This document shows positions 1-64,000 of a stretch of 64,000 nucleotides of DNA, in pieces. The notes under the pieces were generated by a model. It had not been told where the DNA came from. It saw only the letters and a list, made by a program, of their open reading frames with translations, and ran no database searches. The stretch comes from a virus (lineage: Duplodnaviria > Caudoviricetes), in IMG/VR virus record IMGVR_UViG_3300038345_000094, positions 38,258-102,257 of that record; one strand, given 5' to 3'. Position numbers and translations under genes: made by a program. Numbering within the stretch: the first letter of the stretch is position 1; every line of letters starts with the position of its first letter.

Positions 1-2
1 TC

Positions 3-134
3 GCTGGTGAGATCACTCTGCAGCTGGTGAAATGGCGTCATGTTGATACTGGCGACTACAAATACAGTATCAGACAGAAGAAAGGCTCGAAACAGACCAA
101 GAATATCGATTTACTAACGATTTTCAAGCGATGA
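3..134 (+). CDS. hypothetical protein, 5' truncated by window edge
   Basis: Open frame (AGEITLQLVKW...IFKR*) whose TGA overlaps the next ATG (ATGA 131-134). Confidence 0.5.
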   Translation, partial: AGEITLQLVKWRHVDTGDYKYSIRQKKGSKQTKNIDLLTIFKR

Positions 135-415
135 CCTTCGAGCGCGGCTGCCGGTACGATGAGAAGACTGGCGAAGTTTGTATCTACATGAACAAGCCGA
201 AGAACATCACGGAGTCGCTGAAGGGGCGAAACATACGCTTTGAGCATATCAACATGTGCGTAGACGAGTTTAAGAACAAGTCTGGCGTTACTATGTTGAG
301 CTTCAAGGGTATTGTTAGAACCCGCTTCAGCGACTTCAAGTCTACGACAATCTATCTCCGCGGCCGTATTACGAATGAAATTCAAGCAATGTCGTTTCGA
401 TATGGAAAGAAATGA
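131..415 (+). CDS. hypothetical protein
   Basis: 94-aa ORF, translationally coupled to neighbours. Confidence 0.6.
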   Translation: MTFERGCRYDEKTGEVCIYMNKPKNITESLKGRNIRFEHINMCVDEFKNKSGVTMLSFKGIVRTRFSDFKSTTIYLRGRITNEIQAMSFRYGKK

Positions 416-494
416 TTTGTTGACTGATGTCCTTGCCTTCCTGTTCGCACTCATTGTTGCGATAGTTATCATTTACTCATTATTCTTTAGTTAG
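402..494 (+). CDS. small single-pass membrane protein
   Basis: ATG at 402 gives MERNDLLTDVLAFLFALIVAIVIIYSLFFS; hydrophobic helix; stop 1 nt before next ATG. Confidence 0.5.
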   Translation: MERNDLLTDVLAFLFALIVAIVIIYSLFFS

Positions 495-495
495 T

Positions 496-1119
496 ATGAA
501 TTTATTCCTCAAAGATCTCAATGTTCGTGATTTTTTGAGAAACTATAGGTGTGTTATCCTCTGTCCGGGTGATAGAGCTTATTACACTTATAGCAATCCG
601 CTCACGATGCTCATTGAAGAACCGGAGAGACACAGTGTGCCAAGCTATCGTATTGGCGATTCGCTTCGTTTCTTGACTGAGAATCACCTCCCGGAGTATC
701 TTCACGACTTCTATCCGACCATCGACATAGACTTCGACAATCCTCGTCCGCGTATGACGCTGTCGCATAACTATCAGAATGCGCAGTTCTTCATGCCGGG
801 AGATAAACTCGAGTCTTACATCATCGACATGGATAGCGCCGTAAAGGTGGTGGAGGAATTCAAGTGGAAAGTTCCTCACACATTCACGAAACTCAGCAAG
901 GAGACCGTTTCTCGTTTCTTGAAGACGCTGGACGAAAAAGAAGGTTTCGACCTTTCGAAAATCGTCTTGGCGCCTATAAAGTATACGCTCGTCAATCCGG
1001 GTGCTGGTTGGAACGAGAGGCTTGTTCCTAAAAAATACATCGTCTTCGACAATAAGTTGAATCCTATCTACGTGAATGCGTTACTTGAGGTTCTCGACAA
1101 GATTATCGTAGACGATTAG
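496..1119 (+). CDS. hypothetical protein
   Basis: 207-aa ORF in co-directional array. Confidence 0.7.
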   Translation: MNLFLKDLNVRDFLRNYRCVILCPGDRAYYTYSNPLTMLIEEPERHSVPSYRIGDSLRFLTENHLPEYLHDFYPTIDIDFDNPRPRMTLSHNYQNAQFFMPGDKLESYIIDMDSAVKVVEEFKWKVPHTFTKLSKETVSRFLKTLDEKEGFDLSKIVLAPIKYTLVNPGAGWNERLVPKKYIVFDNKLNPIYVNALLEVLDKIIVDD

Positions 1120-1123
1120 CTCT

Positions 1124-1222
1124 AAGAGTGAAGCTTGATACCGGCTTGCTGTCAATAACTGGGCCCGTAGGGAATATGTGAGACAGTATAAAGTAGAGAT
1201 AAAACCGCTCGAAGCCACTCTT
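1124..1222 (+). ncRNA. candidate structured RNA (long irregular hairpin) upstream of tRNA-Leu
   Basis: AAGAGTG 1124-1130 / CACTCTT 1216-1222 closing stem, nested GCTT/AAGC, CGG/CCG and GCTGTC/GACAGT helices; intergenic. Confidence 0.4.
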
Positions 1223-1227
1223 TTCTT

Positions 1228-1312
1228 GCCTTGGTGATGAAATGGTAGACATAGTGGACTTAAAATCCACTGGCCAGAAACGGCCGTGCGGGTTCGATTC
1301 CCGCCCGAGGTA
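1228..1312 (+). tRNA. tRNA-Leu(TAA)
   Basis: GCCTTGG/CCGAGGT acceptor, GTGGA-CT TAA AA-TCCAC anticodon arm, long variable arm, GGTTCGATT T-loop. Confidence 0.95.
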
Positions 1313-1342
1313 CAAAGTTCAACTTATTAACACAAAGAAGAG

Positions 1343-1549
1343 ATGAAATTCATTGCAGCCTTAGTAGTGCTTCTTTTGTTGGCTTTTGCAGCACTATTCT
1401 TCGCGTCTCTCTATGTCGTGCTTGCTCCTACTCCTCGGCATAAGCACAAAGAAATCAAGACGCCAGTGAAAAAGCCTGAAGTAGAACCGCTCGGCGAGTC
1501 GAAAGACATCAACGGCATTGAAGTCCAACAGGGAATACTTATGTCATGA
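1343..1549 (+). CDS. small membrane-anchored protein
   Basis: N-terminal hydrophobic helix followed by a basic/Pro-rich tail. Confidence 0.65.
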   Translation: MKFIAALVVLLLLAFAALFFASLYVVLAPTPRHKHKEIKTPVKKPEVEPLGESKDINGIEVQQGILMS

Positions 1550-1707
1550 TTCATTTCACTGCCTACTGGGGTTACATTGAAGAAATTCGTGTCAGCCCCG
1601 AAAATGCACTCAAGATGGCAAGAATGTCATACCACAACGGTGTGTTGTCCTTGCCAGACTACTTGAAGATTCGCAGTAAACTCGAACAAAAAATCGGAAA
1701 GAAATGA
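1546..1707 (+). CDS. small hypothetical protein (53 aa)
   Basis: Below ORF-track cutoff; ATGA overlaps at both ends. Confidence 0.55.
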   Translation: MIHFTAYWGYIEEIRVSPENALKMARMSYHNGVLSLPDYLKIRSKLEQKIGKK

Positions 1708-1874
1708 GCAGAGTGGTAACTAACAAATTACTCCGCGCGATTGACCTCTGGATCGACAGGATTAAGTCAAGACGAGAATTAAGGAAGGCTTTGAAAGCCT
1801 CATACTCTCAGTGTGAATATGCTGAAGAGCCAGATCCTGTGATTGACGATATCGATTATGTCCGGAGAAGCTAA
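1704..1874 (+). CDS. small hypothetical protein (56 aa)
   Basis: ATGA coupling to the upstream ORF. Confidence 0.5.
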   Translation: MSRVVTNKLLRAIDLWIDRIKSRRELRKALKASYSQCEYAEEPDPVIDDIDYVRRS

Positions 1875-2010
1875 GAAAAAGGAAAGTCTCATCATCATTC
1901 ATCTCGACAGGGAGGTAGACGATCAGTTACTTGAAGCGATGACGCAATCTGTTATTGCATTCATGAACAGACGTTGGCCCATCGAAGCGAATTGGCAATT
2001 ACCGTCTTAA
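1858..2010 (+). CDS. small hypothetical protein (50 aa)
   Basis: Fills the gap in the co-directional array. Confidence 0.45.
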   Translation: MSGEAKKKESLIIIHLDREVDDQLLEAMTQSVIAFMNRRWPIEANWQLPS

Positions 2011-2042
2011 TTAATGTCTAGCAATCTTAAAATCAGGAGGTT

Positions 2043-2273
2043 ATGACAGAAAAGAAATTCCAGAAAATAAACGCTGCGCATAGTGAAATTCGATATTGGA
2101 GAGATGTCCTTCGAAACTTAAAGGACATTCCAACAACGGACTTTCACATTCGCGCTTCTACTGTTGGTAGTGGCTGTGATCACTCAGTTTCGTTTATCAT
2201 AAAGGGAGATGAACTAATCGACCTGATTACCAAGAAACTGCAGACAGCGATAGACGAATTCGAACGGCTTTAA
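2043..2273 (+). CDS. hypothetical protein
   Basis: 76-aa ORF. Confidence 0.6.
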   Translation: MTEKKFQKINAAHSEIRYWRDVLRNLKDIPTTDFHIRASTVGSGCDHSVSFIIKGDELIDLITKKLQTAIDEFERL

Positions 2274-2281
2274 AGCTGAAT

Positions 2282-2355
2282 AGGGAGTTAGCTCAGCCGG
2301 TTAGAGCAGTACCCTTATAAGGTAAAGGTCCTGGGTTCAAGCCCCAGACTCCCTA
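2282..2355 (+). tRNA. tRNA-Ile(TAT)
   Basis: AGGGAGT/ACTCCCT acceptor, GCTC/GAGC D-stem, TACC-CT TAT AA-GGTA anticodon arm, CTGGG-TTCAAGC-CCCAG T-arm. Confidence 0.9.
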
Positions 2356-2385
2356 CCGATTGTTAAACTTCTAATTGACCAGTAT

Positions 2386-3285
2386 ATGACACGAGAAGAA
2401 GCAATAGAAATTGTGAAAACGCAATATTCTCACGATAGTGTTATGAAAACAGCTCTCGGGATGCTGATTCCTGAACTCTGTGAGAGCAGCGATGAGATAA
2501 TTCGGTCTGCTATGATAAAAGGATTCAATTTTCTAATGGTGAAACGCGAAATTAATACATTTGCCGGGACACCAATTAGAAATATTCTTGCCTACCTTGA
2601 AAAGCAAGAAAATGCCTTTGAGAACGGTCGTCAGTTTGGAATTATGCAAGAACAGGCAAGACAAGAACTTGAATGGCCAGATGAAAAGCAGAAAGAGCAA
2701 AAGCCTGAAATCAAATATGTTTATCCAAAATTTAGAAAAGGAGATGTTATCGAACCAATTACACCAAATGGTCATTTTACACCAGTGCGGGTTGTAGATA
2801 TATGGAATAACAGCTATTCTTGTAGGTCTGATGATGGTAATGCGTATCTGAGTCTTCCTATAAAGCATGAAGACGAATATAGACTTGTAAAGCAGAAGCC
2901 CACAGAGAAGCAAGATTACTCTAGACTGAATGACCTTGAACGGGCAATCCATCGTGGATTCCTTGCTGCTGGGATTGAAAATGTTTCTGTCACTATTATC
3001 AAAGAAACCGCACAGGATTGTCTTGCACAGATGAAGTCAGCAGAGTGGAGCGAGGAGGATAAAAAATTTCTTCAAGTTGCTATTTCTTGCACTTATGACC
3101 GAGGTTATTTGTCGGTTTCTAATTGGCTCAAATCCCTCCGTCCTTCTTGGAAACCCAGCGAGGAGCAGATGAATTGTTTATGTGCCGCAGTTGATGCGGC
3201 AATAAGAAAACACAACGAATCGATAAGTGGATATGAGCCCGCAAGAGTTCTAAAATCACTCTACGAACAACTCAAGAAACTTTGA
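2386..3285 (+). CDS. hypothetical protein with EWSEED and WKPSEEQM motifs
   Basis: 299-aa ORF; motifs I associate with modular Bacteroidota phage proteins. Confidence 0.7.
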   Translation: MTREEAIEIVKTQYSHDSVMKTALGMLIPELCESSDEIIRSAMIKGFNFLMVKREINTFAGTPIRNILAYLEKQENAFENGRQFGIMQEQARQELEWPDEKQKEQKPEIKYVYPKFRKGDVIEPITPNGHFTPVRVVDIWNNSYSCRSDDGNAYLSLPIKHEDEYRLVKQKPTEKQDYSRLNDLERAIHRGFLAAGIENVSVTIIKETAQDCLAQMKSAEWSEEDKKFLQVAISCTYDRGYLSVSNWLKSLRPSWKPSEEQMNCLCAAVDAAIRKHNESISGYEPARVLKSLYEQLKKL

Positions 3286-3286
3286 C

Positions 3287-3520
3287 ATGGAAGCACCTGA
3301 TAAAATATATCTTGAGAAAAGTCTTTCTTTTCCAGACAAATTTCACCGCCATTGGTATAAAGAAGACATAGTTGGAAATGGCATTGAATATATTCGCAAA
3401 GACAAACTAATTGAGTGGACGGAAAGAGAGTTAGAGAAACGTAAAAATACAGGAGATGATTACTTCTATCCTGCAATCGTTGTCCTTGAAGATTTGATTG
3501 ATAAACTTAACGAGCTATAA
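3287..3520 (+). CDS. hypothetical protein (EAPDKIY...EYIRKD type)
   Basis: 77-aa ORF starting 1 nt after previous stop. Confidence 0.65.
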   Translation: MEAPDKIYLEKSLSFPDKFHRHWYKEDIVGNGIEYIRKDKLIEWTERELEKRKNTGDDYFYPAIVVLEDLIDKLNEL

Positions 3521-3524
3521 CACA

Positions 3525-3698
3525 ATGAGCGTATTAATTAATGCTAATCGTCTTATCTCGAAGCTCGAAACCCTCCACGACGAGTACGAGAAAAAAATCG
3601 ACGAAACGGGATATCCCGGGTTCGAGTCTTCGATGGACCTGATCGACAAAATAGAAGAGATGGTCCAAGAGATGAAGAACAAGGGACAGAAGAAATAA
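3525..3698 (+). CDS. small coiled-coil hypothetical protein
   Basis: ATG at 3525, 4 nt after previous stop. Confidence 0.55.
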   Translation: MSVLINANRLISKLETLHDEYEKKIDETGYPGFESSMDLIDKIEEMVQEMKNKGQKK

Positions 3699-3703
3699 TA
3701 TTC

Positions 3704-3873
3704 GCGCGGTTTTTGGGGGTAGTGCCGCGCATATACCGAAAAAAGGGTTGCAGTAGGTCGCCATCATGTGAACCCTTGATCCCTAAAGTTAAAAGCCGCG
3801 GGCGGTCAAATGCAGAAGGCTACTGCGGGAGACAGACCATTGGGTAATTCCATAGGAGCGCACTAATGATGGC
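3704..3873 (+). ncRNA. candidate multi-pseudoknot ncRNA upstream of tRNA-Lys
   Basis: Hairpins GCGCGG/CCGCGC, AAGGGTT/AACCCTT and GGTC/GACC; loop segments GCAGTAG/CTACTGC, GCCATCAT/ATGATGGC and TAGTGC/GCACTA are complementary; no + strand ORF. Confidence 0.55.
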
Positions 3874-3877
3874 TTTT

Positions 3878-3951
3878 GGTCCTGTAGCTGAGTTGGTAAA
3901 GCACCGCCCTTTTAAGGCGCGTGATCGTCAGTTCGAGCCTGACCGGGACCA
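3878..3951 (+). tRNA. tRNA-Lys(TTT)
   Basis: GGTCCTG/CGGGACC acceptor, CGCC-CT TTT AA-GGCG anticodon arm, GTCAG-TTCGAGC-CTGAC T-arm. Confidence 0.9.
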
Positions 3952-3972
3952 CACAGAAAAAGAGATTTGAAG

Positions 3973-4329
3973 ATGGAAGAACAAGTCAATCATCCTCGTC
4001 ACTACAACAATTACTCCGTAGAAGTGATAGAGATGTTCAGGAGAATCTACGGAGATAGGAAGACCGCTGACTGGTGTGAGATGACAGCTTTAAAGTATCG
4101 CATGAGAATGGGTACGAAGAAAGATAATCCCACACAGCAGGATCTTGATAAAGAGCAGTGGTATCTCGCAAAAGCAAAAGAATTGCGGGAGAGCGACGAT
4201 CTTTCAGTTCGAATCGAATTACTTCTTGAACGGATCAAAGAGAATCAGGATGAAATACGAGAGCTTAGAAGGCAGATAACTGATCTTCGAATAAGAAGTA
4301 AAAATATGACTACAATAGATATTGGGTGA
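3973..4329 (+). CDS. DUF3310 (SaV-like) protein with C-terminal coiled coil
   Basis: VNHPRHYN, KYRMRMGTK and DLDKEQWY motifs. Confidence 0.8.
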   Translation: MEEQVNHPRHYNNYSVEVIEMFRRIYGDRKTADWCEMTALKYRMRMGTKKDNPTQQDLDKEQWYLAKAKELRESDDLSVRIELLLERIKENQDEIRELRRQITDLRIRSKNMTTIDIG

Positions 4330-4409
4330 GTTGGCCGAGCGGTCGATGGCAATTGCCTTGAAAGCAATCGTACTGTAAGGTACCGGGAGTTCGAATCTCT
4401 CACTCACCG
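4325..4409 (+). tRNA. tRNA-Ser(TGA)
   Basis: GGTGAGT/ACTCACC acceptor with G discriminator, ATTGC-CT TGA AA-GCAAT, long variable arm. Confidence 0.95.
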
Positions 4410-4415
4410 CAAAAT

Positions 4416-4510
4416 GGTTAAGCGACGCGAAGGGATGCACGGCGAGAGCTCCTACGGAGTACGGACACCCGAGAAATGTGTCTTTTCGGGTTCGAATCCC
4501 GACTTAACCA
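4416..4510 (+). ncRNA. non-canonical tRNA-like RNA
   Basis: Perfect GGTTAAG/CTTAACC acceptor and TCGGG-TTCGAAT-CCCGA T-arm, but no canonical D-arm or 7-nt anticodon loop. Confidence 0.7.
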
Positions 4511-4512
4511 CA

Positions 4513-4594
4513 TATGCAGGCGATAACGAACGTAGAAAACAACCATTTTCTCATAATATAGGACATTTCAAAGGCACAAAATATCGCTTGCATA
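4513..4594 (+). ncRNA. stem-closed A/C-rich loop RNA
   Basis: 13-bp stem TATGCAGGCGATA/TATCGCTTGCATA (one G-U) fills the space between two tRNA-type genes. Confidence 0.5.
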
Positions 4595-4597
4595 CTT

Positions 4598-4670
4598 GGG
4601 GGATTAGCTCAGCTGGTAGAGCATAACATTTGCAATGTTAGGGTCAGGAGTTCGAATCTCCTATTCTCCA
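4598..4670 (+). tRNA. tRNA-Ala(TGC)
   Basis: GGGGGAT/ATTCTCC acceptor with the G3-U70 Ala identity pair, TAACA-TT TGC AA-TGTTA. Confidence 0.95.
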
Positions 4671-4677
4671 CAAATTC

Positions 4678-4750
4678 GGGAATATAGCTCAATCGGTAGA
4701 GCAATTGGCTGTTAACCAATAGGTTGTAGGATCGTGCCCTACTATTCCCG
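4678..4750 (+). tRNA. tRNA-Asn(GTT)
   Basis: GGGAATA/TATTCCC acceptor, ATTGG-CT GTT AA-CCAAT; atypical T-loop ATCGTGC. Confidence 0.9.
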
Positions 4751-4772
4751 CAAAACTAAAAACAAAAGCCAT

Positions 4773-4946
4773 ATGAAAAGAAGAGATTTTCTTTCTTGTG
4801 AAGGTACGAACTGTCCTCTCAAGAATACCTGCCACAAGTATCACAACTGGATGAACGATGACGATTCTGTACTAACGGAGATAGCACCAGCGTATGTCGA
4901 TAACCAGTGCGTGAATTACAATCAGATTGATTACTGCGGTAATTAG
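4773..4946 (+). CDS. small Cys-rich hypothetical protein
   Basis: CEGTNCPLKNTCHKY motif; ATG at 4773 after an A-rich leader (the ORF-track start lies inside tRNA-Asn). Confidence 0.6.
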   Translation: MKRRDFLSCEGTNCPLKNTCHKYHNWMNDDDSVLTEIAPAYVDNQCVNYNQIDYCGN

Positions 4947-4959
4947 AAATATAAACCAT

Positions 4960-5058
4960 GCCGGTGTGGTTTTCACTGTCCATATCCTGAGTCGTTTTGG
5001 TGTTAGTAGGTTGTTTAACATATTCGTTCATCGGCCGCAGCTGTGCGTTAAACAGCAT
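4960..5058 (+). ncRNA. stem-closed G/U-rich loop RNA
   Basis: GCCGGTG/CATCGGC stem; TTGTTTAAC can also pair with downstream GTTAAACAG. Confidence 0.45.
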
Positions 5059-5060
5059 TT

Positions 5061-5136
5061 GCCACTTTAGCTCAGCTGGTAGAGCGTGTGATTTGTAATC
5101 TCAAGGTCGTCGGTTCGATCCCGGCAAGTGGCTCCA
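5061..5136 (+). tRNA. tRNA-Thr(TGT)
   Basis: GCCACTT/AAGTGGC acceptor, TT TGT AA loop, encoded CCA. Confidence 0.95.
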
Positions 5137-5183
5137 GCGTTAACTCTGTACGCAAAGAAACAGAGATGCTCTTTCACATTTAT

Positions 5184-5265
5184 GGGGGTCACATTGATTG
5201 TTTAACCCTGCCAGTGAAAACACTGGTGCCGTTTGATATGAGATGCTTGCATTCCGGAGACCCCC
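5184..5265 (+). ncRNA. candidate structured RNA or leader of the lipoprotein gene
   Basis: GGGGGTC/GACCCCC closing stem, internal CCAGTG-AAAA-CACTGG hairpin. Confidence 0.4.
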
Positions 5266-5291
5266 TTTACTCGACAATCATTTTTCTGCTT

Positions 5292-6050
5292 ATGAAGAAA
5301 ATAGTATTATTTCTCTCCGCGCTAGCACTGCTGGCATGTGCAAGGACTCCTCTGACACAAGAGGTGACCTTCAAGCCCACTCTCGTAGAGACGGGTAGTA
5401 TGACAAGAGCGACTAACCATAGCGAGATACTAGATCTCATTGAGTCGACATACACTCCATTCGCAGTTGATCTTTACACGAACGAAGAAGCGAACCAATT
5501 CATCAAGATGGAGTTCGGGAGGACTTATACAGTTCCTATCGGCACATTCAAGGTGACTGGTTACAATTCGATTACGCAAACAGGATCGACATCTGGAAAA
5601 TACACGATTGGTAAATCTCCGAGTTTCTATACGCAATCATATGTGACTATCGAATACGGAACTCAAGAGTATGCCATCCCGATTGAAGTTCGTTCTGCTG
5701 CCATCGTTATCGATCTCTCGGAAGTATATCAAGTCGCTGTGAAAGGAAAGTCTGGTTCGTATATTACATTCCAGAACTCAGATTTTGTCTATTCCGACCA
5801 CTATGGAGTATTCTTTATCAACGGATACTTTAGCGGAGCTGATCGAGTCGAGATTATGGTAATGCCAAAAACTGGCGCTAACAAGGAGACCGAATTTATT
5901 CTTTGTGCCGACTCTGTGAATACTGGCGGTAGTACTTATGCTCAACTGGAAATGGGAAAGTATTATGTATTACATCCCAATCCTATTACTGAGCTCAGCG
6001 GAGTTTCGTTTTCTATGGATATTCCCAATTGGGAGTGCGGACTTGACTAA
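5292..6050 (+). CDS. Bacteroidota-type lipoprotein, fimbrillin/type V pilin-like
   Basis: MKKIVLFLSALALLAC signal peptide II with lipobox, a TRA motif shortly after, beta-rich body; start reassigned from 5088. Confidence 0.7.
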   Translation: MKKIVLFLSALALLACARTPLTQEVTFKPTLVETGSMTRATNHSEILDLIESTYTPFAVDLYTNEEANQFIKMEFGRTYTVPIGTFKVTGYNSITQTGSTSGKYTIGKSPSFYTQSYVTIEYGTQEYAIPIEVRSAAIVIDLSEVYQVAVKGKSGSYITFQNSDFVYSDHYGVFFINGYFSGADRVEIMVMPKTGANKETEFILCADSVNTGGSTYAQLEMGKYYVLHPNPITELSGVSFSMDIPNWECGLD

Positions 6051-6053
6051 GAT

Positions 6054-6254
6054 ATGGACGAGAAACGGCTCAAGGAAATAACTAGACGTTATAACGCCGA
6101 AAGACATAACTTCAGCTTCCCTACGGTTTCTGCTTCCGAGCAGGGAGTAAAATCTATCATCGAGATGGATAAGAAAATGGAAGAACTGTCTGATGACAAG
6201 CTGATCTTCAAGATTGCTGTTGTCGTTAACGATCTCGCATTCGGCTGGAATTAA
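6054..6254 (+). CDS. hypothetical protein
   Basis: 66-aa ORF 3 nt after previous stop. Confidence 0.55.
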   Translation: MDEKRLKEITRRYNAERHNFSFPTVSASEQGVKSIIEMDKKMEELSDDKLIFKIAVVVNDLAFGWN

Positions 6255-6273
6255 CGCGCAAATTGGCTGTACT

Positions 6274-6426
6274 ATGGCAAAGATGTCAAAAGAAAACGCA
6301 CTTTGGATACTCGTTCAGATGAGTAGATCTTCATTCTATGGACCAAATGTAATCGAAGCATTGCGTATGGGCATCGATGCTCTCCGTAAAGCCAACGATT
6401 ACGAAAAAGGGAACAAGCCTCAATAG
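6274..6426 (+). CDS. small hypothetical protein
   Basis: ATG at 6274; EALRMGIDAL helix. Confidence 0.5.
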   Translation: MAKMSKENALWILVQMSRSSFYGPNVIEALRMGIDALRKANDYEKGNKPQ

Positions 6427-6437
6427 ACAAGCGGTCA

Positions 6438-6510
<73 letters not shown>

Positions 6511-6557
6511 CAAAGCATTTAACTTTCATTCTTGACTTTCTTGTTTAGTTGGTTTCG

Positions 6558-6598
6558 GCCACTCTTTCGCAGTGATGCAAGAGAGTGGCTTCTTTTTT
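6558..6598 (+). terminator. intrinsic terminator
   Basis: GCCACTCT/AGAGTGGC stem with GCA-GTGA-TGC cap, followed by a T-tract. Confidence 0.75.
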
Positions 6599-6611
6599 AA
6601 GACAATGTTAC

Positions 6612-6813
6612 GAGCGAGTAATCGCTCATTGAGATATTCCGGGGTGTTGCTGACACACAGGTCATCGACTTATCTCTCAGCGCATAGCATCAACGGATAT
6701 AGTGTGAGACGCTGTAGGGCTCGCACAAGAACAGTGCAACTCTCGAAGCATTTATGGATGATGCTTGCAGTGAATGAAGCCCGGTACTTCACGAAGCGCT
6801 GTTTACACTGCAA
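6612..6813 (+). ncRNA. candidate ~200-nt structured ncRNA upstream of tRNA-Gln
   Basis: GAGCGA-GTAA-TCGCTC, TATAGTG/CGCTGTA, GCAC/GTGC, AAGCAT/ATGCTT, GGGCT/AGCCC and TTGCAGTG/CACTGCAA helices. Confidence 0.5.
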
Positions 6814-6816
6814 AAT

Positions 6817-6887
6817 TGAAGCATGGTGTAATGGCAGCACTAGGGATTTTGGTTCCCTCAGTCCAGGTTCGAATCCTGGTGTTTCAA
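6817..6887 (+). tRNA. tRNA-Gln(TTG)
   Basis: TGAAGCA/TGTTTCA acceptor (U1-A72), AGGGA-TT TTG GT-TCCCT, CCAGG-TTCGAAT-CCTGG. Confidence 0.93.
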
Positions 6888-6912
6888 CAAACAACTCCAA
6901 ACTAGTTTTCAT

Positions 6913-7200
6913 ATGAAAAAATGGTCTGAACAGGAGATTGCAGCCTTGAGCAACTCCGTAGCCACTCATGGCTATTCCAAAGGTATCAGGGCATTCATCA
7001 ACAGCGCAGAGAATGGTTGCGGCCGCACTTTCTCGGCGTGTGAGTACATGCTTTACAAACAGGCTAAACAGCATCAGGTCGACGATGCTACAGTGCCTGT
7101 TGACGAGAAGCCTCAGATGCACAAGGTCGACGACGACACCAAACATGAAATGTCGTGGATCAAAAGTTTAATCTATAGGCTTTTCGGTTGTAAGTCATGA
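6913..7200 (+). CDS. hypothetical protein, possible Myb/SANT-like HTH
   Basis: KKWSEQE...GRTFSAC pattern. Confidence 0.55.
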   Translation: MKKWSEQEIAALSNSVATHGYSKGIRAFINSAENGCGRTFSACEYMLYKQAKQHQVDDATVPVDEKPQMHKVDDDTKHEMSWIKSLIYRLFGCKS

Positions 7201-8447
7201 ACATCACAGTTGTATCTTCTGAGGGTTACGGTCGGTTATATATCCATCAGACCCTCTTAGACTACATCAGTGGTAACACGCTTATAATCACGCGGAACAA
7301 CGAAACTCAACAGTCTTGGCGATTGTCAATCGTGTCTGCAAACAGCACACCAGACAACGTCCCAAAGAGAACACTTGATTCTATATTCCGAGAGTTCCAT
7401 TTCTTGAATGGATACGGAATGAATCCTGACGCGTATGATATCTCCACTCGTTTCTATGACAACGTTATTCTTGACGATGTCTGGATGGTTTATCAATCGG
7501 CAGTTATATCGACTTGGATTTCAAGAGTGAAAACCACAAATCCAGCGATAAACTTCATTGGAATCAGCGAAACGATAGGAGAATCTTACAAAACAAGGAT
7601 AGATCCAAGAATAACCGACATCGAATTAGTGTTTGCTTCAAGGTTAAAAGCTACCTTGGAAAGTAAGTTAGAGAATAAACCAATCAAGGCTCCGCAGCAT
7701 GTTCTTCATATCATAAAGAATGACATGTTGCACGACAAGACGATTCATTCGATTTCTTACTCTCCAAATGGAAAGCATTTTGCCTTGACTTCCTGCATCG
7801 ATATCGGCATCTTTGCTGAAGACATATTTGAGTTTAAAGACAGGGAAATCTCAGCGTTCGCTCCTATTCCAAGGTGTATAGACGAGCTTTACAAGGCGAT
7901 GAATCTATTATCTACGGCGATGACGTTCGACCCGTCTGCCGACAAGGGGAAAGCAATGGGATTCCTATCTTCGCAGTTAAACAGCTTATTGTTCTCGCTT
8001 GACAGACAGAACTTGACTAACAGCAAGTTATTGGATGCCATGCAAGTATCAATGAGAGACCAGAAGAATATTATTTTCTGTGACATCAAACAAAGCGATT
8101 TTCTTAGACAGTACACTAACTGGTATCTGAAGAGAAGATTCGGAGACCAGACATTAGGATTCGCGATTGATAGTTTCCTTAAAAAGAAATACTCAACGCT
8201 GTGTATTGAAGATCGTTCGTATGAGCCAACAGTAGAGATTCTGAAGGACTGCGATAACGTCTTGCTATTCGGTTCCAACAAGTATGACAGGAGTCTGATT
8301 TTGGACATCCACGCAAAAGCAAAGGGTGATCTGAATATCATTACTTTTGTCACGCCGAAAACCATTGATGAGTCTAATGTCCTCATGGCCGTTAAAGGCA
8401 TTGAGGATAATTCTCTCACCATCTTAACGCATGATTTATCATCTTGA
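7197..8447 (+). CDS. degenerate SF2 helicase-like protein
   Basis: Motif remnants in SF2 order: VVSSEGYGRL (I), VILDDVW (II), IGISETI (III), C-terminal IITFVTPKTIDE; Walker A Lys and DExH absent. Confidence 0.55.
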   Translation: MNITVVSSEGYGRLYIHQTLLDYISGNTLIITRNNETQQSWRLSIVSANSTPDNVPKRTLDSIFREFHFLNGYGMNPDAYDISTRFYDNVILDDVWMVYQSAVISTWISRVKTTNPAINFIGISETIGESYKTRIDPRITDIELVFASRLKATLESKLENKPIKAPQHVLHIIKNDMLHDKTIHSISYSPNGKHFALTSCIDIGIFAEDIFEFKDREISAFAPIPRCIDELYKAMNLLSTAMTFDPSADKGKAMGFLSSQLNSLLFSLDRQNLTNSKLLDAMQVSMRDQKNIIFCDIKQSDFLRQYTNWYLKRRFGDQTLGFAIDSFLKKKYSTLCIEDRSYEPTVEILKDCDNVLLFGSNKYDRSLILDIHAKAKGDLNIITFVTPKTIDESNVLMAVKGIEDNSLTILTHDLSS

Positions 8448-9030
8448 TTCGCGGCAGCTTTCAAGAGATGGGCTCTTCCTTGAAGATGTCCTTGCAATGC
8501 TCTTGATTAAGCACTGTTCGAATCTAAATTTACTGTTTGAAAGGCTTCTTGAAAAAGGACTTATCGAGAAGAACGCGAATATGAACGGCTCGTACTATCT
8601 GCCTGAAGGTGTCCTTCACGAGTTAGAAGATGCCATTCAACGCTGTGCACCGACCTCCTCGCAAGATGAGGTTATAGAAACGCTGGCTCGTAAAATGATT
8701 GCGATGTTCCCTACCGGCTTGAAGCCGGGCACTAGGCAGTCATGGCGCGGTAACATCAATGATATATCTCGCCGGTTGAGGAAATTCCAAGAGAGATATC
8801 CTCAATACCGGGTAGATAAAATCCTTGATGCAACCAAGCGATATGTCGAGTCGTTTAACGGCCAGTACGACTATATGAGAATCCTGAAGTATTTTATCTG
8901 GAAGGATGAAACCAAGTATAACGACGAAGGACACGGTTATATCGATTCCTATTCGGACTTGGCTAATTTCATAGAGAATGAAGATGCAGGTAAGCCATCG
9001 GAAGGCACAGATTTCGCGACTCTTGTCTAA
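8431..9030 (+). CDS. replication-module protein (putative initiator/helicase loader)
   Basis: wHTH-like N-terminus; TAATG-coupled to dnaB. Confidence 0.55.
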   Translation: MIYHLDSRQLSRDGLFLEDVLAMLLIKHCSNLNLLFERLLEKGLIEKNANMNGSYYLPEGVLHELEDAIQRCAPTSSQDEVIETLARKMIAMFPTGLKPGTRQSWRGNINDISRRLRKFQERYPQYRVDKILDATKRYVESFNGQYDYMRILKYFIWKDETKYNDEGHGYIDSYSDLANFIENEDAGKPSEGTDFATLV

Positions 9031-9193
9031 TGGGTTCACTGGTAGACAGGGTAATTGACGCACTTGAAGAGCGAAGGGAAAGATTAGAAAGCGGTCAAAT
9101 AAACTGCATACCGTCGCCATTCAAGAGATTTTCAAACAACTTCGTCGGGATAGAACAAGGTAAATACTATCTCGTATCTGCAGCAACTAAGGC
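9030..9193 (+). CDS. dnaB: DnaB-like replicative helicase, exon 1
   Basis: NCIPSPFKRF...GIEQGKYYLVSAATKA ends halfway through Walker A. Confidence 0.85.
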
Positions 9194-9231
9194 AAAAGTA
9201 AAGGTGTTATTAATTTCTTGTTAAATGCGTG

Positions 9232-9260
9232 TTGTAATTAAATAATATTTTGTATATTTG
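9232..9260 (+). promoter_or_regulatory. Bacteroidota sigma70-type promoter for the intron endonuclease
   Basis: TTG-N18-TATATTTG. Confidence 0.65.
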
Positions 9261-9276
9261 CAAAAATTATTTAATT

Positions 9277-10047
9277 ATGCAGAGTATAAAACAAAATCTT
9301 AAAAGAAGCGGTGTATATGTAATACTAAACAAGTTGAACAATCACCGCTATGTTGGAAGCAGTAAAAATATCTATAGTAGATTATTGAAGCATCGATCAT
9401 TACTTAGAACGGGTAAACACGAAAATTCTCATTTGCAAAACGCATGGGATAAATACACAGAATCAAATTTCGATTATGCGGTTTTGGAGTATTGTGAAAT
9501 AAATAAATTGTATGAAAGAGAACAATTTTTTATTGATACATTATCTCCAGAATACAATATCGCTCCACGTGCTGATTCTGCTGGATTTATTTCAGAAAAC
9601 ATGAGAAAAAATATGTCTATATCAAGAATTACTGGCATAAAAAACGGAAGTATTCCCAAGACGCACAATAAACCAATTTTTGTATACAATAAAAACGGGG
9701 AATTTGTCGGATATTGGGACTCAATTCGTAGTGCTTGTTTAGCTCTTAGAATAGACTATTCGTGTGTGCAAAGAGTAATAAAAGGCGAATATACACAAAC
9801 TTGCGGGTATAAATTCTTTTCCGAAAAACAAGACATCGTTGCTCCATTCAAAAAAGCAAAAGGCGAGCATGCAGTGCCAAGAAAAGTATTTGTATTCACT
9901 AGTGATGATGAAACGCTGAAATTTTACGGAATGGAAGAAGCCGCGAAATATTTCAATGTTACAATAAAGACACTTAGACAATATACTACTGGAAAACACA
10001 AATTTAAGAGAAAATATTATATAACATCGTATCTGCCGTGTGATTAA
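9277..10047 (+). CDS. GIY-YIG homing endonuclease with NUMOD1-like repeats
   Basis: SGVYVILN...YVGSS..IYSR..KH...HLQNAW...EREQ...YNI; AT-rich. Confidence 0.9.
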   Translation: MQSIKQNLKRSGVYVILNKLNNHRYVGSSKNIYSRLLKHRSLLRTGKHENSHLQNAWDKYTESNFDYAVLEYCEINKLYEREQFFIDTLSPEYNIAPRADSAGFISENMRKNMSISRITGIKNGSIPKTHNKPIFVYNKNGEFVGYWDSIRSACLALRIDYSCVQRVIKGEYTQTCGYKFFSEKQDIVAPFKKAKGEHAVPRKVFVFTSDDETLKFYGMEEAAKYFNVTIKTLRQYTTGKHKFKRKYYITSYLPCD

Positions 10048-10289
10048 GTAATTAATCATATTATAACTCCTGGATATCGTCGAAGGCTAAACGGAAACGC
10101 ATGCTAACTTGACGAGGCGAAGAGCTAATGACTCAGCCCAAGAGACTAAATACAGGAGCATCTTACTGGGATGAAGACATAGTCCAGACTACAAACAGTA
10201 TGATGGGTTTAATTCCCGTACTAGGCTAATGACCCGGTGAACGAGAAATCGTTAATGAAGATACTGGTGGTGAAAACCATAGTGGTACG

Positions 10290-10989
10290 AGGTAAGTCGC
10301 AGATTATGAACTACTTATTCCTGTATAATAGTATTTTCTATGCTTATAAACATCAGGATAAAGTTAGGCTAAGAATTCTGTATTACCCGCTTGAAGAGAC
10401 GCAAGAGGCAATCACAACTCGCTTTATGTGTTACTTGCTTTATGTGTTGTCTCACGGTGTTATCCGCAGATCTCCTACGGAATTGCGCTCTACAAAAGAG
10501 GACGATCCGATTGAACCGGAAGTGCTCGAATTGTTAAAGAGCGATACGTATCAATCGATACTGAATTTCTATGAAGATCATGTTACATTCCTGCCGGACC
10601 GAAACCCTACGGGTATTATGTATTCGGCCAAGAAGTACGCGGATAACAACGGGACGGAACACAAGAAGAAAGTCACCATAACGGATAGACATGGCGTAGT
10701 AGTAGACGAAAGAGAAGTCTTCGACTATTATGAACCAGCTGATTCCAACGAGTATGTGATGATCATTGTTGACCATATAAGTCTTATAGACACCGAACAG
10801 GGTAAAACCTTACGAGAGTGTATGAATATGCTTTCAGAGTATATGATGAGACTGAGAAATCGGTATAATTATATCCCTGTTATCATACAGCAGCAATCTC
10901 AGGAGACTCAGAGTCTTGAGGCTTTCAAGTTCAACAAGATCAGGCCAAGCGTTGCAGGTTTAGCAGACAGTAAATATCTTGCGAAGGAT
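10290..10989 (+). CDS. dnaB: DnaB-like replicative helicase, exon 2
   Basis: GKSQ, YYPLEE, IIVDHISLI (Walker B), IIQQQS, GLADSK. Confidence 0.88.
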
Positions 10990-11012
10990 TAATAACAATG
11001 TTTGTAATTGTG

Positions 11013-11043
11013 TTTGTTTATTTAAAAAGTTTTCTTATATTTG
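11013..11043 (+). promoter_or_regulatory. Bacteroidota sigma70-type promoter for the intron endonuclease
   Basis: TTTG-N19-TATATTTG. Confidence 0.75.
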
Positions 11044-11062
11044 CACCATAATTTTATAAGTT

Positions 11063-11884
11063 ATGGTACATTCAAAAATAAAAGAAAATTTAGAACTGTT
11101 CGAAAGGCTTTTCAACGACGGATTAAGCGATTATAAGATCGCAAAAATATTAGGTTTAAACCACGCTACGATATTTCAGTTTCGCAAAAAGCATGGATAC
11201 ATTAGAGACTCTCTTCGCACTGCAAAAGCAAGAGAATTAACTAATGTGGAAATGGAAGTAATAATTGGATCTTTACTTGGCGATGGAAATATGCGACGAA
11301 CCGGGAAGAATGCTTCGTTCTGTATTGGACATGGTCCTAAACAAAAGGACTACTGCTTCTACAAAACGAAACTTCTTGAAGATTTAGGCGCAAAATTTTC
11401 ATATTCTAAAAGAAAAGTTCCAGATAAGCGTAATGGGAAATTGTATGACACCTATTGGTGTAGAGTTGGTGCAAATCCAAACTTTAATCCAATCTATGAA
11501 GAGTTCTATAAGGACGGGAAAAAACATATTCCAATGGAATTAGTAAACAATTATTTCTCTCGTCTTTCATTGGCCATATTGTATATGGATGATGGAAATA
11601 AAACAGAGAATGGCTATACCATAGCGACTATGTGCTTTGATAGAGATGAGATAAATGAATTTAGAGCATTCTTGCTGTTAAAATTCAATTTAGAAACTTC
11701 TGTATTTGGTGATGGTCGTTTATATATTATGGCTAAAAGTGCTGATTTGTTTACCGATTTAATAAAAGAGTATGTTATAGACAGTATGCAATACAAACTT
11801 CATAGCAGTCCTTGTAAAACTGGGTTAAAAAGGGGAACTCCTGAAAAGGACAATCCTTTGCCAAGCTCTGATTTAAATGGTTAG
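11063..11884 (+). CDS. LAGLIDADG homing endonuclease with N-terminal HTH
   Basis: IIGSLLGDG and LAILYMDDG motifs. Confidence 0.9.
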   Translation: MVHSKIKENLELFERLFNDGLSDYKIAKILGLNHATIFQFRKKHGYIRDSLRTAKARELTNVEMEVIIGSLLGDGNMRRTGKNASFCIGHGPKQKDYCFYKTKLLEDLGAKFSYSKRKVPDKRNGKLYDTYWCRVGANPNFNPIYEEFYKDGKKHIPMELVNNYFSRLSLAILYMDDGNKTENGYTIATMCFDRDEINEFRAFLLLKFNLETSVFGDGRLYIMAKSADLFTDLIKEYVIDSMQYKLHSSPCKTGLKRGTPEKDNPLPSSDLNG

Positions 11885-12028
11885 AGAAGGCCAAACGACT
11901 AGGTGATGAAACTCAAATGAGAATATAATTCACCCACGAAATCCCAGCGCAGTGATGCGAAGATATAGTCTGAACTGCATAGTAATATGCAGAAGTAAAG
12001 GATAAAGAGCTTTTACGATAACATATTG

Positions 12029-12286
12029 TGTAATGTCATGCTGGGCGTAACCAATCCTTATGCCCACGAGCTGAAAGAGTATTTTGGCTATGATATTGCA
12101 AGACTAAAGGGTAGCATTAGATTTCTCGAATGTGTGATTAACCGTGACGGTGAAAGCAACGGGATAGTTGCCCTTTATTTCGACGGAGCAGTGAATTTCT
12201 TCACTGAAATGCCACCCCCGGACGATCTGGCGGGGATGGAAAAAGTCTATGCTATGATTCGCGATAGGGCGATTCGTAGATTATAG
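12029..12286 (+). CDS. dnaB: DnaB-like replicative helicase, exon 3
   Basis: CNVMLGVTNP...VINRDGE...LYFDGA; spliced product about 373 aa. Confidence 0.85.
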   Translation, partial: CNVMLGVTNPYAHELKEYFGYDIARLKGSIRFLECVINRDGESNGIVALYFDGAVNFFTEMPPPDDLAGMEKVYAMIRDRAIRRL

Positions 12287-12324
12287 GCTTATGGCTATAC
12301 GCCTCCCCCTTATACGCAACAAAC

Positions 12325-13011
12325 GTGGGAAATGTAGTAGCTATCATCGGTAAATCCGGTACTGGCAAGTCTACCAGCATAAAAACATTAGACCCTCGAG
12401 AAACGGTTATTCTCAACCTGCTGAATAAGCGCCTGCCATTCAAGGGCAGTGACAAGATGTACAACGCGGAGAACAAGAATCTCTTCGCGGTCGACACCTA
12501 TGATCGAATTATCGCCGTTGTCAATAATATCAGCGAGAAGGCTCCTCACATCAAGAACATCGTTATCGACGATATCTCATTCGTGATGCGGAAGGAGTTC
12601 TTTGCTCGTTCTAAAGAGCGTGGATATGAGAAGTTCAATGACATTGGTACTCATATGCAACAAGTGATTGTTGCTTGTGAGCATACAAGACCTGATTTGA
12701 ATATCTTCCTTATGTTCCACTCTGAAGATGTCGTTGATGGTGGCGATATTGTGGAATACAAGATTGCAACTGTCGGTAAGATGGTTGACCAGTCTTATAA
12801 TCCACTCGAAGTCGTTGAAGTCGCTCTGTTCTCAAGCAGCGAGTTCGATGCGGACGGCCATATCACCTATGGCTTCTATACGAAGAGACAAAAGGTGGAT
12901 GGAGTCGTTGTCCCGGCCAAATCTCCGGACGGTATGTTTGAGGAATCTTTCATTCCTAACGATCTCGGTGCGGTCATCAAGGCCATCGACGATTATCATA
13001 ATGCAGAATAG
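12325..13011 (+). CDS. AAA_24 / Sak4-like ATPase
   Basis: GKSGTGKST Walker A, IVIDD Walker B, AKSPDGMF...IPNDL. Confidence 0.85.
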   Translation: MGNVVAIIGKSGTGKSTSIKTLDPRETVILNLLNKRLPFKGSDKMYNAENKNLFAVDTYDRIIAVVNNISEKAPHIKNIVIDDISFVMRKEFFARSKERGYEKFNDIGTHMQQVIVACEHTRPDLNIFLMFHSEDVVDGGDIVEYKIATVGKMVDQSYNPLEVVEVALFSSSEFDADGHITYGFYTKRQKVDGVVVPAKSPDGMFEESFIPNDLGAVIKAIDDYHNAE

Positions 13012-13013
13012 AT

Positions 13014-13940
13014 ATGGCATTTGGCACAAGTTCAGCAAAACCAGTCTTCACGCGGTACACAGGAATCGGTATCGCTAAGGTCGTTGGCATCAATCCGACG
13101 ATGAAAGAAATCAATGACGCTTTTGGTCGTGAAGTTTATACAAACGAGCCCACTTATACACAAGAAGTGGAATATGATGGAGTGAAGTCGAAGATGAGCA
13201 GGGTTTCCTTCCTGCTTAAATTCGAAGCCTCTGATAATATGGGATATTCTGATTTGCATTTTCTTACTATCTCCATTACCAATAAGGTTATCAAGAGTTC
13301 TGATACGACGAACCCCAAGGTTCAAGTGATTGATGAATTCGGCCGTACGGCATGGGTGACAGAAGATGAATTCAAAGAGAAGAAGATTCCAGTCTACTCC
13401 AATGGGCCAGCTAAGCTTACAAACAACTATCACGCTGTCTTGCGTGGCGAAGAGCGTCTTGTGAAGTTCATCTCTGCTGTCAGGGCTACTCCTAGCATCG
13501 ATGTATGGGATCCAGACGGCAAGTGTTGGGTTACTAACAAACGAGAAGATGCAGAAAACTGCAAGAAGGAGATTCCTAAGGAAGACATGAAGAAGATCCT
13601 GAATGGCGATTTCTCTCCTGTCCGCTCTTATCTTGAGGATGTCAAGGACAACAAGGTTAAAGTTGTTCTCGGCGTTCAGACAAGCAATGACGGTCGTCAG
13701 TATAACACCATTTATGACGGTGATTTCATGACTGTTTTCCAGAAGAAAACGACTAACATAGAGAAATCTGTGCGTGAAGCGCAGGCTAATGGGAGATATC
13801 CGAATACTGTCTTTACTTTTGGTCCGCTCGTAGAAGCAACATCTGTGAAGCCGGATGATTTATCAAAACCTGTTGATCCGGCTATCTCCTCACCTAGCGC
13901 ATCTTCTTTCAATCCTCTTGACGACCTCCCATTTGACTAA
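13014..13940 (+). CDS. single-stranded DNA-binding protein (putative)
   Basis: Acidic DDLPFD C-terminal tip; located between the ATPase and primase. Confidence 0.65.
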   Translation: MAFGTSSAKPVFTRYTGIGIAKVVGINPTMKEINDAFGREVYTNEPTYTQEVEYDGVKSKMSRVSFLLKFEASDNMGYSDLHFLTISITNKVIKSSDTTNPKVQVIDEFGRTAWVTEDEFKEKKIPVYSNGPAKLTNNYHAVLRGEERLVKFISAVRATPSIDVWDPDGKCWVTNKREDAENCKKEIPKEDMKKILNGDFSPVRSYLEDVKDNKVKVVLGVQTSNDGRQYNTIYDGDFMTVFQKKTTNIEKSVREAQANGRYPNTVFTFGPLVEATSVKPDDLSKPVDPAISSPSASSFNPLDDLPFD

Positions 13941-14899
13941 TGTTTGGCAAGGAGAAGAAAAAAACTCAAGATGATATAACTAACGAGATGCTGTTAGCAT
14001 ACTATTTCGATGTCTATCAAGTACCATGCGTGATAAAATCACCATTCCGTACTGACAGGAAGCCATCCTTTAGTTTCTATAAGACACAATCAGGGAATAT
14101 ACGATTCAATGATTTTGCTTCTGGAGAAAAAGGAACGCTTCTTGAGGCGATAGCACGATTGAAAGAAGTTGATGTTGACAATATCTGGCAAGTCATACGA
14201 GACGATTTTTCATCTCCAGACACCAAGCATTATTTTGAAGACGAACGTATGACAACCATCGTCAGAAACGATCGGAGAGAATTCCGTATCAAAGTAAGAC
14301 GATGGGAGTCTTACGATCTCGATTATTGGGCTTCTTTTGGCGTTAATTTGGACTTTCTTACACGAATGGAAGTGTACCCTATCTCGCATGTTTTCATTGA
14401 AAAGAACGGCATTTTATGGCCGTTTCCGTGCGATAAATATGCGTACGCTTATGTGGAAAGAAAAGAAGGATTCGTGTCATATAAGATATATCAGCCCTTT
14501 AATACGAGTGGAAGAAAATGGCAGACTAATATGGACAAAAGTACTATCGGCTTATGGACTAAACTCCCAGAAGCAGGAGATAAAGTATGCATCTGTTCAT
14601 CATATAAGGACGCTATGAGTCTGTGGTGCAACACTGGGATACCAGCCATCGCCATTCAAGCCGAAGGGTTTGACATGAGTGAACATGCACAGAATGATCT
14701 TCGAAAGAGATTCAAAGAGGTTATCATCATCTTGGATAACGATAGACCAGGAATTGAATACTCGCAGCGACTGCAAAAACAGACTGGCTTCAAGAACGTT
14801 ATCATACCTCCATTCGATGGGGGTAAAGACATCTCTGACTTATACAAAGCAATTGGAGACAGAGATACATTCAAGAAGAAAATACTTGAAATACTATGA
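13940..14899 (+). CDS. dnaG: DNA primase (TOPRIM)
   Basis: SPFRTDRKPSF N-terminal domain, SSYKD, LDNDRPG, GKDISD. Confidence 0.85.
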   Translation: MFGKEKKKTQDDITNEMLLAYYFDVYQVPCVIKSPFRTDRKPSFSFYKTQSGNIRFNDFASGEKGTLLEAIARLKEVDVDNIWQVIRDDFSSPDTKHYFEDERMTTIVRNDRREFRIKVRRWESYDLDYWASFGVNLDFLTRMEVYPISHVFIEKNGILWPFPCDKYAYAYVERKEGFVSYKIYQPFNTSGRKWQTNMDKSTIGLWTKLPEAGDKVCICSSYKDAMSLWCNTGIPAIAIQAEGFDMSEHAQNDLRKRFKEVIIILDNDRPGIEYSQRLQKQTGFKNVIIPPFDGGKDISDLYKAIGDRDTFKKKILEIL

Positions 14900-15123
14900 A
14901 ATTTGGCGTTAGATTCCAAAAAATGTTCGCTATGTTTCCCGATATCGATCGTACAAAGATCGCACATAATCGGGTTACTAAGCTTACTCGGCCGGAGATG
15001 TATGAAATCCTTCGCGGGATGAAGGCATCCGGCATAAAGACACCAGCTCAGCCTACTCGTACTGGCTCTGAGGAGATGCGGTCTTTCATCTTCACGATAA
15101 TCGATAAGAACGTCTCCAAGTAA
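14896..15123 (+). CDS. small basic protein heading the ligase operon
   Basis: ATGA overlap with primase, TAATG overlap with the ATP-grasp gene. Confidence 0.65.
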   Translation: MKFGVRFQKMFAMFPDIDRTKIAHNRVTKLTRPEMYEILRGMKASGIKTPAQPTRTGSEEMRSFIFTIIDKNVSK

Positions 15124-15965
15124 TGAAAGCGAAAAGAGTGTCTTTCCACCTGTCCTTAAGATCGCGGAACACATCAAACCGTGAATTGAAGGACATTGTC
15201 TGTCCTGTCAAGACTATCTATCGTATGGGCAGTACGACTCCTACTGACGAAATTACGCATCGTAGGACATTCATAGAGATTAACACCGCTGATGCGTGTC
15301 GTATCTCTTCGAATAAGATTCTGATGAAGCGTAGATTCTGCCATGGGAAAGTCCGTACTCCGCAATTCTATATGATGGTGAACAACAGTCTCGACGGGCT
15401 ACGCGCAAGGACGAAACACCGGCTGGGAAAGTGGCCTGCTGGCATCATTGCCAAAAGGTATAACTCCAGTAAGGGAAACGGGCTTGCCCTTATCAAGAGT
15501 ATGGATGATTTCGAAAACTTCGTTACGGGCAAGTCTACCAATGAGTTGTCCAAGTGGATTTTCGAAAGATACTCTACCTACACGCGTGAATATCGTCTTC
15601 ACGTGACAAATGATGGTTGCTTCTACGCGTGTCGTAAGATGTTGCGCAATGAAGCAGATGTCAGATGGCACCGTCATGACGAGAATTCCGTGTGGATCAC
15701 CGAAGAAAACGATCTTTTCGATAAACCAAGCAATTGGGATGACATAGTTAAAGACTGTGTCTCGGCTCTTAAGTCCGTAGGGCTTGATATCGCCGCATTT
15801 GACATCAAGGTGCAGCGTTCCAACGGGGATTCGCCTAAATGGCTTATCCTCGAGTGCAACAGTGCGCCGGGCTTGGGTACAATCGGATTGGAAAAATATA
15901 AAGAAGAAATCCCAAAACTCATAAATGTCAAATTAAATGAACAAAGATTACCTCAAAATCGTTGA
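15123..15965 (+). CDS. ATP-grasp amide ligase (RimK/phiEco32-like)
   Basis: IIAK..SSKGNG, FERY, EYRLHV, AFDI, ILECNSAPGL (ExN). Confidence 0.88.
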   Translation: MKAKRVSFHLSLRSRNTSNRELKDIVCPVKTIYRMGSTTPTDEITHRRTFIEINTADACRISSNKILMKRRFCHGKVRTPQFYMMVNNSLDGLRARTKHRLGKWPAGIIAKRYNSSKGNGLALIKSMDDFENFVTGKSTNELSKWIFERYSTYTREYRLHVTNDGCFYACRKMLRNEADVRWHRHDENSVWITEENDLFDKPSNWDDIVKDCVSALKSVGLDIAAFDIKVQRSNGDSPKWLILECNSAPGLGTIGLEKYKEEIPKLINVKLNEQRLPQNR

Positions 15966-16947
15966 TGCCGTAGGCTCTTCTAGTCACGGCGTCGATTCCA
16001 CGTTCTCTTGTTCTGGCGACAGTAACCTGCCGATGCTGACTCGAATTTGCTTCGGCTCTTTCACTAAGTCGTTTTGCAGCAAGCGGAAAGTCGACATCAC
16101 GGTAAGAATGTTCAAGAACATTTGGAAACAAGGCTGTTATAATTGCAGTAAGGGTGTCACTCCCTTTACTTGCGAAGAGATAGTCCAGTATCTGAATGAT
16201 CTTCGGAAGATCTTTCCGTTCGAATTCGAAGTCGAAGAAAAGACCATTCCTCACAAGAGGTACGAAAACATGCTTTTCTCCGGCCGCAATGAAGACAAGG
16301 TTGATGTCATCGATGTGACTTATCATATCGAAGGACCTCATATTGCCTTCATGTTCATCCTGTCGCTTCAGCGATTCCTCTATGCCTTTGGCGATTCGTT
16401 CTATCTCGCTCTCGCTTTCGAGATCAAGAATGGCGGCTATGGTTTCGATAAGATGAATCTCTTCAACATTCTGAATTGCGTCATCTCTACGACTCACTGC
16501 CGTTACATGGGGAATGATATGTATCATCTCAACCCAGAGAACTTCGTATATCTCCTTAACTCGAAAGACTTCAGGGAGATGCTTATCGCTCGTGAAGAAC
16601 TGGCGCAGCAGAAGTATGAAGACGGTTGTGCTGATCTTCATCTGAGTATGCCGTACGTTAATGACTCTCGTCTTAAGCGTATGCGTGTGGACAATCCGCA
16701 CCGCTTCACGTGCTTTAAAGAAGGAAACGATGATGCCAAGAAGGTAATACTTGACACTATTATCTTCAATCTCGGAATCCTCCGCGAGTACAACGGCTTC
16801 GGAGAGAAGGCGAAGATCAAGAGAGACGCCCTTGCGGCCAAGACAAAAGAGATATTCCGCGATCAAATCAATTGCTACGGCGAAAGAGAAGACAGCGATA
16901 TCATCTCCGTCAAGACACACATCGATGAAACCAGACTAGCCGAATGA
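15937..16947 (+). CDS. uncharacterised protein within the ligase operon
   Basis: 336-aa ORF overlapping both neighbours. Confidence 0.7.
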   Translation: MNKDYLKIVDAVGSSSHGVDSTFSCSGDSNLPMLTRICFGSFTKSFCSKRKVDITVRMFKNIWKQGCYNCSKGVTPFTCEEIVQYLNDLRKIFPFEFEVEEKTIPHKRYENMLFSGRNEDKVDVIDVTYHIEGPHIAFMFILSLQRFLYAFGDSFYLALAFEIKNGGYGFDKMNLFNILNCVISTTHCRYMGNDMYHLNPENFVYLLNSKDFREMLIAREELAQQKYEDGCADLHLSMPYVNDSRLKRMRVDNPHRFTCFKEGNDDAKKVILDTIIFNLGILREYNGFGEKAKIKRDALAAKTKEIFRDQINCYGEREDSDIISVKTHIDETRLAE

Positions 16948-17603
16948 AACGAAAAGTTTATGTCATTGGCCCCTATATGGGGTACGCGTCGTCCATAACC
17001 GACAAGCAACTTGTTGACAAGATCGAAGATGCAGATGTTGTCGTCCTTACTGGCGGCTCTGATGTCGATCCTTCGACTTATGGCAAGCCGTCCGAACCCG
17101 AGACTTACGGCAATAAGCAAAGAGATATCTTTGAGATTGCAGAGTATCGGAAGGTAAGAAAGGACCAAGTCGTTGTCGGTATCTGCCGTGGCGCCCAACT
17201 GCTTACTGCCCTTAATGGCGGTATTCTCGTACAGCATGTCACTGGACATTGCAACGGTATGCATAAGATGATCAGTACTGCAGGAGAAGTCTTTAGTATC
17301 ACATCTCTGCATCACCAGATGTGCTATCCTTTCGACATGCCGAAGAGCGATTACGAGGTACTGTTCACTTCGTATCCCGCTCGAAGCTCTGTTTACAAGG
17401 GCTCTGGAGTTGACACAGAGGTACTCGAAGCTCACGGTGAGCCAGAGATTATCCTCTATCACAAGGACACAGAGCCCATCGCACTGGCCGTTCAGGGTCA
17501 TCCTGAGATGATGGATATCGACAGTAAGACTGTCCGTATGTTCAACGATCTCATCGATGAATGCCTTGAAATGGCGAAGAAAAGACAAGAAATGGATGTT
17601 TAA
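16944..17603 (+). CDS. class I glutamine amidotransferase / peptidase C26 (PuuD-like)
   Basis: TGGSDV, GICRGAQ (nucleophile Cys), SLHHQ, VQGHPE (His-Glu). Confidence 0.9.
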   Translation: MKRKVYVIGPYMGYASSITDKQLVDKIEDADVVVLTGGSDVDPSTYGKPSEPETYGNKQRDIFEIAEYRKVRKDQVVVGICRGAQLLTALNGGILVQHVTGHCNGMHKMISTAGEVFSITSLHHQMCYPFDMPKSDYEVLFTSYPARSSVYKGSGVDTEVLEAHGEPEIILYHKDTEPIALAVQGHPEMMDIDSKTVRMFNDLIDECLEMAKKRQEMDV

Positions 17604-17619
17604 CCTATAAACTCTTGTT

Positions 17620-18471
17620 ATGATCTTACCTGCAATGCATTTCACGATCGGAGCTGATCCTGAGATGTTTATCATCAACACGAAAACTGGAGAAGTTGTC
17701 TCCGCGATCGGTCTTATCCCGGGCGAAAAAGGACACCCTTGGGTAGATCCGAACTGGTTTGAAGGATTCGGTCTTGAAATAGACAATATCCTTGCGGAGT
17801 ACAACATCCCTCCTGTGTCGAGGAAAGAGGACTTCATTAGCGCAATCAACTTCATGAAGGATTACATCGATGCTTATGTCAAGAAGACCAATCCTGACTA
17901 TGGCATTCTTTGTGCTTCTTCGAAGATGGTACCTGAAGACCAACTCGACAATCCTATCGCCAAACTGTTCGGTTGTTGCCCAGACTTCAACTGCTACACT
18001 GGCGCTCCTAATCCACGTCCGAAGGGCGAGATGACCAATCTTCGCTCTGCGGGATTTCATGTGCATTATGGCTACGAGAACCCTGACATCGACACCTCCG
18101 TCGAGATGGTGAAGTATTTCGATGTCTTCCTTGGGCTTATGTCGTTATTCTTTGATACCGACCGGAAGCGTCGCTCCCTGTATGGCAAGGCTGGCTGCTA
18201 TCGACTCACCTCTTATGGTGTGGAGTATCGCACCCTGTCTTCCAAGATGGGCGAAACCGACGAGACGATTGGCCTCATCTATGACGGCGTTCTCGCTGCC
18301 ACTCAGGCATATGAAATCGACTTGCATATCCATTGCCAGCCGGACGTCATCACAGCTATCAACAACAGCGATATGCTGATGGCTCGTGCTATCCTGTCAA
18401 CCATTCGGAAATCAACCGATAAAAACACTTTCATCTATTCTTACTTGTCGAACGTCCTTAAAATCAAGTAA
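17620..18471 (+). CDS. phiEco32-like COOH-NH2 ligase type 2
   Basis: TIGADPEMF, DNILAEYN, FGCCPDFN, RSAGFHVH, YGKAG.YR, YGVEYRTLS. Confidence 0.9.
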   Translation: MILPAMHFTIGADPEMFIINTKTGEVVSAIGLIPGEKGHPWVDPNWFEGFGLEIDNILAEYNIPPVSRKEDFISAINFMKDYIDAYVKKTNPDYGILCASSKMVPEDQLDNPIAKLFGCCPDFNCYTGAPNPRPKGEMTNLRSAGFHVHYGYENPDIDTSVEMVKYFDVFLGLMSLFFDTDRKRRSLYGKAGCYRLTSYGVEYRTLSSKMGETDETIGLIYDGVLAATQAYEIDLHIHCQPDVITAINNSDMLMARAILSTIRKSTDKNTFIYSYLSNVLKIK

Positions 18472-18473
18472 CA

Positions 18474-20012
18474 ATGTGTGGATTATTCGGCATATTAAGT
18501 AAAGAGAAAGTTACGATTGACAAGCGGGCGATTGCTGTTCTTGGTCTAGCCAATGACAGCAGAGGCGGTGATGCATGTGGACTGTTTATCGATGGTCAAG
18601 TCGAATATGGCACAGAAAAGGAACTTGTTAACTTCTTCAACTTCTTCCAACAGAGTGAGTTGTTCAAGGTCTCCCAGAAAGCCAATGTTGTTCTTGGCCA
18701 TTGTAGAAAAGCGTCTGTCGGTGGCAAAGCTGCAGATAAGGCGCAACCGGTAGTTATCAAGGAAGGAGAGGAAATCAAGTTCGTCCTGCTTCATAACGGG
18801 ACAATCAAAAACTATTCCGATCTGGCGAAGAAGTATATCCCTGATGTCGATACAACCGGGATGTCCGACTCGCAAATCATGGCTCGCATCTTCTATGATG
18901 TTGGCTATGACTGCCTTGGTGAGTATAATGGCGGAGCCGTTTTCGTTGCTGCTGATTATCGTGGCGAAAAGCCAGTAATCAGACTGTGGCGAGGATGGGC
19001 CAAAGAATATAGTTATAGCAAGGAGATGACAGCAGAACGCCCTCTCTACTTGACTATGTTCAACAACAGACTCGTATTCTCTTCTATCAGTGAAGTCTTA
19101 CAGGCTTTGTACCCCTTTAGCGAGGTTAAGACTGTCAGGCCGAACTCACTTTGTGTCTTTAGCGACGGTAAGTTCTACGTCGAACGAGAGTTTGACAGGT
19201 CTTCCTGCCTACAGACCCCGACTTCATACTCGTCTACCAGTAATGCTTACACTGATGATAGGCAATATTATAACGGGTATGGCTCGCATCAAACGGGCGG
19301 CGGGTACGTCTACGACTCGCGTAAGGCCAAAGCAAAAGAAGAAGAAACGAAAAAGACGACATTGACTCCCGGTATGGGCTTCTCTGCTAGCCGACTTCTG
19401 TACGATGACAATGTTGATCTCACGGGATACCAAGATTCCGTCTATTGCGACGAGAATTTCTTGGTTTACTATGTTAACGCCCTCAATCGCGGTGTTAGCA
19501 GATCTGAGTTCATCCCCTCAACGTGCAAGTTGCTTCATGGCATCTATAACTTGAACTCCATTGGTTTCATCAAGAACGACAAGCCGAACGACGATAAGTG
19601 CTTCAATTTCGCATTCTATAACGGAATACTGTTGAAAAGTGTCGACTGCTTTAAGTTCTTGCAGAAACTTGCGAAGATGTGGTGCGTGAATTTCGCTGAT
19701 ATGGGAAATCTCGCTCCGTATCTCGTGGAGGCTCTCGCTATGTATCCGGTGCCAAAAGACCAAGGCGGCGTTAGTAACATTTTCCATATGATAGATCCAG
19801 ATAACGATTTCTCCGAGGTGGTCGTAGATGGCGATGCTACTTATCCCATCGCGCTCACTCAGAGGACTGTCAAGTTTGACCATGGGATTATCTCCAATGT
19901 CTCGAAATCGACGGTCTTCACGGACACCTTCGACTATGCGAAGAAAATCGCCGGGTCTTACATCATCGACAACAAATCAATCCTCGCATTTTTAGATACG
20001 GCATATGATTGA
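18474..20012 (+). CDS. class II (Ntn) glutamine amidotransferase with C-terminal extension
   Basis: MCGLFG (Cys2), SRGGDACG, GHCRKAS, HNGTI, SDSQ. Confidence 0.9.
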   Translation: MCGLFGILSKEKVTIDKRAIAVLGLANDSRGGDACGLFIDGQVEYGTEKELVNFFNFFQQSELFKVSQKANVVLGHCRKASVGGKAADKAQPVVIKEGEEIKFVLLHNGTIKNYSDLAKKYIPDVDTTGMSDSQIMARIFYDVGYDCLGEYNGGAVFVAADYRGEKPVIRLWRGWAKEYSYSKEMTAERPLYLTMFNNRLVFSSISEVLQALYPFSEVKTVRPNSLCVFSDGKFYVEREFDRSSCLQTPTSYSSTSNAYTDDRQYYNGYGSHQTGGGYVYDSRKAKAKEEETKKTTLTPGMGFSASRLLYDDNVDLTGYQDSVYCDENFLVYYVNALNRGVSRSEFIPSTCKLLHGIYNLNSIGFIKNDKPNDDKCFNFAFYNGILLKSVDCFKFLQKLAKMWCVNFADMGNLAPYLVEALAMYPVPKDQGGVSNIFHMIDPDNDFSEVVVDGDATYPIALTQRTVKFDHGIISNVSKSTVFTDTFDYAKKIAGSYIIDNKSILAFLDTAYD

Positions 20013-21288
20013 ATTCATCAATAGATCCAATCAACCCTATCCGGAGGGGAAGACAGATACGATCGTAGCGATCAAAGATAATGAACTTCATTTCAAGCTG
20101 AAGAACACCAACAGCAAGGCAAGGATGCTCTCCGTTGGAGATAATCTCTTCCCGCTGGATGATGATCTCGTGCTGTCTGGAGTCGACCTTATGTTCTCGT
20201 CCAACTATGGACATTATGTAATGGTATCCAAGGGCGACATCCCTACGGATCACATTATCTTAGGTCGTGGTCGCTATCCGTATTCCTTCTCTCGGGAGTA
20301 CGAAGCTGTGCGCCATTTCGATATCTTCAAGGATACTGCAGAACTGGTAGATCCCAAGAAGCTCCGCCTCGTATCGCCGACTCATACTTTCGGCATCGAG
20401 TTCGAAACATCTGCTGGCTATCTTCCGCAAGAGCTGTGTTTCAAAACGGGTCTCATTCCGTTAAGAGACGGTTCGATTGGTGCCTGTGAGTACTCCACAA
20501 TCGTCTTGAAGGGTGCTCAAGGTCTCGACCTGCTTCGTAAGCAGGCCGACACGCTGAAGCAGTACACTGTCTTTGACAAGGAGTGTGCGCTTCATATGCA
20601 CCTCGGTGGATTTCCACTCTCCTCAAAGGCTTTGTTCATCCTTTATGCCATGTGCTTCTACCTCGAGAGAAACATGTATGAGAACATGATTCCTCGGCTG
20701 TCGTTCAGAACGGCAGACTACAAGGCAAATGGCAAGGATTACTGCCTTAAACTGCCAGAGTTCCATTCCTTCTTAGACCTGTATAAGTTCTTCGTTGGAA
20801 GAGACTATGGCGGTAGTCTCAGCCAGCCGCATCCCGATGATCCTACTCGGGAGCGTAAATGGCAGATTCACAACAGGTATTATGGGTTAAACCTGATCAA
20901 CATGTTGTGCTATAAGTCTCCCAAGACCGTAGAATTTCGGTTTTTACGGCCGACATATAACTGGAAGAAGCTGTTCTTCTGGGTATATTACTTCGATATG
21001 CTCCTCTGTATTGCCGAGAAGCTGCAACAGAAGTTAATCAACAAGGAGTTTACCTATATCTTCGATGCCGTTTATAAGTTCATGGCGAAAATGCCGCCAA
21101 CTGAGCTGATTAACGACTATACGGATAATGAATCCCTGCGGGCCTTCATGAAGGGCATGATGAAAGCCAATGCGGCTGTTGTCAACAGTCAGGGTCAAGT
21201 GAACGACTTCTGTGGCAGACGTATCGACATTGAAGATGTCATTATCAACAGGTGGTTCTACGACTCCGGGATCGACTTGGAGAAGTAA
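20005..21288 (+). CDS. putative amidoligase (glutamine synthetase/GCS fold)
   Basis: TFGIEFET, RDGSI, EY, HMH, RYYGLN, TVEFR. Confidence 0.85.
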   Translation: MIEFINRSNQPYPEGKTDTIVAIKDNELHFKLKNTNSKARMLSVGDNLFPLDDDLVLSGVDLMFSSNYGHYVMVSKGDIPTDHIILGRGRYPYSFSREYEAVRHFDIFKDTAELVDPKKLRLVSPTHTFGIEFETSAGYLPQELCFKTGLIPLRDGSIGACEYSTIVLKGAQGLDLLRKQADTLKQYTVFDKECALHMHLGGFPLSSKALFILYAMCFYLERNMYENMIPRLSFRTADYKANGKDYCLKLPEFHSFLDLYKFFVGRDYGGSLSQPHPDDPTRERKWQIHNRYYGLNLINMLCYKSPKTVEFRFLRPTYNWKKLFFWVYYFDMLLCIAEKLQQKLINKEFTYIFDAVYKFMAKMPPTELINDYTDNESLRAFMKGMMKANAAVVNSQGQVNDFCGRRIDIEDVIINRWFYDSGIDLEK

Positions 21289-21293
21289 CCTGA

Positions 21294-21755
21294 ATGTCTA
21301 GCAATAAAAAGGTAAAGAATGCCAGCCCAACAAAAGCGGATGGGATAGAATTCAAATCCCGGTTAGAAGCAAACACTTATAAGCGGCTGAAAGACGAAGG
21401 TTTTTCACCGCAATATGAGCGATTGTATTTTGACCTGATAGACGCATTCTATCCCCGTAGCGCTTGTTACGATAAGCACTACGACCGCTCTTTGAAGGAC
21501 AAAGTGTTTGGTCTTAACACCGTTAAAGTCCAAGCCATTACCTACACGCCAGATTTTACCTTTATGTACAAAGATAGACTCATAGTCATCGAGTGCAAAG
21601 GTAAACCGAATGACGTGTTTCCACTCAAGAAAAAGCTCTTTCGTAGGTGGATGGATAAATACACCCATCTTACGGGAGTGAGTATCTTATACTTCGAAAT
21701 TCATTCTCTGGATGAATTAGAAGAGAGCATCGAAGTAATTCGATCGCTAAACTGA
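21294..21755 (+). CDS. PD-(D/E)XK endonuclease (DUF1064 / T7 endonuclease I-like)
   Basis: FKSRLEA, ITYTPDF, IECKG. Confidence 0.8.
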   Translation: MSSNKKVKNASPTKADGIEFKSRLEANTYKRLKDEGFSPQYERLYFDLIDAFYPRSACYDKHYDRSLKDKVFGLNTVKVQAITYTPDFTFMYKDRLIVIECKGKPNDVFPLKKKLFRRWMDKYTHLTGVSILYFEIHSLDELEESIEVIRSLN

Positions 21756-21762
21756 CCTTGAA

Positions 21763-22116
21763 ATGGCAAAGAGCATAACACAGAGGATCGAATATCTGTT
21801 AGGGTCACTACCCGACACTGACATTCCCATTGCCAGAAAGTATTTCGCTAATCATCAATATGAAGAGATACGTGAACTCACGGTCTCTGCCATAACGAAG
21901 ATTAAGAAGGCAAGAGGATCTAACGACATAAGCAAAATCCAGAAGTATGCGTACATCACTGATAAGCGCATGCTTGATATGATGAAGCTTAACATAGAGT
22001 TAGACAACTACCTCGCCCTCTTGGAAGAGATTCTCGGACAAGACGACGACGTAGAAGAACCTGACTTTATGGATATCGATCCTGACATGTTATCTGAGGA
22101 AGACATTTATGGCTAG
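21763..22116 (+). CDS. hypothetical protein with acidic C-terminus
   Basis: 117-aa ORF overlapping the next gene. Confidence 0.65.
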   Translation: MAKSITQRIEYLLGSLPDTDIPIARKYFANHQYEEIRELTVSAITKIKKARGSNDISKIQKYAYITDKRMLDMMKLNIELDNYLALLEEILGQDDDVEEPDFMDIDPDMLSEEDIYG

Positions 22117-23191
22117 TCGAAAATCAATCCTTGACATCGCCTGGAATGTGCCTGAAGAGACATATCGAAGCGACCCGTCGTATCACTATTCTTTGCTGTC
22201 AGATTTTCGAAATAAGGGCATTCATTTCGCGAATGAACTACTGAATCCACCCGAGGAGAGAAAGCCCTCCAAATCGCTTATTTTCGGGTCTCTCGTTGAT
22301 GCTATGCTTACCGACGAGAGTAAACTGGAGCAGTTCGAGAATATCGGCAGAGAAGAAGACGTAGTAAAACTCACGGCCACAGAGTTAAAGGTGGCAACAT
22401 ATATACTTGAGAACCAAGATTTCTTCCCGCTTCAATTATTGAAGACAGACTCTGGTATATTCTATCAATGTTTCGTCGATTGTGATGCATATACGACAAG
22501 TAAGCCTCAGACAATTCTTGACAAACACGGAGACAGAATACTTGATTATCTCGAGAAGTCTCTTGTGATAACTGGAGATAAATACCAAGTCACCGAGGAA
22601 GACTGGGTTGATGCGCTTGAATGCAAGGCAGCTATACTCGAATCATCAATGGGGAAGTACTTCAATGCTCTCCCGTTTGATGGTGATATTGAACGAGTGA
22701 ATCAGCTCAAGTTGAAATGGAGAGATCCGAAGACCGGAATCACTTATCGAGTGATGCTTGATAATGTCTATGTAGATCATGACAATAAGATAATCCAGCC
22801 TAATGATGTGAAGACGTCCTCTTCTTACGAGGACGAGTTTTACAATAGTTTCATCAAATGGAATTATGACATTCAGGCTAGATTATATTGGCGTGTCCTG
22901 TATAACATACTCAAGGAAGACCCGTATTTCAAGGACTTCACGATTCTACCATTCCAGTTCTTGGTTGTTTCAAGATATTCCAAAACGCCTATCATATGGC
23001 GTTACGACGATTGTGTAAAACCCGGAGAGCTTGTCTACCACAAGCGCAACGGAAGTGTGATCGTCCTCGAAGATCCTTTTGATATTGGATTCAGACTGCA
23101 GAAGGCAGCAGACAGAGCCTGTGCCATACAGGAAGGCATCTCTACCGTAAGCAGCAATCTGATTGAGTATTGGATCGAAAATGGCAGCTAA
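22109..23191 (+). CDS. PD-(D/E)XK exonuclease (RecE/DUF3799-like)
   Basis: FGSLVD, RVMLD, DVKTS, YDIQARLY. Confidence 0.8.
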   Translation: MASRKSILDIAWNVPEETYRSDPSYHYSLLSDFRNKGIHFANELLNPPEERKPSKSLIFGSLVDAMLTDESKLEQFENIGREEDVVKLTATELKVATYILENQDFFPLQLLKTDSGIFYQCFVDCDAYTTSKPQTILDKHGDRILDYLEKSLVITGDKYQVTEEDWVDALECKAAILESSMGKYFNALPFDGDIERVNQLKLKWRDPKTGITYRVMLDNVYVDHDNKIIQPNDVKTSSSYEDEFYNSFIKWNYDIQARLYWRVLYNILKEDPYFKDFTILPFQFLVVSRYSKTPIIWRYDDCVKPGELVYHKRNGSVIVLEDPFDIGFRLQKAADRACAIQEGISTVSSNLIEYWIENGS

Positions 23192-23850
23192 TGATTAAAT
23201 ACGTAACAAAACGAGACGGTAAAGTTCAGGAATTCACGAGTGATAAAATCCTCAATGCAATCAAGAAGGCTTTCAAGGAAGTCTTCGGTGATGAAGATGT
23301 ATCTGAGAAGATAAGTACCGCATTTGCGTCGGTAATGGCTAGGATTGAAAGCCTGCCAGACAAGACGCATATCGAGAAAATCCAAGATATCATTGAGGAG
23401 GAGCTCATACATACTGGACAACTCAATGTTGCGAGGAAGTTCATAGCTTACCGCAATCAGCGTAATCTCGCCAGAAAAGCAGACACTATCAAGATTTTCG
23501 ATAGTATCATTCAGGCACAAGCAAACGATATCACTAGAGAGAATGCGAATATGAACGCAGATACTCCCGCTGGTATGATGATGAAGTTTGCTTCTGAGAC
23601 AACTAAGACTTATGTCGATGAAGTACTCCTTTCACCGGATGTGGCTGATGCTGTGAAGAACAATATCATTCATATTCACGACAAGGATTACTATCCTACG
23701 AAGTCACTTACTTGTCTTCAGCATCCGCTTGATAGATTACTTAAGAACGGATTTGTTTGTGGGCATGGCGAGGCTAGACCAGCGAAACGAATAGAGACAG
23801 CTACTGCGCTTACAGAAGTGTCTCTGCAGGCCATACAAAATGAGATGCAT
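23191..23850 (+). CDS. nrdD: anaerobic ribonucleoside-triphosphate reductase, exon 1 (ATP-cone)
   Basis: VTKRDG ATP-cone, ENAN, IHIHDKDYY, TC, QNEMH. Confidence 0.92.
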
Positions 23851-23988
23851 AGATTACTGTGCATGCTATCAGTAATGATAGAAAAATATAAACGATGTGA
23901 ACCGGTTCATCAGCCGGGTGTGACGAAAGTTGCTAACGGGAGAAAAGCCCAATATCCCGTGCTAAGCTTCACTTTTTGTTGATTTTTC

Positions 23989-24019
23989 TTGCATATGTCA
24001 AATATTATTCTTATATTTG
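23989..24019 (+). promoter_or_regulatory. Bacteroidota sigma70-type promoter for the intron endonuclease
   Basis: TTG-N20-TATATTTG. Confidence 0.65.
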
Positions 24020-24023
24020 TATT

Positions 24024-24554
24024 ATGAAGAAAATTAATGAATTATTCAGTCTTGAATGGGCGTCAGATTGCTATTTTATTGACGATGATCTTAATATCGT
24101 TAATATAAAGACAGGTAATCTAAAATCGAAAACCATAGGGAAAAGAGGCTATTACTATGTTACCCTTAATAGAAGAGATGATAATAAACAAATTAAAGTA
24201 TATTATCATAAAATCGTAGCATTAGCCTTTATTCACAATGGACCATATGATGTGATTAATCACATAGATGGAAATAAATTAAACGACTCTGTTTCGAATT
24301 TAGAATTTTGTTCTCAGAAGCACAATGTACAACATGCTTTTAAGACAAAACTTGTGAATAGAAATGAGAAAAAGTTTTTAATTCGATTTTTAGATGGCGG
24401 TGAATGTGTAATGACAGCAAAAGACGCAAATAACATTATTGGTATCCCAAGGGTTACGTTATATGACTTATATTATAAGCATTCTCGTTCTCCTAAGTGG
24501 TCTATAGCTGAAGTAATAAGTGAAGAAAGTGTAGAGACTATCGAAAGCAAATAA
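24024..24554 (+). CDS. HNH homing endonuclease
   Basis: HKIVALAF...INHIDGNKLND..SNLEF...HNVQH. Confidence 0.88.
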   Translation: MKKINELFSLEWASDCYFIDDDLNIVNIKTGNLKSKTIGKRGYYYVTLNRRDDNKQIKVYYHKIVALAFIHNGPYDVINHIDGNKLNDSVSNLEFCSQKHNVQHAFKTKLVNRNEKKFLIRFLDGGECVMTAKDANNIIGIPRVTLYDLYYKHSRSPKWSIAEVISEESVETIESK

Positions 24555-24665
24555 CCGCATAAGGAGTTATTTGCAAGTAGAGTAGGACGGAGATGATGCC
24601 GTCCGAAGCGCATCGGGCCCTACGCGTGAAGGCGAGGGCTGTGAGATAGTCCATAAGAACCTATG

Positions 24666-26240
24666 GGTGGGCAATCTATTCCTGCAATTGATTTCTATCT
24701 TGCGCCGTTTGTGAAGATGGCATTCAAAGAAGAACTCAAGAAAATAGCGGAACTGTATCCCCATATACCTAAAGATGCATTCGTCAAGGAACTTGATGTT
24801 GATGTTAAGGAATACATAAAGAAAGAAGTCGATCCTAAGAGTTCTACACACGATATGATTATCCAGTATGCGATTAATCGTACCGTTGATAGGGTTCATC
24901 AGGCGATTGAAAGCTTTATCCATAATGCCAATATCATTCATTCTCGTGGCGGAAATCAGGTTGTATTCTCGTCGATTAACTTCGGTACAGATACATCACC
25001 TGAAGGTCGTTGCATCATCAGAGAGATTCTCAACTGTACTTATGAAGGAGTTGGTTTCGGTTCTACCGCAATCTTCCCGATTAGCATTCTGAAAATCAAA
25101 GATGGTGTCAATGTCAAGCCGGGTGATCCTAACTACGATCTGTTCAAGTTTGCCTGCAGGGTGACAGCAAAGCGCTTCTTCCCTAACTTCCTGAATCTCG
25201 ATGCTTCTTATAACGTCGATGATGCGTGGAAACCAGATGATCCGATGAGATATATGCATGAAGTCGCAACCATGGGTTGTAGAACTCGCGTGTATGGCAA
25301 TCTCTTCGGCCCTAAGACATCTGTCGGTAGAGGTAATCTTAGCTTCACTACTGTTAATATTGTTCGTCTTGCGCTGGAGTGTATGGATATCAAGGATAAA
25401 GAAGAGCGCATCAACGCATTCTTTCGCAAGTTCGATCTTGCCCTTGATATCGCGGCAAAACAGCTTAATGAGAGGTATAACTTCCAAGCCACTGGTGTTG
25501 CAAAACAATTCCCTATGCTTATGAGCGGAATGTGGCTTGGTAGTGAGAATCTCAAACCTGACGATCCAGTCGGTCCTGTGTTGAATCAAGGCACTCTGTC
25601 GATGGGATTCATTGGGCTGGCTGAATGCCTGATTGCACTCATTGGTAAGCACCACGGCGAAAGCGAAGAGGCTCAACAGCTTGGATTGAGTATTATCTCC
25701 CACATGAGAGAGAAAGTGGATGGCTATTCACAGAAGTATCAGCATAACTATACTCTTCTTGCCACTCCGGCAGAAGGACTTGCTGGGCGTTTCACGAAGA
25801 AAGATAGGCAAGTGTTCGGCTCCATTCCCGGAGTTACTGATAAGGATTACTATACTAATTCAAGCCATGTTCCTGTGTATTATAAGTGTACACCGGAGCA
25901 CAAGGCGAAGATTGAAGGGCCTTACCATAAGTACGAGAATGCTGGACATATCTTCTACGTGGAGATGAATGGTGATGCCACGCACAACCCTGAAGCGATT
26001 GAGCAGATTGTTTCGCTTATGAGGAAGTATGATATCGGTTACGGTTCTATCAACCACAACAGATATCGCTGCCTCGATTGTGGTTATGAAACTGCCACAA
26101 AAGATATGAAGGAATGCCCGCGTTGCGGTAGTAAGAATATTGATATGCTTCAGCGTATAACTGGCTATCTTGTTGGCACTACTAACCGCTGGAATTCCGG
26201 TAAACTCGCTGAATTGCGAGATAGAGTAACGCACGGATGA
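24666..26240 (+). CDS. nrdD: anaerobic ribonucleoside-triphosphate reductase, exon 2
   Basis: MGCRT, GRGNLSF, ATPAEG, YYTNS, two CxxC, QRITGYL glycyl-radical loop. Confidence 0.95.
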   Translation, partial: GGQSIPAIDFYLAPFVKMAFKEELKKIAELYPHIPKDAFVKELDVDVKEYIKKEVDPKSSTHDMIIQYAINRTVDRVHQAIESFIHNANIIHSRGGNQVVFSSINFGTDTSPEGRCIIREILNCTYEGVGFGSTAIFPISILKIKDGVNVKPGDPNYDLFKFACRVTAKRFFPNFLNLDASYNVDDAWKPDDPMRYMHEVATMGCRTRVYGNLFGPKTSVGRGNLSFTTVNIVRLALECMDIKDKEERINAFFRKFDLALDIAAKQLNERYNFQATGVAKQFPMLMSGMWLGSENLKPDDPVGPVLNQGTLSMGFIGLAECLIALIGKHHGESEEAQQLGLSIISHMREKVDGYSQKYQHNYTLLATPAEGLAGRFTKKDRQVFGSIPGVTDKDYYTNSSHVPVYYKCTPEHKAKIEGPYHKYENAGHIFYVEMNGDATHNPEAIEQIVSLMRKYDIGYGSINHNRYRCLDCGYETATKDMKECPRCGSKNIDMLQRITGYLVGTTNRWNSGKLAELRDRVTHG

Positions 26241-27022
26241 TAAAGAAGGCTCTCATTATACCAGATGTACATGGACGTAAGTTCTGGGAAGAAGCGAAAG
26301 AACTAATTAAAGACGAAACGATTGATAAAATCGTATTCCTCGGCGATTATTTCGATCCCTATGACGATGAGGAGGCATTCGTGAGTGATGATGATTGTAT
26401 TGCTTCATTCAGAGAGATCATCGAGTTCAAGAAGCAAAACCCTGATAAGGTTAAACTTCTGCTCGGCAATCACGATATACATTATCTGTATAAGAACGAG
26501 TATTGTTCTCGCCATAATGATGAACGCGAAGCTGAAATTTGCGATGTCATCAAAGGCGAACTGCTGAATCTCGATTTCACTTATATAGATGATATTGAGT
26601 GTAGCAATTATGACAAGGTGTTATTCACTCATGCTGGCCTCACGTCTAACTTCCTGAAGACACTTGGTAGGGCTGGATATGTCAAAGACGATCTTGTTGC
26701 ATTATGTAATAAGATAAACGCTGATATGAAAGTGACAAAGTCTCATGAGTATCACGTTTTATCCGAGCTTATGTTAAGAGTCTCTCACTTCCGTGGTGGT
26801 ATTTACCCAGACGGAAGTATCGTATGGGCGGACATAAGAGAAGTCGTACCGAACAGTTTTGATTTCAACAATGTATATCAGATTTTCGGTCATACTCGCT
26901 CGTTCTTCCCTACGATAATCAAGCGTTACGCCATGGTCGATACTATGGAATGCTATGTTGCCGACTTTGAGAATGGCAGCATAATCAATCTTGGTACTGG
27001 CAAACAATTTCCAATACAGTGA
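26237..27022 (+). CDS. calcineurin-like metallophosphoesterase
   Basis: PDVHG, GDYFD, GNHD, THAG, GHT. Confidence 0.9.
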   Translation: MIKKALIIPDVHGRKFWEEAKELIKDETIDKIVFLGDYFDPYDDEEAFVSDDDCIASFREIIEFKKQNPDKVKLLLGNHDIHYLYKNEYCSRHNDEREAEICDVIKGELLNLDFTYIDDIECSNYDKVLFTHAGLTSNFLKTLGRAGYVKDDLVALCNKINADMKVTKSHEYHVLSELMLRVSHFRGGIYPDGSIVWADIREVVPNSFDFNNVYQIFGHTRSFFPTIIKRYAMVDTMECYVADFENGSIINLGTGKQFPIQ

Positions 27023-27483
27023 AGATATACTACAAACGGCTTAAGGATGTAGAGCGCCCTAAAATCATTGATAAAGGCGACTGGATTGATCTCTATACTC
27101 CCAGAGAAGAAGACATCGATGTAAAAGCTGGAGAGATAATCAAAATCCCTCTTGGCATAGCGATGAAACTACCTCCGGGGATGGAGGCGATACTTGCATT
27201 CAGGAGTTCGACTTCCCAGAAGTACGATATCGGCCCCGCTAATGGTTTCGGTGTGATTGACCAAACCTATTGCGGCGATTCCGATGAATGGAAGTTCCCG
27301 ATTCGTGCCTTCTCGGATGTGACGATTCCTGTCAATGCGAGGTTATTCCAATTCCGCATTCAATTAAGTCAAAAAGCCACTATCTGGCAAAAGCTGATGT
27401 GGCTCTTCTCTCCCACGGTCAAACTTGTTGAAACCGAAGTTCTTGGCAATAAGAACAGAGGCGGATTCGGTTCGACTGGTTAG
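27019..27483 (+). CDS. dut: dUTPase (trimeric)
   Basis: WIDL, RSS, GVID.TY, NRGGFGSTG. Confidence 0.92.
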   Translation: MKIYYKRLKDVERPKIIDKGDWIDLYTPREEDIDVKAGEIIKIPLGIAMKLPPGMEAILAFRSSTSQKYDIGPANGFGVIDQTYCGDSDEWKFPIRAFSDVTIPVNARLFQFRIQLSQKATIWQKLMWLFSPTVKLVETEVLGNKNRGGFGSTG

Positions 27484-27521
27484 TAAAAAAAAGTCAAACA
27501 ACAGTTTTATTCACTTTCTAA

Positions 27522-27821
27522 ATGAGAAAACGAGTTAAACTGATGTCCCACGACAGAAGCAAAAACTATCTTGTGTTCGATAAGTTCGACAGCCGATTCG
27601 GACATGGGATTTATATCTTCAGATTAGTTACGGAGTTTCCAACTGTCCGCATTATTGGTTCTCCTAACAACCCTGAGGCAATAGATCCCAGTGGTGGTCC
27701 TATGCTCTCTCGTGGTGATACTACGATAATCCCAGGATTCGTACTGGATAGAATTGACTTTTCGAAAGAAGGATTTAGGTTGCACTTTAAATCGATCCGT
27801 AATGGTTCACCTCGTCGTTAA
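27522..27821 (+). CDS. hypothetical protein (IDPSGGP motif)
   Basis: 99-aa ORF. Confidence 0.65.
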   Translation: MRKRVKLMSHDRSKNYLVFDKFDSRFGHGIYIFRLVTEFPTVRIIGSPNNPEAIDPSGGPMLSRGDTTIIPGFVLDRIDFSKEGFRLHFKSIRNGSPRR

Positions 27822-29715
27822 CGATCCGTCTACGATGCCAGAGGTGGCTTTTGCCAAAATCACTCCAGCACAAGCAAAGTCTGCGTTGGTTGATGTGACG
27901 ACATTGGCAATAGACTTGAAAACAACCGGCCTCGATCCCTCGGAAGATGAGATAAAAGCAGTAACCATTGCCACACGAAAGGAAGAGATTTATATCTTGA
28001 CTACGGAGGTGATAAACAGTTCTTTGCTTATAGACCTATTGTCTGGAGCATATATAATTGTTAACTCCGGTCTGAAAGATATCTCTTTTCTTATGGCGAT
28101 GGGTGTTGATATCTCGAGTGTTTTCGATACCTGTCTGTGTGATCAGCTCTGCAATGCGAATGTTGACCAGATGAAGATATCTTATGAGCTTCCGGCAATT
28201 CTGAAGCGCTATAGCATCACTAACAGCTTTGCATTCTATGAGAATACTAACTTCTGGAAAGAAGGATTCAGTATGGGTGGGTGTAATTATCTGACGCTAT
28301 ATGTAAGACATCTGTTCGAATTGAGAGATAAGATTTATGAGGAACATCCTCAGTCATCGAATCTGTTTCTCATGATGAATCGGATGTTGCTTATGGCGGC
28401 ACAGATGAATATCACTCCACTCAAGCTGGACAGACAGAAGATACAGGATGCTTCGAATAACCTCTTGGAGGAAATCTGCGCTTCTGAGGCGAACTTCCTT
28501 GAGATCTTCCAAGCGTTAGGGAAGTATCCGGAATCGCTGAAACAGGAGCTCTCGCTGCCTGATTACAACGAGAAGATAACTCCCCTGTTTGACATCGACG
28601 ACCCGGATGAAATCGCGAAGTACATCGACTCTATCGATTACGAATCTGCAGCAGATGCCGCATATGAGAGTGGTCTCATAGACTCCCTGCCAAGTCTTCA
28701 GATGTTTGATGATTATGCAGATCAAGTCAGGATGTACAACGATGTTTACAGAAAACTCGTTGCGCAGAAATCCGACGACTTGTATTCGCATTTCATTCCG
28801 ATGTCTACGAAGTCTCTTGGCATTCAGGGTGTCACTGGATTTCCTTGTCCTACGAAGGCTAGGAATCAAAAGATCAATCCTTTCTTGGCTACTACGATCA
28901 ATCCATATCATTTGTTTGGAGAAGATGTCTTCAACTATGATGATGGCGAATTGAGACTTGTAGAGATAGAAGATGTGGAGATATTCGGCCTTGGTGTACT
29001 CACCAACGACGCTCATACCATCAGATTTGCATCTAACAGATCTGTTGAAGTGGGCTATCTCATTGATGAGTTAGAAGCAAAAGGCGTAAAGTTTCACTCC
29101 GTCAAGGGTGTTGAAGCGCTTGCTGGAAATATCCTTCGAAGTGGGTGCAAACTATCCGACCACGAGATGATCCGCTCTTCTATCGAGAAAGAGAGTGTCC
29201 CGGAATTCCTTAAGGTCTTCTCTCAGCGATATTATCATACCGTAGAAGCGATAAGTGGTCTGATTAAACGAATTCAGCACTATGGTAACGCCATGATCTT
29301 TTCTGAATATGAACTCAATTGGGAGAATTTTCAGTGGACGAACATGGTTGGAACCAAACTCACAACTGAATTCTGGCAGACTTACGAGCCGCACAGACAA
29401 GCAAAGGATGAAGTCTATCAAGAGGTCACTCAGTATTACAAAGAGCACGGGCTCGTTCAGTCCGTAGTAAGAAAACTCGTGATAAACTATGCGAGAATGT
29501 TCGTTATGTCTCACACGATGTTTGCTTATTTCGATGCGATACGAGAGGAGAATCTTGGTCAGACCATACGACTTGCCGCTGGCGATTATAATTCCTTCGT
29601 TTTGGAATATCCGCCAATCATGGCATCTGCACTTGACGACATCGAGGCGACTGTCAAAGCGTCACTCGTTCGTAGATTTGGAGAAAACATACCAATAACT
29701 TCAACGATAATCTAG
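27802..29715 (+). CDS. degenerate family A DNA polymerase homologue (predicted inactive)
   Basis: ExoI DLKTTGLDP (E to K); ExoIII without Asp; motif A region VEIEDVEIFGL and motif C region GDYNSFVLE lack the consensus residues; likely start 27802. Confidence 0.7.
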   Translation: MVHLVVNDPSTMPEVAFAKITPAQAKSALVDVTTLAIDLKTTGLDPSEDEIKAVTIATRKEEIYILTTEVINSSLLIDLLSGAYIIVNSGLKDISFLMAMGVDISSVFDTCLCDQLCNANVDQMKISYELPAILKRYSITNSFAFYENTNFWKEGFSMGGCNYLTLYVRHLFELRDKIYEEHPQSSNLFLMMNRMLLMAAQMNITPLKLDRQKIQDASNNLLEEICASEANFLEIFQALGKYPESLKQELSLPDYNEKITPLFDIDDPDEIAKYIDSIDYESAADAAYESGLIDSLPSLQMFDDYADQVRMYNDVYRKLVAQKSDDLYSHFIPMSTKSLGIQGVTGFPCPTKARNQKINPFLATTINPYHLFGEDVFNYDDGELRLVEIEDVEIFGLGVLTNDAHTIRFASNRSVEVGYLIDELEAKGVKFHSVKGVEALAGNILRSGCKLSDHEMIRSSIEKESVPEFLKVFSQRYYHTVEAISGLIKRIQHYGNAMIFSEYELNWENFQWTNMVGTKLTTEFWQTYEPHRQAKDEVYQEVTQYYKEHGLVQSVVRKLVINYARMFVMSHTMFAYFDAIREENLGQTIRLAAGDYNSFVLEYPPIMASALDDIEATVKASLVRRFGENIPITSTII

Positions 29716-29716
29716 A

Positions 29717-30568
29717 ATGTACGATCCTGCAAAAATTATTTTCGAATTTGACGACCTCGCCATATGTCCGGAGATGAGAAACTCCGACAGGCGAATCGCC
29801 GTCGACAAGAATTCCGTACGTCAGAAGAACGATAAGTCTAGGTTCCTCATTACCCTCAGGGATGCGAAAGACATCCCCGAGACGGCGAAGGACACCAAGA
29901 ATACCTATATCGCAGTCTTCGACGATATCGGATTACTCACGAGTCTCTTGACGAGCGAAAACATCACGAATATCATCCCCCAATATAATGTTCGTGACCT
30001 CCTCGTTCACAAGGACAAAATATTGAACGAGCTTACAGAAAGCAAAGACAAGTTCAATATTGTCATCAATATCGGAGCAAATATGGGCGACCTGTTCTTG
30101 CTTCACTCCCTGTCTAGTAAGGAAATCCTTGCGCAGTTTAATGTCATTTATCGCGTCTACGGAAGCGATGATGCCGTTATCTCCTGCGTGGTAGACATGG
30201 GAGGCGTTGGTATTATCGTCGACAGGAAGATCGATACTCTTCCTCTTGCTACATCGGCGTCGGTGATAGCCAAATGCACGAACACAATTAACAATATTAT
30301 CGGTTCTGAGCCGAGATATGTTGATTTGTTCGAGAAGACCAAGAATGCTGTCGTTCACGTCTTATCCGATTATGACGAGAAAGATCCTCTTGCTATCAAG
30401 TCTGTAGCGCTCGGGTCTAAGTTTATCGTTCTCGATATGCCAATCGACAAGGCTCACGAAACGATAACTAAGGTAGAGAATGCCTGGCTTAAAGTTCTTG
30501 AGTTCATCAACTCCAATAACTTTAACGACATCTTTTGTAGTGTAAAGCTGGGGCTGATATCCAAGTAG
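29717..30568 (+). CDS. degenerate GMP reductase/IMPDH-like protein
   Basis: FEFDDLAICP and IKSVALGSKFIVL resemble LTFDDVLLVP and KALALGADFVML; no GIGPGSxC loop. Confidence 0.5.
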   Translation: MYDPAKIIFEFDDLAICPEMRNSDRRIAVDKNSVRQKNDKSRFLITLRDAKDIPETAKDTKNTYIAVFDDIGLLTSLLTSENITNIIPQYNVRDLLVHKDKILNELTESKDKFNIVINIGANMGDLFLLHSLSSKEILAQFNVIYRVYGSDDAVISCVVDMGGVGIIVDRKIDTLPLATSASVIAKCTNTINNIIGSEPRYVDLFEKTKNAVVHVLSDYDEKDPLAIKSVALGSKFIVLDMPIDKAHETITKVENAWLKVLEFINSNNFNDIFCSVKLGLISK

Positions 30569-30594
30569 GTGTCAGCCCACAAAAGCTTTTCACC

Positions 30595-31074
30595 ATGAAA
30601 GAAGTTATTATTCTGAGGGGTCTGCCGTTTAGTGGCAAGACTACATGGGCTCAAAAGCTAAAGCACCGGAATGACGATTTTGTTATATTTAATGTAACAG
30701 AAGAGAGAGAAAAGGTGTTGTCAGATAACAATACATTAAGTAAGGCAGATGTGTGGAAAGCCGTAATGGAGAAATTCATTTTCGTGCTTATCAACAGCAA
30801 GGCTGTTATTATCGACGATGAGAATATCTTGGCTTCTACGATCCTTCGACTGTTGTTCGTCATTAACGAAAACGCTAACGTTATTGAAGAGCATATAAAG
30901 TTAAGGATTAAGAGCATCGCGACTCCGTGGAGTGTCTGCTTGAAGAGAGCAGAAGAAAGCGGATGTAGCGAAAGTGATATCCGAGTCTTGAATTCGTATT
31001 ACAGCTACTGCCTAAAACGAAACATTATTTACAGTGATGAAAAAGACAGCAAAACAGATCTACAAATACATTAA
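30595..31074 (+). CDS. P-loop kinase (AAA_33 / polynucleotide kinase-like)
   Basis: ILRGLPFSGKTTWA, VIIDDEN, TPWSVCLKR. Confidence 0.75.
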   Translation: MKEVIILRGLPFSGKTTWAQKLKHRNDDFVIFNVTEEREKVLSDNNTLSKADVWKAVMEKFIFVLINSKAVIIDDENILASTILRLLFVINENANVIEEHIKLRIKSIATPWSVCLKRAEESGCSESDIRVLNSYYSYCLKRNIIYSDEKDSKTDLQIH

Positions 31075-31276
31075 GTCCCAGCCTTGGTTCCGGGAATACG
31101 TATATGAGATTCATAACAGCGACGTCCTCGACGAGAAGAAGACGATGGAATATATCAATGGTTTAGGAGACTTCTATACCATTACCGGAGCCTTCGACTG
31201 GACGAAGACGAACGCTGGCTATGAGAAATGGGAAGAACGCAACAACCAGTTCATACGCTGGTATGACCGTAACTAG
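31034..31276 (+). CDS. hypothetical protein with FxWxxTxxGxxxW motif
   Basis: AFDWTKTNAGYEKW. Confidence 0.65.
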   Translation: MMKKTAKQIYKYIKSQPWFREYVYEIHNSDVLDEKKTMEYINGLGDFYTITGAFDWTKTNAGYEKWEERNNQFIRWYDRN

Positions 31277-31278
31277 CG

Positions 31279-32106
31279 ATGAGTCTATTATTCCTTTATG
31301 CAATAAAGAATCCACTTATGTCAGGGTGCGGCTATTCTCCTTCGAGGAACAACAGGTCGCGCTCCGACTCTCGGCCATTCAGTAGTACAGACGTTCGGAG
31401 AATCCTTGAATTTTTCAAGTTCTTCGTACCAGAATCTTCAGCTTTGGCGTGGTTTATCGAGAATTTCCGCGATCAACATACTTCTCGTGGAACGACGATG
31501 AATTCGTTTTGCACAGATACTGCAAGATTAATCGTTTCTCACGGAGCTAATTGGTTCGAACATCTTTATTTCAGTATTACTGGAATTGAAAGAGTTCGTA
31601 CCGTGTTGGGCTTTATTAGCTCGAGATATACATCAGATGTCATCAATATCGCATACAACTGGTCAAGCACTCCGCAAGGCCACGAGTATTGGTATGAGAT
31701 TAACACGATGCTTTCTGAGTATCTCAATATGGCTAATAGTTTGCCAACACCATCATATCTCCGCGACATGAATGATATCGCTCAGTATGCACGGGCAATA
31801 GCGTCGCATCGTCGACGTTTGACGGATCATTTCATCGCGCCAGAACAGCCACGGCAACAAACAGTCTCTGATGTTAACGGCAGACTCGACCAGCTTGCCC
31901 AAGAAGTAAGAGGTGCTGCTGAAGAAAGAACTCGCAGAAACAGAGGCGCTATTCGTATAGAACATCGCACTGATGGTGATTACTATATCAATCCAGACGG
32001 GGATGAGATTCAGATAACCATGCCGGAAGTTCGTCCGGTTCAACCGACAACTGTTGGCAGCACGTGGTTTACTATATCCGACTCTTTCGACGTTACTAGT
32101 CACTAA
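31279..32106 (+). CDS. hypothetical protein with YxWxxTxxGxxxW motif
   Basis: AYNWSSTPQGHEYW. Confidence 0.7.
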   Translation: MSLLFLYAIKNPLMSGCGYSPSRNNRSRSDSRPFSSTDVRRILEFFKFFVPESSALAWFIENFRDQHTSRGTTMNSFCTDTARLIVSHGANWFEHLYFSITGIERVRTVLGFISSRYTSDVINIAYNWSSTPQGHEYWYEINTMLSEYLNMANSLPTPSYLRDMNDIAQYARAIASHRRRLTDHFIAPEQPRQQTVSDVNGRLDQLAQEVRGAAEERTRRNRGAIRIEHRTDGDYYINPDGDEIQITMPEVRPVQPTTVGSTWFTISDSFDVTSH

Positions 32107-32111
32107 TCAGT

Positions 32112-32966
32112 ATGGATATAACGCAAGTAACTAAATGGTCACGAGCGTTAAAAGCAGCAAGGCGTACCCAAGGCAAGGAAGATAACGGTAAGGAACCTTC
32201 TAAGTCTTGGGTCGCCAAGATGCTTTTGGCCGAACATTCTCCGATTCGTCTTGTCGAATATGAGTGGGTATGGGAATCCATCAAACAATGGGTCACCGTG
32301 CATCTCGTACGACATTTCCTCGGGTGTGAGAAGTTCGTCCATTCACAACGACAAGACCGTAGAGAGCTAGAAGTACCGAGAGATGAGTTACCGCAAGGTG
32401 CGGAGAATGATATGATGATGTCTGCTAACGCGCAGGCATTAATCAACATCTCCAGAAAGCGCCTCTGCTCGTGTGCGTCTCCTGAAACTCGTGCGAAGTG
32501 GCAAGAAGTAAAGGATGCTATGTGGGAAATTGATCCTATCATGGCGTCCAGAATGGTGCCTGAGTGTCAATATCGTGGATTCTGCCCGGAGTTTATGAAA
32601 GACAACTGTGGGTTTTATATGTCTCAAGCGTATATCCTGCAGCGACTGGACTACTGTAGCAAATGTCAACCACAGAGGTGGGCGAAAATAGATGATTCTT
32701 GCTTCTGGATATCAGACAATGGTGTCGTCATCGACGATGAGCGCCACGAAAAACTGACTGAAGATACTTATGTTTTCTTCCGAGAAAGCCCCGTTAAGTA
32801 TCGGATGTCAGGAACTGTTATCTTTGTGCAAATCGGAAGTACGTATTATCCTGTTGCTCATATCATGTGCAAGTCATTCGGTGTTAGATGGGCTCACGAA
32901 CTGAAAAATAGCAATCCGTTCGACCTGTCATTAACCAACGTGTGTGTGAATGAGGGGGGCCAGTAA
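32112..32966 (+). CDS. thyX: FAD-dependent thymidylate synthase with C-terminal extension
   Basis: AEHSPIR, HLVRH...SQR, NAQALINISRKRLC, CPE. Confidence 0.8.
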   Translation: MDITQVTKWSRALKAARRTQGKEDNGKEPSKSWVAKMLLAEHSPIRLVEYEWVWESIKQWVTVHLVRHFLGCEKFVHSQRQDRRELEVPRDELPQGAENDMMMSANAQALINISRKRLCSCASPETRAKWQEVKDAMWEIDPIMASRMVPECQYRGFCPEFMKDNCGFYMSQAYILQRLDYCSKCQPQRWAKIDDSCFWISDNGVVIDDERHEKLTEDTYVFFRESPVKYRMSGTVIFVQIGSTYYPVAHIMCKSFGVRWAHELKNSNPFDLSLTNVCVNEGGQ

Positions 32967-32983
32967 TGGTCCCCTTTATTTTT
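32954..32983 (+). terminator. intrinsic terminator closing the replication module
   Basis: GGGGGCCA-GTAA-TGGTCCCC followed by TTTATTTTT. Confidence 0.8.
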
Positions 32984-33061
32984 CGAGAAAGACTAACGAA
33001 ACCTAAAAATAAGAAACCAATTACAACATGCATAATGTCGCACATACAAGTCCATATTTTA

Positions 33062-33093
33062 TTTGTATTTTAACACAATATTTCATATCTTTG
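33062..33093 (+). promoter_or_regulatory. Bacteroidota sigma70-type promoter of the RNAP gene
   Basis: TTTG-N20-TATCTTTG. Confidence 0.8.
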
Positions 33094-33117
33094 TGCAATT
33101 AAATTATAAATAAATAT

Positions 33118-36100
33118 ATGGCGAATAATGCGGAATATTGTCCGGTACTAACATCCGGACTTGGTTTAGCCGTAGCACAACGGTTGAACGATCTGTATGG
33201 TATGAGTCCAGATTTAACATCTACAATCCTACGCAATGCAGGAAAGCATCTTGGTGATGATGGATTCAATACCGTAGACGAGATATTTGCCGATGATGGA
33301 TTCAAGCAATCGTTGGCTGACAGGACAGGCGTTGGAGAGCCAGCATATTTTACCGACAAGGCTATCTTTACTTCTGCTAACAACATATATAACATACTCG
33401 TTGCTAGCGGCTATATTACAAAAGATGGTACTATGACCGTAGCTGGGGTGGAGAGGATGGACGACATGATAGAAGCATTCATGAATCTCGTCGATGATGA
33501 ACTTCAGTCTCCTGTACGAGCATGGAAGGATATTAATGGTAACTGGCACGGATACGTTCAAAAACCCGAATTATCAAATGTAGTATCGAAACCGACACAA
33601 CTTACTTTATTTAACGAAGACGGTAGTGATATTCGCGAAGAGCATAAGGATAGTCGCCCTCTTGTTACTAAGGTCATTTCTGGCGCTCAGACTGGTGTTG
33701 ATACGCTCGGGTTGATTATCGCTCACGATCTCGGCATTGAAACGGGTGGTACTACCGCTCCCGGTTTTGTGAGAGAACAGAATGTCGATAAGTATACTCG
33801 CGAAGACTTAGAAAAGCTTGGAGTTGTCGAGATCTCTGAGGAACTTCAAGCTGGTAAGACTGACAAAGAGTTCTATCTGCCTCGCACTGAACAGAACGTT
33901 ATCAATTCCGACGGTACGGTCTATTTCTACACAAGCAAAGACCAAGGTGGTGTAATTGCTACTCGTCGGTTCGCTCGTACTCATCAGAAGCCTTTTATTA
34001 TTAATCCGACAGGACCTCAACTTCGGAAATTCATTATCGATAATAATATTAAGGTACTTAATGTCGCTGGTAATCGCGGTTCTAAACTCGAAAAGCCAGA
34101 GCAGATTGAACGCGTTCTTCGTGAGGGTCTTATGAGTGCAGCTATTGAGGGACAAACAACGGCTATTACCATTAGAACTCAAACCGGAGAGACTAAAAAT
34201 GCTGAGATTCCGAAACAGTATATTGACGAGAAGATTCAAGAACAACTTGAAGCTCTTGACGATAAGGAACTTTCTGATTTTGCGTTCTTCTTAGGCCAAG
34301 ATCCTAGCGTTAAGGAACACAATAAGGCTGCCATCACAGAAGCCTTTGAGAAAGGTCTTGACGCTCAATTCGAAAAGGAAGCACAACGTGCTGAACCCGA
34401 CGAAGATGATGAGCCTCGTGATGTTTTCCGTCGTAAATTCAAGAACAAGAATATGCTTACTCATCTCGCAGAGTCTCTTGTTAGGCAGATGTCTATCATT
34501 GTGAATGAACTGCAAGATGATGAAAAGGTAAACGGCGAATTCCCTAACGCAAGGAATATCTTCGGCGATGATTTCCGCGATGTCGACTTCACCCCAAAGG
34601 AGCGTAAGGATATTCTTCTTGACAGTCAGTATTTTAAGGCTATTCGCAATAAAGCTGCGAGCCGTATATTTAGTGGCAAAGCAGAAGATCCTAGCTTACA
34701 GTGGGTTTTTGACATGTTCTTTGGCGGTAAGACAAAAGGAATGGTCAACGGAGAAGAACGAGAAGTTGATAATCTCTCTTTGCTTCTGCAATTCGGTCGT
34801 ACTATGATGCGCCGTAATGAACGAATCAGGATACTTGACGATGGCACAAGAGAGCAAGTGAACGAAGATGAGGATATCACCTCTGACGAGGAACAAGAAG
34901 ATAGCGATTCCTACATAGATGGAGAAGGAAACGGATATGAATCTCAGGAGCAATACAAACTTGCTGATGATATTCGTTCCGCTTCTGACAAGATAACTCA
35001 ACGGATTAAGATCATGCTGTCGAATATCATGGAATATGATCTTTTCGATGGCGAATATCTCCCTATTTCCGATCCGTTTGGGCTTGGTACTCCTACATAT
35101 ATCGATCAAGGACGTGCTGTTAATACGCTTTTAAACGTGCTTAATGGTGCTGATACTATCGATACTATGATTAAGCGACTTCGTGCTAATCTCGATGCTT
35201 ATCCGTGGTTTATTGATGTCTTACAGCGTATTGAACCACACGAGAATGAGTCTATAAGTAGGGAAAAGCTTCGCAACGAGTTCTTCGGTTCGATGAGAAA
35301 AGATAAGACGGTCTTCACAAGTACCATGACAATGGAGCGAGAAGATGGTACTATTCGAACTCGTTATGCCGAAAGAAATAGAGGTACTGGTTCGAAGAAG
35401 AACAAGGCTAACATCGTCGCTCAATTCGATTCTCAAGAAGGACTTCCGATCTTCAAGTACAACCGCATCGATTTCACGAGCGATTATTTCTTGTATGCGT
35501 TAAATCGTCTTCAGCCAAATATCACTCAAGAAAACGCTCCTAAGACTATCTTGGGTTCTCGTAGACAGCCAAATCTCATTACAATGCTGTCTCGGGAGTA
35601 TGCGAGCGATCCTGAGGGTTTATATGCTGACCTGAGTGTAGAGTATCTTGAGGATTCTGACGATCAACCTAAGGATCAATTTGAGACTTGGAACACGTTC
35701 GTTCAGATTTATCATGTGCTCAAAGGCTTCGGCGTTGAAGTTACTCCTCGTGCGTTCTACGCTATGGCAATCGCCGACATGAATTCTGGTCGAGATGATT
35801 TCTTGCAGACGAATATCGGTAGAATCATAACGAAACTCCATTCGATTGCTAAACAGCTGAACTACTTCCGCCCTGTTGAAGAAACTGGATTTCAGTATTA
35901 CTACTATAATCCTTTGGCTTATGACGCGGAAAGAAAGCAGAACGACAGAGACTATATCTACTTAGCGCCAGATTATGACGAGATGTTAGATATTGTCGGC
36001 GCATTTACTGAGTCTCCTACTGAATCGATGGCTTATGTTGATCATAGAGCTCACTACGCATTTAACTATCCGACGTTTATCCAATCTACAATAGCAAAAC

Positions 36101-39100
36101 TTAGTGGACGATATGTAACGCAAGATGAGCTGAATGAGTTCTTCGCGAAGCGATATGATAACGATTGGTATTCCTACGTTGATAAAGGCGGTGTGAGACA
36201 TTATTATCTTGATATTCTTGAGCAAATCAAGAATAATGGTAATATCGGCAATCTCGAGTATATGCAAAAGCTCGATTGTAACGGTATTGACTATAAGTAT
36301 ATGTCTCCGAAATCGTATGCTCTATCAATTCTGTCCGACTATTTCGATCAGCGAGATCGTAATGTGGCAGTCTATAGAGCTCCTATCGCATCTGATAAGC
36401 CAGCTATGGATACTATCCGTTGGCGTAGACTTGGTAACAGAAGCAAGACATCAGCTAACTATCAGACTGTTATCGGTACTCAAGTATGGAAGATTGTCGG
36501 TCAGGAAATCAATCGTTCTCGTCAAGTTCTGAATGACTCGATCAACGGTAAGGCTCCAGTTGCTAACTTCGGAATTAAATTCAGAGGAAGTGAAGCCGCC
36601 TTACGTGCGAGACATCAGGAAATCATTAAGAAGATTCAGGCGGGCGAAAATGTTACAATCGGCGATCTCTTTGTAAACGGCAAGTATGTCTATGCAAAGA
36701 GCGGCGTTGGATTCAAGCAAGTTCGTTTTGTGCAATCGATTCTCGAAGGTAAATTCCACACTGGAGAAGCAGATATCGATATGGCAATCGCGGAATTCCG
36801 TCAGGTTTTAGTTGATGCTATCTTTAACGGTAAGGATTCTATCAATAAGATGAGCGATGTATTCGCTACGGCATTCGACTGGGCTATGGGGCTGAAGGTG
36901 CTATCCAATATGGAGTATCTGAACAAGATTGGTCTTCTTGAGCTTACTAGGGTTGAGAAGATGAATCCTACCGAGATGGACATTCTTGATTCTCAAGGGC
37001 GTGCTTGGACATACAAGTATAAGTATCTCCAATCTATTCTCTATGAGTTCTTCAAGGATACTAAGACTCAGGGAGAACGGATGCCAGAGACTGCTGAAGA
37101 CCTCGAAGCTCTTCTTGAAGATGCACTTACGGAGTTAGTTTACAACAACTACATAATGCAGATTCAGATGTGTGAGCTTTTCGGTGTTGACCTTGCTTAC
37201 TATGACGGTACTACGGACTTCCAGAAGCGTATGGCCCAGACGAGATCGACTGGTCAAAAGTTGAACAAAAGTGCAACTATGTTTGGTCGACCAATCTCTG
37301 ATGGTATTCTTCGTACAATAACTCTCGAGAGTGTTATCCACAAGACAGCATACGAGAAGGACGAAGTTGAGGCTGCTCTTCTTTCTTACGCTAAGACAAT
37401 TAAGAACGAGACTGAGAGGAATTCTTTCCTTGCTTCTATTCCGAATATTGTCAAGCTGTATGAAGATAATGATGCAACCGATGGTCAGGCTTGGAACTGC
37501 TTGTCTTCTCTTCGTAAGAAGCATCATATGGCAGGCAAATGGTCTTACAGTAAAGACGATGTCCGTATCGGTGAAACTAACGATGGTAAGACTTTCTGGA
37601 ATGAAGACTCCGATACTGACGAAGCCGTCTATCAGCGTATAATGCATGGTCATCCTCTTCCTAAGGATTTCTTCCATGTGTTTACGCAAATTGACAAGCC
37701 GTTTGTTTATGATGTCTCTATGAGAGATGGTCGTCCAGTTCCGATTCAGCAGAAGAACTCCGAATACACTCATGTGATTGTCAATCAGATGATGTCTGGA
37801 TATAAGCCACAAGATCCTCTGTCTGTGCTTATCTCTGTAATGGAAGATACTTATCGTATCAATCCTCAGACTGGTTTGGACACTGCGAACTTCGATTCTG
37901 TCGTTAAGGTTGGTAATAGTCGTTCTATCAATATTGATACTGACATCGATACACTTAAGAAGAATCTTCGTAGTATTCTCTTTAAGGGTATTGCTGATGG
38001 TCAGAATCACTATGATCCGACATATGTGACTCAAATTGATGTTGATAGCTATGCTTATCAGCAGAATAACCCTGAGCACTTTATCGACCATAAGCAGCTT
38101 CTTGGCTCGCAGGAGAAGATTCTGAGCGTCATTAATACTAATGATGAGGACGAATTCAACTTCACAGCACAGAAGACCTTGAAGTCTATACTGAAGGATA
38201 AAGACCTTGCGAATAAATTAGGGTTCAAGCTCACTACGCAGAAGTCCATTGACGGTAAGACATTAAAGACTGTGTATTTTAACGTACTTGCTGAGCGTAC
38301 TCGTCTTGCGGAAGATATTCTTCGAGATGAATTAGCTCTGAATAAGGTGCGTCGTAAGAAACTCTCTAAGATGTCGCAGAAGCTGAAATATACTATGTCG
38401 ATGAATCAGAAGTATAGTGCTGATGACGTTCGTGCTGTTTCGCTTCGTAAGGGTAACTTCGTGCTTGCTGCTGAAGATCCTAGTCAAGCTGCTAACATCA
38501 AGGCTGCTACTTCTTCTTGGGTTAAAAAGGCGATGTATCGTCAGGAGGTTCTCGGTGGGCCAATCGTTCAGGCAACTGGATTTGGTCAGTCTAAGGAGCT
38601 TAAAACCATCTTTAACAACGGTAGGTTTGATCATTTCGAGACGATCATTCCAATGCCCGAGCAAATAAGACGACTTCTTCGTAACGAAGACGGTGTTATT
38701 GCAGAAGAGTTCTTCGACTATGACAACGGTAAGTGGAAATTCGGTAATATCAAGTCTTACCTCCGTAGTATCGGAGCGTCTGACATGCTGAAAGTTCTGC
38801 TTTATCGTATTCCGTCTGAAGGAAAGTATTCTATCTTCCCTTGCGAAGTGGTTGGATTTGCTCCTGACGGTGGTGGCGATGTAGTCTTCCTGCCAGATGT
38901 CGGTACAACGATTGCCGGTTTCGACTTCGATACCGATAAGCTCTTCGCTATCATGAAGGAGTACGCAACCCGCAAAGATCTCGAGACTGGCAAGATTAAG
39001 CAACTCTTCGATGATGAGACTGGTATGGCAATTGAGTATACTCCGTTTGCTCGGTCGAAGAAAGGCCAGATGGCTGGATATAATAATGTCCTCTTCGACT

Positions 39101-41706
39101 TACAATGGATGTCTCTTACGTCTGAACAGTCTGCTTCTGAAATATTCGATCCGGGTAACTTCCAAGACTTAACTGATCTTTCTTATCGGATTGAATTGAT
39201 GAAAGCCCGTGATGAACAAGGACAGCCGCTCTATCGTCTGCAAGACATCATGAGTATGCCGTCCAAGCAGCTGAAAGAACAGTGGACTCAATTGAACGAT
39301 ATGGATCCAGCAGACTTCGAAACGATGATTAAACTGCACGATCAGAATATGTCGTCTAAGGAGATGCTTGGTATCGCTGCTGTTTCTAATATCTCTCACG
39401 CGCAGTTGAGTATGTTCACTCAGGAGAAGCAAGGAAAGAGAATTCATCAGACTCTTCCTTACAAACTGAGATTGCAGTTTGCGTGGAATGATAAGAGTGG
39501 CCCTCGTGTGCATGTATTGTCAGACTTCGCGAGTGTTGATGAACGTACGAACATCAATGGTGAGCTTATCTCCAAGTATACTCGTAAGTATGTGGGTGCT
39601 GCGGCTGATGCTGCTAAGAATCCTACACTTGCTAGACTTGGTGCAGATAAGGTGACCTTCCCTGTCATTCAGTGGTTGCTTCGTGCGGGACTTCCGATGC
39701 AAGTTGTGCATCTATATACTGCGCTTCCTGTCTTCTCAAGACTGAGTGCGTTATATAAGTCTCTCAGTGACGACGGTAAGTCATCTGTGAATTACGCTAT
39801 TGCTAAACTCGAATCGACTATATTCAATGAAAATAGGGCTCAATTCAATGGGTATAACAATCTTGATGCGTATAAGCAGACACTCTATCCAGTCGATGCG
39901 AAGGGACGTCGTACTGCGAGAACGATTTCTATCAACGAGGATGAGCTTATTAATATAATCTATTCCGGTGAGATGAATGCATATGAGCAAATTAAAGCCC
40001 TTGAGGACTTTAAGGAGTTATCTGCATTATCTCAGAAGTTGACTACTCTTTCTAACTATGGTCGAATCAACTCCGTTATTGCTGGTCCTAAGGCAACGAT
40101 TGAAGAGAATGAAGCCATTGAAGAGAGAGTTGAAAAAGCGGAAGCGCTCTTTGAGGGTATGTTCCCGGATTTCACGAACATTACATTTAATGATGTCGTG
40201 AAGTTCATGCCGTACGAGACTCAGATGTACAAGTCTATACAAAGACTGCTTGATGCATTGCAGGGAGATTTGTTCCCGTCTTATCAGAGTGATTCTTATA
40301 ATCAGATCTTATCTCTCATTTCGAGAATTACTGGTAAGGAATTATCTGCTGATATAAAGGAACGAATCAACGAAGCGCAGAAGCTGTATGCATTATCTCT
40401 TTCTGCTTATGACCTCGGAGATCAGGATTTCATAATGATGTATGACGACGCAGAAGCAAAGAAATATCTTGTTGACTTCCCTCGTTATTTCGTGAAGGAA
40501 CTCAGTGAGATTAAAGCAATGAATACTGATTTAAGTGACGACCTTGATGAGAACTTACTCTTAGGTCTTATTGGTGAACCGATGGCTCCTACAGCAACGT
40601 GCCCTATTGAGACGTTGAATACGAGTATCTTCGGTGCCGATGATGACTTTAAGTATAAGGTCACTCAAGCATGGCAATCGTTAATGTCTTATACGAATAA
40701 AGACATGACGAAAGAACAGCTTGAGAGAACTCATAAGCTAGCACTCGATCTGTTCAGATACTTTACGCTTCGTAATCGTGGTAAGTCATTTGATACGAGG
40801 ACTCCTTGGCATCTTGCACCTCTCGATCTTAAGACTCTCATACCGGGATATAATGAGCGACTGAAGAAGATTCAATCATTTACTATTCCCGCTGGAGAAT
40901 TTGCAGTACAGTTCTTATTGAATAACTGTGAAAGAGAGGACCTGTTCGAAATCCTACCGGCTGAAGACCTGCAGGAATTTGCAGAAGGGTATGTTCCAAA
41001 TTCATCTTCTGGAGAACTGAAGATAAAGCCTGAATATATGGAGCTTCTCGATGAAGACAAATCTAATTTCCTTACTATTGTATATGGAGAAGAATCCGCA
41101 ACAACATCTGTTCGACTCTCTCCGATGCAGTATCTCGGTAATAATAAGATTTTGCTTCTTGGCGACGGAGATGACATACTTCGCGGCTATGTCGAAGTCC
41201 CGATTATCGAGTTACTCGATGGTGCTGGCGAGCTGTCTACATTCACGATGGAGAGACCCGTGAAATACAAGATCGTTCATCGTCTTGGTATTCCGGGGAT
41301 CATCGCGGAGTATTATCCATTCTTAAAGGATTCTGCTTATCGCGGAATGAAGACAGACCCGAAGAACCCCGTGTATTTCGATACGGACAATGAAGATACG
41401 AAACTCACTGGTCTTTCCGTTCGTGGACGTAAGATTACAGTAAGCTCTCAGATGTTAGGAACCAACCTCAACTATATGGTTCTTGAATCAGCGAGACGTC
41501 TTGGTTATGACATTGGTAACGCATTTACGCTCGATCCTGTGAATAGCAGGATATCTAGCGTGAGAGCAGCCAATATGCTTAAGATGAAAGATGACGCGCT
41601 GCTTGAAGCTCTTGGATTCAGAAAGAAGAGCGAGTTCGCTAATGATAGCGAGAAGGTCAGCACCCTTGTCGAATCGATAAGGAGAAGACTCGAAGAAATA
41701 TGTTAA
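33118..41706 (+). CDS. virion-packaged DNA-dependent RNA polymerase (crAss-like) with SLOG domain
   Basis: GFDFDTDK catalytic motif at 38923-38937, TDGQ and YRIP motifs; 2862 aa. Confidence 0.9.
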   Translation: MANNAEYCPVLTSGLGLAVAQRLNDLYGMSPDLTSTILRNAGKHLGDDGFNTVDEIFADDGFKQSLADRTGVGEPAYFTDKAIFTSANNIYNILVASGYITKDGTMTVAGVERMDDMIEAFMNLVDDELQSPVRAWKDINGNWHGYVQKPELSNVVSKPTQLTLFNEDGSDIREEHKDSRPLVTKVISGAQTGVDTLGLIIAHDLGIETGGTTAPGFVREQNVDKYTREDLEKLGVVEISEELQAGKTDKEFYLPRTEQNVINSDGTVYFYTSKDQGGVIATRRFARTHQKPFIINPTGPQLRKFIIDNNIKVLNVAGNRGSKLEKPEQIERVLREGLMSAAIEGQTTAITIRTQTGETKNAEIPKQYIDEKIQEQLEALDDKELSDFAFFLGQDPSVKEHNKAAITEAFEKGLDAQFEKEAQRAEPDEDDEPRDVFRRKFKNKNMLTHLAESLVRQMSIIVNELQDDEKVNGEFPNARNIFGDDFRDVDFTPKERKDILLDSQYFKAIRNKAASRIFSGKAEDPSLQWVFDMFFGGKTKGMVNGEEREVDNLSLLLQFGRTMMRRNERIRILDDGTREQVNEDEDITSDEEQEDSDSYIDGEGNGYESQEQYKLADDIRSASDKITQRIKIMLSNIMEYDLFDGEYLPISDPFGLGTPTYIDQGRAVNTLLNVLNGADTIDTMIKRLRANLDAYPWFIDVLQRIEPHENESISREKLRNEFFGSMRKDKTVFTSTMTMEREDGTIRTRYAERNRGTGSKKNKANIVAQFDSQEGLPIFKYNRIDFTSDYFLYALNRLQPNITQENAPKTILGSRRQPNLITMLSREYASDPEGLYADLSVEYLEDSDDQPKDQFETWNTFVQIYHVLKGFGVEVTPRAFYAMAIADMNSGRDDFLQTNIGRIITKLHSIAKQLNYFRPVEETGFQYYYYNPLAYDAERKQNDRDYIYLAPDYDEMLDIVGAFTESPTESMAYVDHRAHYAFNYPTFIQSTIAKLSGRYVTQDELNEFFAKRYDNDWYSYVDKGGVRHYYLDILEQIKNNGNIGNLEYMQKLDCNGIDYKYMSPKSYALSILSDYFDQRDRNVAVYRAPIASDKPAMDTIRWRRLGNRSKTSANYQTVIGTQVWKIVGQEINRSRQVLNDSINGKAPVANFGIKFRGSEAALRARHQEIIKKIQAGENVTIGDLFVNGKYVYAKSGVGFKQVRFVQSILEGKFHTGEADIDMAIAEFRQVLVDAIFNGKDSINKMSDVFATAFDWAMGLKVLSNMEYLNKIGLLELTRVEKMNPTEMDILDSQGRAWTYKYKYLQSILYEFFKDTKTQGERMPETAEDLEALLEDALTELVYNNYIMQIQMCELFGVDLAYYDGTTDFQKRMAQTRSTGQKLNKSATMFGRPISDGILRTITLESVIHKTAYEKDEVEAALLSYAKTIKNETERNSFLASIPNIVKLYEDNDATDGQAWNCLSSLRKKHHMAGKWSYSKDDVRIGETNDGKTFWNEDSDTDEAVYQRIMHGHPLPKDFFHVFTQIDKPFVYDVSMRDGRPVPIQQKNSEYTHVIVNQMMSGYKPQDPLSVLISVMEDTYRINPQTGLDTANFDSVVKVGNSRSINIDTDIDTLKKNLRSILFKGIADGQNHYDPTYVTQIDVDSYAYQQNNPEHFIDHKQLLGSQEKILSVINTNDEDEFNFTAQKTLKSILKDKDLANKLGFKLTTQKSIDGKTLKTVYFNVLAERTRLAEDILRDELALNKVRRKKLSKMSQKLKYTMSMNQKYSADDVRAVSLRKGNFVLAAEDPSQAANIKAATSSWVKKAMYRQEVLGGPIVQATGFGQSKELKTIFNNGRFDHFETIIPMPEQIRRLLRNEDGVIAEEFFDYDNGKWKFGNIKSYLRSIGASDMLKVLLYRIPSEGKYSIFPCEVVGFAPDGGGDVVFLPDVGTTIAGFDFDTDKLFAIMKEYATRKDLETGKIKQLFDDETGMAIEYTPFARSKKGQMAGYNNVLFDLQWMSLTSEQSASEIFDPGNFQDLTDLSYRIELMKARDEQGQPLYRLQDIMSMPSKQLKEQWTQLNDMDPADFETMIKLHDQNMSSKEMLGIAAVSNISHAQLSMFTQEKQGKRIHQTLPYKLRLQFAWNDKSGPRVHVLSDFASVDERTNINGELISKYTRKYVGAAADAAKNPTLARLGADKVTFPVIQWLLRAGLPMQVVHLYTALPVFSRLSALYKSLSDDGKSSVNYAIAKLESTIFNENRAQFNGYNNLDAYKQTLYPVDAKGRRTARTISINEDELINIIYSGEMNAYEQIKALEDFKELSALSQKLTTLSNYGRINSVIAGPKATIEENEAIEERVEKAEALFEGMFPDFTNITFNDVVKFMPYETQMYKSIQRLLDALQGDLFPSYQSDSYNQILSLISRITGKELSADIKERINEAQKLYALSLSAYDLGDQDFIMMYDDAEAKKYLVDFPRYFVKELSEIKAMNTDLSDDLDENLLLGLIGEPMAPTATCPIETLNTSIFGADDDFKYKVTQAWQSLMSYTNKDMTKEQLERTHKLALDLFRYFTLRNRGKSFDTRTPWHLAPLDLKTLIPGYNERLKKIQSFTIPAGEFAVQFLLNNCEREDLFEILPAEDLQEFAEGYVPNSSSGELKIKPEYMELLDEDKSNFLTIVYGEESATTSVRLSPMQYLGNNKILLLGDGDDILRGYVEVPIIELLDGAGELSTFTMERPVKYKIVHRLGIPGIIAEYYPFLKDSAYRGMKTDPKNPVYFDTDNEDTKLTGLSVRGRKITVSSQMLGTNLNYMVLESARRLGYDIGNAFTLDPVNSRISSVRAANMLKMKDDALLEALGFRKKSEFANDSEKVSTLVESIRRRLEEIC

Positions 41707-41711
41707 ACTAA

Positions 41712-44700
41712 ATGGCACTTGCATGTAGTGTAAACGTTAATGCCAAGAATGGGAAAAAGAGCAGGTTATTCTATGACCTGCTCTCCCATACTGGCAATCG
41801 TGAGCTATCCAAACAATTATGGTCTATAGCTCAAGAGGAGTCTCTGATGGAAGAGTTTGACGGATTGGAAAGGGACAGCAATGGAGAAATAACATATGAG
41901 TCTTTCTCTAAAGCGACAAATCTGACAAATCTTCTTGATAGACAACACCAAATAAATGAAGAGGCTAGAGCCTTAGGTATCGTTGATAAAAACGGTGCCC
42001 CTCTTTTTTTTGATAGCATATCAACCGCCCTTGATAGAGCGATACAGTTCAATGAAGGGAAGGACGATTTCGTGGCAGAAGTAAAACTCGATGGTAAGCC
42101 ATTCGTTCAAATACGAGAGAAGACACTCGAGGATTCAACCGCGAATAATCAAATGAAATTCAAGAGAGACCTTAACAATAGGCTTCTCGATATGCTTCAC
42201 AGAATGGGATTCGACGTCTCCTTTATGGAAGATAGCCATAAAGAAGGTATATTCAATCCTATGTTCGCTGGCCAGAACGCCAGTAATCTCAAGACTGTCA
42301 TTCAAATCTCTAAAGGCGAGAGAGGCGAAGAGGCTTTTCCTGAGGAAATGTCTCACCTTATTATCGCTGGATTGAAGAATGATATTCGCGTAGAGAGACT
42401 TCGTGCTTCTGTGACACAAGATGTCATTGAGGAAGTCTTGGGAGATCAGTACGAAAATTATAGAAAACAATATAGCGACTCTGCAGATGTCGACGCTTAC
42501 CTGCAAGAAGAAGCAATGGGCAAGATGCTCGCAGACGCTCTTGTTAACGGTATAGACAGAAGCCCTCTTTTAAGGCGCATTTGGAACCGTTCTAAGGAGT
42601 TATTTGCCCGCGGTGATACTGCGTATATAGACGACCAAATAAATGGCTTAAAAACGAATTTAGAGGCCGTTGTTGAGGTTGTCAATAACCCCGAAGAACT
42701 CGAGTCTATTATCGATAAAGATGCGATACTCGCAAGTAAGCCGTTGTATAAACTGGCGTCAGAATTGCGAAGTATGCGAGATATCGCCCTTGAAGGAGAA
42801 CGATTGTTAGCTAAGCGATTACAGCTATATAAGTTGGATAACGAGTACGATGACGCAAAGAGAGAACGGCGTAACGAAGATATGGAAGAGATGAATGAGC
42901 TCCGTACGCTTATTAGCAATAGGCAATACGAGGCTTCTTGTTTCCGCATCCTAGACGATACTCTTCGTCAGATTATTCGTCTTAACAACGACATGGAACG
43001 GCTCGCTGAATTCAGGGATACTAACAATCCTAGCATAAAGGAATTGGCAGCTGTTGCAAGACAGATCAATAAGATTAAACAATTTAATGATGCTTACACT
43101 CCTCTTATTGATGCTCTGCTATCTATAGATGTTCTTGTTGCTAATGGAGAAATATCTTTAGACGAAGGAACAGTGGAAGAGATTCAGAAGATAGCACAAG
43201 AAGTTAGCGGATATCAGACGACAATCAATAAGAGTCAACAGTTGCTTCGATTCCGAGTGATTAAGAACTGGGTCGGCATGACATATGGCGAAGAAAGACT
43301 TAAGGTAATGGCTTCAAATCCTGAGGAAGCACAATCTCTCGAGATGATATGCCGTCGAGCCGAACGAGATATCACATCGATTGGGCAGAATCTCTCTTCT
43401 CTTGGCGATAGTGGAAACCCGTTGCTTAATGTTCTTCACGCCATTGTGGCTCGTCAACAGGCTCAACGGAATAATATGATTAACGAGTATTATTCTTTCC
43501 TTCAGGCGTCTGCTGCTAAACTCAAGGAGGCTGGCCATAATGACAGCAGCTTCGTGTTTGCAAAAGATGAGAACGGAGTTCCTACTGGTAGATTTGAAAG
43601 CATCTATGATTTCGATGCATACGAAAGAGCAAAACAAGCGTATATAGATGAGCTCAAGGAAAACGAAGAGATGACCGACCGCGAGTTTATGATGCGCGTT
43701 CGGATGTGGGAGCAAGACAACCAACAATGGTATGTCGTAGATGAATCCACTGGCAGAACAGAGTTGCTGCCTGATCTTGAGAAGTATAAGAATGAACACT
43801 TCCAAGAAGGCTGGGATCAAGCAATGAAGGATTATTATGATGATATACTTGAATACAAGGCAATGCTTGATTCTCTTCTTCCTATTCCGGCTCAACATTT
43901 GTTCCATGCGCCACAAGTAGATAAATCTGTTGTCGAAAGTCTTGACGTTACTGATCCACAAGGCTCTCTTAAGAGACTATGGAGCAAGATTAAAGACCAT
44001 TACTTTGGAACGAATGATAATGTTCGTACTGGTGTGAATCCCGATCAACTTGCTAGTCAATCTGACGACACAGATCTCATCTATACCGATGATGAGTTTG
44101 AGTTCTCAAAGTCTAGCTTCCTTGATTATTCTGGGCAACCTGTTAAGACAGTTCCTGTTTATTATGTGAAAGACCTTGAAGATATGAATCTTCTATCGAC
44201 AGACGCAACAAAGGCTATGATATCATACGCTTGTATGGCTGTTAACTATGGCGAGATGACAAAGATTGCAGACCTTGCTTTATTGCTGAAAGAACACGTT
44301 CGTGAAGAATATGTTGTTTCTCAGCGTAAGGCTGGCAATAAGATCTTCGAGAAGTTCAATATCATTGACAAGGATTATCTTACACCATACGAAGTCAAGG
44401 GTGAGAATACAAGAATATACAAAGCGTTAAATGATTTCCTTGAGGCAAACATGTTCGGTGGGGCACATGAAGATATGGTGGTCTTGAAGAACGGTCTTAA
44501 GACACACGCCGTCTTTGAAGACTTTAGAAGCTATGTCTCAAAGAATGCTCTTGGATTTAACTTGTTCTCTGGCTTATCTAACGTCACAATGGGCGAGGCT
44601 CAGATGACAGCTGAAGCTGTTGGCGGTTATCACTTCAATGTCAAGGATTTGCTTTGGGCTCACAAGGAATACAACAAGCTGTTAGGCCATTTTATTTATG

Positions 44701-45821
44701 AGGCTGGGAGTACGCATAAGACGAATAAGCTAGACTTGCTTATGAATGCATTCAATGCTGATGAAGAATTCTTTAGAAGCATACAAGAAGATGTATATAA
44801 TAAGAATGCATTTATGCGTGTGATGGGTAAGTTTAATTCTTTATTCTTACAGAGTGCTGGTGAACATATGATGCATGCAGTCGATATGCTGGCTATATTA
44901 CATCATATACAGACTAACCACGGTAGTCTTTATGACGCCATTGAGATAAAGAGTTATAATGGTGCGTACCAAGTTGTCTTGAAAGAAGGCACGACTATTG
45001 ACGCAGAAGCAAAGGGTAATAAGGGCAAAAACTGGTATACGAATCTCAGCAAGAGTTCTGATGGTTTATATCATGTCGACGAAGATAACCCGCTTAATAT
45101 GAATACACTCTTTAATGATGTGTCTGTTTATATTAACCGCGTCAATGCTGGACTCCACGGTGGTTATGCCCAGATAGAGAAAGGTACTGCAAATAGAAAG
45201 TGGTTCTGGCGATTACTTACTCAATTCAGACAATGGATGCCGGGTACTTATAATGAGTTATACCACGGAGAATATTATGATGCTATCTATGGTATTAATC
45301 GTAGTGGTGCATTCAATACCGTGTGGAAATTCATTAAAGACTTAGCTCTTGACGTCAAACGAGGAGAGGTCTCTCTTGCTTTAAACTGGGATCATCTCAA
45401 TGATTTCGAGAAGTCTCAATGTAAGAAAGCGTTCTTCACTTCATCTCTGTTTATCGTAATGTCTGGCCTGGCAATGCTTGCTCGCGGTCTTTCAGACAAG
45501 GATCGTCCTTGGGCTTCCAAGATGCTTAGATACCAGATTGAACGTCTCAGACTTGAAACTGGCGCTCTCGTGCCTAATATGACAATGCTCGAGAATTTCA
45601 CTCAGATATTACAATCTCCTATGGCTGGTATTGACGGTGTTAATAACATACTTAATGCTCTTAAATTCTGGCAAGCTGCAGATGAAATCGAGTCTGGGCG
45701 ATACGAAGGTTGGTCTGTTTGGGAGCGAAATCTCTTTAAAGCAATTCCATATCATAATATAGTAAAGGCAATGGACATGAAGGACGACAACTATATGTTC
45801 CGAATGTTCGATTCCAAGTAA
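41712..45821 (+). CDS. large virion/ejection protein
   Basis: 1369 aa directly after RNAP; zincin-like PEEMSH remnant; helical C-terminal region. Confidence 0.7.
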   Translation: MALACSVNVNAKNGKKSRLFYDLLSHTGNRELSKQLWSIAQEESLMEEFDGLERDSNGEITYESFSKATNLTNLLDRQHQINEEARALGIVDKNGAPLFFDSISTALDRAIQFNEGKDDFVAEVKLDGKPFVQIREKTLEDSTANNQMKFKRDLNNRLLDMLHRMGFDVSFMEDSHKEGIFNPMFAGQNASNLKTVIQISKGERGEEAFPEEMSHLIIAGLKNDIRVERLRASVTQDVIEEVLGDQYENYRKQYSDSADVDAYLQEEAMGKMLADALVNGIDRSPLLRRIWNRSKELFARGDTAYIDDQINGLKTNLEAVVEVVNNPEELESIIDKDAILASKPLYKLASELRSMRDIALEGERLLAKRLQLYKLDNEYDDAKRERRNEDMEEMNELRTLISNRQYEASCFRILDDTLRQIIRLNNDMERLAEFRDTNNPSIKELAAVARQINKIKQFNDAYTPLIDALLSIDVLVANGEISLDEGTVEEIQKIAQEVSGYQTTINKSQQLLRFRVIKNWVGMTYGEERLKVMASNPEEAQSLEMICRRAERDITSIGQNLSSLGDSGNPLLNVLHAIVARQQAQRNNMINEYYSFLQASAAKLKEAGHNDSSFVFAKDENGVPTGRFESIYDFDAYERAKQAYIDELKENEEMTDREFMMRVRMWEQDNQQWYVVDESTGRTELLPDLEKYKNEHFQEGWDQAMKDYYDDILEYKAMLDSLLPIPAQHLFHAPQVDKSVVESLDVTDPQGSLKRLWSKIKDHYFGTNDNVRTGVNPDQLASQSDDTDLIYTDDEFEFSKSSFLDYSGQPVKTVPVYYVKDLEDMNLLSTDATKAMISYACMAVNYGEMTKIADLALLLKEHVREEYVVSQRKAGNKIFEKFNIIDKDYLTPYEVKGENTRIYKALNDFLEANMFGGAHEDMVVLKNGLKTHAVFEDFRSYVSKNALGFNLFSGLSNVTMGEAQMTAEAVGGYHFNVKDLLWAHKEYNKLLGHFIYEAGSTHKTNKLDLLMNAFNADEEFFRSIQEDVYNKNAFMRVMGKFNSLFLQSAGEHMMHAVDMLAILHHIQTNHGSLYDAIEIKSYNGAYQVVLKEGTTIDAEAKGNKGKNWYTNLSKSSDGLYHVDEDNPLNMNTLFNDVSVYINRVNAGLHGGYAQIEKGTANRKWFWRLLTQFRQWMPGTYNELYHGEYYDAIYGINRSGAFNTVWKFIKDLALDVKRGEVSLALNWDHLNDFEKSQCKKAFFTSSLFIVMSGLAMLARGLSDKDRPWASKMLRYQIERLRLETGALVPNMTMLENFTQILQSPMAGIDGVNNILNALKFWQAADEIESGRYEGWSVWERNLFKAIPYHNIVKAMDMKDDNYMFRMFDSK

Positions 45822-45822
45822 C

Positions 45823-45864
45823 AAAAAAGGGAGCAACCAAATCGGTTGTTCCCTTTCTTTTTTT
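45823..45864. terminator. bidirectional intrinsic terminator between convergent modules
   Basis: A-tract, GGGAGCAACC/GGTTGTTCCC stem, T-tract. Confidence 0.9.
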
Positions 45865-48800
45865 ATGAGCTATGCTTACCGCAATTTAAGTCGGTTTCCA
45901 TCTGGTCTTTGCTTATGACGGGGTTATTCTTGTTCTCTTCAAATACATTTCGGAGATACTGAGCAACGACAGCGTCATTAAGATCGGTTAAGTTATATTG
46001 AACTTTAACACCTCGAGCTTCAAGCCAACTCTGAATTCTGTCCGCCCCATACTTTGTAACAGTCGGAATAAGTGCGATATCTTCGTCAGTTATATCTCTA
46101 CTGCCGATTGAAATATCTATACCGCCGACATTCTTAGCAGGTCCTCTCTTTTTCTTTTTCTTGCCAGTTTCCGTGGCCGTAGTGGCCTTTTCTTCTACCG
46201 GCTGTACAGGAGATATAGGCTGAGGAGTTACGTCCTTCTTCGTGAGTTCTGATGGCGTTTCTGGCAGAGCGCTATCATTGGGCCCATGAATAACATCGGC
46301 TCCAATTTCTTTTGCTTTCTTCTCCGCATCTTTAGCTATTTCGACTTTCTGCTGTCTGACAATATACTCACTTAATTCTTCAGCTTCTTGCTTGGTAATT
46401 TCCCTTAATACCTTAGACTTCGGATGTCTTGTCATATAGAATCTACCAAACGAACCATCCGGAGCACCATCTACTATATATAATATTGCAGTTGAGCACT
46501 TCTGGCGTTCTATATCCATACCGAAATCTTGAGTATCGTCGGTCTTGATTACGCTAAATTGAAGAAGTAATCTACGAGCGAGTTCTTCATCAACAAGTTC
46601 TCCATCTTCATCAATGAATTTCCCTTCATCGTTCAGATGATACTGCTGATTTCCAAACTGTATGACAGCAGCTTCTTCTTCCTTAAGTGGACTATGTTGT
46701 ACAGCGCCAATAGTCTTCGGTTGAATCTTACGAGGCTGAGCCGTCTTTGCATCAAGAGAGAATATCAAGAACGAAGGATTTAAATGCTGTAAGGATTGAT
46801 ATCTTGCATGCATTAAATCGCTATCGATGAGGTCTTTAACCGTCTCTGGATCGCGAGGAGCATACTTATCAAAGTGTACTCTCAGGGAAGTTCTCTCGTC
46901 AGACAGAACACTAACAAAGTCTTCCCAAGATTTGATTTTCTTACCAGCAAAGACAAATGCATTTGGTTCATCCATTCTGAAGTAGAACTGAACTCTCTGG
47001 GCAAAAGAGCCCATGATATTTAGCTTTGCATCAAGCTTCTCGTCATAAGACTTTGTAGGATCAAGAAGGATATCAACTTCTGCTCTTATCGCCTTAACGA
47101 AAGAGGAAGGATTTTCCGCATTCCATTGAATTTCATCAGAACGGGACATCACGATAGGCACATACGTTAACGAGCCATCTGGAGCCTGTATGAACGCATA
47201 GACCATACCAGCGACCGCAGGAATACCAAGCTGTTCAGGACGCTTAACTGGCTGATTGGGATCGTCTGTAAAGATTTCAATAACTCCAGTCTTCTTACTT
47301 CTTACAGCAACACCATAACGAATTGCTTTTTGTATTGGTGTATCGATAAGCTTCTTAAATGAAGTGTATTGATTTCCATTAACAACTTTTGGCAATCTAC
47401 CAGTATATATCTTTGCAATAATACTTTGCACAGGAATGCCATTGTAATCTCCGACAAAAAGATCTTGTCCCATTGTTTCGGAATTTTCTCGCTGCCTATC
47501 AATACTCTCTATGCAAGAAGTGTATATCTTATCATAAGCATTCTTGCTATCCTCAGAACCAGTGAGTTGTCTCATCGCTCCGAGAATCTGATATTGCTTA
47601 CCGCCGATATCGACAGTCTTAACTTGATCTTGCTGTTCCTTCGTGAGCTTAGATCGCAACTCGTCTGTTATCTCGATAGCAGTAAGGATATTATAGTTAT
47701 CCCTCTGATTCGGCTGACCTTCGTTTTGCAGAGTATATAATGTCTTTGAATAACGAGTACCTTCATTCTTATTAGCAAAGATGAAGTTAATAAGCGTTCG
47801 TTCTCCTCTACTGATATTATATTTCTCTATCTTAGCGAGAGCCCCACTTCCAAGGAAACCATAAGCGTTGAACTCTTCGTCTAATGTCTTTGCAACAGGG
47901 TTGTCATACAAATTTACAACATTACGATCATTGAGATCGCCGATGTTGTACTTTGTTATGCCAGCGCCATTAAGAACAGTACCGTCTGGATATTCAAAGA
48001 CCTTATCACCCTTATCCGTCTTGCGTTGAGGTTCGGCCTTCGCATCTTCGGATTTATCTTTTTCCTTGTCTACAATAATCGTGCCACGAGCAAGATTGTC
48101 AGCCTTATCTTCATCAAGATAAAATTGAGCGAGTTTCTTTAAGTGTTTAATAGGGATCTTTCCGTTGATAGAAGCAGGAATCTTATTGTCGAGAACAATT
48201 GATTCAAGCTCCTCAACTGACATCTTCTTTATTGCATCTTCAACGACACGGTAATTCTCATTGTCGTCGACTTTACCGCCAGAAGTCGCTTCTTCCTTTG
48301 GAGTCTTCTCTTCTGATATACGCGTTCCATTCTCATCGATAGGATAGCCCTCGTCATCAAATAACCTGTGTGTTGTCGGCTCTTCTTTCTTTGCTTCTGG
48401 AGTAACTGGTTTTGGTGGCTCCTTCGGCTTCTCCTTCTTCTCTGCAGGCTTTATAATTTCATCAGCGTCGTCTTTTCGTTCCTGATTGACGGTAATTGCA
48501 TTGACTAACTCATCAGCAAAATCTCGAGCTTCATCAAAGCCTAACGCTTCAGCTTCTTGATCTATATAATTAATAAGATCATCCTTGCTTGCTGGAGAAT
48601 CCTCGGAAATGCGCTCAGACAAGTCGTTTATAAACTTATGCTTAAGTCCAGCAAGCGGATCGTCAGGGCTAACAGAAGAAACTTTATTTAACGTTTCTAT
48701 CGCATTCACGAGCTCATCGAAGTTCTTATAAAGATTCTTTAAGCTCTGATTCGGCGACTTCTTAAGCATATCCGAGAGCATATCGTACTGCTGTGGATTT

Positions 48801-51724
48801 CTGACTTTATTTAACATAAGATCATTAAATGCCTTTTGATCCATATCCTCTGGGATAGAATCATAAAGTTTTTGTGCTTGATCTCTATTGTTCTTCTCAG
48901 TCATCATTGTATTCAGAGCAGTAACACTCTTGTCAAAACTGCCAGGATCTGTAGTTAGTGTAGCAAGCATATCCAAGAAGTCACTCCTATAAGCAAGAAG
49001 ATTACCTAAGTCCATCATGTCTGTATGAATCTTAGACATTTCCATATCGCTTATTGGATGGAGAGTCGGATCGTTTGAAACCAAATCAAGAATACGAAGA
49101 GCGCTTAAATAAGAATTAAGCGATGTCTCATGAATGGCCTTAATCTTCTTCTTCTCTTCTTCCGTACCGAATTCATTGGTCGCTTCAAGTTCGTCAAGTA
49201 TCTCGTCTTTCTCTTTAAGGATTTGCTCTATAAGCGGAAGAACTTTATCCTGTCCCATATAGCGAGCAGACTTACGATTGATAACATCGAGGAACTTCTT
49301 GCGTTCCTTTTCATTGAGCGTAAATCTAAAGAGATCTTTTATATTAGAAACATCAATACCGAGAGGTTGTCCAGAAAGAGCAGAGAACACATGGAATATG
49401 TCATTCAGTTTAGGAACCAATTCGTCTGACAAATTCTTTATTCTTTCTTCCGCATCATATACCGTCATGTAGCCCCAAGTTAAAGCCTCAAGGAATTTAT
49501 CATCCATTTGAGTGCCGTAAACTTGCTTGATGTCATCTTTGATACTAAGATACTTCTCGAATTTCTTCTTAAAGTCTTCCGAGTGCTCCTTAACTGTTTT
49601 AACGACATCCTCGGCTCTCATTCCATCGTATGGAGATATGCCAGTCTCTTTATCTCGAGCAAGCTCTGTCAGTTGCTGAACATCATTCTCGGTTACATTA
49701 ATGCCTTCGTCAATTAAGTTATATAGATCTTGAATACGTCCAGCCTTATCAAATGCCATAATGTCAGATATAAGCTGATCATTGTCGGAGTTCTTAAAGA
49801 AGAACATATTGCCAGAATCTAATGCTTCTTGCTTAAGATTATCAAGAGCTCTATGCCGTATATAAGATTGCCACTGAGAAATAAATTCAGGATTCTGAAC
49901 GATCTTATTCAGTTCTTCTGTAAGCGTCTTACTCTTACGGTTGGCATCCTTAGCGTCGCGAATGCTTTCAATGAATTCACCTTGCAGTCTGAAGTTCTTC
50001 TTCGGCTTATACTTCGTATTACCATTCTTATCTTTATATTCTTCGTACTGAACGATTCCTTCATCGTTACGAGTTTCAACAAATCCTGGAATACCAAGCA
50101 TCGAAGATAAAGCACCGATAGTACCCTCCTCCCATTTATTGGCATCAGTATAAGTATCGTGAATACCTTGCAGAATAGCATTGACAACATTAACGGCATC
50201 ATCTTGCGCGTCTTCGTCAATCTTATAGCCGTAGAAGCGATTCATCTTAGCGGATGCATTATAACCAGCTCCGAGGGAAGCAGCAGATTGCATCATCTCT
50301 TCGTACGGACCTTCAACGAATGGTACAGAAATTGCCTTTGCAATAGCTTTATTTCTTGCTTCTTTCGACTCATTGAATCCTTTACGTATAGTACCCTTGA
50401 CGAGACCACTGGCTTTATTAGCGGTCTTATAACCGCCCGCAATGAATCGACCGAACGTATACATATTAGAACCAGAAAGGATAGCCATATTCAATCCGAA
50501 GATCTGATTAGCCATAACCGCGCGATCTTGCTGTAATTGAATCTGAGCTTGCTGATAGCGTTCATTAATGTTAGCCATCAGTTCGTCTGCGATACGCTGC
50601 CCCTCCTCGGTATATTCGATATCATTACGTCTAGTCTCTGGATTCCAAAAGACTCGATAAGTAGGATTACCAGTAGTATTTCGAGCAATAACCTCATTGC
50701 GAATACGGGACGTAGCATCACGATAGTCATCATCTATCTTCGCCTGCATTCTCTTGACATAATCGTCCGTATTCGTTATTGCTTCAATACGAGCTTCCCC
50801 AGCAGCAGAAGTAAGAGAACCGAGGACTTTCATTCCCCACTCTTGGTTTCTTATCTGTTTTGCTTGATTAGCTAAATCCTTAGTGAGCTTGACGCCATCT
50901 ATAAATGCATCGCCAGTCTTGTATGCCTTATAGATTTCGGATGCAGTCTTTAATTCTTTGTTCGCAGAGTTAACAACAACGCCCTTAAAAGCATCACGGA
51001 GTTCTTTCTTCGCCATCACTTTAGACATCGCGCCAGCATTAACTCTACCGGAATAAGCAGCACCAAGCATAAAGCCTGTGTTCTTCAAAAACTTATCACC
51101 AATGAAGTTAGCACTAAAGAGATTAACTGGAGCATACCAAGGATTCTCTCGCTGTTCATCAGAGTAATAGTTTGGCATAACCTTTTCTGCCGCCTCATTT
51201 ACTTTCTGAAGACTACGAGAGACTGGGTTGTCAATAAAAGCATACAACGCATCGGCAGGACGTTCTATATCGCCATTGGCTGCCTGATACGCAAGATTAG
51301 CGATACCAGCCGCAGTACCTACGATACCATCAAGAAATGTAGTTCCAGCAATAACAACGCCCTTAAGAATACCGTTTGCTAATTGTTCGGCTCCTGATTG
51401 CTGTTCTGCTCTTCTTGCTTCTGTATGTAATGCATCCTGATAGCCAACCCATCTTTCATCTCTGTCGGACTTTTTAAGATTATCAGGTCGCTGATATGTT
51501 TCAACAGGATCTCCTTCATACATACGAGCAGATGCTTCGTAATTTGCGAGTTCCTGTACGCTTGGCAGATTTATTCTTTGAAATTTTCTTTTCTTCTCAA
51601 CATCACCAACTTGCTGGACGACAGAAGGAAGACCCGCAGAACCATCAAAATCCTGCGAGTACTCCCTCGCGTCTCTAGCGGTCTGTTGATCTAATATATC
51701 AATCAAGGCCATCTTCAAATTCAT
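45863..51724 (-). CDS. large virion cargo/ejection protein
   Basis: 1953 aa (likely start 51712); Gly/Ala-rich hydrophobic N-terminal region and coiled coils; crAss-like synteny. Confidence 0.72.
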   Translation of the reverse strand: MNLKMALIDILDQQTARDAREYSQDFDGSAGLPSVVQQVGDVEKKRKFQRINLPSVQELANYEASARMYEGDPVETYQRPDNLKKSDRDERWVGYQDALHTEARRAEQQSGAEQLANGILKGVVIAGTTFLDGIVGTAAGIANLAYQAANGDIERPADALYAFIDNPVSRSLQKVNEAAEKVMPNYYSDEQRENPWYAPVNLFSANFIGDKFLKNTGFMLGAAYSGRVNAGAMSKVMAKKELRDAFKGVVVNSANKELKTASEIYKAYKTGDAFIDGVKLTKDLANQAKQIRNQEWGMKVLGSLTSAAGEARIEAITNTDDYVKRMQAKIDDDYRDATSRIRNEVIARNTTGNPTYRVFWNPETRRNDIEYTEEGQRIADELMANINERYQQAQIQLQQDRAVMANQIFGLNMAILSGSNMYTFGRFIAGGYKTANKASGLVKGTIRKGFNESKEARNKAIAKAISVPFVEGPYEEMMQSAASLGAGYNASAKMNRFYGYKIDEDAQDDAVNVVNAILQGIHDTYTDANKWEEGTIGALSSMLGIPGFVETRNDEGIVQYEEYKDKNGNTKYKPKKNFRLQGEFIESIRDAKDANRKSKTLTEELNKIVQNPEFISQWQSYIRHRALDNLKQEALDSGNMFFFKNSDNDQLISDIMAFDKAGRIQDLYNLIDEGINVTENDVQQLTELARDKETGISPYDGMRAEDVVKTVKEHSEDFKKKFEKYLSIKDDIKQVYGTQMDDKFLEALTWGYMTVYDAEERIKNLSDELVPKLNDIFHVFSALSGQPLGIDVSNIKDLFRFTLNEKERKKFLDVINRKSARYMGQDKVLPLIEQILKEKDEILDELEATNEFGTEEEKKKIKAIHETSLNSYLSALRILDLVSNDPTLHPISDMEMSKIHTDMMDLGNLLAYRSDFLDMLATLTTDPGSFDKSVTALNTMMTEKNNRDQAQKLYDSIPEDMDQKAFNDLMLNKVRNPQQYDMLSDMLKKSPNQSLKNLYKNFDELVNAIETLNKVSSVSPDDPLAGLKHKFINDLSERISEDSPASKDDLINYIDQEAEALGFDEARDFADELVNAITVNQERKDDADEIIKPAEKKEKPKEPPKPVTPEAKKEEPTTHRLFDDEGYPIDENGTRISEEKTPKEEATSGGKVDDNENYRVVEDAIKKMSVEELESIVLDNKIPASINGKIPIKHLKKLAQFYLDEDKADNLARGTIIVDKEKDKSEDAKAEPQRKTDKGDKVFEYPDGTVLNGAGITKYNIGDLNDRNVVNLYDNPVAKTLDEEFNAYGFLGSGALAKIEKYNISRGERTLINFIFANKNEGTRYSKTLYTLQNEGQPNQRDNYNILTAIEITDELRSKLTKEQQDQVKTVDIGGKQYQILGAMRQLTGSEDSKNAYDKIYTSCIESIDRQRENSETMGQDLFVGDYNGIPVQSIIAKIYTGRLPKVVNGNQYTSFKKLIDTPIQKAIRYGVAVRSKKTGVIEIFTDDPNQPVKRPEQLGIPAVAGMVYAFIQAPDGSLTYVPIVMSRSDEIQWNAENPSSFVKAIRAEVDILLDPTKSYDEKLDAKLNIMGSFAQRVQFYFRMDEPNAFVFAGKKIKSWEDFVSVLSDERTSLRVHFDKYAPRDPETVKDLIDSDLMHARYQSLQHLNPSFLIFSLDAKTAQPRKIQPKTIGAVQHSPLKEEEAAVIQFGNQQYHLNDEGKFIDEDGELVDEELARRLLLQFSVIKTDDTQDFGMDIERQKCSTAILYIVDGAPDGSFGRFYMTRHPKSKVLREITKQEAEELSEYIVRQQKVEIAKDAEKKAKEIGADVIHGPNDSALPETPSELTKKDVTPQPISPVQPVEEKATTATETGKKKKKRGPAKNVGGIDISIGSRDITDEDIALIPTVTKYGADRIQSWLEARGVKVQYNLTDLNDAVVAQYLRNVFEENKNNPVISKDQMETDLNCGKHSS

Positions 51725-53444
51725 CTATAATTGTAGGGTAAACTCTAGACTCTTCCTTCGTGTTACCCGGCACAGGAATGACTGTATTATTATATGCTGT
51801 AAGATAACGGAATAACAATTCAATCAATCCCTGAGTCTCGGCATTATAATCTTTGTCGTCGTGATATAAGTAATCTTCTGCAGTATTATCATATATACGC
51901 TCCATTATATCTTCGAACCGCATGCCATAGATATCGGAGTTATGTAAGACTGGAGACTTCTTACCATGCTTGTCGACGTCGTACAGAACGATATTACCAA
52001 GTTCAGTATGCTTATTAGGAATGATAATAAGCTGACCAGAAGCAGGATCAATAGCAACCTTCGAATCGGCATCGCTCAAGATATCGCTCATTACGTCCAT
52101 CATTGTCTCTTCTACGCCGTTCTTCTTACCGAGCTTAACTGCTTTCCATCCCTTCTGACTTGTTGCGCCAAAGAGCTCCTGCATTTCCTTTTCGGTAATA
52201 TCTTCGCCCATGAATCTCCTCGATACTTCTCGACCAAGACTCTCAAGCAGATTAGAACTATCAGATAATGTAGACACATAATACGGACGATAACGCTCGC
52301 TATCAAGTGCGACAATAGCATTCTTTATCTCTTCGTTGTCGAACTTATCTGTATCCTTATCTGGCTTTATATGATATGCTTGAGCGATACTCTGAAGTCT
52401 TTCTCTATCCTTACTGTTAAGATCCTTGTCTGAAGACATGATCTTATTCATAAACTTAAGATCGGAGTCTCTGTTATTATAACGCTCTCTTTCCTTAGCA
52501 GAAACAAAATCACCCTCAGGACGATAGTGAGCACTGTTAGGAGTTTCCTTCTCGCTCTTTCCAGAACCAGTACGATACTTCTCAGGATGTAATCTCTTGT
52601 CACGCATTGTAGCAATCTGTTCTACCATATATGCACGAGCAAGATCTTTATTCTCAACTGTCTCCATCTTGTCAGTACCGATACCTTCCCAGAGTCCGTT
52701 GTATGCCTGTTGTCTTGCGTAGGCTATGTCTTCGGGAGTACCCCATTCTCCTACGCCAGAAGCAAGAACCGCAGAGTCGATCAGCTTGGTAAATTCCGGA
52801 TACTTATTAGGATTTGCCATTATATCAGCAATATCCTTCGAAGATAATCCTGTGCTAACCATTCTCTCGAATTGCTGGCCGCCTAACGTCTTAGACCAAG
52901 GGCCAACGCCATTAGCGAGAATTTGACTCTTAAGGTTCTTAACCTTAGCTGCGACGTCCGCTGTGATAAGAGCGCCAGACATTGATTCGTAAGAAAGAGA
53001 TGGATTTTTCATGTAGTCCATCAGTGAAGAGTCTGAAGCCTTACGACTGAAACGAATAGTCTGGTCTTTAGATAAAGCTTCTCTTTGCTTCTCGATGTCA
53101 GTAGCTCGGCGAGCATACGCAGTCTGTATTGGAGCAACCTCATCGCCATAGCGTCTTGCCATTGCAAGCATTTGACTACGGCTTGCAGGTGTTAATCCAT
53201 TCTTATTTAATACTTCGATAGCACTACGCAAGTCATTAGCGTAGTTCTTATATTGTTTATATGCTTCTGGATCAGTCTGCTCATTAGCCATCTGCTCAAC
53301 AGTAGAGGCTTTAGTGTATAACTCCAGATAAGCATCGTCTAATTTCTGATGCTGTTCATTAAGTATCGCTAACGGCTTATAATACTCATCAAACGAAAGA
53401 GGAGTAAATTGAGCCGCGTTAACTACAAAATTACTATTAGCCAT
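51699..53444 (-). CDS. virion cargo protein
   Basis: FTPLSFDEYYKPL N-terminus; position among cargo genes. Confidence 0.68.
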   Translation of the reverse strand: MANSNFVVNAAQFTPLSFDEYYKPLAILNEQHQKLDDAYLELYTKASTVEQMANEQTDPEAYKQYKNYANDLRSAIEVLNKNGLTPASRSQMLAMARRYGDEVAPIQTAYARRATDIEKQREALSKDQTIRFSRKASDSSLMDYMKNPSLSYESMSGALITADVAAKVKNLKSQILANGVGPWSKTLGGQQFERMVSTGLSSKDIADIMANPNKYPEFTKLIDSAVLASGVGEWGTPEDIAYARQQAYNGLWEGIGTDKMETVENKDLARAYMVEQIATMRDKRLHPEKYRTGSGKSEKETPNSAHYRPEGDFVSAKERERYNNRDSDLKFMNKIMSSDKDLNSKDRERLQSIAQAYHIKPDKDTDKFDNEEIKNAIVALDSERYRPYYVSTLSDSSNLLESLGREVSRRFMGEDITEKEMQELFGATSQKGWKAVKLGKKNGVEETMMDVMSDILSDADSKVAIDPASGQLIIIPNKHTELGNIVLYDVDKHGKKSPVLHNSDIYGMRFEDIMERIYDNTAEDYLYHDDKDYNAETQGLIELLFRYLTAYNNTVIPVPGNTKEESRVYPTIIDEFEDGLD

Positions 53445-56085
53445 TGATATCTTCTCCCATCATTCTTCTGAGATAAGCGATTTCGCCGCTCGATAATTGA
53501 TTGTACATTGGCGAAGCCGCATTGGCACGTCTTGCATTAAATGTGTCAAGACCGATATTACCAAGATTATTAAATAAAGCCGTGAGGTTACTCGAACGAG
53601 CTTGATTGTATGCAGAATCAATATTGTTTCTCATCTGATAATCATATAACGCTCTCTGGAAATAATAATTATTAAGCGTCATATTTTGCTGTTGCTCCTT
53701 AAATGCACCTTCAGAATTATATTGATCAATACCAAGATTATAAGCCGCAGCCTTCTGACGTTGTTCTGCATTATATTGCTTGCCTTGCAGATATCCAGCG
53801 CCTATACGAGAGTTCCCAAGATAATCAGAAGCAAGCATATAGTTACTGGATGCCGTAGAATTACCAAGAGAATTGTTGCTTATATAGTTACGCTCTCCGG
53901 CCATCTGATTCTGAATAGGCGTAGACATCTCACTTGGAGCAACAAGATTCGGACGAATATAAGTACCAATCGGAGAGAACCTGACAGTCCTAGGATTGGC
54001 CGTCATATCCTCAAAACGATGCACATCAGAGTAGTCCTTCCTATTTGTTAATAGCCCAAGAGCATTACCAACCACAGGAGCATATCTAAGCAGATAAGAG
54101 TAATCTCGCTGTTCTGGATCTTCGGGATCTTGTGGCTCAGTATCTTCTGGCTGTTCTGTTAATGGATTACCAACGATGTCTTCCTTCGGACCAGTAACTC
54201 TATTGTTCGGCATTGGACCAACTGGGCCGATTGGCTGCATCAAGTCGCTATTCATTGAGCGACGAGCCATCTCGCCAGTACCCCAGTTGTTAGCAGCCAT
54301 AAGCGTTGCTGTATGGACGGGACCGACTTTCTTATCAGTAGCAAGTCTACGCCAATCGTCGAACGAATTGATCTTATAGCCATTCATGTCGCCAAAGCTG
54401 CCAGCATTAATAGCGTCAATCCATTCTTGCGCTTCTGGAGTATCTTTAATGCTATCCATATACTTCAGGAAGTCCTGATAGTATTGCTGGTTTTCGAATT
54501 CCTCACCGTTCTGACTACGATCATACTGTATCTGCCCATTGCCGACATATGCATTTGTCAAATCTGGACGAACAACATTTCCTTCTTGAATTGGAGCACG
54601 AGTACCACTTCCATTTGCCGGATTACTTGATGCTGTAGCAGAAGCAGTAGAATTACTCTGTGATGGCGTTTGACCAACAACCTCTTGAGCTACTTGTGTT
54701 GCTTGTGATTCTATTTGTTGCTCTTGCTTACTTGCATCAGGAATCGGATAATTCTTTTCAAGTTCGGATTCCATGGAGGAAACTTCGTCAGAATTACCGA
54801 ATATTGCATTATATTCTCGGCGAAGTGTTTCCTTCTCTTCCCTCGTTAATCTATTCGCATTTTTAGGATCAACAAGACTTTTATATACAGATTGTGCCTG
54901 TCTAGGTAAAACACGATGCCCATGCGACTCTAACATCTTGACGAGTTCGTGATTTTTCTCTGCCTTATAATCATTCGACAGTTGATACCGAGCATACGCA
55001 TCATCAAGGAGAGCCTGCCGCCTTGCGGGATCATTTGCAAACTCTTTATTAACAAGCCTTACACGAGCTTCATATTCTTGCTTATTAAGCGGGCCACCAC
55101 CTTCAAACTTATTGGCTTCTTGTTCTGCTTTCTTTGCACGTTGCTTTTCTTGTATAGTAATCAGCCTAGCAAAGTTAGCATTAAGAGTATTCTTCTCAAT
55201 AGGATCATTAGCCATCTCTTCGCTCTTTTCTGCTAGTTTTTCGGCAATCTCAGCGTAAGTCTTACCGAAGTACTTATCGCCAATTAAAGAGTCATTGAGG
55301 GCTTTTTTAGATGGCTTTAAACGAGCACTGAAGACGTAATCATTAAAGATAACCTCACCTTCCTCAACGAGATTAGGATTACCTTCTTCGTCATACCCCA
55401 TAAGTACACCACCGTTAGGATTCTGCTCGTGAGTACCACCTTCGTTAATATATTTTACGTGATTCGTAAAGTCGCTACCATGCGTATCAAGCAGACCGCC
55501 ATAGGCAGAACGATAAAAGCTTAACATATTATTATCGAACGCATTCTGTTGTTGCGCTTCTTTAGCAGTCTGCCAGTTGTTTTTAGCATATTGTCTGGCA
55601 TCAGCAAGTTGGTCTTGATATGTATTATATTCATGTTTACCAGTTATTGCGTTATAAATCGCTCCACCACCACTCGTAACAAGACCAATTGCTCCTCCAA
55701 TAACGGCCCCCCAAGGTCCACCAATAGTAGCACCAGCAGAAGCTCCTGCAGCCGTTGCTCCAAGAATACCTTTGGCATAGTCTTTCCCGGTCTTGCCAGT
55801 AAAATCCTGTACTGACTTTTGCTGACCAAGATACATATTGTTGAATTGATTCATCAAACTATATGTACCACTCGGGGAGAAGTCTTGATTTTCCACTCTA
55901 TAGATATCGTCTAATCCGACATCATTCGTTTGAGCTAAATCGAGAGTGGTATCTAAAATAGATGCCGCTCCACCTATACCAGCAGATATTTTGTTCGCAT
56001 TCCCAAATTGCGAAAAATTATTTTCCTTTTGTTCTCCCTTCTTATCGTCTTTTTTGACTTCGGGAGTGCTAGCATTTAAAGACAT
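53437..56085 (-). CDS. virion cargo protein with Gly-rich transmembrane hairpin
   Basis: GATIGGPWGAVIGGAIG and GGTHEQNPNGGV...VEEGE motifs. Confidence 0.72.
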   Translation of the reverse strand: MSLNASTPEVKKDDKKGEQKENNFSQFGNANKISAGIGGAASILDTTLDLAQTNDVGLDDIYRVENQDFSPSGTYSLMNQFNNMYLGQQKSVQDFTGKTGKDYAKGILGATAAGASAGATIGGPWGAVIGGAIGLVTSGGGAIYNAITGKHEYNTYQDQLADARQYAKNNWQTAKEAQQQNAFDNNMLSFYRSAYGGLLDTHGSDFTNHVKYINEGGTHEQNPNGGVLMGYDEEGNPNLVEEGEVIFNDYVFSARLKPSKKALNDSLIGDKYFGKTYAEIAEKLAEKSEEMANDPIEKNTLNANFARLITIQEKQRAKKAEQEANKFEGGGPLNKQEYEARVRLVNKEFANDPARRQALLDDAYARYQLSNDYKAEKNHELVKMLESHGHRVLPRQAQSVYKSLVDPKNANRLTREEKETLRREYNAIFGNSDEVSSMESELEKNYPIPDASKQEQQIESQATQVAQEVVGQTPSQSNSTASATASSNPANGSGTRAPIQEGNVVRPDLTNAYVGNGQIQYDRSQNGEEFENQQYYQDFLKYMDSIKDTPEAQEWIDAINAGSFGDMNGYKINSFDDWRRLATDKKVGPVHTATLMAANNWGTGEMARRSMNSDLMQPIGPVGPMPNNRVTGPKEDIVGNPLTEQPEDTEPQDPEDPEQRDYSYLLRYAPVVGNALGLLTNRKDYSDVHRFEDMTANPRTVRFSPIGTYIRPNLVAPSEMSTPIQNQMAGERNYISNNSLGNSTASSNYMLASDYLGNSRIGAGYLQGKQYNAEQRQKAAAYNLGIDQYNSEGAFKEQQQNMTLNNYYFQRALYDYQMRNNIDSAYNQARSSNLTALFNNLGNIGLDTFNARRANAASPMYNQLSSGEIAYLRRMMGEDING

Positions 56086-56106
56086 ATTTCATGAAATTTT
56101 ATTTGG

Positions 56107-56137
56107 CAAATATAGTAAAAACCTCGAAGAAAACAAA
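56107..56137 (-). promoter_or_regulatory. Bacteroidota sigma70-type promoter of the cargo operon
   Basis: Reverse strand TTTG-N19-TATATTTG. Confidence 0.75.
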
Positions 56138-56146
56138 ATTATTTAT

Positions 56147-56186
56147 AAAAACAATAATGCCTGTCTACCAAAAAGGTAAACAGGCA
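56147..56186 (-). terminator. probable terminator after the muzzle gene
   Basis: TGCCTGT/ACAGGCA stem with an interrupted T-tail. Confidence 0.45.
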
Positions 56187-56191
56187 CTACA

Positions 56192-59100
56192 TTATGAGAG
56201 ATATGAAACCTTCAAGTTGTGAAGTTCGTATCGTTTATTCTTTAGATTATCATTATAAACAGTCCCGTTTTCTCCAAGACCAGCCCTCAAGCATAAGTAC
56301 ATACTTGTACCATCGGCTCTGCGGAAATAATCGAATCTAGGGATGTTTGTACGCCAGATATTAAACTTCTTAATCTGATTCATATTTTGCGCGAAATCAG
56401 ATTTGTCTATCTTGTGCGTAACATTACCATTCTCTGTAGATACTGATATCTCGTGGAATCCCGTATCGTACACTAAGTCGTGCTTAATGCCACCTTGCGA
56501 GGACACTCTTAACAAGTAATCAACGGTATTGAATATCTTATAAGCAAAAGGCTCAGGAGCGATACGATATGTTGTGCTGAAAACAGATGGCTTCGTGTCG
56601 TCAAAGAAGAAGAAGTAATCACCCTTTCTGGCTGTAAACAATTTGTTCGTTGTGCCATAAAGATTAATCCAATCGTCTCCAACATTGAACGATATGTTAG
56701 ATCTTCCGTAATCATAGAAAGATGTAAACTCATCCATCTTTTCGGAATAAGCAAGAGATGTAGTTCCACTCACGAAATGGACATCTTTCTTATTCTTATC
56801 GTACCATACGGTTCTGAATGTATGGTCACGATGAGCATAATCGCTGAATCCCTTATTCTCAGACAATCTGTTGAGTCCTTCTGAATTGAGTTTATCAAGC
56901 GAATGATTGATATCATCGACAAAATAAACACCAGTCAGACCAGCCTTAACAGTCCAAGGATTTGAGCAGCCTTCCATATTTGTAAGATAACGAACACCAT
57001 CGACCTTACCAGAGTTAGCTAATTCAATCGGAACGCCAGAAGTAGATGCAAGCTGAATATTCGAGTTAAACATTATCTGAGAGATACCCTTATCTTGGAA
57101 ACAGAAAAGAGAATCACCAAATTTAATCAGCTTTCTAATCTCTCCGAGAGAACCATCGACTTGGTAAGTGCTTGCGAGATTCGTACTTGTCCATATGTCT
57201 ATCTCCTCACCGGGATGTTTTGTTTGACTCCAAGCGAATTGATTAGGGAAGTTTTTGTTCTCTTTAACCCAATCTTCCTGAATGTGATAAGTGAAGAAAT
57301 TATCTTTTTGCTGATAAACATCATTTATCAAATTGAAGAAAGAGTCATCGATTAAAGTGACATCCTCAGTCTCGACATACTTGTCATAACGTCCGGCAAG
57401 ATTGGTTTTTGCTTCTACCATGAAAGATAACACATCGATGACCTGATTCTTGTCGTCGCATGAATACGGATATGTCTTCAAGCAGTCCCAACGCTGATAA
57501 TGAATATCGCCATACAATTCAAGATTGATTGTATCTCCTGTGAAATCCATAATATCAGAAGATGGGATGAATGCCTGATCATTTATATCCTGCGGGAACA
57601 TCGCACTAGGCTGAGTATCTCTTGTCAGTTCTCCGATAAAATAAACATCCTTCGTTGCGTTCGGAACTGTAAGATTGACAGCTGGCTGAACCCCATGATA
57701 ATGACCGTCAGCATCCCAAACAGAATATTCGTTGTTGCCAGTATAATCACCAAGATATCCCGGAAGAACACGCTCGTGATATACCGTAGAACTGCCAGAA
57801 TTCAACTCAGGATTAATCTTAAAGACAGCATGAGGATTACTCTTATATCTGACTAATGTCGGCTCAGAAGCAAGAAGTGATATCCAGTCATTGGCTTCTC
57901 CTTGCGCTTGTCCTTCAGGCGTACCAAACGATAGAGCGTCATCAAGAACATCAGCTATACTGCCAGTAGGATAGAGAGATCTATCAGAACTCCGAATGAA
58001 ATCATTATAAGTTACTGCAGCATCTCTACCGGGCCCGGTATTATTAGAACCATTACTGAACGCAAGAACATAAGATGCTTGAGTATTCGTTTCTATCGAC
58101 TTAGGAGCAAATATTTCATCGAGACCAGAATAATAATATAAATCGTCGTTAGCACTTTTAACCTTCAGAAGACTATTTGCCGTCTTACGATAGAAAGAAA
58201 TATCGCTGATATTATCTATATTATACCCCGAAGAGTAATAAGAAGATTCAGCAGAATACTTGATATTGCCAAGCACCTTCTTAGAATACTGCCCGTGTAA
58301 ATCATTTTGCTCGCCAGACCGAGGTTGCTTCAGATAATCCCACGATTGATTATGATCGATGCTATCAAGTAACTTGAAATCATTACATAACGGTCTGTCT
58401 GCATGCCAAGGATATACCGCCCACGCAACACCCTTATTCTCTGTATATTGTACTCCGTTCTGTCCGATGTAATAATAAGCCCACGAATCGAAATATAATG
58501 GCCATGTAGCTAACTGTGTATTTGACAAAGCCTTAAACTTACGTTCTGGAGTGATATTATCGCCATCAGCAATCTGGAATTGAGAAGCAGTAGATTGAGT
58601 TATCTTGTATTCTCCAACGACTTTATCGGTATGCATATAACCGACAATAGACGCATTGAGAGTTTCTTCGTCGGGACCAACGTCGGTAATGTCCGGAGAA
58701 TGGAACGTACATAAAGAAGCATCGACCGCAAAGATATCGCTATTCTTTAAGTCGTTAATTACATCCTGCGTTTGTCTTTGCGAGTGCCGTAATGAATAAA
58801 AGCGAGTCTGTGTGGCCGTAGAAGCATTGATATGATAATACGGGCCTAAGAATTGCAATTCCCCATTCAACTGATTATTCGGAGCAAGCATGTAATCGTG
58901 CCGATACTCAAGAAATCTACTCGTTGGTGTTTGTACATCACTATCTGCTTGTGGAGGAATAGACCTGAAGAACCAAGAAGACTCTGCATTAGGCGTCTCT
59001 TGTACTCTATCTTTAGCACAATAAACGGTAGGATTCAGAACGCCCTGCGCAACGAACCTGCGCTGGTTGTCATTCGGATAACAAATAACAGCACGAATCC

Positions 59101-60415
59101 TCTTATACTTATTCTTTATGCTGTCAGACAAACTGGCTCTATCGACAATGATTACTTGCTTTGGAATTGTATCTAAATTCGGAGAGCCAGCAGGAGTGAG
59201 ATAATCACTTATAACAACAGGCTCAGACCATTTGCCGAACTTATCTTGAAGCTGAATGCCGATGTGATAATAGTCACCTTTCTTAAGATAAGAATTACTT
59301 GAATGGAACGTCTGACCTCCAGAAGTGCCTTGTGTATATGTAACCTCACGTTCGCCATCAAGAAAAGCATTACTTTGCACAAAAGTAAGATGCTTAATGA
59401 CCGTACTCGTGTCAAAGCCGCTTGTCGTAATATGATCGAGTATCTCTTGAAGTTCTTCGTAGGTAGGCACATAAGTCTTTATGTTACCAAGAAACAGCGT
59501 ATTGTCCTTCGCAGCAAGAGTGCCAGCGACAAATCTATCTCCACCCTTGAAGAATAAGTCTGTAGGAGCAATCGCTTGACCAGTAGAATAATTATCTGTA
59601 ATCGATGTTGAGTCTCCGCTTATATCAATATTAGCAATCTTTATAACCTCAACTTCTGTATCTTCAGAAGTACGTAGTGCTCGATAAATGTTAATCTTAT
59701 CAAACTTATCGCTGAGATTAGATATGCTAATATTAAATTGGCAAGCTACAAGATCGTCTGGTGCACCAGCTCTCTTTCTATGGTCGGCATAAAACAATGG
59801 AGAAGAATAAATAACTGCCGTCTCAACTCCATGTATGTTCGAATAAGTAAAGAAATACTGGACGATACCAGACTTGAATAATCCTACGCCGCTCGTGTGT
59901 TCCTTTTCGATATAAACATGAGGGAACTTATCAATTTCTGGAACGAAATCAAAAGATGTATCATCGTATTCACTCCAGTCTTCTTGTAGCGCAATTACAC
60001 GAGGTTGATTAACTCCATCCACCCAGTAGACCTTCGTGACATTCTCGGTCTCGTAATCGACGATACTATCAACAAACGAACTGGCATCAAAATTCAAATT
60101 ACCAACATATTGCTTTTCTATTGAATAAGTATCGCCGTTTCGTTTTATATATGTGATATAATCATTTGACGGATTACCTCCAGTTGAGAAAGTAACAGCG
60201 CCATCAATGAGTTCACATACGCCAATTACAGTGCCTTGTATTGTAATACTCTTATAGAGATTACCTTTCTCGTTTGTTATCGAGAAGGACGTATCCCCAC
60301 CGTTCGAATCTATGCGGACATTAAAATTCTCGTAGACATACTGATTATTAACCTTACTGTCCGCTAAATCACGGCGCATACCGAGATTTAAAAATTCTGC
60401 TACTTTAGGTGTCAT
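56192..60415 (-). CDS. tail muzzle / stabilisation protein
   Basis: GMRRDL..ENFNVRI, SITNEKGN, VYWVDGVNQPR, QRWDCLKTYP; 1407 aa, beta-rich. Confidence 0.8.
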   Translation of the reverse strand: MTPKVAEFLNLGMRRDLADSKVNNQYVYENFNVRIDSNGGDTSFSITNEKGNLYKSITIQGTVIGVCELIDGAVTFSTGGNPSNDYITYIKRNGDTYSIEKQYVGNLNFDASSFVDSIVDYETENVTKVYWVDGVNQPRVIALQEDWSEYDDTSFDFVPEIDKFPHVYIEKEHTSGVGLFKSGIVQYFFTYSNIHGVETAVIYSSPLFYADHRKRAGAPDDLVACQFNISISNLSDKFDKINIYRALRTSEDTEVEVIKIANIDISGDSTSITDNYSTGQAIAPTDLFFKGGDRFVAGTLAAKDNTLFLGNIKTYVPTYEELQEILDHITTSGFDTSTVIKHLTFVQSNAFLDGEREVTYTQGTSGGQTFHSSNSYLKKGDYYHIGIQLQDKFGKWSEPVVISDYLTPAGSPNLDTIPKQVIIVDRASLSDSIKNKYKRIRAVICYPNDNQRRFVAQGVLNPTVYCAKDRVQETPNAESSWFFRSIPPQADSDVQTPTSRFLEYRHDYMLAPNNQLNGELQFLGPYYHINASTATQTRFYSLRHSQRQTQDVINDLKNSDIFAVDASLCTFHSPDITDVGPDEETLNASIVGYMHTDKVVGEYKITQSTASQFQIADGDNITPERKFKALSNTQLATWPLYFDSWAYYYIGQNGVQYTENKGVAWAVYPWHADRPLCNDFKLLDSIDHNQSWDYLKQPRSGEQNDLHGQYSKKVLGNIKYSAESSYYSSGYNIDNISDISFYRKTANSLLKVKSANDDLYYYSGLDEIFAPKSIETNTQASYVLAFSNGSNNTGPGRDAAVTYNDFIRSSDRSLYPTGSIADVLDDALSFGTPEGQAQGEANDWISLLASEPTLVRYKSNPHAVFKINPELNSGSSTVYHERVLPGYLGDYTGNNEYSVWDADGHYHGVQPAVNLTVPNATKDVYFIGELTRDTQPSAMFPQDINDQAFIPSSDIMDFTGDTINLELYGDIHYQRWDCLKTYPYSCDDKNQVIDVLSFMVEAKTNLAGRYDKYVETEDVTLIDDSFFNLINDVYQQKDNFFTYHIQEDWVKENKNFPNQFAWSQTKHPGEEIDIWTSTNLASTYQVDGSLGEIRKLIKFGDSLFCFQDKGISQIMFNSNIQLASTSGVPIELANSGKVDGVRYLTNMEGCSNPWTVKAGLTGVYFVDDINHSLDKLNSEGLNRLSENKGFSDYAHRDHTFRTVWYDKNKKDVHFVSGTTSLAYSEKMDEFTSFYDYGRSNISFNVGDDWINLYGTTNKLFTARKGDYFFFFDDTKPSVFSTTYRIAPEPFAYKIFNTVDYLLRVSSQGGIKHDLVYDTGFHEISVSTENGNVTHKIDKSDFAQNMNQIKKFNIWRTNIPRFDYFRRADGTSMYLCLRAGLGENGTVYNDNLKNKRYELHNLKVSYLS

Positions 60416-60416
60416 A

Positions 60417-61109
60417 TCAGTGTCTCCTTAAAATTTCTTTCTCGCCAGAGTTAACGAAGTGCTTGCTTTGCTCATTGGCTCGAACAATAAGCTCGCTAAA
60501 TCCATTATAGAACGATTCCGCTTCGTCAATGGTCATTCTATTGAATTCAGACTCACAGTCGCCAACGGCCCATGCGTAATCCTGTTGTGCTAATTGAAGA
60601 GCCTTCATATCTGGAAGCTTGCCTTGATCAAACAGTTTTGTGAACTGTTCTTTCTTTATGTAAGCCTTCAATGCGCGCTTGAAAGACTCATTATCAGGAA
60701 GCATAGGATATCCCATATCATCGATTGGTATAGCAAGATATGAGATTTCGATTGGTGCGTTCTCTGTAGATGTGTATATTACACCACCTTGTATCTTATA
60801 GGTAAATCCGGCAAAACGCTCTTTATAATTACTCATAAAGAATGTATCTGTCGCAGAATGATAAACAACATCATTATTGATACAACCAGAACGAACGCCT
60901 ATAATCTTGTAGAAATCACACGGGAGTTGAGCTCTATAGCATTCAGGCTCAATGATGGCCGTCTTGTTTTCAAACATATTAGGAACTCCGACAATCTTCA
61001 TGAAGCTAACAGACATCCTAACTATGCTATCAAGGGGAATGCTACGTAACATCGGGTGTTCGTAAAGCTCATCCACGAGAGCATTTATTGAAATTAAATT
61101 CTCTTTCAT
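60417..61109 (-). CDS. tail ring protein
   Basis: YRAQLPCDF, ISYLAIPID..GYPMLPD, QQDYAWAVG; synteny. Confidence 0.7.
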   Translation of the reverse strand: MKENLISINALVDELYEHPMLRSIPLDSIVRMSVSFMKIVGVPNMFENKTAIIEPECYRAQLPCDFYKIIGVRSGCINNDVVYHSATDTFFMSNYKERFAGFTYKIQGGVIYTSTENAPIEISYLAIPIDDMGYPMLPDNESFKRALKAYIKKEQFTKLFDQGKLPDMKALQLAQQDYAWAVGDCESEFNRMTIDEAESFYNGFSELIVRANEQSKHFVNSGEKEILRRH

Positions 61110-61600
61110 CTCTTTCTATATTCGTATTCTTTAGTATATGCGATTAACTTATTTTCTTTAATAAGTTCGCTCAGTCTTTTCCTATTAGTCGGAGTTGGCT
61201 TAATTCTCATTATGCCTGATGCGGTCGGACCTTTCAGGCTCGGCTTATAACCGAATCTATAAATATACTCGCTTGTATATCTTACTACCTTCTTTTCTTT
61301 TCTGAACTCTTCGTCTTCAGCCCTTAATTGATATGTGGCTTTCCAGTCAACAGGCTTTGGGAAAATAAGTTTGCCCTTGTAATAAAAAGGAGTATATTTT
61401 TTACCGACGATCATCATCGATCCCATACAAGAAGGGAAGATATATTCCTTGCCAGCAAGCACGTGTTCAAGAGCCATTTCATTTATAGCCTTTATAACAC
61501 GCATACATATATACCTCTTGTATTTAGTATGCTGAGCGTGGGCGAGATAATATTTCTCAAACAACTCCCTGCTGTATTTCTTATTTCTTACTTTTCCCAT
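61106..61600 (-). CDS. HU/IHF-like DNA-binding protein
   Basis: Basic; helix then G..YIFP..MG.M beta-arm pattern; position between ring genes. Confidence 0.65.
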   Translation of the reverse strand: MGKVRNKKYSRELFEKYYLAHAQHTKYKRYICMRVIKAINEMALEHVLAGKEYIFPSCMGSMMIVGKKYTPFYYKGKLIFPKPVDWKATYQLRAEDEEFRKEKKVVRYTSEYIYRFGYKPSLKGPTASGIMRIKPTPTNRKRLSELIKENKLIAYTKEYEYRKR

Positions 61601-62307
61601 TGCTTTCTACTATATCTTTCGTTAGGCGTACGAACGGCAATACCAGCAAGATCGTCTTCTGTGTTGTTTACAGTATCTTCCGGCTTATATATCGAATTCT
61701 GGAAGGTAGAGACGACATAATCAAGGACAAGTTGCACAAGAGCATCTTCAAGACAAAAGTCGACATCATTATAGTTAACTTCAAGACCTTTGCAGGCACA
61801 CTCCGCTTCGGCTGCAGCGAGAGGAGATTCGAAAACTGCTTCAACCTTGAATTCTTGAAGATATTCAAATCTCGGATTGCAAGACTTTACCAAGATATAA
61901 TCGTCTTCATCTATCGTCCAATATATAATATTCTTGAGATATCTGTTATTTCCCGTAAAAGCAAAACGTTCAAACGGGACAAATACTATATTGGGATTAC
62001 CAGTAAGCTTGTTTGTCTTAACGCTGATGATATCAAATATCGTTTCCGTAGGAAGCGGTTCTTTAGATTTGAGTAATGGAATACCAGAATAGCCTTCATT
62101 ATCAGAGACTAATTCCAATTCTACAGTGAATGTAGATTTATCGGAATCCGGAATTTCATCTTCTTTATCTTCATATTTCGTTTTAAGCACATAAGCCCTG
62201 AATTTCTCCAATATAAATAATATATGTTGATTAGTTATATAGGAATCGTCGGCAGAGATTTTAAGTAAATCCCTTACCAGATAAATCATTTCGCTGTAAG
62301 TATTCAT
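61588..62307 (-). CDS. tail ring / tubular protein
   Basis: TYSEMIY...SADDS...FRAY, AVFESP, KPEDTVNN..DDL; synteny. Confidence 0.7.
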   Translation of the reverse strand: MNTYSEMIYLVRDLLKISADDSYITNQHILFILEKFRAYVLKTKYEDKEDEIPDSDKSTFTVELELVSDNEGYSGIPLLKSKEPLPTETIFDIISVKTNKLTGNPNIVFVPFERFAFTGNNRYLKNIIYWTIDEDDYILVKSCNPRFEYLQEFKVEAVFESPLAAAEAECACKGLEVNYNDVDFCLEDALVQLVLDYVVSTFQNSIYKPEDTVNNTEDDLAGIAVRTPNERYSRKQWEK

Positions 62308-62315
62308 ATCTATAT

Positions 62316-62365
62316 AAAATAAAACCTTGCCGCGAAGTTAATAAAAATTAACTAAAACGGCAAGG
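62316..62365 (-). promoter_or_regulatory. overlapping terminator and sigma70-type promoter
   Basis: CCTTGCCG/CGGCAAGG stem with reverse-strand T-rich tail; reverse strand TTG-N20-TAACTTCG inside it. Confidence 0.55.
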
Positions 62366-62390
62366 AGATTATAACTTTATTAAATGGGGA

Positions 62391-62594
62391 TTACCCCATT
62401 ATAATGGATTGAACCTTCGCGATCTTTTTCCAATCGCAATCCGTAAAGAGAACAGATAACTCTCCTTGCTTAATCTCGTCAAGCATACACGCAACGAAAA
62501 GTTTGTACAAATCCACCCTGCTTATCGGAAAGCCATTCTTTGCTTCTGTCAGGAAAATAGAAAGCGCATCAGATAAATTACAGGTATTAAACAT
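62391..62594 (-). CDS. small hypothetical structural-region protein
   Basis: ATG at 62594 overlaps the end of the upstream gene. Confidence 0.5.
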   Translation of the reverse strand: MFNTCNLSDALSIFLTEAKNGFPISRVDLYKLFVACMLDEIKQGELSVLFTDCDWKKIAKVQSIIMG

Positions 62595-63255
62595 CTGGAC
62601 AATTACATTTCTTTTTCGCAGGCGTAACCTTCTTCTTTCGCTCTGGGAATACAATCTCTGGCATGCGATCATCTATGTGACCACAATTGCGTTTAAAGGC
62701 CTTTTTCGGGCGCCTAGACGCGATCAAATTATAAAGATAACCGAGATTATCATCACTGGTAAAAGAGCTCAATTCAAAGGCTTTTAGGCGTATTAAGAAG
62801 TCAACAAATCTATTGGGACACTCAGACTCGCAAGGATTGCAACAACCGCTCTCGCATATCTCGTCGATGAAGTTCATAAACGTATTATATATGAGATACA
62901 TATTCATCGTCGTAATCTTATAAAGATATCCATCCGATGTCTTCTCAGTATAATTGTATAGTACGCTATTACGACCGACAGCCTTATCTGCAGCTTCACC
63001 TAAACTCGAGTCGTAAGACTCAACAGTAGTTTCAATATCTATACGGAATGGCTCGTCTGAATGCTCGCCACAATAACCAGTAACAACAGGAAGTGTTGAC
63101 CCATTAAATATCGTCTCGCCAGCCTTATCTATAATCTTTACAGATTTAATCGTCTCGCTCGTACGATCGTTATTACGAACGACACTCAAGTCGCAATAGA
63201 GCTGATTATAGCCCTCTTCGTCTTTCTTTAAATAGAAGTATTTTATGTTTATCAT
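62587..63255 (-). CDS. Cys-rich hypothetical structural-region protein
   Basis: CESGCCNPCESEC and C-terminal CNC. Confidence 0.65.
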   Translation of the reverse strand: MINIKYFYLKKDEEGYNQLYCDLSVVRNNDRTSETIKSVKIIDKAGETIFNGSTLPVVTGYCGEHSDEPFRIDIETTVESYDSSLGEAADKAVGRNSVLYNYTEKTSDGYLYKITTMNMYLIYNTFMNFIDEICESGCCNPCESECPNRFVDFLIRLKAFELSSFTSDDNLGYLYNLIASRRPKKAFKRNCGHIDDRMPEIVFPERKKKVTPAKKKCNCPDV

Positions 63256-63263
63256 GTCGTTCT

Positions 63264-63305
63264 AAAAAAGAAGACCAGCCAAGACACTTGGCCCTGACTG
63301 GTCTT
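63264..63305 (-). terminator. intrinsic terminator
   Basis: AAGACCAG/CTGGTCTT stem with reverse-strand T-tract. Confidence 0.7.
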
Positions 63306-63318
63306 AAATTAATTTATA

Positions 63319-64000
63319 TTAGTCACCAGGAGTGTAGACCTCACCATCGATCTTGATGGTAGCATCCGGGAACTCAGCGGCGAAAGCAGCAGCTGCGGTA
63401 GAAGCAGAAACACCAGCGAGAGCAAGCGTAATGGTCTTGCGGCTGTGCTGATTGTCCTCGTTATTACCCTGATAGAAGTAGGTCAGATCAACCACAGAAT
63501 AAGCAGTAGCGCCAGTGGAGTCAATCTGATAGGTCGGCTCGAAGTTGTTCGGCCAAGTGATGCCACGATAGATGTCACCACGCTCACCAAGGCAAAACCA
63601 CTCGAGATCAGCAAGCTTACGAGCGCCAGCAAGAGTATCGGTGGAATCCTTCGAAACAGTAGCAGGAGTCAGTGTCGCCCACTCGGTATCAATGGAGTCG
63701 ATATTCACGAGCTCAGCGTCCACATCGAATGGCAGAGTAGCAACAGACATCTTGCCGAGCTTCCAAGGCATGTAAACCTCGGTCAGAACGAGAGTGTTAG
63801 TAGAAACAACGCTGGAGATAATCGGAGTGCCAGTAGCAGCATTCTCAGCAGCGACGTTCTTATCGAGAGAAGCCTTCAGAGCTGTCATGAAGTCGCCCGG
63901 AGTCATCGCAGCAGTTGTGTAAACATCAGCGAGCTTGAAGAGACGATCCTCGTCGGAGTTGCTAACGAACTGACGGAAGGTAACCTTCAGCACATAGTGA
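63319..64000 (-). CDS. auxiliary capsid protein (crAss gene-75-like), 5' truncated
   Basis: LADLEWFCLGERGDIYRG..WPNN motif; frame open to the window edge. Confidence 0.7.
   Translation of the reverse strand, partial: HYVLKVTFRQFVSNSDEDRLFKLADVYTTAAMTPGDFMTALKASLDKNVAAENAATGTPIISSVVSTNTLVLTEVYMPWKLGKMSVATLPFDVDAELVNIDSIDTEWATLTPATVSKDSTDTLAGARKLADLEWFCLGERGDIYRGITWPNNFEPTYQIDSTGATAYSVVDLTYFYQGNNEDNQHSRKTITLALAGVSASTAAAAFAAEFPDATIKIDGEVYTPGD

Follow-up and report, generated by a model that had tools for sequence, protein, structure and literature searches.

The sequence analysed here (the window) is a 64,000-nucleotide stretch, positions 38,258 to 102,257, of IMG/VR record IMGVR_UViG_3300038345_000094. 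It is part of the complete 102-kb genome of a crAss-like phage of the Crassvirales, nearest to the Steigviridae, and the source habitat is the ruminant (cattle) gut. The replication module encodes a DnaB-like helicase, a primase, NrdD, a dUTPase, ThyX and a dNMP-kinase-like protein. Elsewhere in the genome lies the gene of a stand-alone DnaQ ('polymerase exonuclease subunit') whose DEDDy motif is intact. A sequence-only reading of this module had singled out four homologues, an SF2 helicase, a PolA, a GMP reductase/IMPDH and the HNH-like tail of ThyX, as intact frames that have lost their active-site motifs. Its coordinates and open frames (7197-8447, 27802-29715, 29717-30568 and 32112-32966) were correct.

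Gene order and the search for active counterparts

The features considered below are as follows.

7197..8447, + strand: SF2/SNF2-fold gene, 416 aa, ATPase motifs degenerate; holds the position of the crAss SNF2 helicase
8431..9030, + strand: conserved 199-aa protein, synteny anchor of the helicase slot
9036..12286, + strand: DnaB-like helicase gene in three exons (about 9036-9194, 10258-10989 and 12032-12286)
9250-10047: GIY-YIG endonuclease ORF (Pfam GIY-YIG) in a DnaB-like insert
11063-11884: LAGLIDADG endonuclease ORF (Pfam LAGLIDADG_2) in a DnaB-like insert
23170..26240, + strand: NrdD, interrupted at codon 227 by an insert of 815 nt (23851-24665)
23976-24554: HNH_3 endonuclease ORF in the NrdD insert
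27522..27821, + strand: 99-aa gene directly upstream of the polymerase-like gene, synteny anchor
27802..29715, + strand: PolA-like gene, 637 aa, with exonuclease, thumb, palm and fingers and non-canonical active-site residues
29717..30568, + strand: putative IMPDH/GMPR-superfamily TIM-barrel-like gene, 283 aa, with no catalytic Cys loop
32112..32966: whole ThyX gene, 284 aa
32112..32633, + strand: ThyX (Thy1) core, residues 1-174, the best-conserved gene of the module
32634..32966, + strand: ThyX tail, residues 175-284, a possible NUMOD4/HNH_3-like module

Synteny places the two genes, polymerase-like and helicase-like, in the slots where relatives with active versions have PolA and SNF2. The genes flanking these slots are 29-46% identical to those of Bajarodcaudo virus 1, whose two slots hold an intact SNF2-like ATPase and an intact PolA. 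The 199-aa and DnaB-like genes downstream of the SF2-like gene are orthologous to those that follow the Bajarodcaudo SNF2-like ATPase, the former being 29% identical (E 1e-19 to 7e-21) to the gene of equal length, 199 aa, that lies between the SNF2-like and DnaB-like genes in that virus. At the second slot, the 99-aa gene is 33% identical to an 89-aa gene directly upstream of the Bajarodcaudo PolA and is conserved in the relatives L004 and L005. BLAST of the two slot genes themselves against Bajarodcaudo virus 1 gave no match. The IMPDH-like gene starts 2 nt past the stop of the polymerase-like gene, and it also follows that gene in L004 and L005.

Within the reach of profile searches, active paralogues of these proteins are absent. 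A six-frame Pfam search of the whole genome gave no match to PolA, PolB, protein-primed PolB, Pol III alpha, PrimPol, Helicase_C, ResIII or IMPDH, and the only active counterpart found elsewhere was the stand-alone DnaQ exonuclease. Motif loss in conserved, full-length proteins matters here because the PolA-like protein is the sole DNA polymerase homologue found across the whole genome. Lack of a recognisable DNAP has been described in the epsilon group and in a few crAss-like phages that are not from the human gut (Yutin et al. 2021, PMC7886860).

Folds and active-site motifs of the three proteins

Homology of the SF2-like protein was undetected by every sequence method used, including Pfam and PHROGs, and is confirmed by its predicted fold: with the AF2 model (pLDDT 79.5) as Foldseek query, the best 50 listed matches were all SF2/SNF2-type ATPase cores (best E 6e-6). 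Only 7 relatives, all of 408-429 aa, were present among 1.84 billion representatives. Across these relatives the motif I site is unconserved (GYGRL, GFGKP, DIAFR and so on), motif II is LD(D/N)VW (LDDVW in the window protein), the motif VI arginines are absent, and a C-terminal T.DESNV...HDLSS is invariant; conservation is thus missing at the P-loop, DExH and arginine-finger sites. The crAss SNF2 helicase of Bajarodcaudo virus 1 (annotated 'chromatin remodeling complex ATPase', 379 aa) shares the slot, the two-lobe fold and, as judged by eye and by a weak hhalign match, the order of motif-bearing segments. It has GMGKT, DEMQH, SAT and QRVGRILR; in the window protein GYGRL, DDVWM and SET are found instead, the arginine finger is missing, and the invariant C-terminal motif is added.

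For the PolA-like protein, whose length is counted from the ATG that its homologues use, homology to family A polymerases is likewise confirmed by predicted fold. The AF2 model (pLDDT 87, pTM 0.85) matches apicoplast PolA (apPol), Klenow and Bst over its full length in Foldseek, with E about 1e-17 and TM 0.6-0.68. Alignment to active crAss-like orthologues, proposed with the sequence-only reading, gave an hhalign Prob of 94 and E 1.5e-7 over 611 columns against seven crAss PolAs, and the canonical motifs differ. The protein has 11 homologues of 632-646 aa. In this family ExoI DxE is replaced by an invariant D54-x-K56 and ExoIII YxxxD by YxxxY. The motif A Asp position is a Glu (E404) in 11/12 sequences and Ser in one relative, E409, which matches the motif A Glu, is kept in 8/12, and D611 of the motif C hairpin is invariant in 12/12; these equivalences derive from hhalign and predicted secondary structure, which differ by two residues at motif C. 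Equivalents of the motif B Arg, Lys, Phe and Tyr are all missing in the window protein, where the O-helix is three residues shorter, lacks Phe/Tyr and has G458 at the Lys position (K or R in 7/12 relatives).

The Steigviridae PolAs (the 'Prex DNA polymerase' of Bajarodcaudo virus 1 and the phiCrAss001-type DNA polymerase I) have the same domain order and lie in the same slot, with dUTPase and then a small conserved ORF ahead of them and ThyX behind. Unlike the window protein, they pass Pfam DNA_pol_A and exo1 and have DxE, DYxxQE, RxxAK..F..Y and HDE, none of which is present as such in the window protein. The PolA-like protein is 34-45% identical to its relatives, compared with 65-89% for neighbouring genes, and has thus evolved much faster.

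Membership of the 283-aa protein in the IMPDH/GMPR superfamily is weakly supported, by evidence that is consistent: a PDB profile match to 2qr6 (E 0.01), an FDDLxxxP motif at the N-terminus, top Atlas feature matches that are all PF00478, and an Atlas model that is a TIM barrel. Where the Cys loop would be there is an invariant GIIVDR, and DYD stands in place of DGG. The GuaB3-type IMPDH-related protein 2qr6 is similar in that its GGGENTNS, the stretch aligned to the GIIVDR region, has no cysteine. Atlas neighbours scoring 0.77-0.79, which serve as leads only, include PF00478 clusters from viruses (179-298 aa) and GuaB3 clusters. The window protein differs from GuaB3 and phage IMPDH proteins in having no Pfam PF00478 match, DYD rather than DGG, and its own invariant GIIVDR.

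The motif loss described in the sequence-only reading stands for the exonuclease motifs, motif B, SF2 motifs I, II and VI and the Cys loop; at PolA motifs A and C acidic residues persist, Glu in place of Asp at motif A and the Asp itself at motif C. Of the homologies it named, PolA and SF2 hold by fold and IMPDH/GMPR weakly, while the HNH identity of the ThyX tail drew no support from Pfam, PHROGs or hhalign.

Selection and possible functions

The motif-less families keep full length at 26-98% identity to relatives, each protein having full-length relatives as distant as 26-47%, and each family has new invariant motifs of its own. Compared with L004 and L005, pN is 0.28-0.45 and pS is saturated. 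Contigs from four gut runs, independent of one another and about 5% divergent in nucleotide sequence, span 24820-32990 without any within-gene indel. Residue differences in such close relatives amount to 2-4%: 23/637 for the PolA-like, 6-10/283 for the IMPDH-like and 8/416 for the SF2-like protein. Taking regional nucleotide divergence as each gene's own, the rough omega is 0.05-0.1 for the two genes that the contigs cover. Full length, the lack of indels and low omega support purifying selection on the three proteins and the ThyX tail, which are not decaying pseudogenes, and in this the sequence-only reading was borne out.

The polymerase-, helicase- and IMPDH-like proteins are best read as lineage-specific pseudoenzymes or re-purposed proteins. 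In a small crAss-like clade, the genes in the SNF2-helicase and family A polymerase slots would have diverged far beyond the remaining replication module, their products retaining the folds and losing the canonical catalytic signatures; the third protein, whose gene is coupled to the polymerase-like one, would be a barrel of the IMPDH/GMPR superfamily that lacks the catalytic cysteine. Purifying selection and clade-specific invariant motifs mark all three, which points to functional proteins with changed chemistry rather than dying genes. As a whole, this explanation has in our estimate an even chance of being correct. The SF2-like protein would most likely be a structural or regulatory replisome component without ATPase activity, and the IMPDH-like barrel would most likely have a new ligand or a new reaction. 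The PolA-like protein may have little or no polymerase activity and act as a replisome scaffold, with a host polymerase copying the DNA; alternatively, within the same explanation, it may be a very derived polymerase. The inactivated C-terminal half of eukaryotic Pol epsilon (PMC2669801) and the inactivated, helicase-fused PolB of Polinton-like viruses (PMC5499653) are similar in that a polymerase fold has stayed under selection after catalytic loss, presumably for assembly of the replication complex. These are family B polymerases found alongside an active polymerase of the same system, whereas inactivity of the PolA-like protein is what we infer here.

Maintenance of folds without catalysis, as the sequence-only reading put it, is strongly suggested for the SF2-like protein, in which no P-loop is conserved, and absence of canonical IMPDH/GMPR chemistry is likely for the barrel. 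The PolA-like protein may or may not have kept catalysis: Glu and Asp stand at the two metal-ligand positions, and the profile searches showed no other polymerase in the genome. A phage equipped with DnaB-like helicase, primase, NrdD, dUTPase, ThyX, a dNMP-kinase-like protein and DnaQ would be expected to own a working polymerase, for which the PolA-like protein is the sole candidate. Both metal-ligand positions still hold carboxylates and most sequences keep the motif A Glu, which also speaks against pseudoenzymes, and replacement in situ by a distant homologue would look the same as divergence in place.

A possible, though less probable, alternative is that the proteins are active and very derived enzymes and the PolA-fold protein is the phage replicative polymerase. 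It would use a metal pair of motif A Glu and motif C Asp with remodelled fingers, and proofreading would be supplied in trans by the DnaQ-like exonuclease, whose DEDDy motif is intact. Its standing as the sole polymerase homologue in a complete genome whose replication module is otherwise full, the near-invariance of E404 and invariance of D611, the match of E409 to the motif A Glu, the K or R at the motif B Lys column of most relatives, and purifying selection are all consistent with such an enzyme. Its rapid sequence change would be the outcome of an arms race, for instance with host defences that target the phage polymerase, an idea already put forward for the PolA/PolB swaps of crAss-like phages (PMC7886860). 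A precedent is provided by divPolA1 and divPolA2 (Virol J 2024, PMC11348598), phage PolA-fold proteins that profiles barely recognise, that were found via structure prediction, and in which the 3'-5' exonuclease is inactivated or missing. However, the divPolA phages have a regular DNAP as well, and the palm of divPolA keeps its catalytic residues, whereas the protein described here is the sole DNAP homologue, lies in the regular crAss PolA slot, has Glu in motif A, has lost motif B and has no tblastn similarity in phage records. The missing motif B residues and shortened helix, the Ser at motif A in one relative, palm motifs that are non-canonical, unlike those of divPolA1, and evolution much faster than that of the neighbours all weigh against an active polymerase, and the wholly unconserved P-loop site of the SF2-like protein is left unexplained.

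The sequence-only reading had suggested scaffolds, dominant-negative regulators, or decoys that engage host defences responding to phage replication proteins. Decoy roles, or dominant-negative inhibition of host enzymes, we consider improbable and unsupported by the findings: conserved yet fast-evolving proteins that have lost canonical motifs fit them indirectly, and Bacteroidota defences have been speculated to target crAss polymerases (PMC7886860), but a decoy presupposes an active original to protect and profile searches of the genome showed none, the genes lie in the ancestral slots of real enzymes rather than being extra copies, and their surroundings showed no defence or anti-defence genes. 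Pseudogene decay or wrong ORF calls, that is, chance open frames with spurious homologies, is very improbable, since the empty Pfam and PHROGs searches for three of the four proteins and the empty tblastn searches of 50,697 phage records for the two queried, PolA-like and SF2-like, are outweighed by confident structure models with specific fold matches, full-length homologues at saturated synonymous divergence, four diverged populations without indels, and amino-acid change at or below about a fifth of the neutral expectation.

The ThyX tail and the interrupted neighbours

The ThyX tail and the three motif-less proteins do not share a single explanation. The ThyX core (Pfam Thy1, 35.1 bits; cut-off 24.8) is 73% identical to Bajarodcaudo ThyX and 91% to that of L004. 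The tail is missing from the 193-aa Bajarodcaudo ThyX and is found in L004, with 65% identity and pN 0.22 versus pS 0.86. Its Atlas neighbours, a language-model lead, are HNH_3/NUMOD4 clusters at about 0.8, including Thy1-HNH fusions. The tail is a conserved extra domain at a homing-endonuclease hot spot, not an eroded replication enzyme.

The sequence-only reading had taken the neighbouring DnaB and NrdD genes as intact; both are split. The DnaB-like exons were located by tblastn of the 403-aa Bajarodcaudo helicase, and a group I intron at 11751-11992 (Rfam, 64.5 bits) is the sole insert so confirmed. The NrdD halves match Pfam NRDD at 1-103 and 104-562. NrdD is unsplit in L005 (745 aa), and in a contig of run X23 position 23850 is joined to 24675 with 9 letters between. 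The HNH ORF of the NrdD insert has a dS of 0.105 against L004, with saturated flanks. Phage genes interrupted by introns or homing endonucleases include T4 td and nrdD, with their introns, and Aeh1 nrdA, split by mobE. The endonuclease ORFs in NrdD, DnaB-like and relatives' ThyX genes resemble those of intron-rich crAss-like groups (PMC7886860), a likeness that concerns the neighbours and the ThyX tail. HNH, GIY-YIG or LAGLIDADG ORFs lie at conserved sites in these genes and show presence/absence polymorphism.

The polymerase slot of a ruminant-gut crAss-like phage

The record is 102,257 bp long, has direct terminal repeats and is rated complete, with the window spanning bases 38258-102257. 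Upstream of the window, one gene encodes a Crassvirus major capsid protein (Pfam Crass_capsid, E 2e-170) and others encode a terminase and a P22-like portal; the closest annotated relatives of the replication genes are found in Steigviridae crAss-like phages and in "Bajarodcaudo virus 1". Bovine and sheep gut metagenomes of many studies contain near-identical DNA. The genes for replication and nucleotide metabolism form a plus-strand block at 7-33 kb of the window, in which four products were examined.

Products under study
7197-8447, plus strand: SF2-like protein
27802-29715, plus strand: PolA-like protein
29717-30568, plus strand: IMPDH/GMPR-like protein
32112-32966, plus strand: ThyX with a C-terminal tail

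The primase and DUF1064 genes of this block are separated by a gene cluster (15123-21288) encoding an ATP-grasp protein, a phiEco32-type COOH-NH2 ligase, an Amidoligase_2 protein and two glutamine amidotransferases. In the compared part of the syntenic Bajarodcaudo genome (42050-98608) all of these genes lack a counterpart and, judged against that part, the cluster looks like a lineage-specific insert. A tyrosine recombinase/integrase gene (phrog_1, Phage_int_SAM_5) is also present in this crAss-like genome, at C1:32537-33535 (-) of the whole-genome sequence, equivalent to 13537-14535 of the upstream piece L007. ARAGORN calls a UAA suppressor tRNA (anticodon UUA) at 3878-3952 of the window; the same stretch can alternatively be drawn as a tRNA-Lys (UUU), in which positions 27 and 43 are mismatched and the variable loop has 6 nt. 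Prompted by the possible UUA anticodon, TAA was read as a sense codon, and the large genes were neither joined nor meaningfully lengthened; TAA is the commonest stop.

The PolA-like protein matches no Pfam family, DNA_pol_A (PF00476) included, even at E 10, and PHROGs are likewise empty. It has no tblastn match among 50,697 phage records and no relatives in an IMG/VR scan, and its sole match in a PDB search is that of residues 43-206 to a DnaQ-type exonuclease (E 2e-9). A large protein search recovered 11 homologues of 632-646 aa with 34-96% identity, and the alignment of these with the phage protein (A1, 12 sequences) fixes the start at the ATG that had been proposed from the sequence alone. 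The AlphaFold model built from A1 (AF2; pLDDT 87, pTM 0.85) is matched by Foldseek over its whole length, in approximately 640-700 columns, to the apicoplast PolA (apPol) and to the Klenow and Bst large fragments (E 1e-17 to 1e-14, TM 0.57-0.68), giving an architecture of a 3'-5' exonuclease domain followed by thumb, palm and fingers. A local hhalign comparison of A1 with seven crAss PolAs covers 611 columns (Prob 94, E 1.5e-7); among the sequence comparisons, this profile-profile alignment alone links the protein to family A. Together, the fold matches and the profile alignment uphold the PolA homology of this gene.

The catalytic motifs of this fold are extensively remodelled. In the exonuclease domain, the ExoI DxE motif reads D54-L-K56, with D54 and K56 invariant in A1, and the ExoIII YxxxD motif has become YxxxY (YLTLY); the ExoII Asp is retained as D109. 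In the polymerase domain, motif positions were taken from the hhalign alignment, whose register is the same as an ungapped one derived from D419. The Asp column of motif A (DYSQIELR) is occupied by E404, a Glu in 11 of the 12 aligned sequences and a Ser in the other; downstream, E409 falls at the Glu position and D419 also matches. Across motif B (O-helix, R...K...F...YG), the Arg, Lys and Tyr are replaced by E454, G458 and S463, respectively, and a three-residue deletion covers the Phe position. Position 458 is K/R in 7 of the 12 relatives, not in the protein of this phage. At the motif C hairpin, an invariant D611 directly follows the strand 606-610 and the His and Glu of HDE are missing; in the hhalign alignment, the template Asp falls two residues beyond D611, at the variable N613. 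By these alignments, the protein has lost its exonuclease site and its O-helix, and two carboxylates are left at the putative metal-ligand positions. With a carboxylate in the motif A column, the protein could still be an active, very derived polymerase, and the loss of catalysis that the sequence-only reading had proposed is, for this protein, only a possibility.

The whole genome was searched for active counterparts. Six-frame Pfam searches found no PolA (PF00476 again without a match), PolB, protein-primed PolB, Pol III alpha, PrimPol, Helicase_C, ResIII or IMPDH, so that no active polymerase, SF2 helicase or IMPDH was recovered; the exception among the eroded functions is a stand-alone DnaQ-like exonuclease of 308 aa encoded at C1:30377-31303 (-), approximately 7 kb before the start of the window (L007:11377-12303). 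This protein belongs to phrog_403, "DNA polymerase exonuclease subunit" (E 3e-94), is 56% identical to its homologue in Bacteroides phage DAC15 and has an intact DEDDy set (DTE, HNxxxxD, YNKND). A 1042-aa ORF after the exonuclease gene was considered as a hidden polymerase and rejected: it has no Pfam, PHROG or PDB match, and tblastn gives only short matches to genes annotated "transmembrane" or "regulator".

The SF2-like and IMPDH/GMPR-like proteins

The SF2-like protein is not recognized by Pfam (Helicase_C and ResIII included), PHROGs or a single-sequence PDB search, and tblastn against the 50,697 phage records gives no match. A profile scan of 1.84 billion representatives yielded only seven relatives, all of 408-429 aa except for one 49-aa fragment. 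A structural model from nine sequences (pLDDT 79.5) was submitted to Foldseek, and the best 50 matches listed are all SF2 ATPase cores, SNF2 remodellers first; they include Chd1, ISWI, SsoRad54, RIG-I, Hef and XPB (E 6e-6 to 1e-4, prob ~1). The model and these listed matches place both RecA-like lobes of the SF2 ATPase core in the protein. The global TM values (0.22-0.32) are low, which is what a different orientation of the two lobes would give.

In Bajarodcaudo virus 1 an SNF2-like ATPase gene is followed by a 199-aa gene, a DnaB-like helicase and an AAA protein; the window has the identical order, with recognizable orthologues of the last three. We set the motif register by colinearity with the Bajarodcaudo ATPase, whose segments GMGKT, DEMQH, SAT and QRVGRILR correspond to GYGRL, DDVWM, SET and a segment without arginines in the SF2-like protein. 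GYGRL occupies the motif I site (Walker A, GxGKT), and this P-loop site is unconserved among the nine relatives. The motif II (DExH) site of the family reads LD(D/N)VW or (L/V)E(D/E/N)xx, and the segment corresponding to motif VI (arginine finger, QxxGRxxR) has no conserved arginines. The most conserved part of the family is instead the C-terminus (window 8268-8447), where all nine relatives, with identities as low as 26%, share an unchanged T.DESNV...HDLSS, which may be a docking motif. The designation of this protein as a putative ATPase-dead SF2 fold is well supported, and the motif comparison argues strongly that catalysis has been lost.

The gene for the IMPDH/GMPR-like protein begins 2 bases past the PolA-like stop, and the pair is also adjacent in L004 and L005, two related contigs with the same gene neighbourhood. 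The protein has no match to Pfam PF00478, PHROGs returned nothing useful, and an IMG/VR scan with its alignment found no relatives. Its PDB profile match is to 2qr6 (E 0.01, 115 residues), an N-terminal FDDLxxxP signature is present, and KxxALG lies close to the C-terminus. In Atlas, a language-model feature and structure neighbour search, all top feature neighbours belong to PF00478, many of them viral (0.77-0.79), and the model (pLDDT 0.57) gives TIM-barrel matches at TM 0.5-0.57. The case for homology to the IMPDH/GMPR superfamily is weaker than that for the PolA-like protein, but its lines of evidence agree. Canonical IMPDHs have the catalytic Cys loop GIGPGSICTT and the phosphate-binding motif DGG...GD. 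The corresponding Cys-loop segment of the phage family is an invariant GIIVDRK, without Cys, and DGG and GD are replaced by DYD and DP. The canonical chemistry has likely been lost. The many invariant charged residues of the family suggest that it would have acquired a new ligand or reaction and would not be a mere scaffold.

Selection and possible roles

The sequence-only reading had proposed that selection retains these folds, and the data support this. In NG86 comparisons with L004 and L005 the synonymous sites are saturated, so the values provide bounds only; non-synonymous differences are 0.38-0.45 for the PolA-like gene and 0.28-0.43 for the IMPDH/GMPR-like gene, far below saturation. 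Both genes diverge more quickly than those around them, with 34-55% identity versus 65-89% for NrdD, dUTPase and the phosphoesterase. Contigs of four runs, with approximately 5% nucleotide divergence, span 24820-32990 and have no indels within genes. Among proteins of 96-98% identity, the differing residues number 23 of 637 (PolA-like), 6-10 of 283 (IMPDH/GMPR-like) and 8 of 416 (SF2-like), and most differences are conservative. No claim is based on regions lacking contig coverage or on small word shares in the run search. If the regional divergence holds for each gene, a rough omega of 0.05-0.1 applies to the PolA-like and IMPDH/GMPR-like genes, the SF2-like gene lying outside the stretch covered by contigs.

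The observation of conserved frames with eroded motifs is largely borne out. The four cases do not have one cause in common. Decoys for host defences had been suggested; this idea is unsupported, since the Pfam searches of the genome revealed no active original that a decoy could protect, and the genes occupy ancestral slots. A broader version would have the polymerase, the SNF2 helicase and the IMPDH-like barrel made catalytically dead jointly and retained to bind and neutralize or mislead host factors (for example sensors by which defences detect replication proteins of phages, or host enzymes of nucleotide metabolism and replication), with the host polymerase synthesizing the DNA; we consider this very improbable.

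Few gut viruses are as abundant as the crAss-like phages, in which swaps between family A and family B polymerases are unusually frequent. PolA and PolB have been exchanged in situ, and a recognizable DNAP is missing from the epsilon group and from a few members from outside the human gut (PMC7886860). In at least one clade from ruminants this slot is occupied, namely by a conserved PolA-fold protein with remodelled catalytic motifs, accompanied by a similarly remodelled SNF2-type ATPase and by an IMPDH-like barrel. Divergent phage PolAs described previously likewise have dead exonuclease domains; unlike the protein studied here, they have a conserved palm and are found alongside a regular DNAP (PMC11348598). 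If the PolA-like protein still polymerises, it would represent a family A active site with a motif A Glu and without the canonical O-helix. If it does not, this phage, although it encodes a helicase, a primase and an exonuclease, would replicate with a dead polymerase as a structural part and would have to borrow the host enzyme. Either outcome would bear on the fast polymerase turnover in this virus order.

Mobile elements in neighbouring genes and the ThyX tail

The neighbouring DnaB and NrdD genes had been described as intact. Both are interrupted.

Exons and inserts in the DnaB-like helicase and NrdD genes
~9036-9194, 10258-10989 and 12032-12286, plus strand: three exons of the DnaB-like helicase
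9250-10047: GIY-YIG ORF of DnaB-like insert 1, within the Walker A (P-loop) codons
11063-11884: LAGLIDADG ORF of DnaB-like insert 2, which ends in an Rfam group I intron (11751-11992)
23851-24665: NrdD insert of 815 nt after codon 227, with an HNH_3 ORF (23976-24554)

The NrdD insert is missing in L005 and in a contig of the gut metagenome run X23. Its HNH ORF is 98% identical to that of L004, with a dS of 0.105 versus saturation in the NrdD flanks, which points to recent homing of the insert. As in group I introns, a T ends the upstream exon and a G ends the insert. No second intron model came out of an Rfam E-value scan over 7000-33200, and in particular none in the NrdD insert. The downstream half has an ATG of its own, so that a truly split NrdD is possible as well as splicing. 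In another gut metagenome run, X3, a 724-nt insert lies near NrdD codon 501 (window 26164-26167), where L004 has approximately 790 nt extra (4441-5230), an observation that suggests another site of mobile insertion in NrdD, close to its glycyl-radical end.

ThyX matches Pfam Thy1 at 35.1 bits (cut-off 24.8), with the profile matched in the C-terminal third only, PHROGs returned nothing useful, and a single-sequence PDB search was empty. Over its core (residues 6-174) the protein shares 73% identity with the Bajarodcaudo ThyX of 193 aa and 91% with that of L004; it is the best-conserved gene of the module. In a by-eye alignment, the motif RHRxxSxxxxSxR reads RHFLGCEKFVHSQR in the window and RHH... 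in the relative. Its opening Arg-His and its SxR are retained, the third residue is not Arg, and one residue is extra.

The tail (175-284) is missing from the Bajarodcaudo protein and present in L004, with 65% identity. Its pN of 0.22 against a saturated pS of 0.86 indicates that it is kept by selection. The tail had been called HNH-like. Its conservation stands, but this putative identity rests on Atlas feature neighbours, which are HNH_3/NUMOD4 at ~0.8 with Thy1-HNH fusion clusters among them, and on a by-eye pattern of colinear WAK..FWISDNG / AHELKNSNPFDLSLTN with one His and two Asn; L004 has all three as well. Neither Pfam at E 10 (HNH_3/NUMOD4) nor PHROGs gave a match. Compared with the window's own intact HNH, the tail showed no similarity by BLAST or hhalign (Prob 0.3).

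Mobile endonuclease genes have an insertion hot spot in ThyX, at codon 64/65 (window 32303-32325) just before the conserved LVRH motif. L004 carries a GIY-YIG-bearing insert there (L004 11461-12459), and run X3 has an insert of approximately 1 kb at the same site, the start of which resembles the NrdD HNH element.

Follow-up and report, generated by a model that had tools for sequence, protein, structure and literature searches.

The genes at positions 14896-21288 of the window (the 64,000-nucleotide stretch of viral DNA that was analysed) represent, judging from their sequences, a version from the crAss lineage of the phage amidoligase cassette known from phiEco32 and LUZ24. The genome is that of a complete 102-kb crAss-like gut phage in which the five-enzyme cassette is accompanied by two further ORFs. 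The five-enzyme unit recurs across unrelated phages and its predicted active-site motifs are intact here. Three of its members are putative ATP-dependent carboxylate-amine ligases that differ in fold (ATP-grasp, type-2 COOH-NH2 ligase and Amidoligase_2). The other two are predicted thiol amidohydrolases, one a class II glutaminase of the Ntn type and the other a class I enzyme of the C26 type. Tentatively, and with somewhat less than even confidence, these enzymes are read as a self-contained pathway that would build and then trim an amide-linked Glu/Gln-derived small molecule or short tag. A protein family without an earlier name, here referred to as U336, appears to occupy the place held by GGCT in other copies of the cassette. 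The same architecture is already deposited and annotated in phage cr108_1, hence the novelty is limited.

A phage amidoligase cassette was reportedly predicted from genome comparisons by Iyer, Abhiman, Burroughs and Aravind in 2009. The initial annotation of this DNA had noted the kinship with phiEco32-type clusters, which the shared enzyme families support, and had described their product as unreported; likewise, no paper reporting a product was found in the searchable literature.

Organization of the gene block

An ORF check recovered seven overlapping or abutting genes on the + strand between the primase and nuclease genes, with the coordinates initially proposed. The upstream DNA primase gene (13940-14899, + strand; phrog_12622, 2e-46) shares 4 nt with a 75-aa ORF (14896-15123), whose stop codon lies on the start codon of the ATP-grasp ligase gene (15123-15965) in a 1-nt overlap (TAATG). 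The ATP-grasp gene overlaps the U336 gene (15937-16947) by 29 nt, and the latter overlaps the class I gene (16944-17603) by 4 nt. Gaps of 16 nt and 2 nt precede the type-2 ligase gene (17620-18471) and the class II amidotransferase gene (18474-20012), respectively. The class II gene overlaps the amidoligase gene (20005-21288) by 8 nt, and the amidoligase gene ends 5 nt before that of a Holliday-junction resolvase-like nuclease (21294-21755, + strand; phrog_190, 1.6e-16). The seven genes are embedded in a long co-directional array of replication genes, and no promoter-like or terminator-like boundary separates them from the primase or the nucleases. The separate seven-gene operon of the initial annotation is therefore better described as one stretch of a longer gene array.

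The same seven ORFs recur, uninterrupted and in conserved order, in the two metagenome contigs L004 and L005, with identities of 57-85% for the enzymes, 51-56% for the 75-aa protein and 46-50% for U336. The 75-aa protein is basic (net charge of about +8) and has no match in Pfam, PHROG, NCBIfam or PDB. Its place in the block, as first proposed, is kept in L004 and L005, its conservation being confined to these close relatives. It does not align with the 80-aa protein at the equivalent place in cr108_1, nor is it related to the small ORFs that precede the ATP-grasp gene in other lineages. The ORF is lineage-specific, so its membership of the pathway is unproven. Its C-terminus is neither conserved nor acidic and it displays no carrier features. 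Rather than a substrate, it is probably a small protein, particular to this lineage, that binds nucleic acid or has a regulatory role.

The five enzymes

The five family assignments and the catalytic motifs checked in the initial annotation were borne out by profile matches and by intact aligned residues. The first ligase is a RimK/GshB-like ATP-grasp carboxylate-amine ligase of a phage clade (280 aa). It matches phrog_2599 (7e-29), while its Pfam matches to ATPgrasp_ST and R2K_2 are sub-threshold. The motifs E.R.H, GLD..A.D and E.N.AP (ExN) are conserved in the alignment, and the protein is 45% identical to gp028 of cr108_1, 37% to g038 of Cellulophaga phage phi14:2 and 51% to its counterparts in L011-15, a group of viral contigs. 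The phiEco32-type COOH-NH2 ligase type 2 (283 aa) has a GCS2/glutamine-synthetase-like fold and is recognized by PF14395 (COOH-NH2_lig, 2.7e-11) and phrog_3815 (1e-59). It was matched in 319 phage records in a tblastn search of the phage collection and has 1696 relatives at E<=1e-5. Its family is marked by the invariant motifs G.D.E.F, DN..E, FGC, H.H, R and YG.E.R, represented in this protein by GADPE, HxH and EYR. The third, an Amidoligase_2-type carboxylate-amine ligase (427 aa), scores 19.4 bits against PF12224 (1.1e-3), under the 22-bit cut-off, and matches phrog_2443 (1e-7); eight of its nine aligned homologues match PF12224. Residues G130, E132, E134, H197, H199, E310, F311 and R312 (GxExE, HxH, EFR) are invariant, and the N- and C-terminal extensions are lineage-specific. 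Identity amounts to 40% with gp034 of cr108_1 and 32% with g041 of phi14:2, which is annotated as 'amidoligase enzyme'.

The class II (Ntn) glutamine amidotransferase (512 aa) is recognized in its N-terminal part only (residues 1-210), where GATase_6 (6e-14) and GATase_7 (4e-8) match residues 67-209 and the NCBIfam matches are to the N-terminal regions of purF, asnB and glmS. Cys2 of the MCG start, Arg78, Asn108-Gly109 and Asp132 are invariant. The Ntn domain (1-250) is followed by a low-complexity linker (about 250-320) and by a C-terminal domain (about 320-512) that would be expected to bind the acceptor or a partner. This domain has no recognisable fold, the C-terminal half aligns with close relatives only, and the AF2 model (pLDDT 41) is unusable.

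The class I enzyme (219 aa) is closer to Peptidase_C26 (1.8e-16) than to GATase (6e-6) and matches phrog_7218 (1e-28). Its catalytic residues Cys81 (GICRGAQ) and His186/Glu188 (HPE) are conserved. The best NCBIfam matches are gamma-glutamyl-CDP-amidate hydrolase (1.9e-6) and PuuD (3.8e-5), both far under their cut-offs. The suggestion that this enzyme covers the step of the absent GGCT fits with gamma-glutamyl-amide hydrolases as its best curated matches. It could equally be a second ammonia donor, since the split between C26 and GATase rests on these sub-threshold curated matches.

The U336 family

U336 (336 aa) has 32 close relatives, none with a Pfam match, and a profile search gathered a superfamily of 56 representatives that likewise falls outside any Pfam or PHROG family. 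Cys38 and Arg146 are invariant. The AF2 model (pLDDT 86) found no convincing fold match in the PDB, its longest structural alignments being with PafA/Dop (Z 4.9 over 199 residues and Z 4.3 over 186), below the chance level of the tool. Two proteins of cr108_1 and two of the crAss-like phage ctelJ1 resemble the model with structural E-values of 1e-8 to 1e-6, and a broad U336 HMM detects gp030 (2.5e-18) and gp029 (2.6e-15) of cr108_1. A relationship with the type-2 ligase found no support in profile-profile comparison (probability 0.4%).

The class I gene lies directly 3' of U336 in every locus where U336 was found. Three representatives are fusion proteins in which the U336 domain is joined to a GAT1-like half, catalytically dead and devoid of its cysteine. 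Of the 45 tabulated loci holding the type-2 ligase, none combines U336 (about 12 lineages) with GGCT (12 loci). A swap is visible at the equivalent site of phi14:2, where GGCT is present and both the class I enzyme and the U336 gene are absent, as the exchange of class I enzyme and GGCT would have it. The mutual exclusivity may only reflect descent: the U336 cassettes may be one clade, as all share one gene order.

Distribution of the cassette

The five enzyme families lie within 8 kb of each other in 26 of the 45 loci, and GAT2 adjoins the amidoligase (most loci) or the type-2 ligase wherever both were detected. Synteny extends from L004 and L005 to cr108_1 and to the separate group L011-15 (117-197-kb viral contigs). 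Co-conservation in relatives had been set beforehand as a test of the cluster, and the genes do travel together, both in these 26 loci and in L004 and L005. In L017-L021, a search of the region upstream of U336 detected no ATP-grasp gene, and the core may therefore comprise fewer than five enzymes. Among the Crassvirales records of the phage collection, cr108_1 and phi14:2 alone match, in keeping with the initial view that these genes are not part of the crAss core.

Proposed pathway and alternative functions

The pathway would act during the replication phase, inside the infected cell. Each ligase would convert a carboxylate into an acyl-phosphate and join it to an amine. The Ntn enzyme would pass ammonia from glutamine to the adjoining GS-fold ligase, so that at least one step would make a carboxamide. 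The C26-type enzyme, in the manner of PuuD and gamma-glutamyl-CDP-amidate hydrolase, would cut a gamma-glutamyl amide bond and thereby either free the product or take off a gamma-glutamyl group that had served as protection or carrier, a trimming role that GGCT may fill in other versions of the cassette. U336 may be a partner of the C26-type enzyme, acting as a substrate-binding or regulatory subunit.

The ligases could instead modify a host or phage protein with a peptide tag or with residues of the glutamate type, after the models of RimK on S6, PafA/Dop pupylation or tubulin-type glutamylases, with the C26 enzyme as the trimming or removing isopeptidase. The PHROG of the ATP-grasp enzyme is annotated as S6-modifying, and the two GS-fold ligases belong to the same fold class as PafA/Dop. 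The GGCT-fold enzymes of other cassettes reportedly include gamma-glutamylamine cyclotransferases acting on gamma-glutamyl-lysine. The ATP-grasp enzyme also weakly matches the R2K_2 clade, which was proposed to modify proteins in phage-host conflict (Burroughs et al. 2015). However, the cassette has no small conserved protein beside it whose C-terminus is consistently acidic or Gln, small ORFs preceding the ATP-grasp gene show no relationship from one lineage to another, the 75-aa C-terminus is variable, and two glutamine-hydrolysing enzymes would be superfluous. Such protein tagging is regarded as unlikely.

An envelope target, i.e. a peptidoglycan precursor amidated or extended so as to block superinfection or tune lysis, is improbable. 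MurT/GatD and AsnB/LtsA amidate the peptidoglycan stem peptide, and the class I and class II amidotransferases, each beside an ATP-dependent ligase, may by analogy recall these two amidations. Yet the Mur-ligase and AsnB synthetase families are not represented among the cassette proteins, and no lipid-II-related or membrane-associated gene is linked to the cassette. The host labels span cyanobacteria, Proteobacteria, Bacteroidota, candidate-phylum MAG bins and archaeal-virus reports, and such different labelled hosts therefore make a single envelope substrate less likely. Citing papers attribute the envelope idea to Iyer et al. 2009, as a prediction only.

The genomic position could suggest that the cassette makes a base or nucleotide of phage DNA that is amidated or carries an amino acid, or that it modifies tRNA, a reading that we hold to be of low probability. 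The cassette lies within a replication and nucleotide-metabolism module, right after the primase gene in this phage, cr108_1 and phi14:2 (followed by UDG in the latter two), just before the primase/helicase in Pseudomonas phage NV1 and upstream in an Alcaligenes phage. This neighbourhood may, however, only reflect temporal gene order, and in L011-15 no recognisable replication genes were found among the nine flanking ORFs scanned. The complete genome encodes an ordinary ThyX but no TGT/DpdA-type transglycosylase and no ThyA-type pyrimidine hydroxymethylase. The enzymes of thymidine and deazaguanine hypermodification described so far are not known to include members of the cassette families. 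The list of targets initially put forward (protein, envelope, DNA, tRNA, anti-defence) was not narrowed by sequence, except that DNA lost ground with the lack of known DNA-modification enzymes.

A counter-defence or host-takeover metabolite, whereby a molecule destroyed by host immunity (NAD or another depleted cofactor) would be rebuilt or mimicked, is very improbable: PncB-like and PrsA-like genes directly precede the cassette in Leptolyngbya phage Lbo-JY46, but this adjacency is confined to single lineages, auxiliary genes often cluster, and no NAD synthetase is encoded by this genome, cr108_1, phi14:2 or two L011-type genomes.

Comparison with known systems

PafA/Dop share the carboxylate-amine ligase fold class of the two GS-like ligases, although no Pup-like protein accompanies the cassette. 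The preferred reading, a pathway that builds and then trims its product, has its models elsewhere. In Escherichia coli putrescine metabolism, the GS-like ligase PuuA adds a gamma-glutamyl group that the C26 hydrolase PuuD removes; in butirosin biosynthesis, the ATP-grasp enzyme BtrJ adds it and the GGCT-fold enzyme BtrG removes it. The cassette may follow the same fold logic, in which a ligase (GS-like or ATP-grasp) is paired with a removing enzyme (C26 or GGCT), but its enzymes are not orthologous to these pairs (matches far under the family cut-offs) and it exceeds them by two ligases and the Ntn amidotransferase.

The cassettes of the phiEco32/LUZ24/PaP3 type are likewise phage-borne, tightly packed and located among early or replication genes, and share the type-2 ligase, Amidoligase_2, class II GATase, ATP-grasp and, often, the class I/C26 enzyme. 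The gene order differs, being GRASP-U336-GAT1-LIG-GAT2-AML here and LIG-x-AML-GAT2-small-GRASP-GGCT there, and enzyme identity is only 22-37%. The present copy contains U336 and lacks both GGCT and the gene of about 190 aa between ligase and amidoligase. Annotated counterparts in GenBank are found in two Steigviridae of the Asinivirinae, cr108_1 (NC_055878, gp027-gp034) and phi14:2 (NC_021806, g037-g041), at the equivalent primase-proximal site, with the common order of primase, cassette and nuclease/UDG genes; UDG follows the cassette in both and is absent in this phage. In phi14:2, the enzymes are 32-37% identical and GGCT replaces U336 and the class I enzyme. In cr108_1, with enzymes 39-45% identical, gene order and family content are as here, U336 included, the differences being that U336 is present as two paralogues and that the small first ORF is unrelated.

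Genomic setting of the gene block

The source record is a complete virus genome of 102,257 bp with direct terminal repeats, and the window covers its 3' 64 kb. At positions 12-33 kb of the window, genes for replication and nucleotide metabolism form a single co-directional array. The array runs from genes for a Sak4-like annealing protein and a primase through the block at 14896-21288 to a resolvase-like nuclease and a PD-(D/E)XK exonuclease, followed by an HNH-split NrdD gene, a metallophosphoesterase and a dUTPase. The block consists of seven overlapping or abutting ORFs, located exactly where the initial annotation had placed them under the name of a seven-gene operon. A sigma-70-type scan, a Bacteroidota-type promoter pattern and a terminator scan yielded no boundary around them. 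Since no promoter or terminator signal separates the seven ORFs from their neighbours and the longer array continues, the packing was retained and the term operon was dropped: these ORFs are a block inside a longer array. The resolvase-like gene comes directly after the last of them, the amidoligase gene. A DNA-level search of the block against a phage collection gave no match.

Several features were recorded elsewhere in the window. The gene of the anaerobic ribonucleotide reductase NrdD is divided into an N-terminal part (23170-23982), an HNH endonuclease ORF (23976-24554) and a C-terminal part (24663-26240), and the arrangement (23170-26240) resembles an insertion of an intron or homing endonuclease. 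Two homing endonuclease ORFs lie in the upstream helicase region (9250-11884), one of GIY-YIG type (9250-10047) and one of LAGLIDADG type (11063-11884). A divergent ThyX-type thymidylate synthase (32112-32966) was detected only over the C-terminal 55 profile positions (E 3.6e-8).

Enzyme families of the block

Pfam, PHROG and NCBIfam matches bore out the five enzyme families initially assigned, for the amidoligase by way of its homologues, and the catalytic residues described as intact are present and conserved in relatives. The type-2 COOH-NH2 ligase matched PF14395 at 2.7e-11 (43.6 bits against a 25-bit cut-off) and also exceeded the cut-off in the search of its own genome. The window amidoligase matched phrog_2443 at 1e-7 and scored 19.4 bits with PF12224, under the 22-bit cut-off. 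Despite this score, the presence of a second GS-like ligase of the Amidoligase_2 family is secured at the sequence level, because eight of the nine aligned homologues match PF12224 (best 2.7e-8) and the GxExE, HxH and EFR columns are invariant. The ATP-grasp protein matched phrog_2599 at 7e-29 with ExN and the other motifs conserved, its Pfam matches being sub-threshold only. Solved structures related by sequence to the ATP-grasp protein, the ligase profile or the amidoligase were not found.

The class I enzyme scored 61 bits with Peptidase_C26 (cut-off 20.5 bits), ten orders of magnitude better than with the generic GATase family. Its triad, carried by GICRGAQ (Cys81) and GHPE (His186, Glu188), is invariant among relatives. 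The best curated matches are gamma-glutamyl-CDP-amidate hydrolase and PuuD, both sub-threshold. From these two indications, the C26 score and the curated matches, we infer that the protein may act as a gamma-glutamyl-amide hydrolase rather than as an ammonia-channelling subunit.

The class II Ntn enzyme, whose gene overlaps the amidoligase gene by 8 nt, matched GATase_6 and GATase_7 above their cut-offs and possesses Cys2. Its predicted build is unusual. After a conserved glutaminase domain of 250 residues come a low-complexity linker and a C-terminal domain of about 190 residues, and all family matches end by about residue 236, to be compared with the synthase or acceptor domain expected in AsnB, GlmS, PurF and GltS-type enzymes. 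The C-terminal domain was recognisable in close relatives only (three homologues via a word index). Its 200 residues gave no usable match in the ESM Atlas, and an AF2 model of the enzyme from six sequences was unusable (pLDDT 41).

The first ORF of the block codes for a basic 75-aa protein conserved only among the closest relatives. At the same position, the crAss-like phage cr108_1 encodes an unrelated protein. In other lineages a small ORF is often located before the ATP-grasp gene, but these ORFs come from different families, DUF7195 in one case. They share no conserved acidic C-terminus or core peptide, their C-termini being as different as NVSK, KLVG and SKMS, and a small partner conserved with the ATP-grasp protein, as in LysW/LysX, RimK/S6 or graspetide precursors, was not found. 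Sequence searches linked the 75-aa protein to no solved structure. A carrier or substrate role was considered and is unsupported, with no relatives beyond close kin and no conserved C-terminus. Because it is lineage-restricted, is replaced elsewhere by unrelated small ORFs and lacks a conserved acidic C-terminus, the 75-aa protein is not counted as a demonstrated pathway component.

The 336-residue protein

The 336-aa protein (15937-16947), referred to with its relatives as U336, matched no family in Pfam, PHROGs or NCBIfam. Its 32 close relatives lie on longest contigs of about 1 kb to about 100 kb, and a profile search of 1.84 billion representatives gathered 56 members devoid of any Pfam or PHROG family, among which only Cys38 and Arg146 are invariant. 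The fold is predicted with confidence (pLDDT 86). Foldseek returned no PDB entry with E<=0.001 for the model, a profile search against PDB sequences returned nothing, and scores in the ESM Atlas were 0.80 or lower. A wide VIA-align search reached at best Z 5.4, inside the chance range of the tool; a likeness to PafA/Dop (Z 4.9 and 4.3) fell within the same range and was not accepted. A third GS-fold ligase was likewise rejected, the hhalign probability against the type-2 ligase being 0.4% with no fold support. Among predicted viral structures, the only strong matches were four proteins, two from the cr108_1 cassette and two from another crAss-like virus (E 1e-8 to 1e-6). An HMM of the wider U336 set recognises both cr108_1 proteins (1e-15 to 1e-18).

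A U336 member is found directly upstream of the class I gene in every locus containing one. Moreover, three metagenome proteins of 479-487 aa (P0166, P0169 and P0187) are natural fusions of an N-terminal class-I-like half with a U336 domain. This half is recognised by the class I HMM (E 1e-10 to 3e-8) and has its nucleophile cysteine replaced. The fusions thus designate a concrete protein pair for biochemistry. The score of a predicted complex between the class I enzyme and U336 was 0.01, a value that counts neither for nor against binding. Scans of IMG/VR with a single ligase or a single U336 protein found nothing, as did a scan with P0166; the U336 alignment recovered one IMG/VR fragment and two metagenome loci. 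The papers returned by literature searches do not mention the U336 family, its class I linkage or its fusion forms.

Distribution and gene orders

The genes of the block are co-conserved in relatives, as initially supposed. All seven occur in the same order in two metagenome contigs. In cr108_1 (Steigviridae, Asinivirinae), the primase gene is followed by a small ORF, ATP-grasp, two unknown proteins, the class I enzyme, the ligase, the class II enzyme and the amidoligase, then by a uracil-DNA glycosylase (UDG) and nucleases. The cultured Cellulophaga phage phi14:2, from the same subfamily, carries at the same site a shorter version composed of a gamma-glutamyl cyclotransferase (GGCT), ATP-grasp, ligase, class II enzyme and amidoligase. 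The UDG gene directly follows the cassette in both phages (L001:12762-13400 in cr108_1, L009:9948-10658 in phi14:2) and is absent from this place in the window (21288-21294).

Five related viral contigs of 117-197 kb (L011-15), which form a clearly distinct group, encode, in order, ATP-grasp, a U336-like protein, the class I enzyme, ligase, class II enzyme and amidoligase, and none of the nine flanking ORFs scanned matched a replication gene. The type-2 ligase gene is interrupted by an insertion in three of these contigs (L011:10046-11052, the same in L012, and L013:10046-10191) and uninterrupted in L014 and L015; the L011 insertion carries a 289-aa endonuclease (phrog_4645, 1e-34).

The type-2 ligase was found in 319 phage records, and metagenome proteins include more than 1600 of its relatives. 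Forty-five of its loci were scanned with per-family HMMs built from the loci described above. Among them are 32 contigs drawn from genome bins whose taxonomic labels are highly mixed; these may be phage sequences that were binned together with bacterial genomes. In 26 of the 45 loci, all five enzyme families fall inside 8 kb, and the exceptions are mostly short or truncated contigs. With GRASP for ATP-grasp, GAT1 and GAT2 for the class I and class II enzymes, LIG for the type-2 ligase and AML for the amidoligase, three orders were distinguished: GRASP-U336-GAT1-LIG-GAT2-AML, the window type; LIG-x-AML-GAT2-small-GRASP-GGCT, in LUZ24-like and Vibrio phages; and GAT1-GRASP-GAT2-LIG-x-AML. Wherever a locus showed both kinds of gene, the Ntn enzyme was the neighbour of one or the other GS-fold ligase. 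Some U336-type cassettes on contigs from genome bins showed no ATP-grasp gene, and there a 237-345-aa ORF precedes U336 (L017:5548-6582, L018:3671-4639, L020:4672-5382). Among these upstream ORFs and the NV1 accessory proteins, the single Pfam match was DUF7195, in the small NV1 protein.

GGCT is present in phi14:2, NV1, the Leptolyngbya phage Lbo-JY46 and others, and is common but not universal in the cassette; that of Lbo-JY46 has more than one class I enzyme in addition to GGCT. An HMM built from four phage GGCTs detected no GGCT/AIG2-type enzyme in the window block, upholding the initial report of its absence, nor in any U336-type locus. No locus of the 45-locus scan contains both U336 and GGCT.

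Proposed pathway and alternatives

Three predicted ATP-dependent amide-forming enzymes and two predicted cysteine amidohydrolases travel together. It is a serious possibility, somewhat short of probable, that the cassette builds and trims a gamma-glutamyl or amidated small molecule or tag. According to fold chemistry, the ligases would work through acyl-phosphate intermediates and the Ntn glutaminase would give ammonia to the adjacent GS-fold ligase. The C26-type enzyme would then take off the gamma-glutamyl group, a reading proposed because its C26 score is by far the better one and its best curated matches, though sub-threshold, are enzymes that act on such groups.

The alternatives are protein tagging, envelope modification, cofactor-related counter-defence and nucleic-acid modification. 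Counter-defence through NAD is suggested by Lbo-JY46 (L002:1754-5963), in which the cassette comes directly after PncB-like and PrsA-like genes, a pair resembling the published phage NAD-reconstitution pathway. This link is not general, NadE being absent from five cassette-carrying genomes. Nucleic-acid modification, whose support is positional, is weakened as regards DNA, an option raised in the initial annotation and not supported here, because TGT/DpdA (PF01702) and ThyA-like (PF00303) enzymes are absent from the complete 102-kb genome, where positive controls fired and only ThyX was found, and because no replication gene was recognised among the nine flanking ORFs scanned at L011-15.

Within the build-and-trim pathway, U336 might be a new enzyme or an obligate subunit working with the C26-type enzyme and functionally replacing GGCT, so that the gut-phage cassette would make a chemically different, as yet undescribed gamma-glutamyl-derived metabolite directed at the host or its defences. 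We consider this extended proposal unlikely. The mutual exclusion of U336 and GGCT may be due to shared ancestry and not to functional substitution, because all U336 cassettes have one gene order.

Comparison with known systems

Judged by its family content, the block is a phage amidoligase cassette of the phiEco32 type: the type-2 ligase, the Amidoligase_2 protein, the class II enzyme and the ATP-grasp protein were all recognised, and GGCT was not. The cassette, which underlies Pfam families PF14395 and PF12224, is attributed to a genome comparison by Iyer and colleagues in 2009. In later genome papers it figures as a set of auxiliary genes without assigned function, with cell-wall modification or secondary metabolites named as possible roles. 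The open literature, as searched, gave no experimental identification of its product, in agreement with the initial annotation. The novelty then attributed to the block was overstated, since the U336-containing architecture is already publicly deposited in cr108_1. The overall interpretation therefore holds for the enzyme families and the state of the literature, and goes too far on the seven-gene operon and on novelty.

Few phage gene sets whose enzymology is clear yet whose product has not been identified are as widespread as this cassette, and solving that product would add a new piece of phage-host chemistry. The window copy adds little alone, its phage being uncultured. The presence of the cassette at the same site in phi14:2, a cultured crAss-like phage, makes it genetically testable. 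The practical value thus lies in phi14:2 as a cultured crAss-like carrier and in the U336/class I pair as a variable step worth testing.

PuuA/PuuD and BtrJ/BtrG follow a logic in which a gamma-glutamyl group is added and later removed. The GGCT of other cassette versions, especially where it stands beside the ATP-grasp gene, recalls this logic. The existence of at least three gene orders, and of an unnamed family where GGCT stands elsewhere, suggests that the variable part of the cassette is the step that removes the gamma-glutamyl group. The block is a different architectural arrangement of a known, unsolved cassette.
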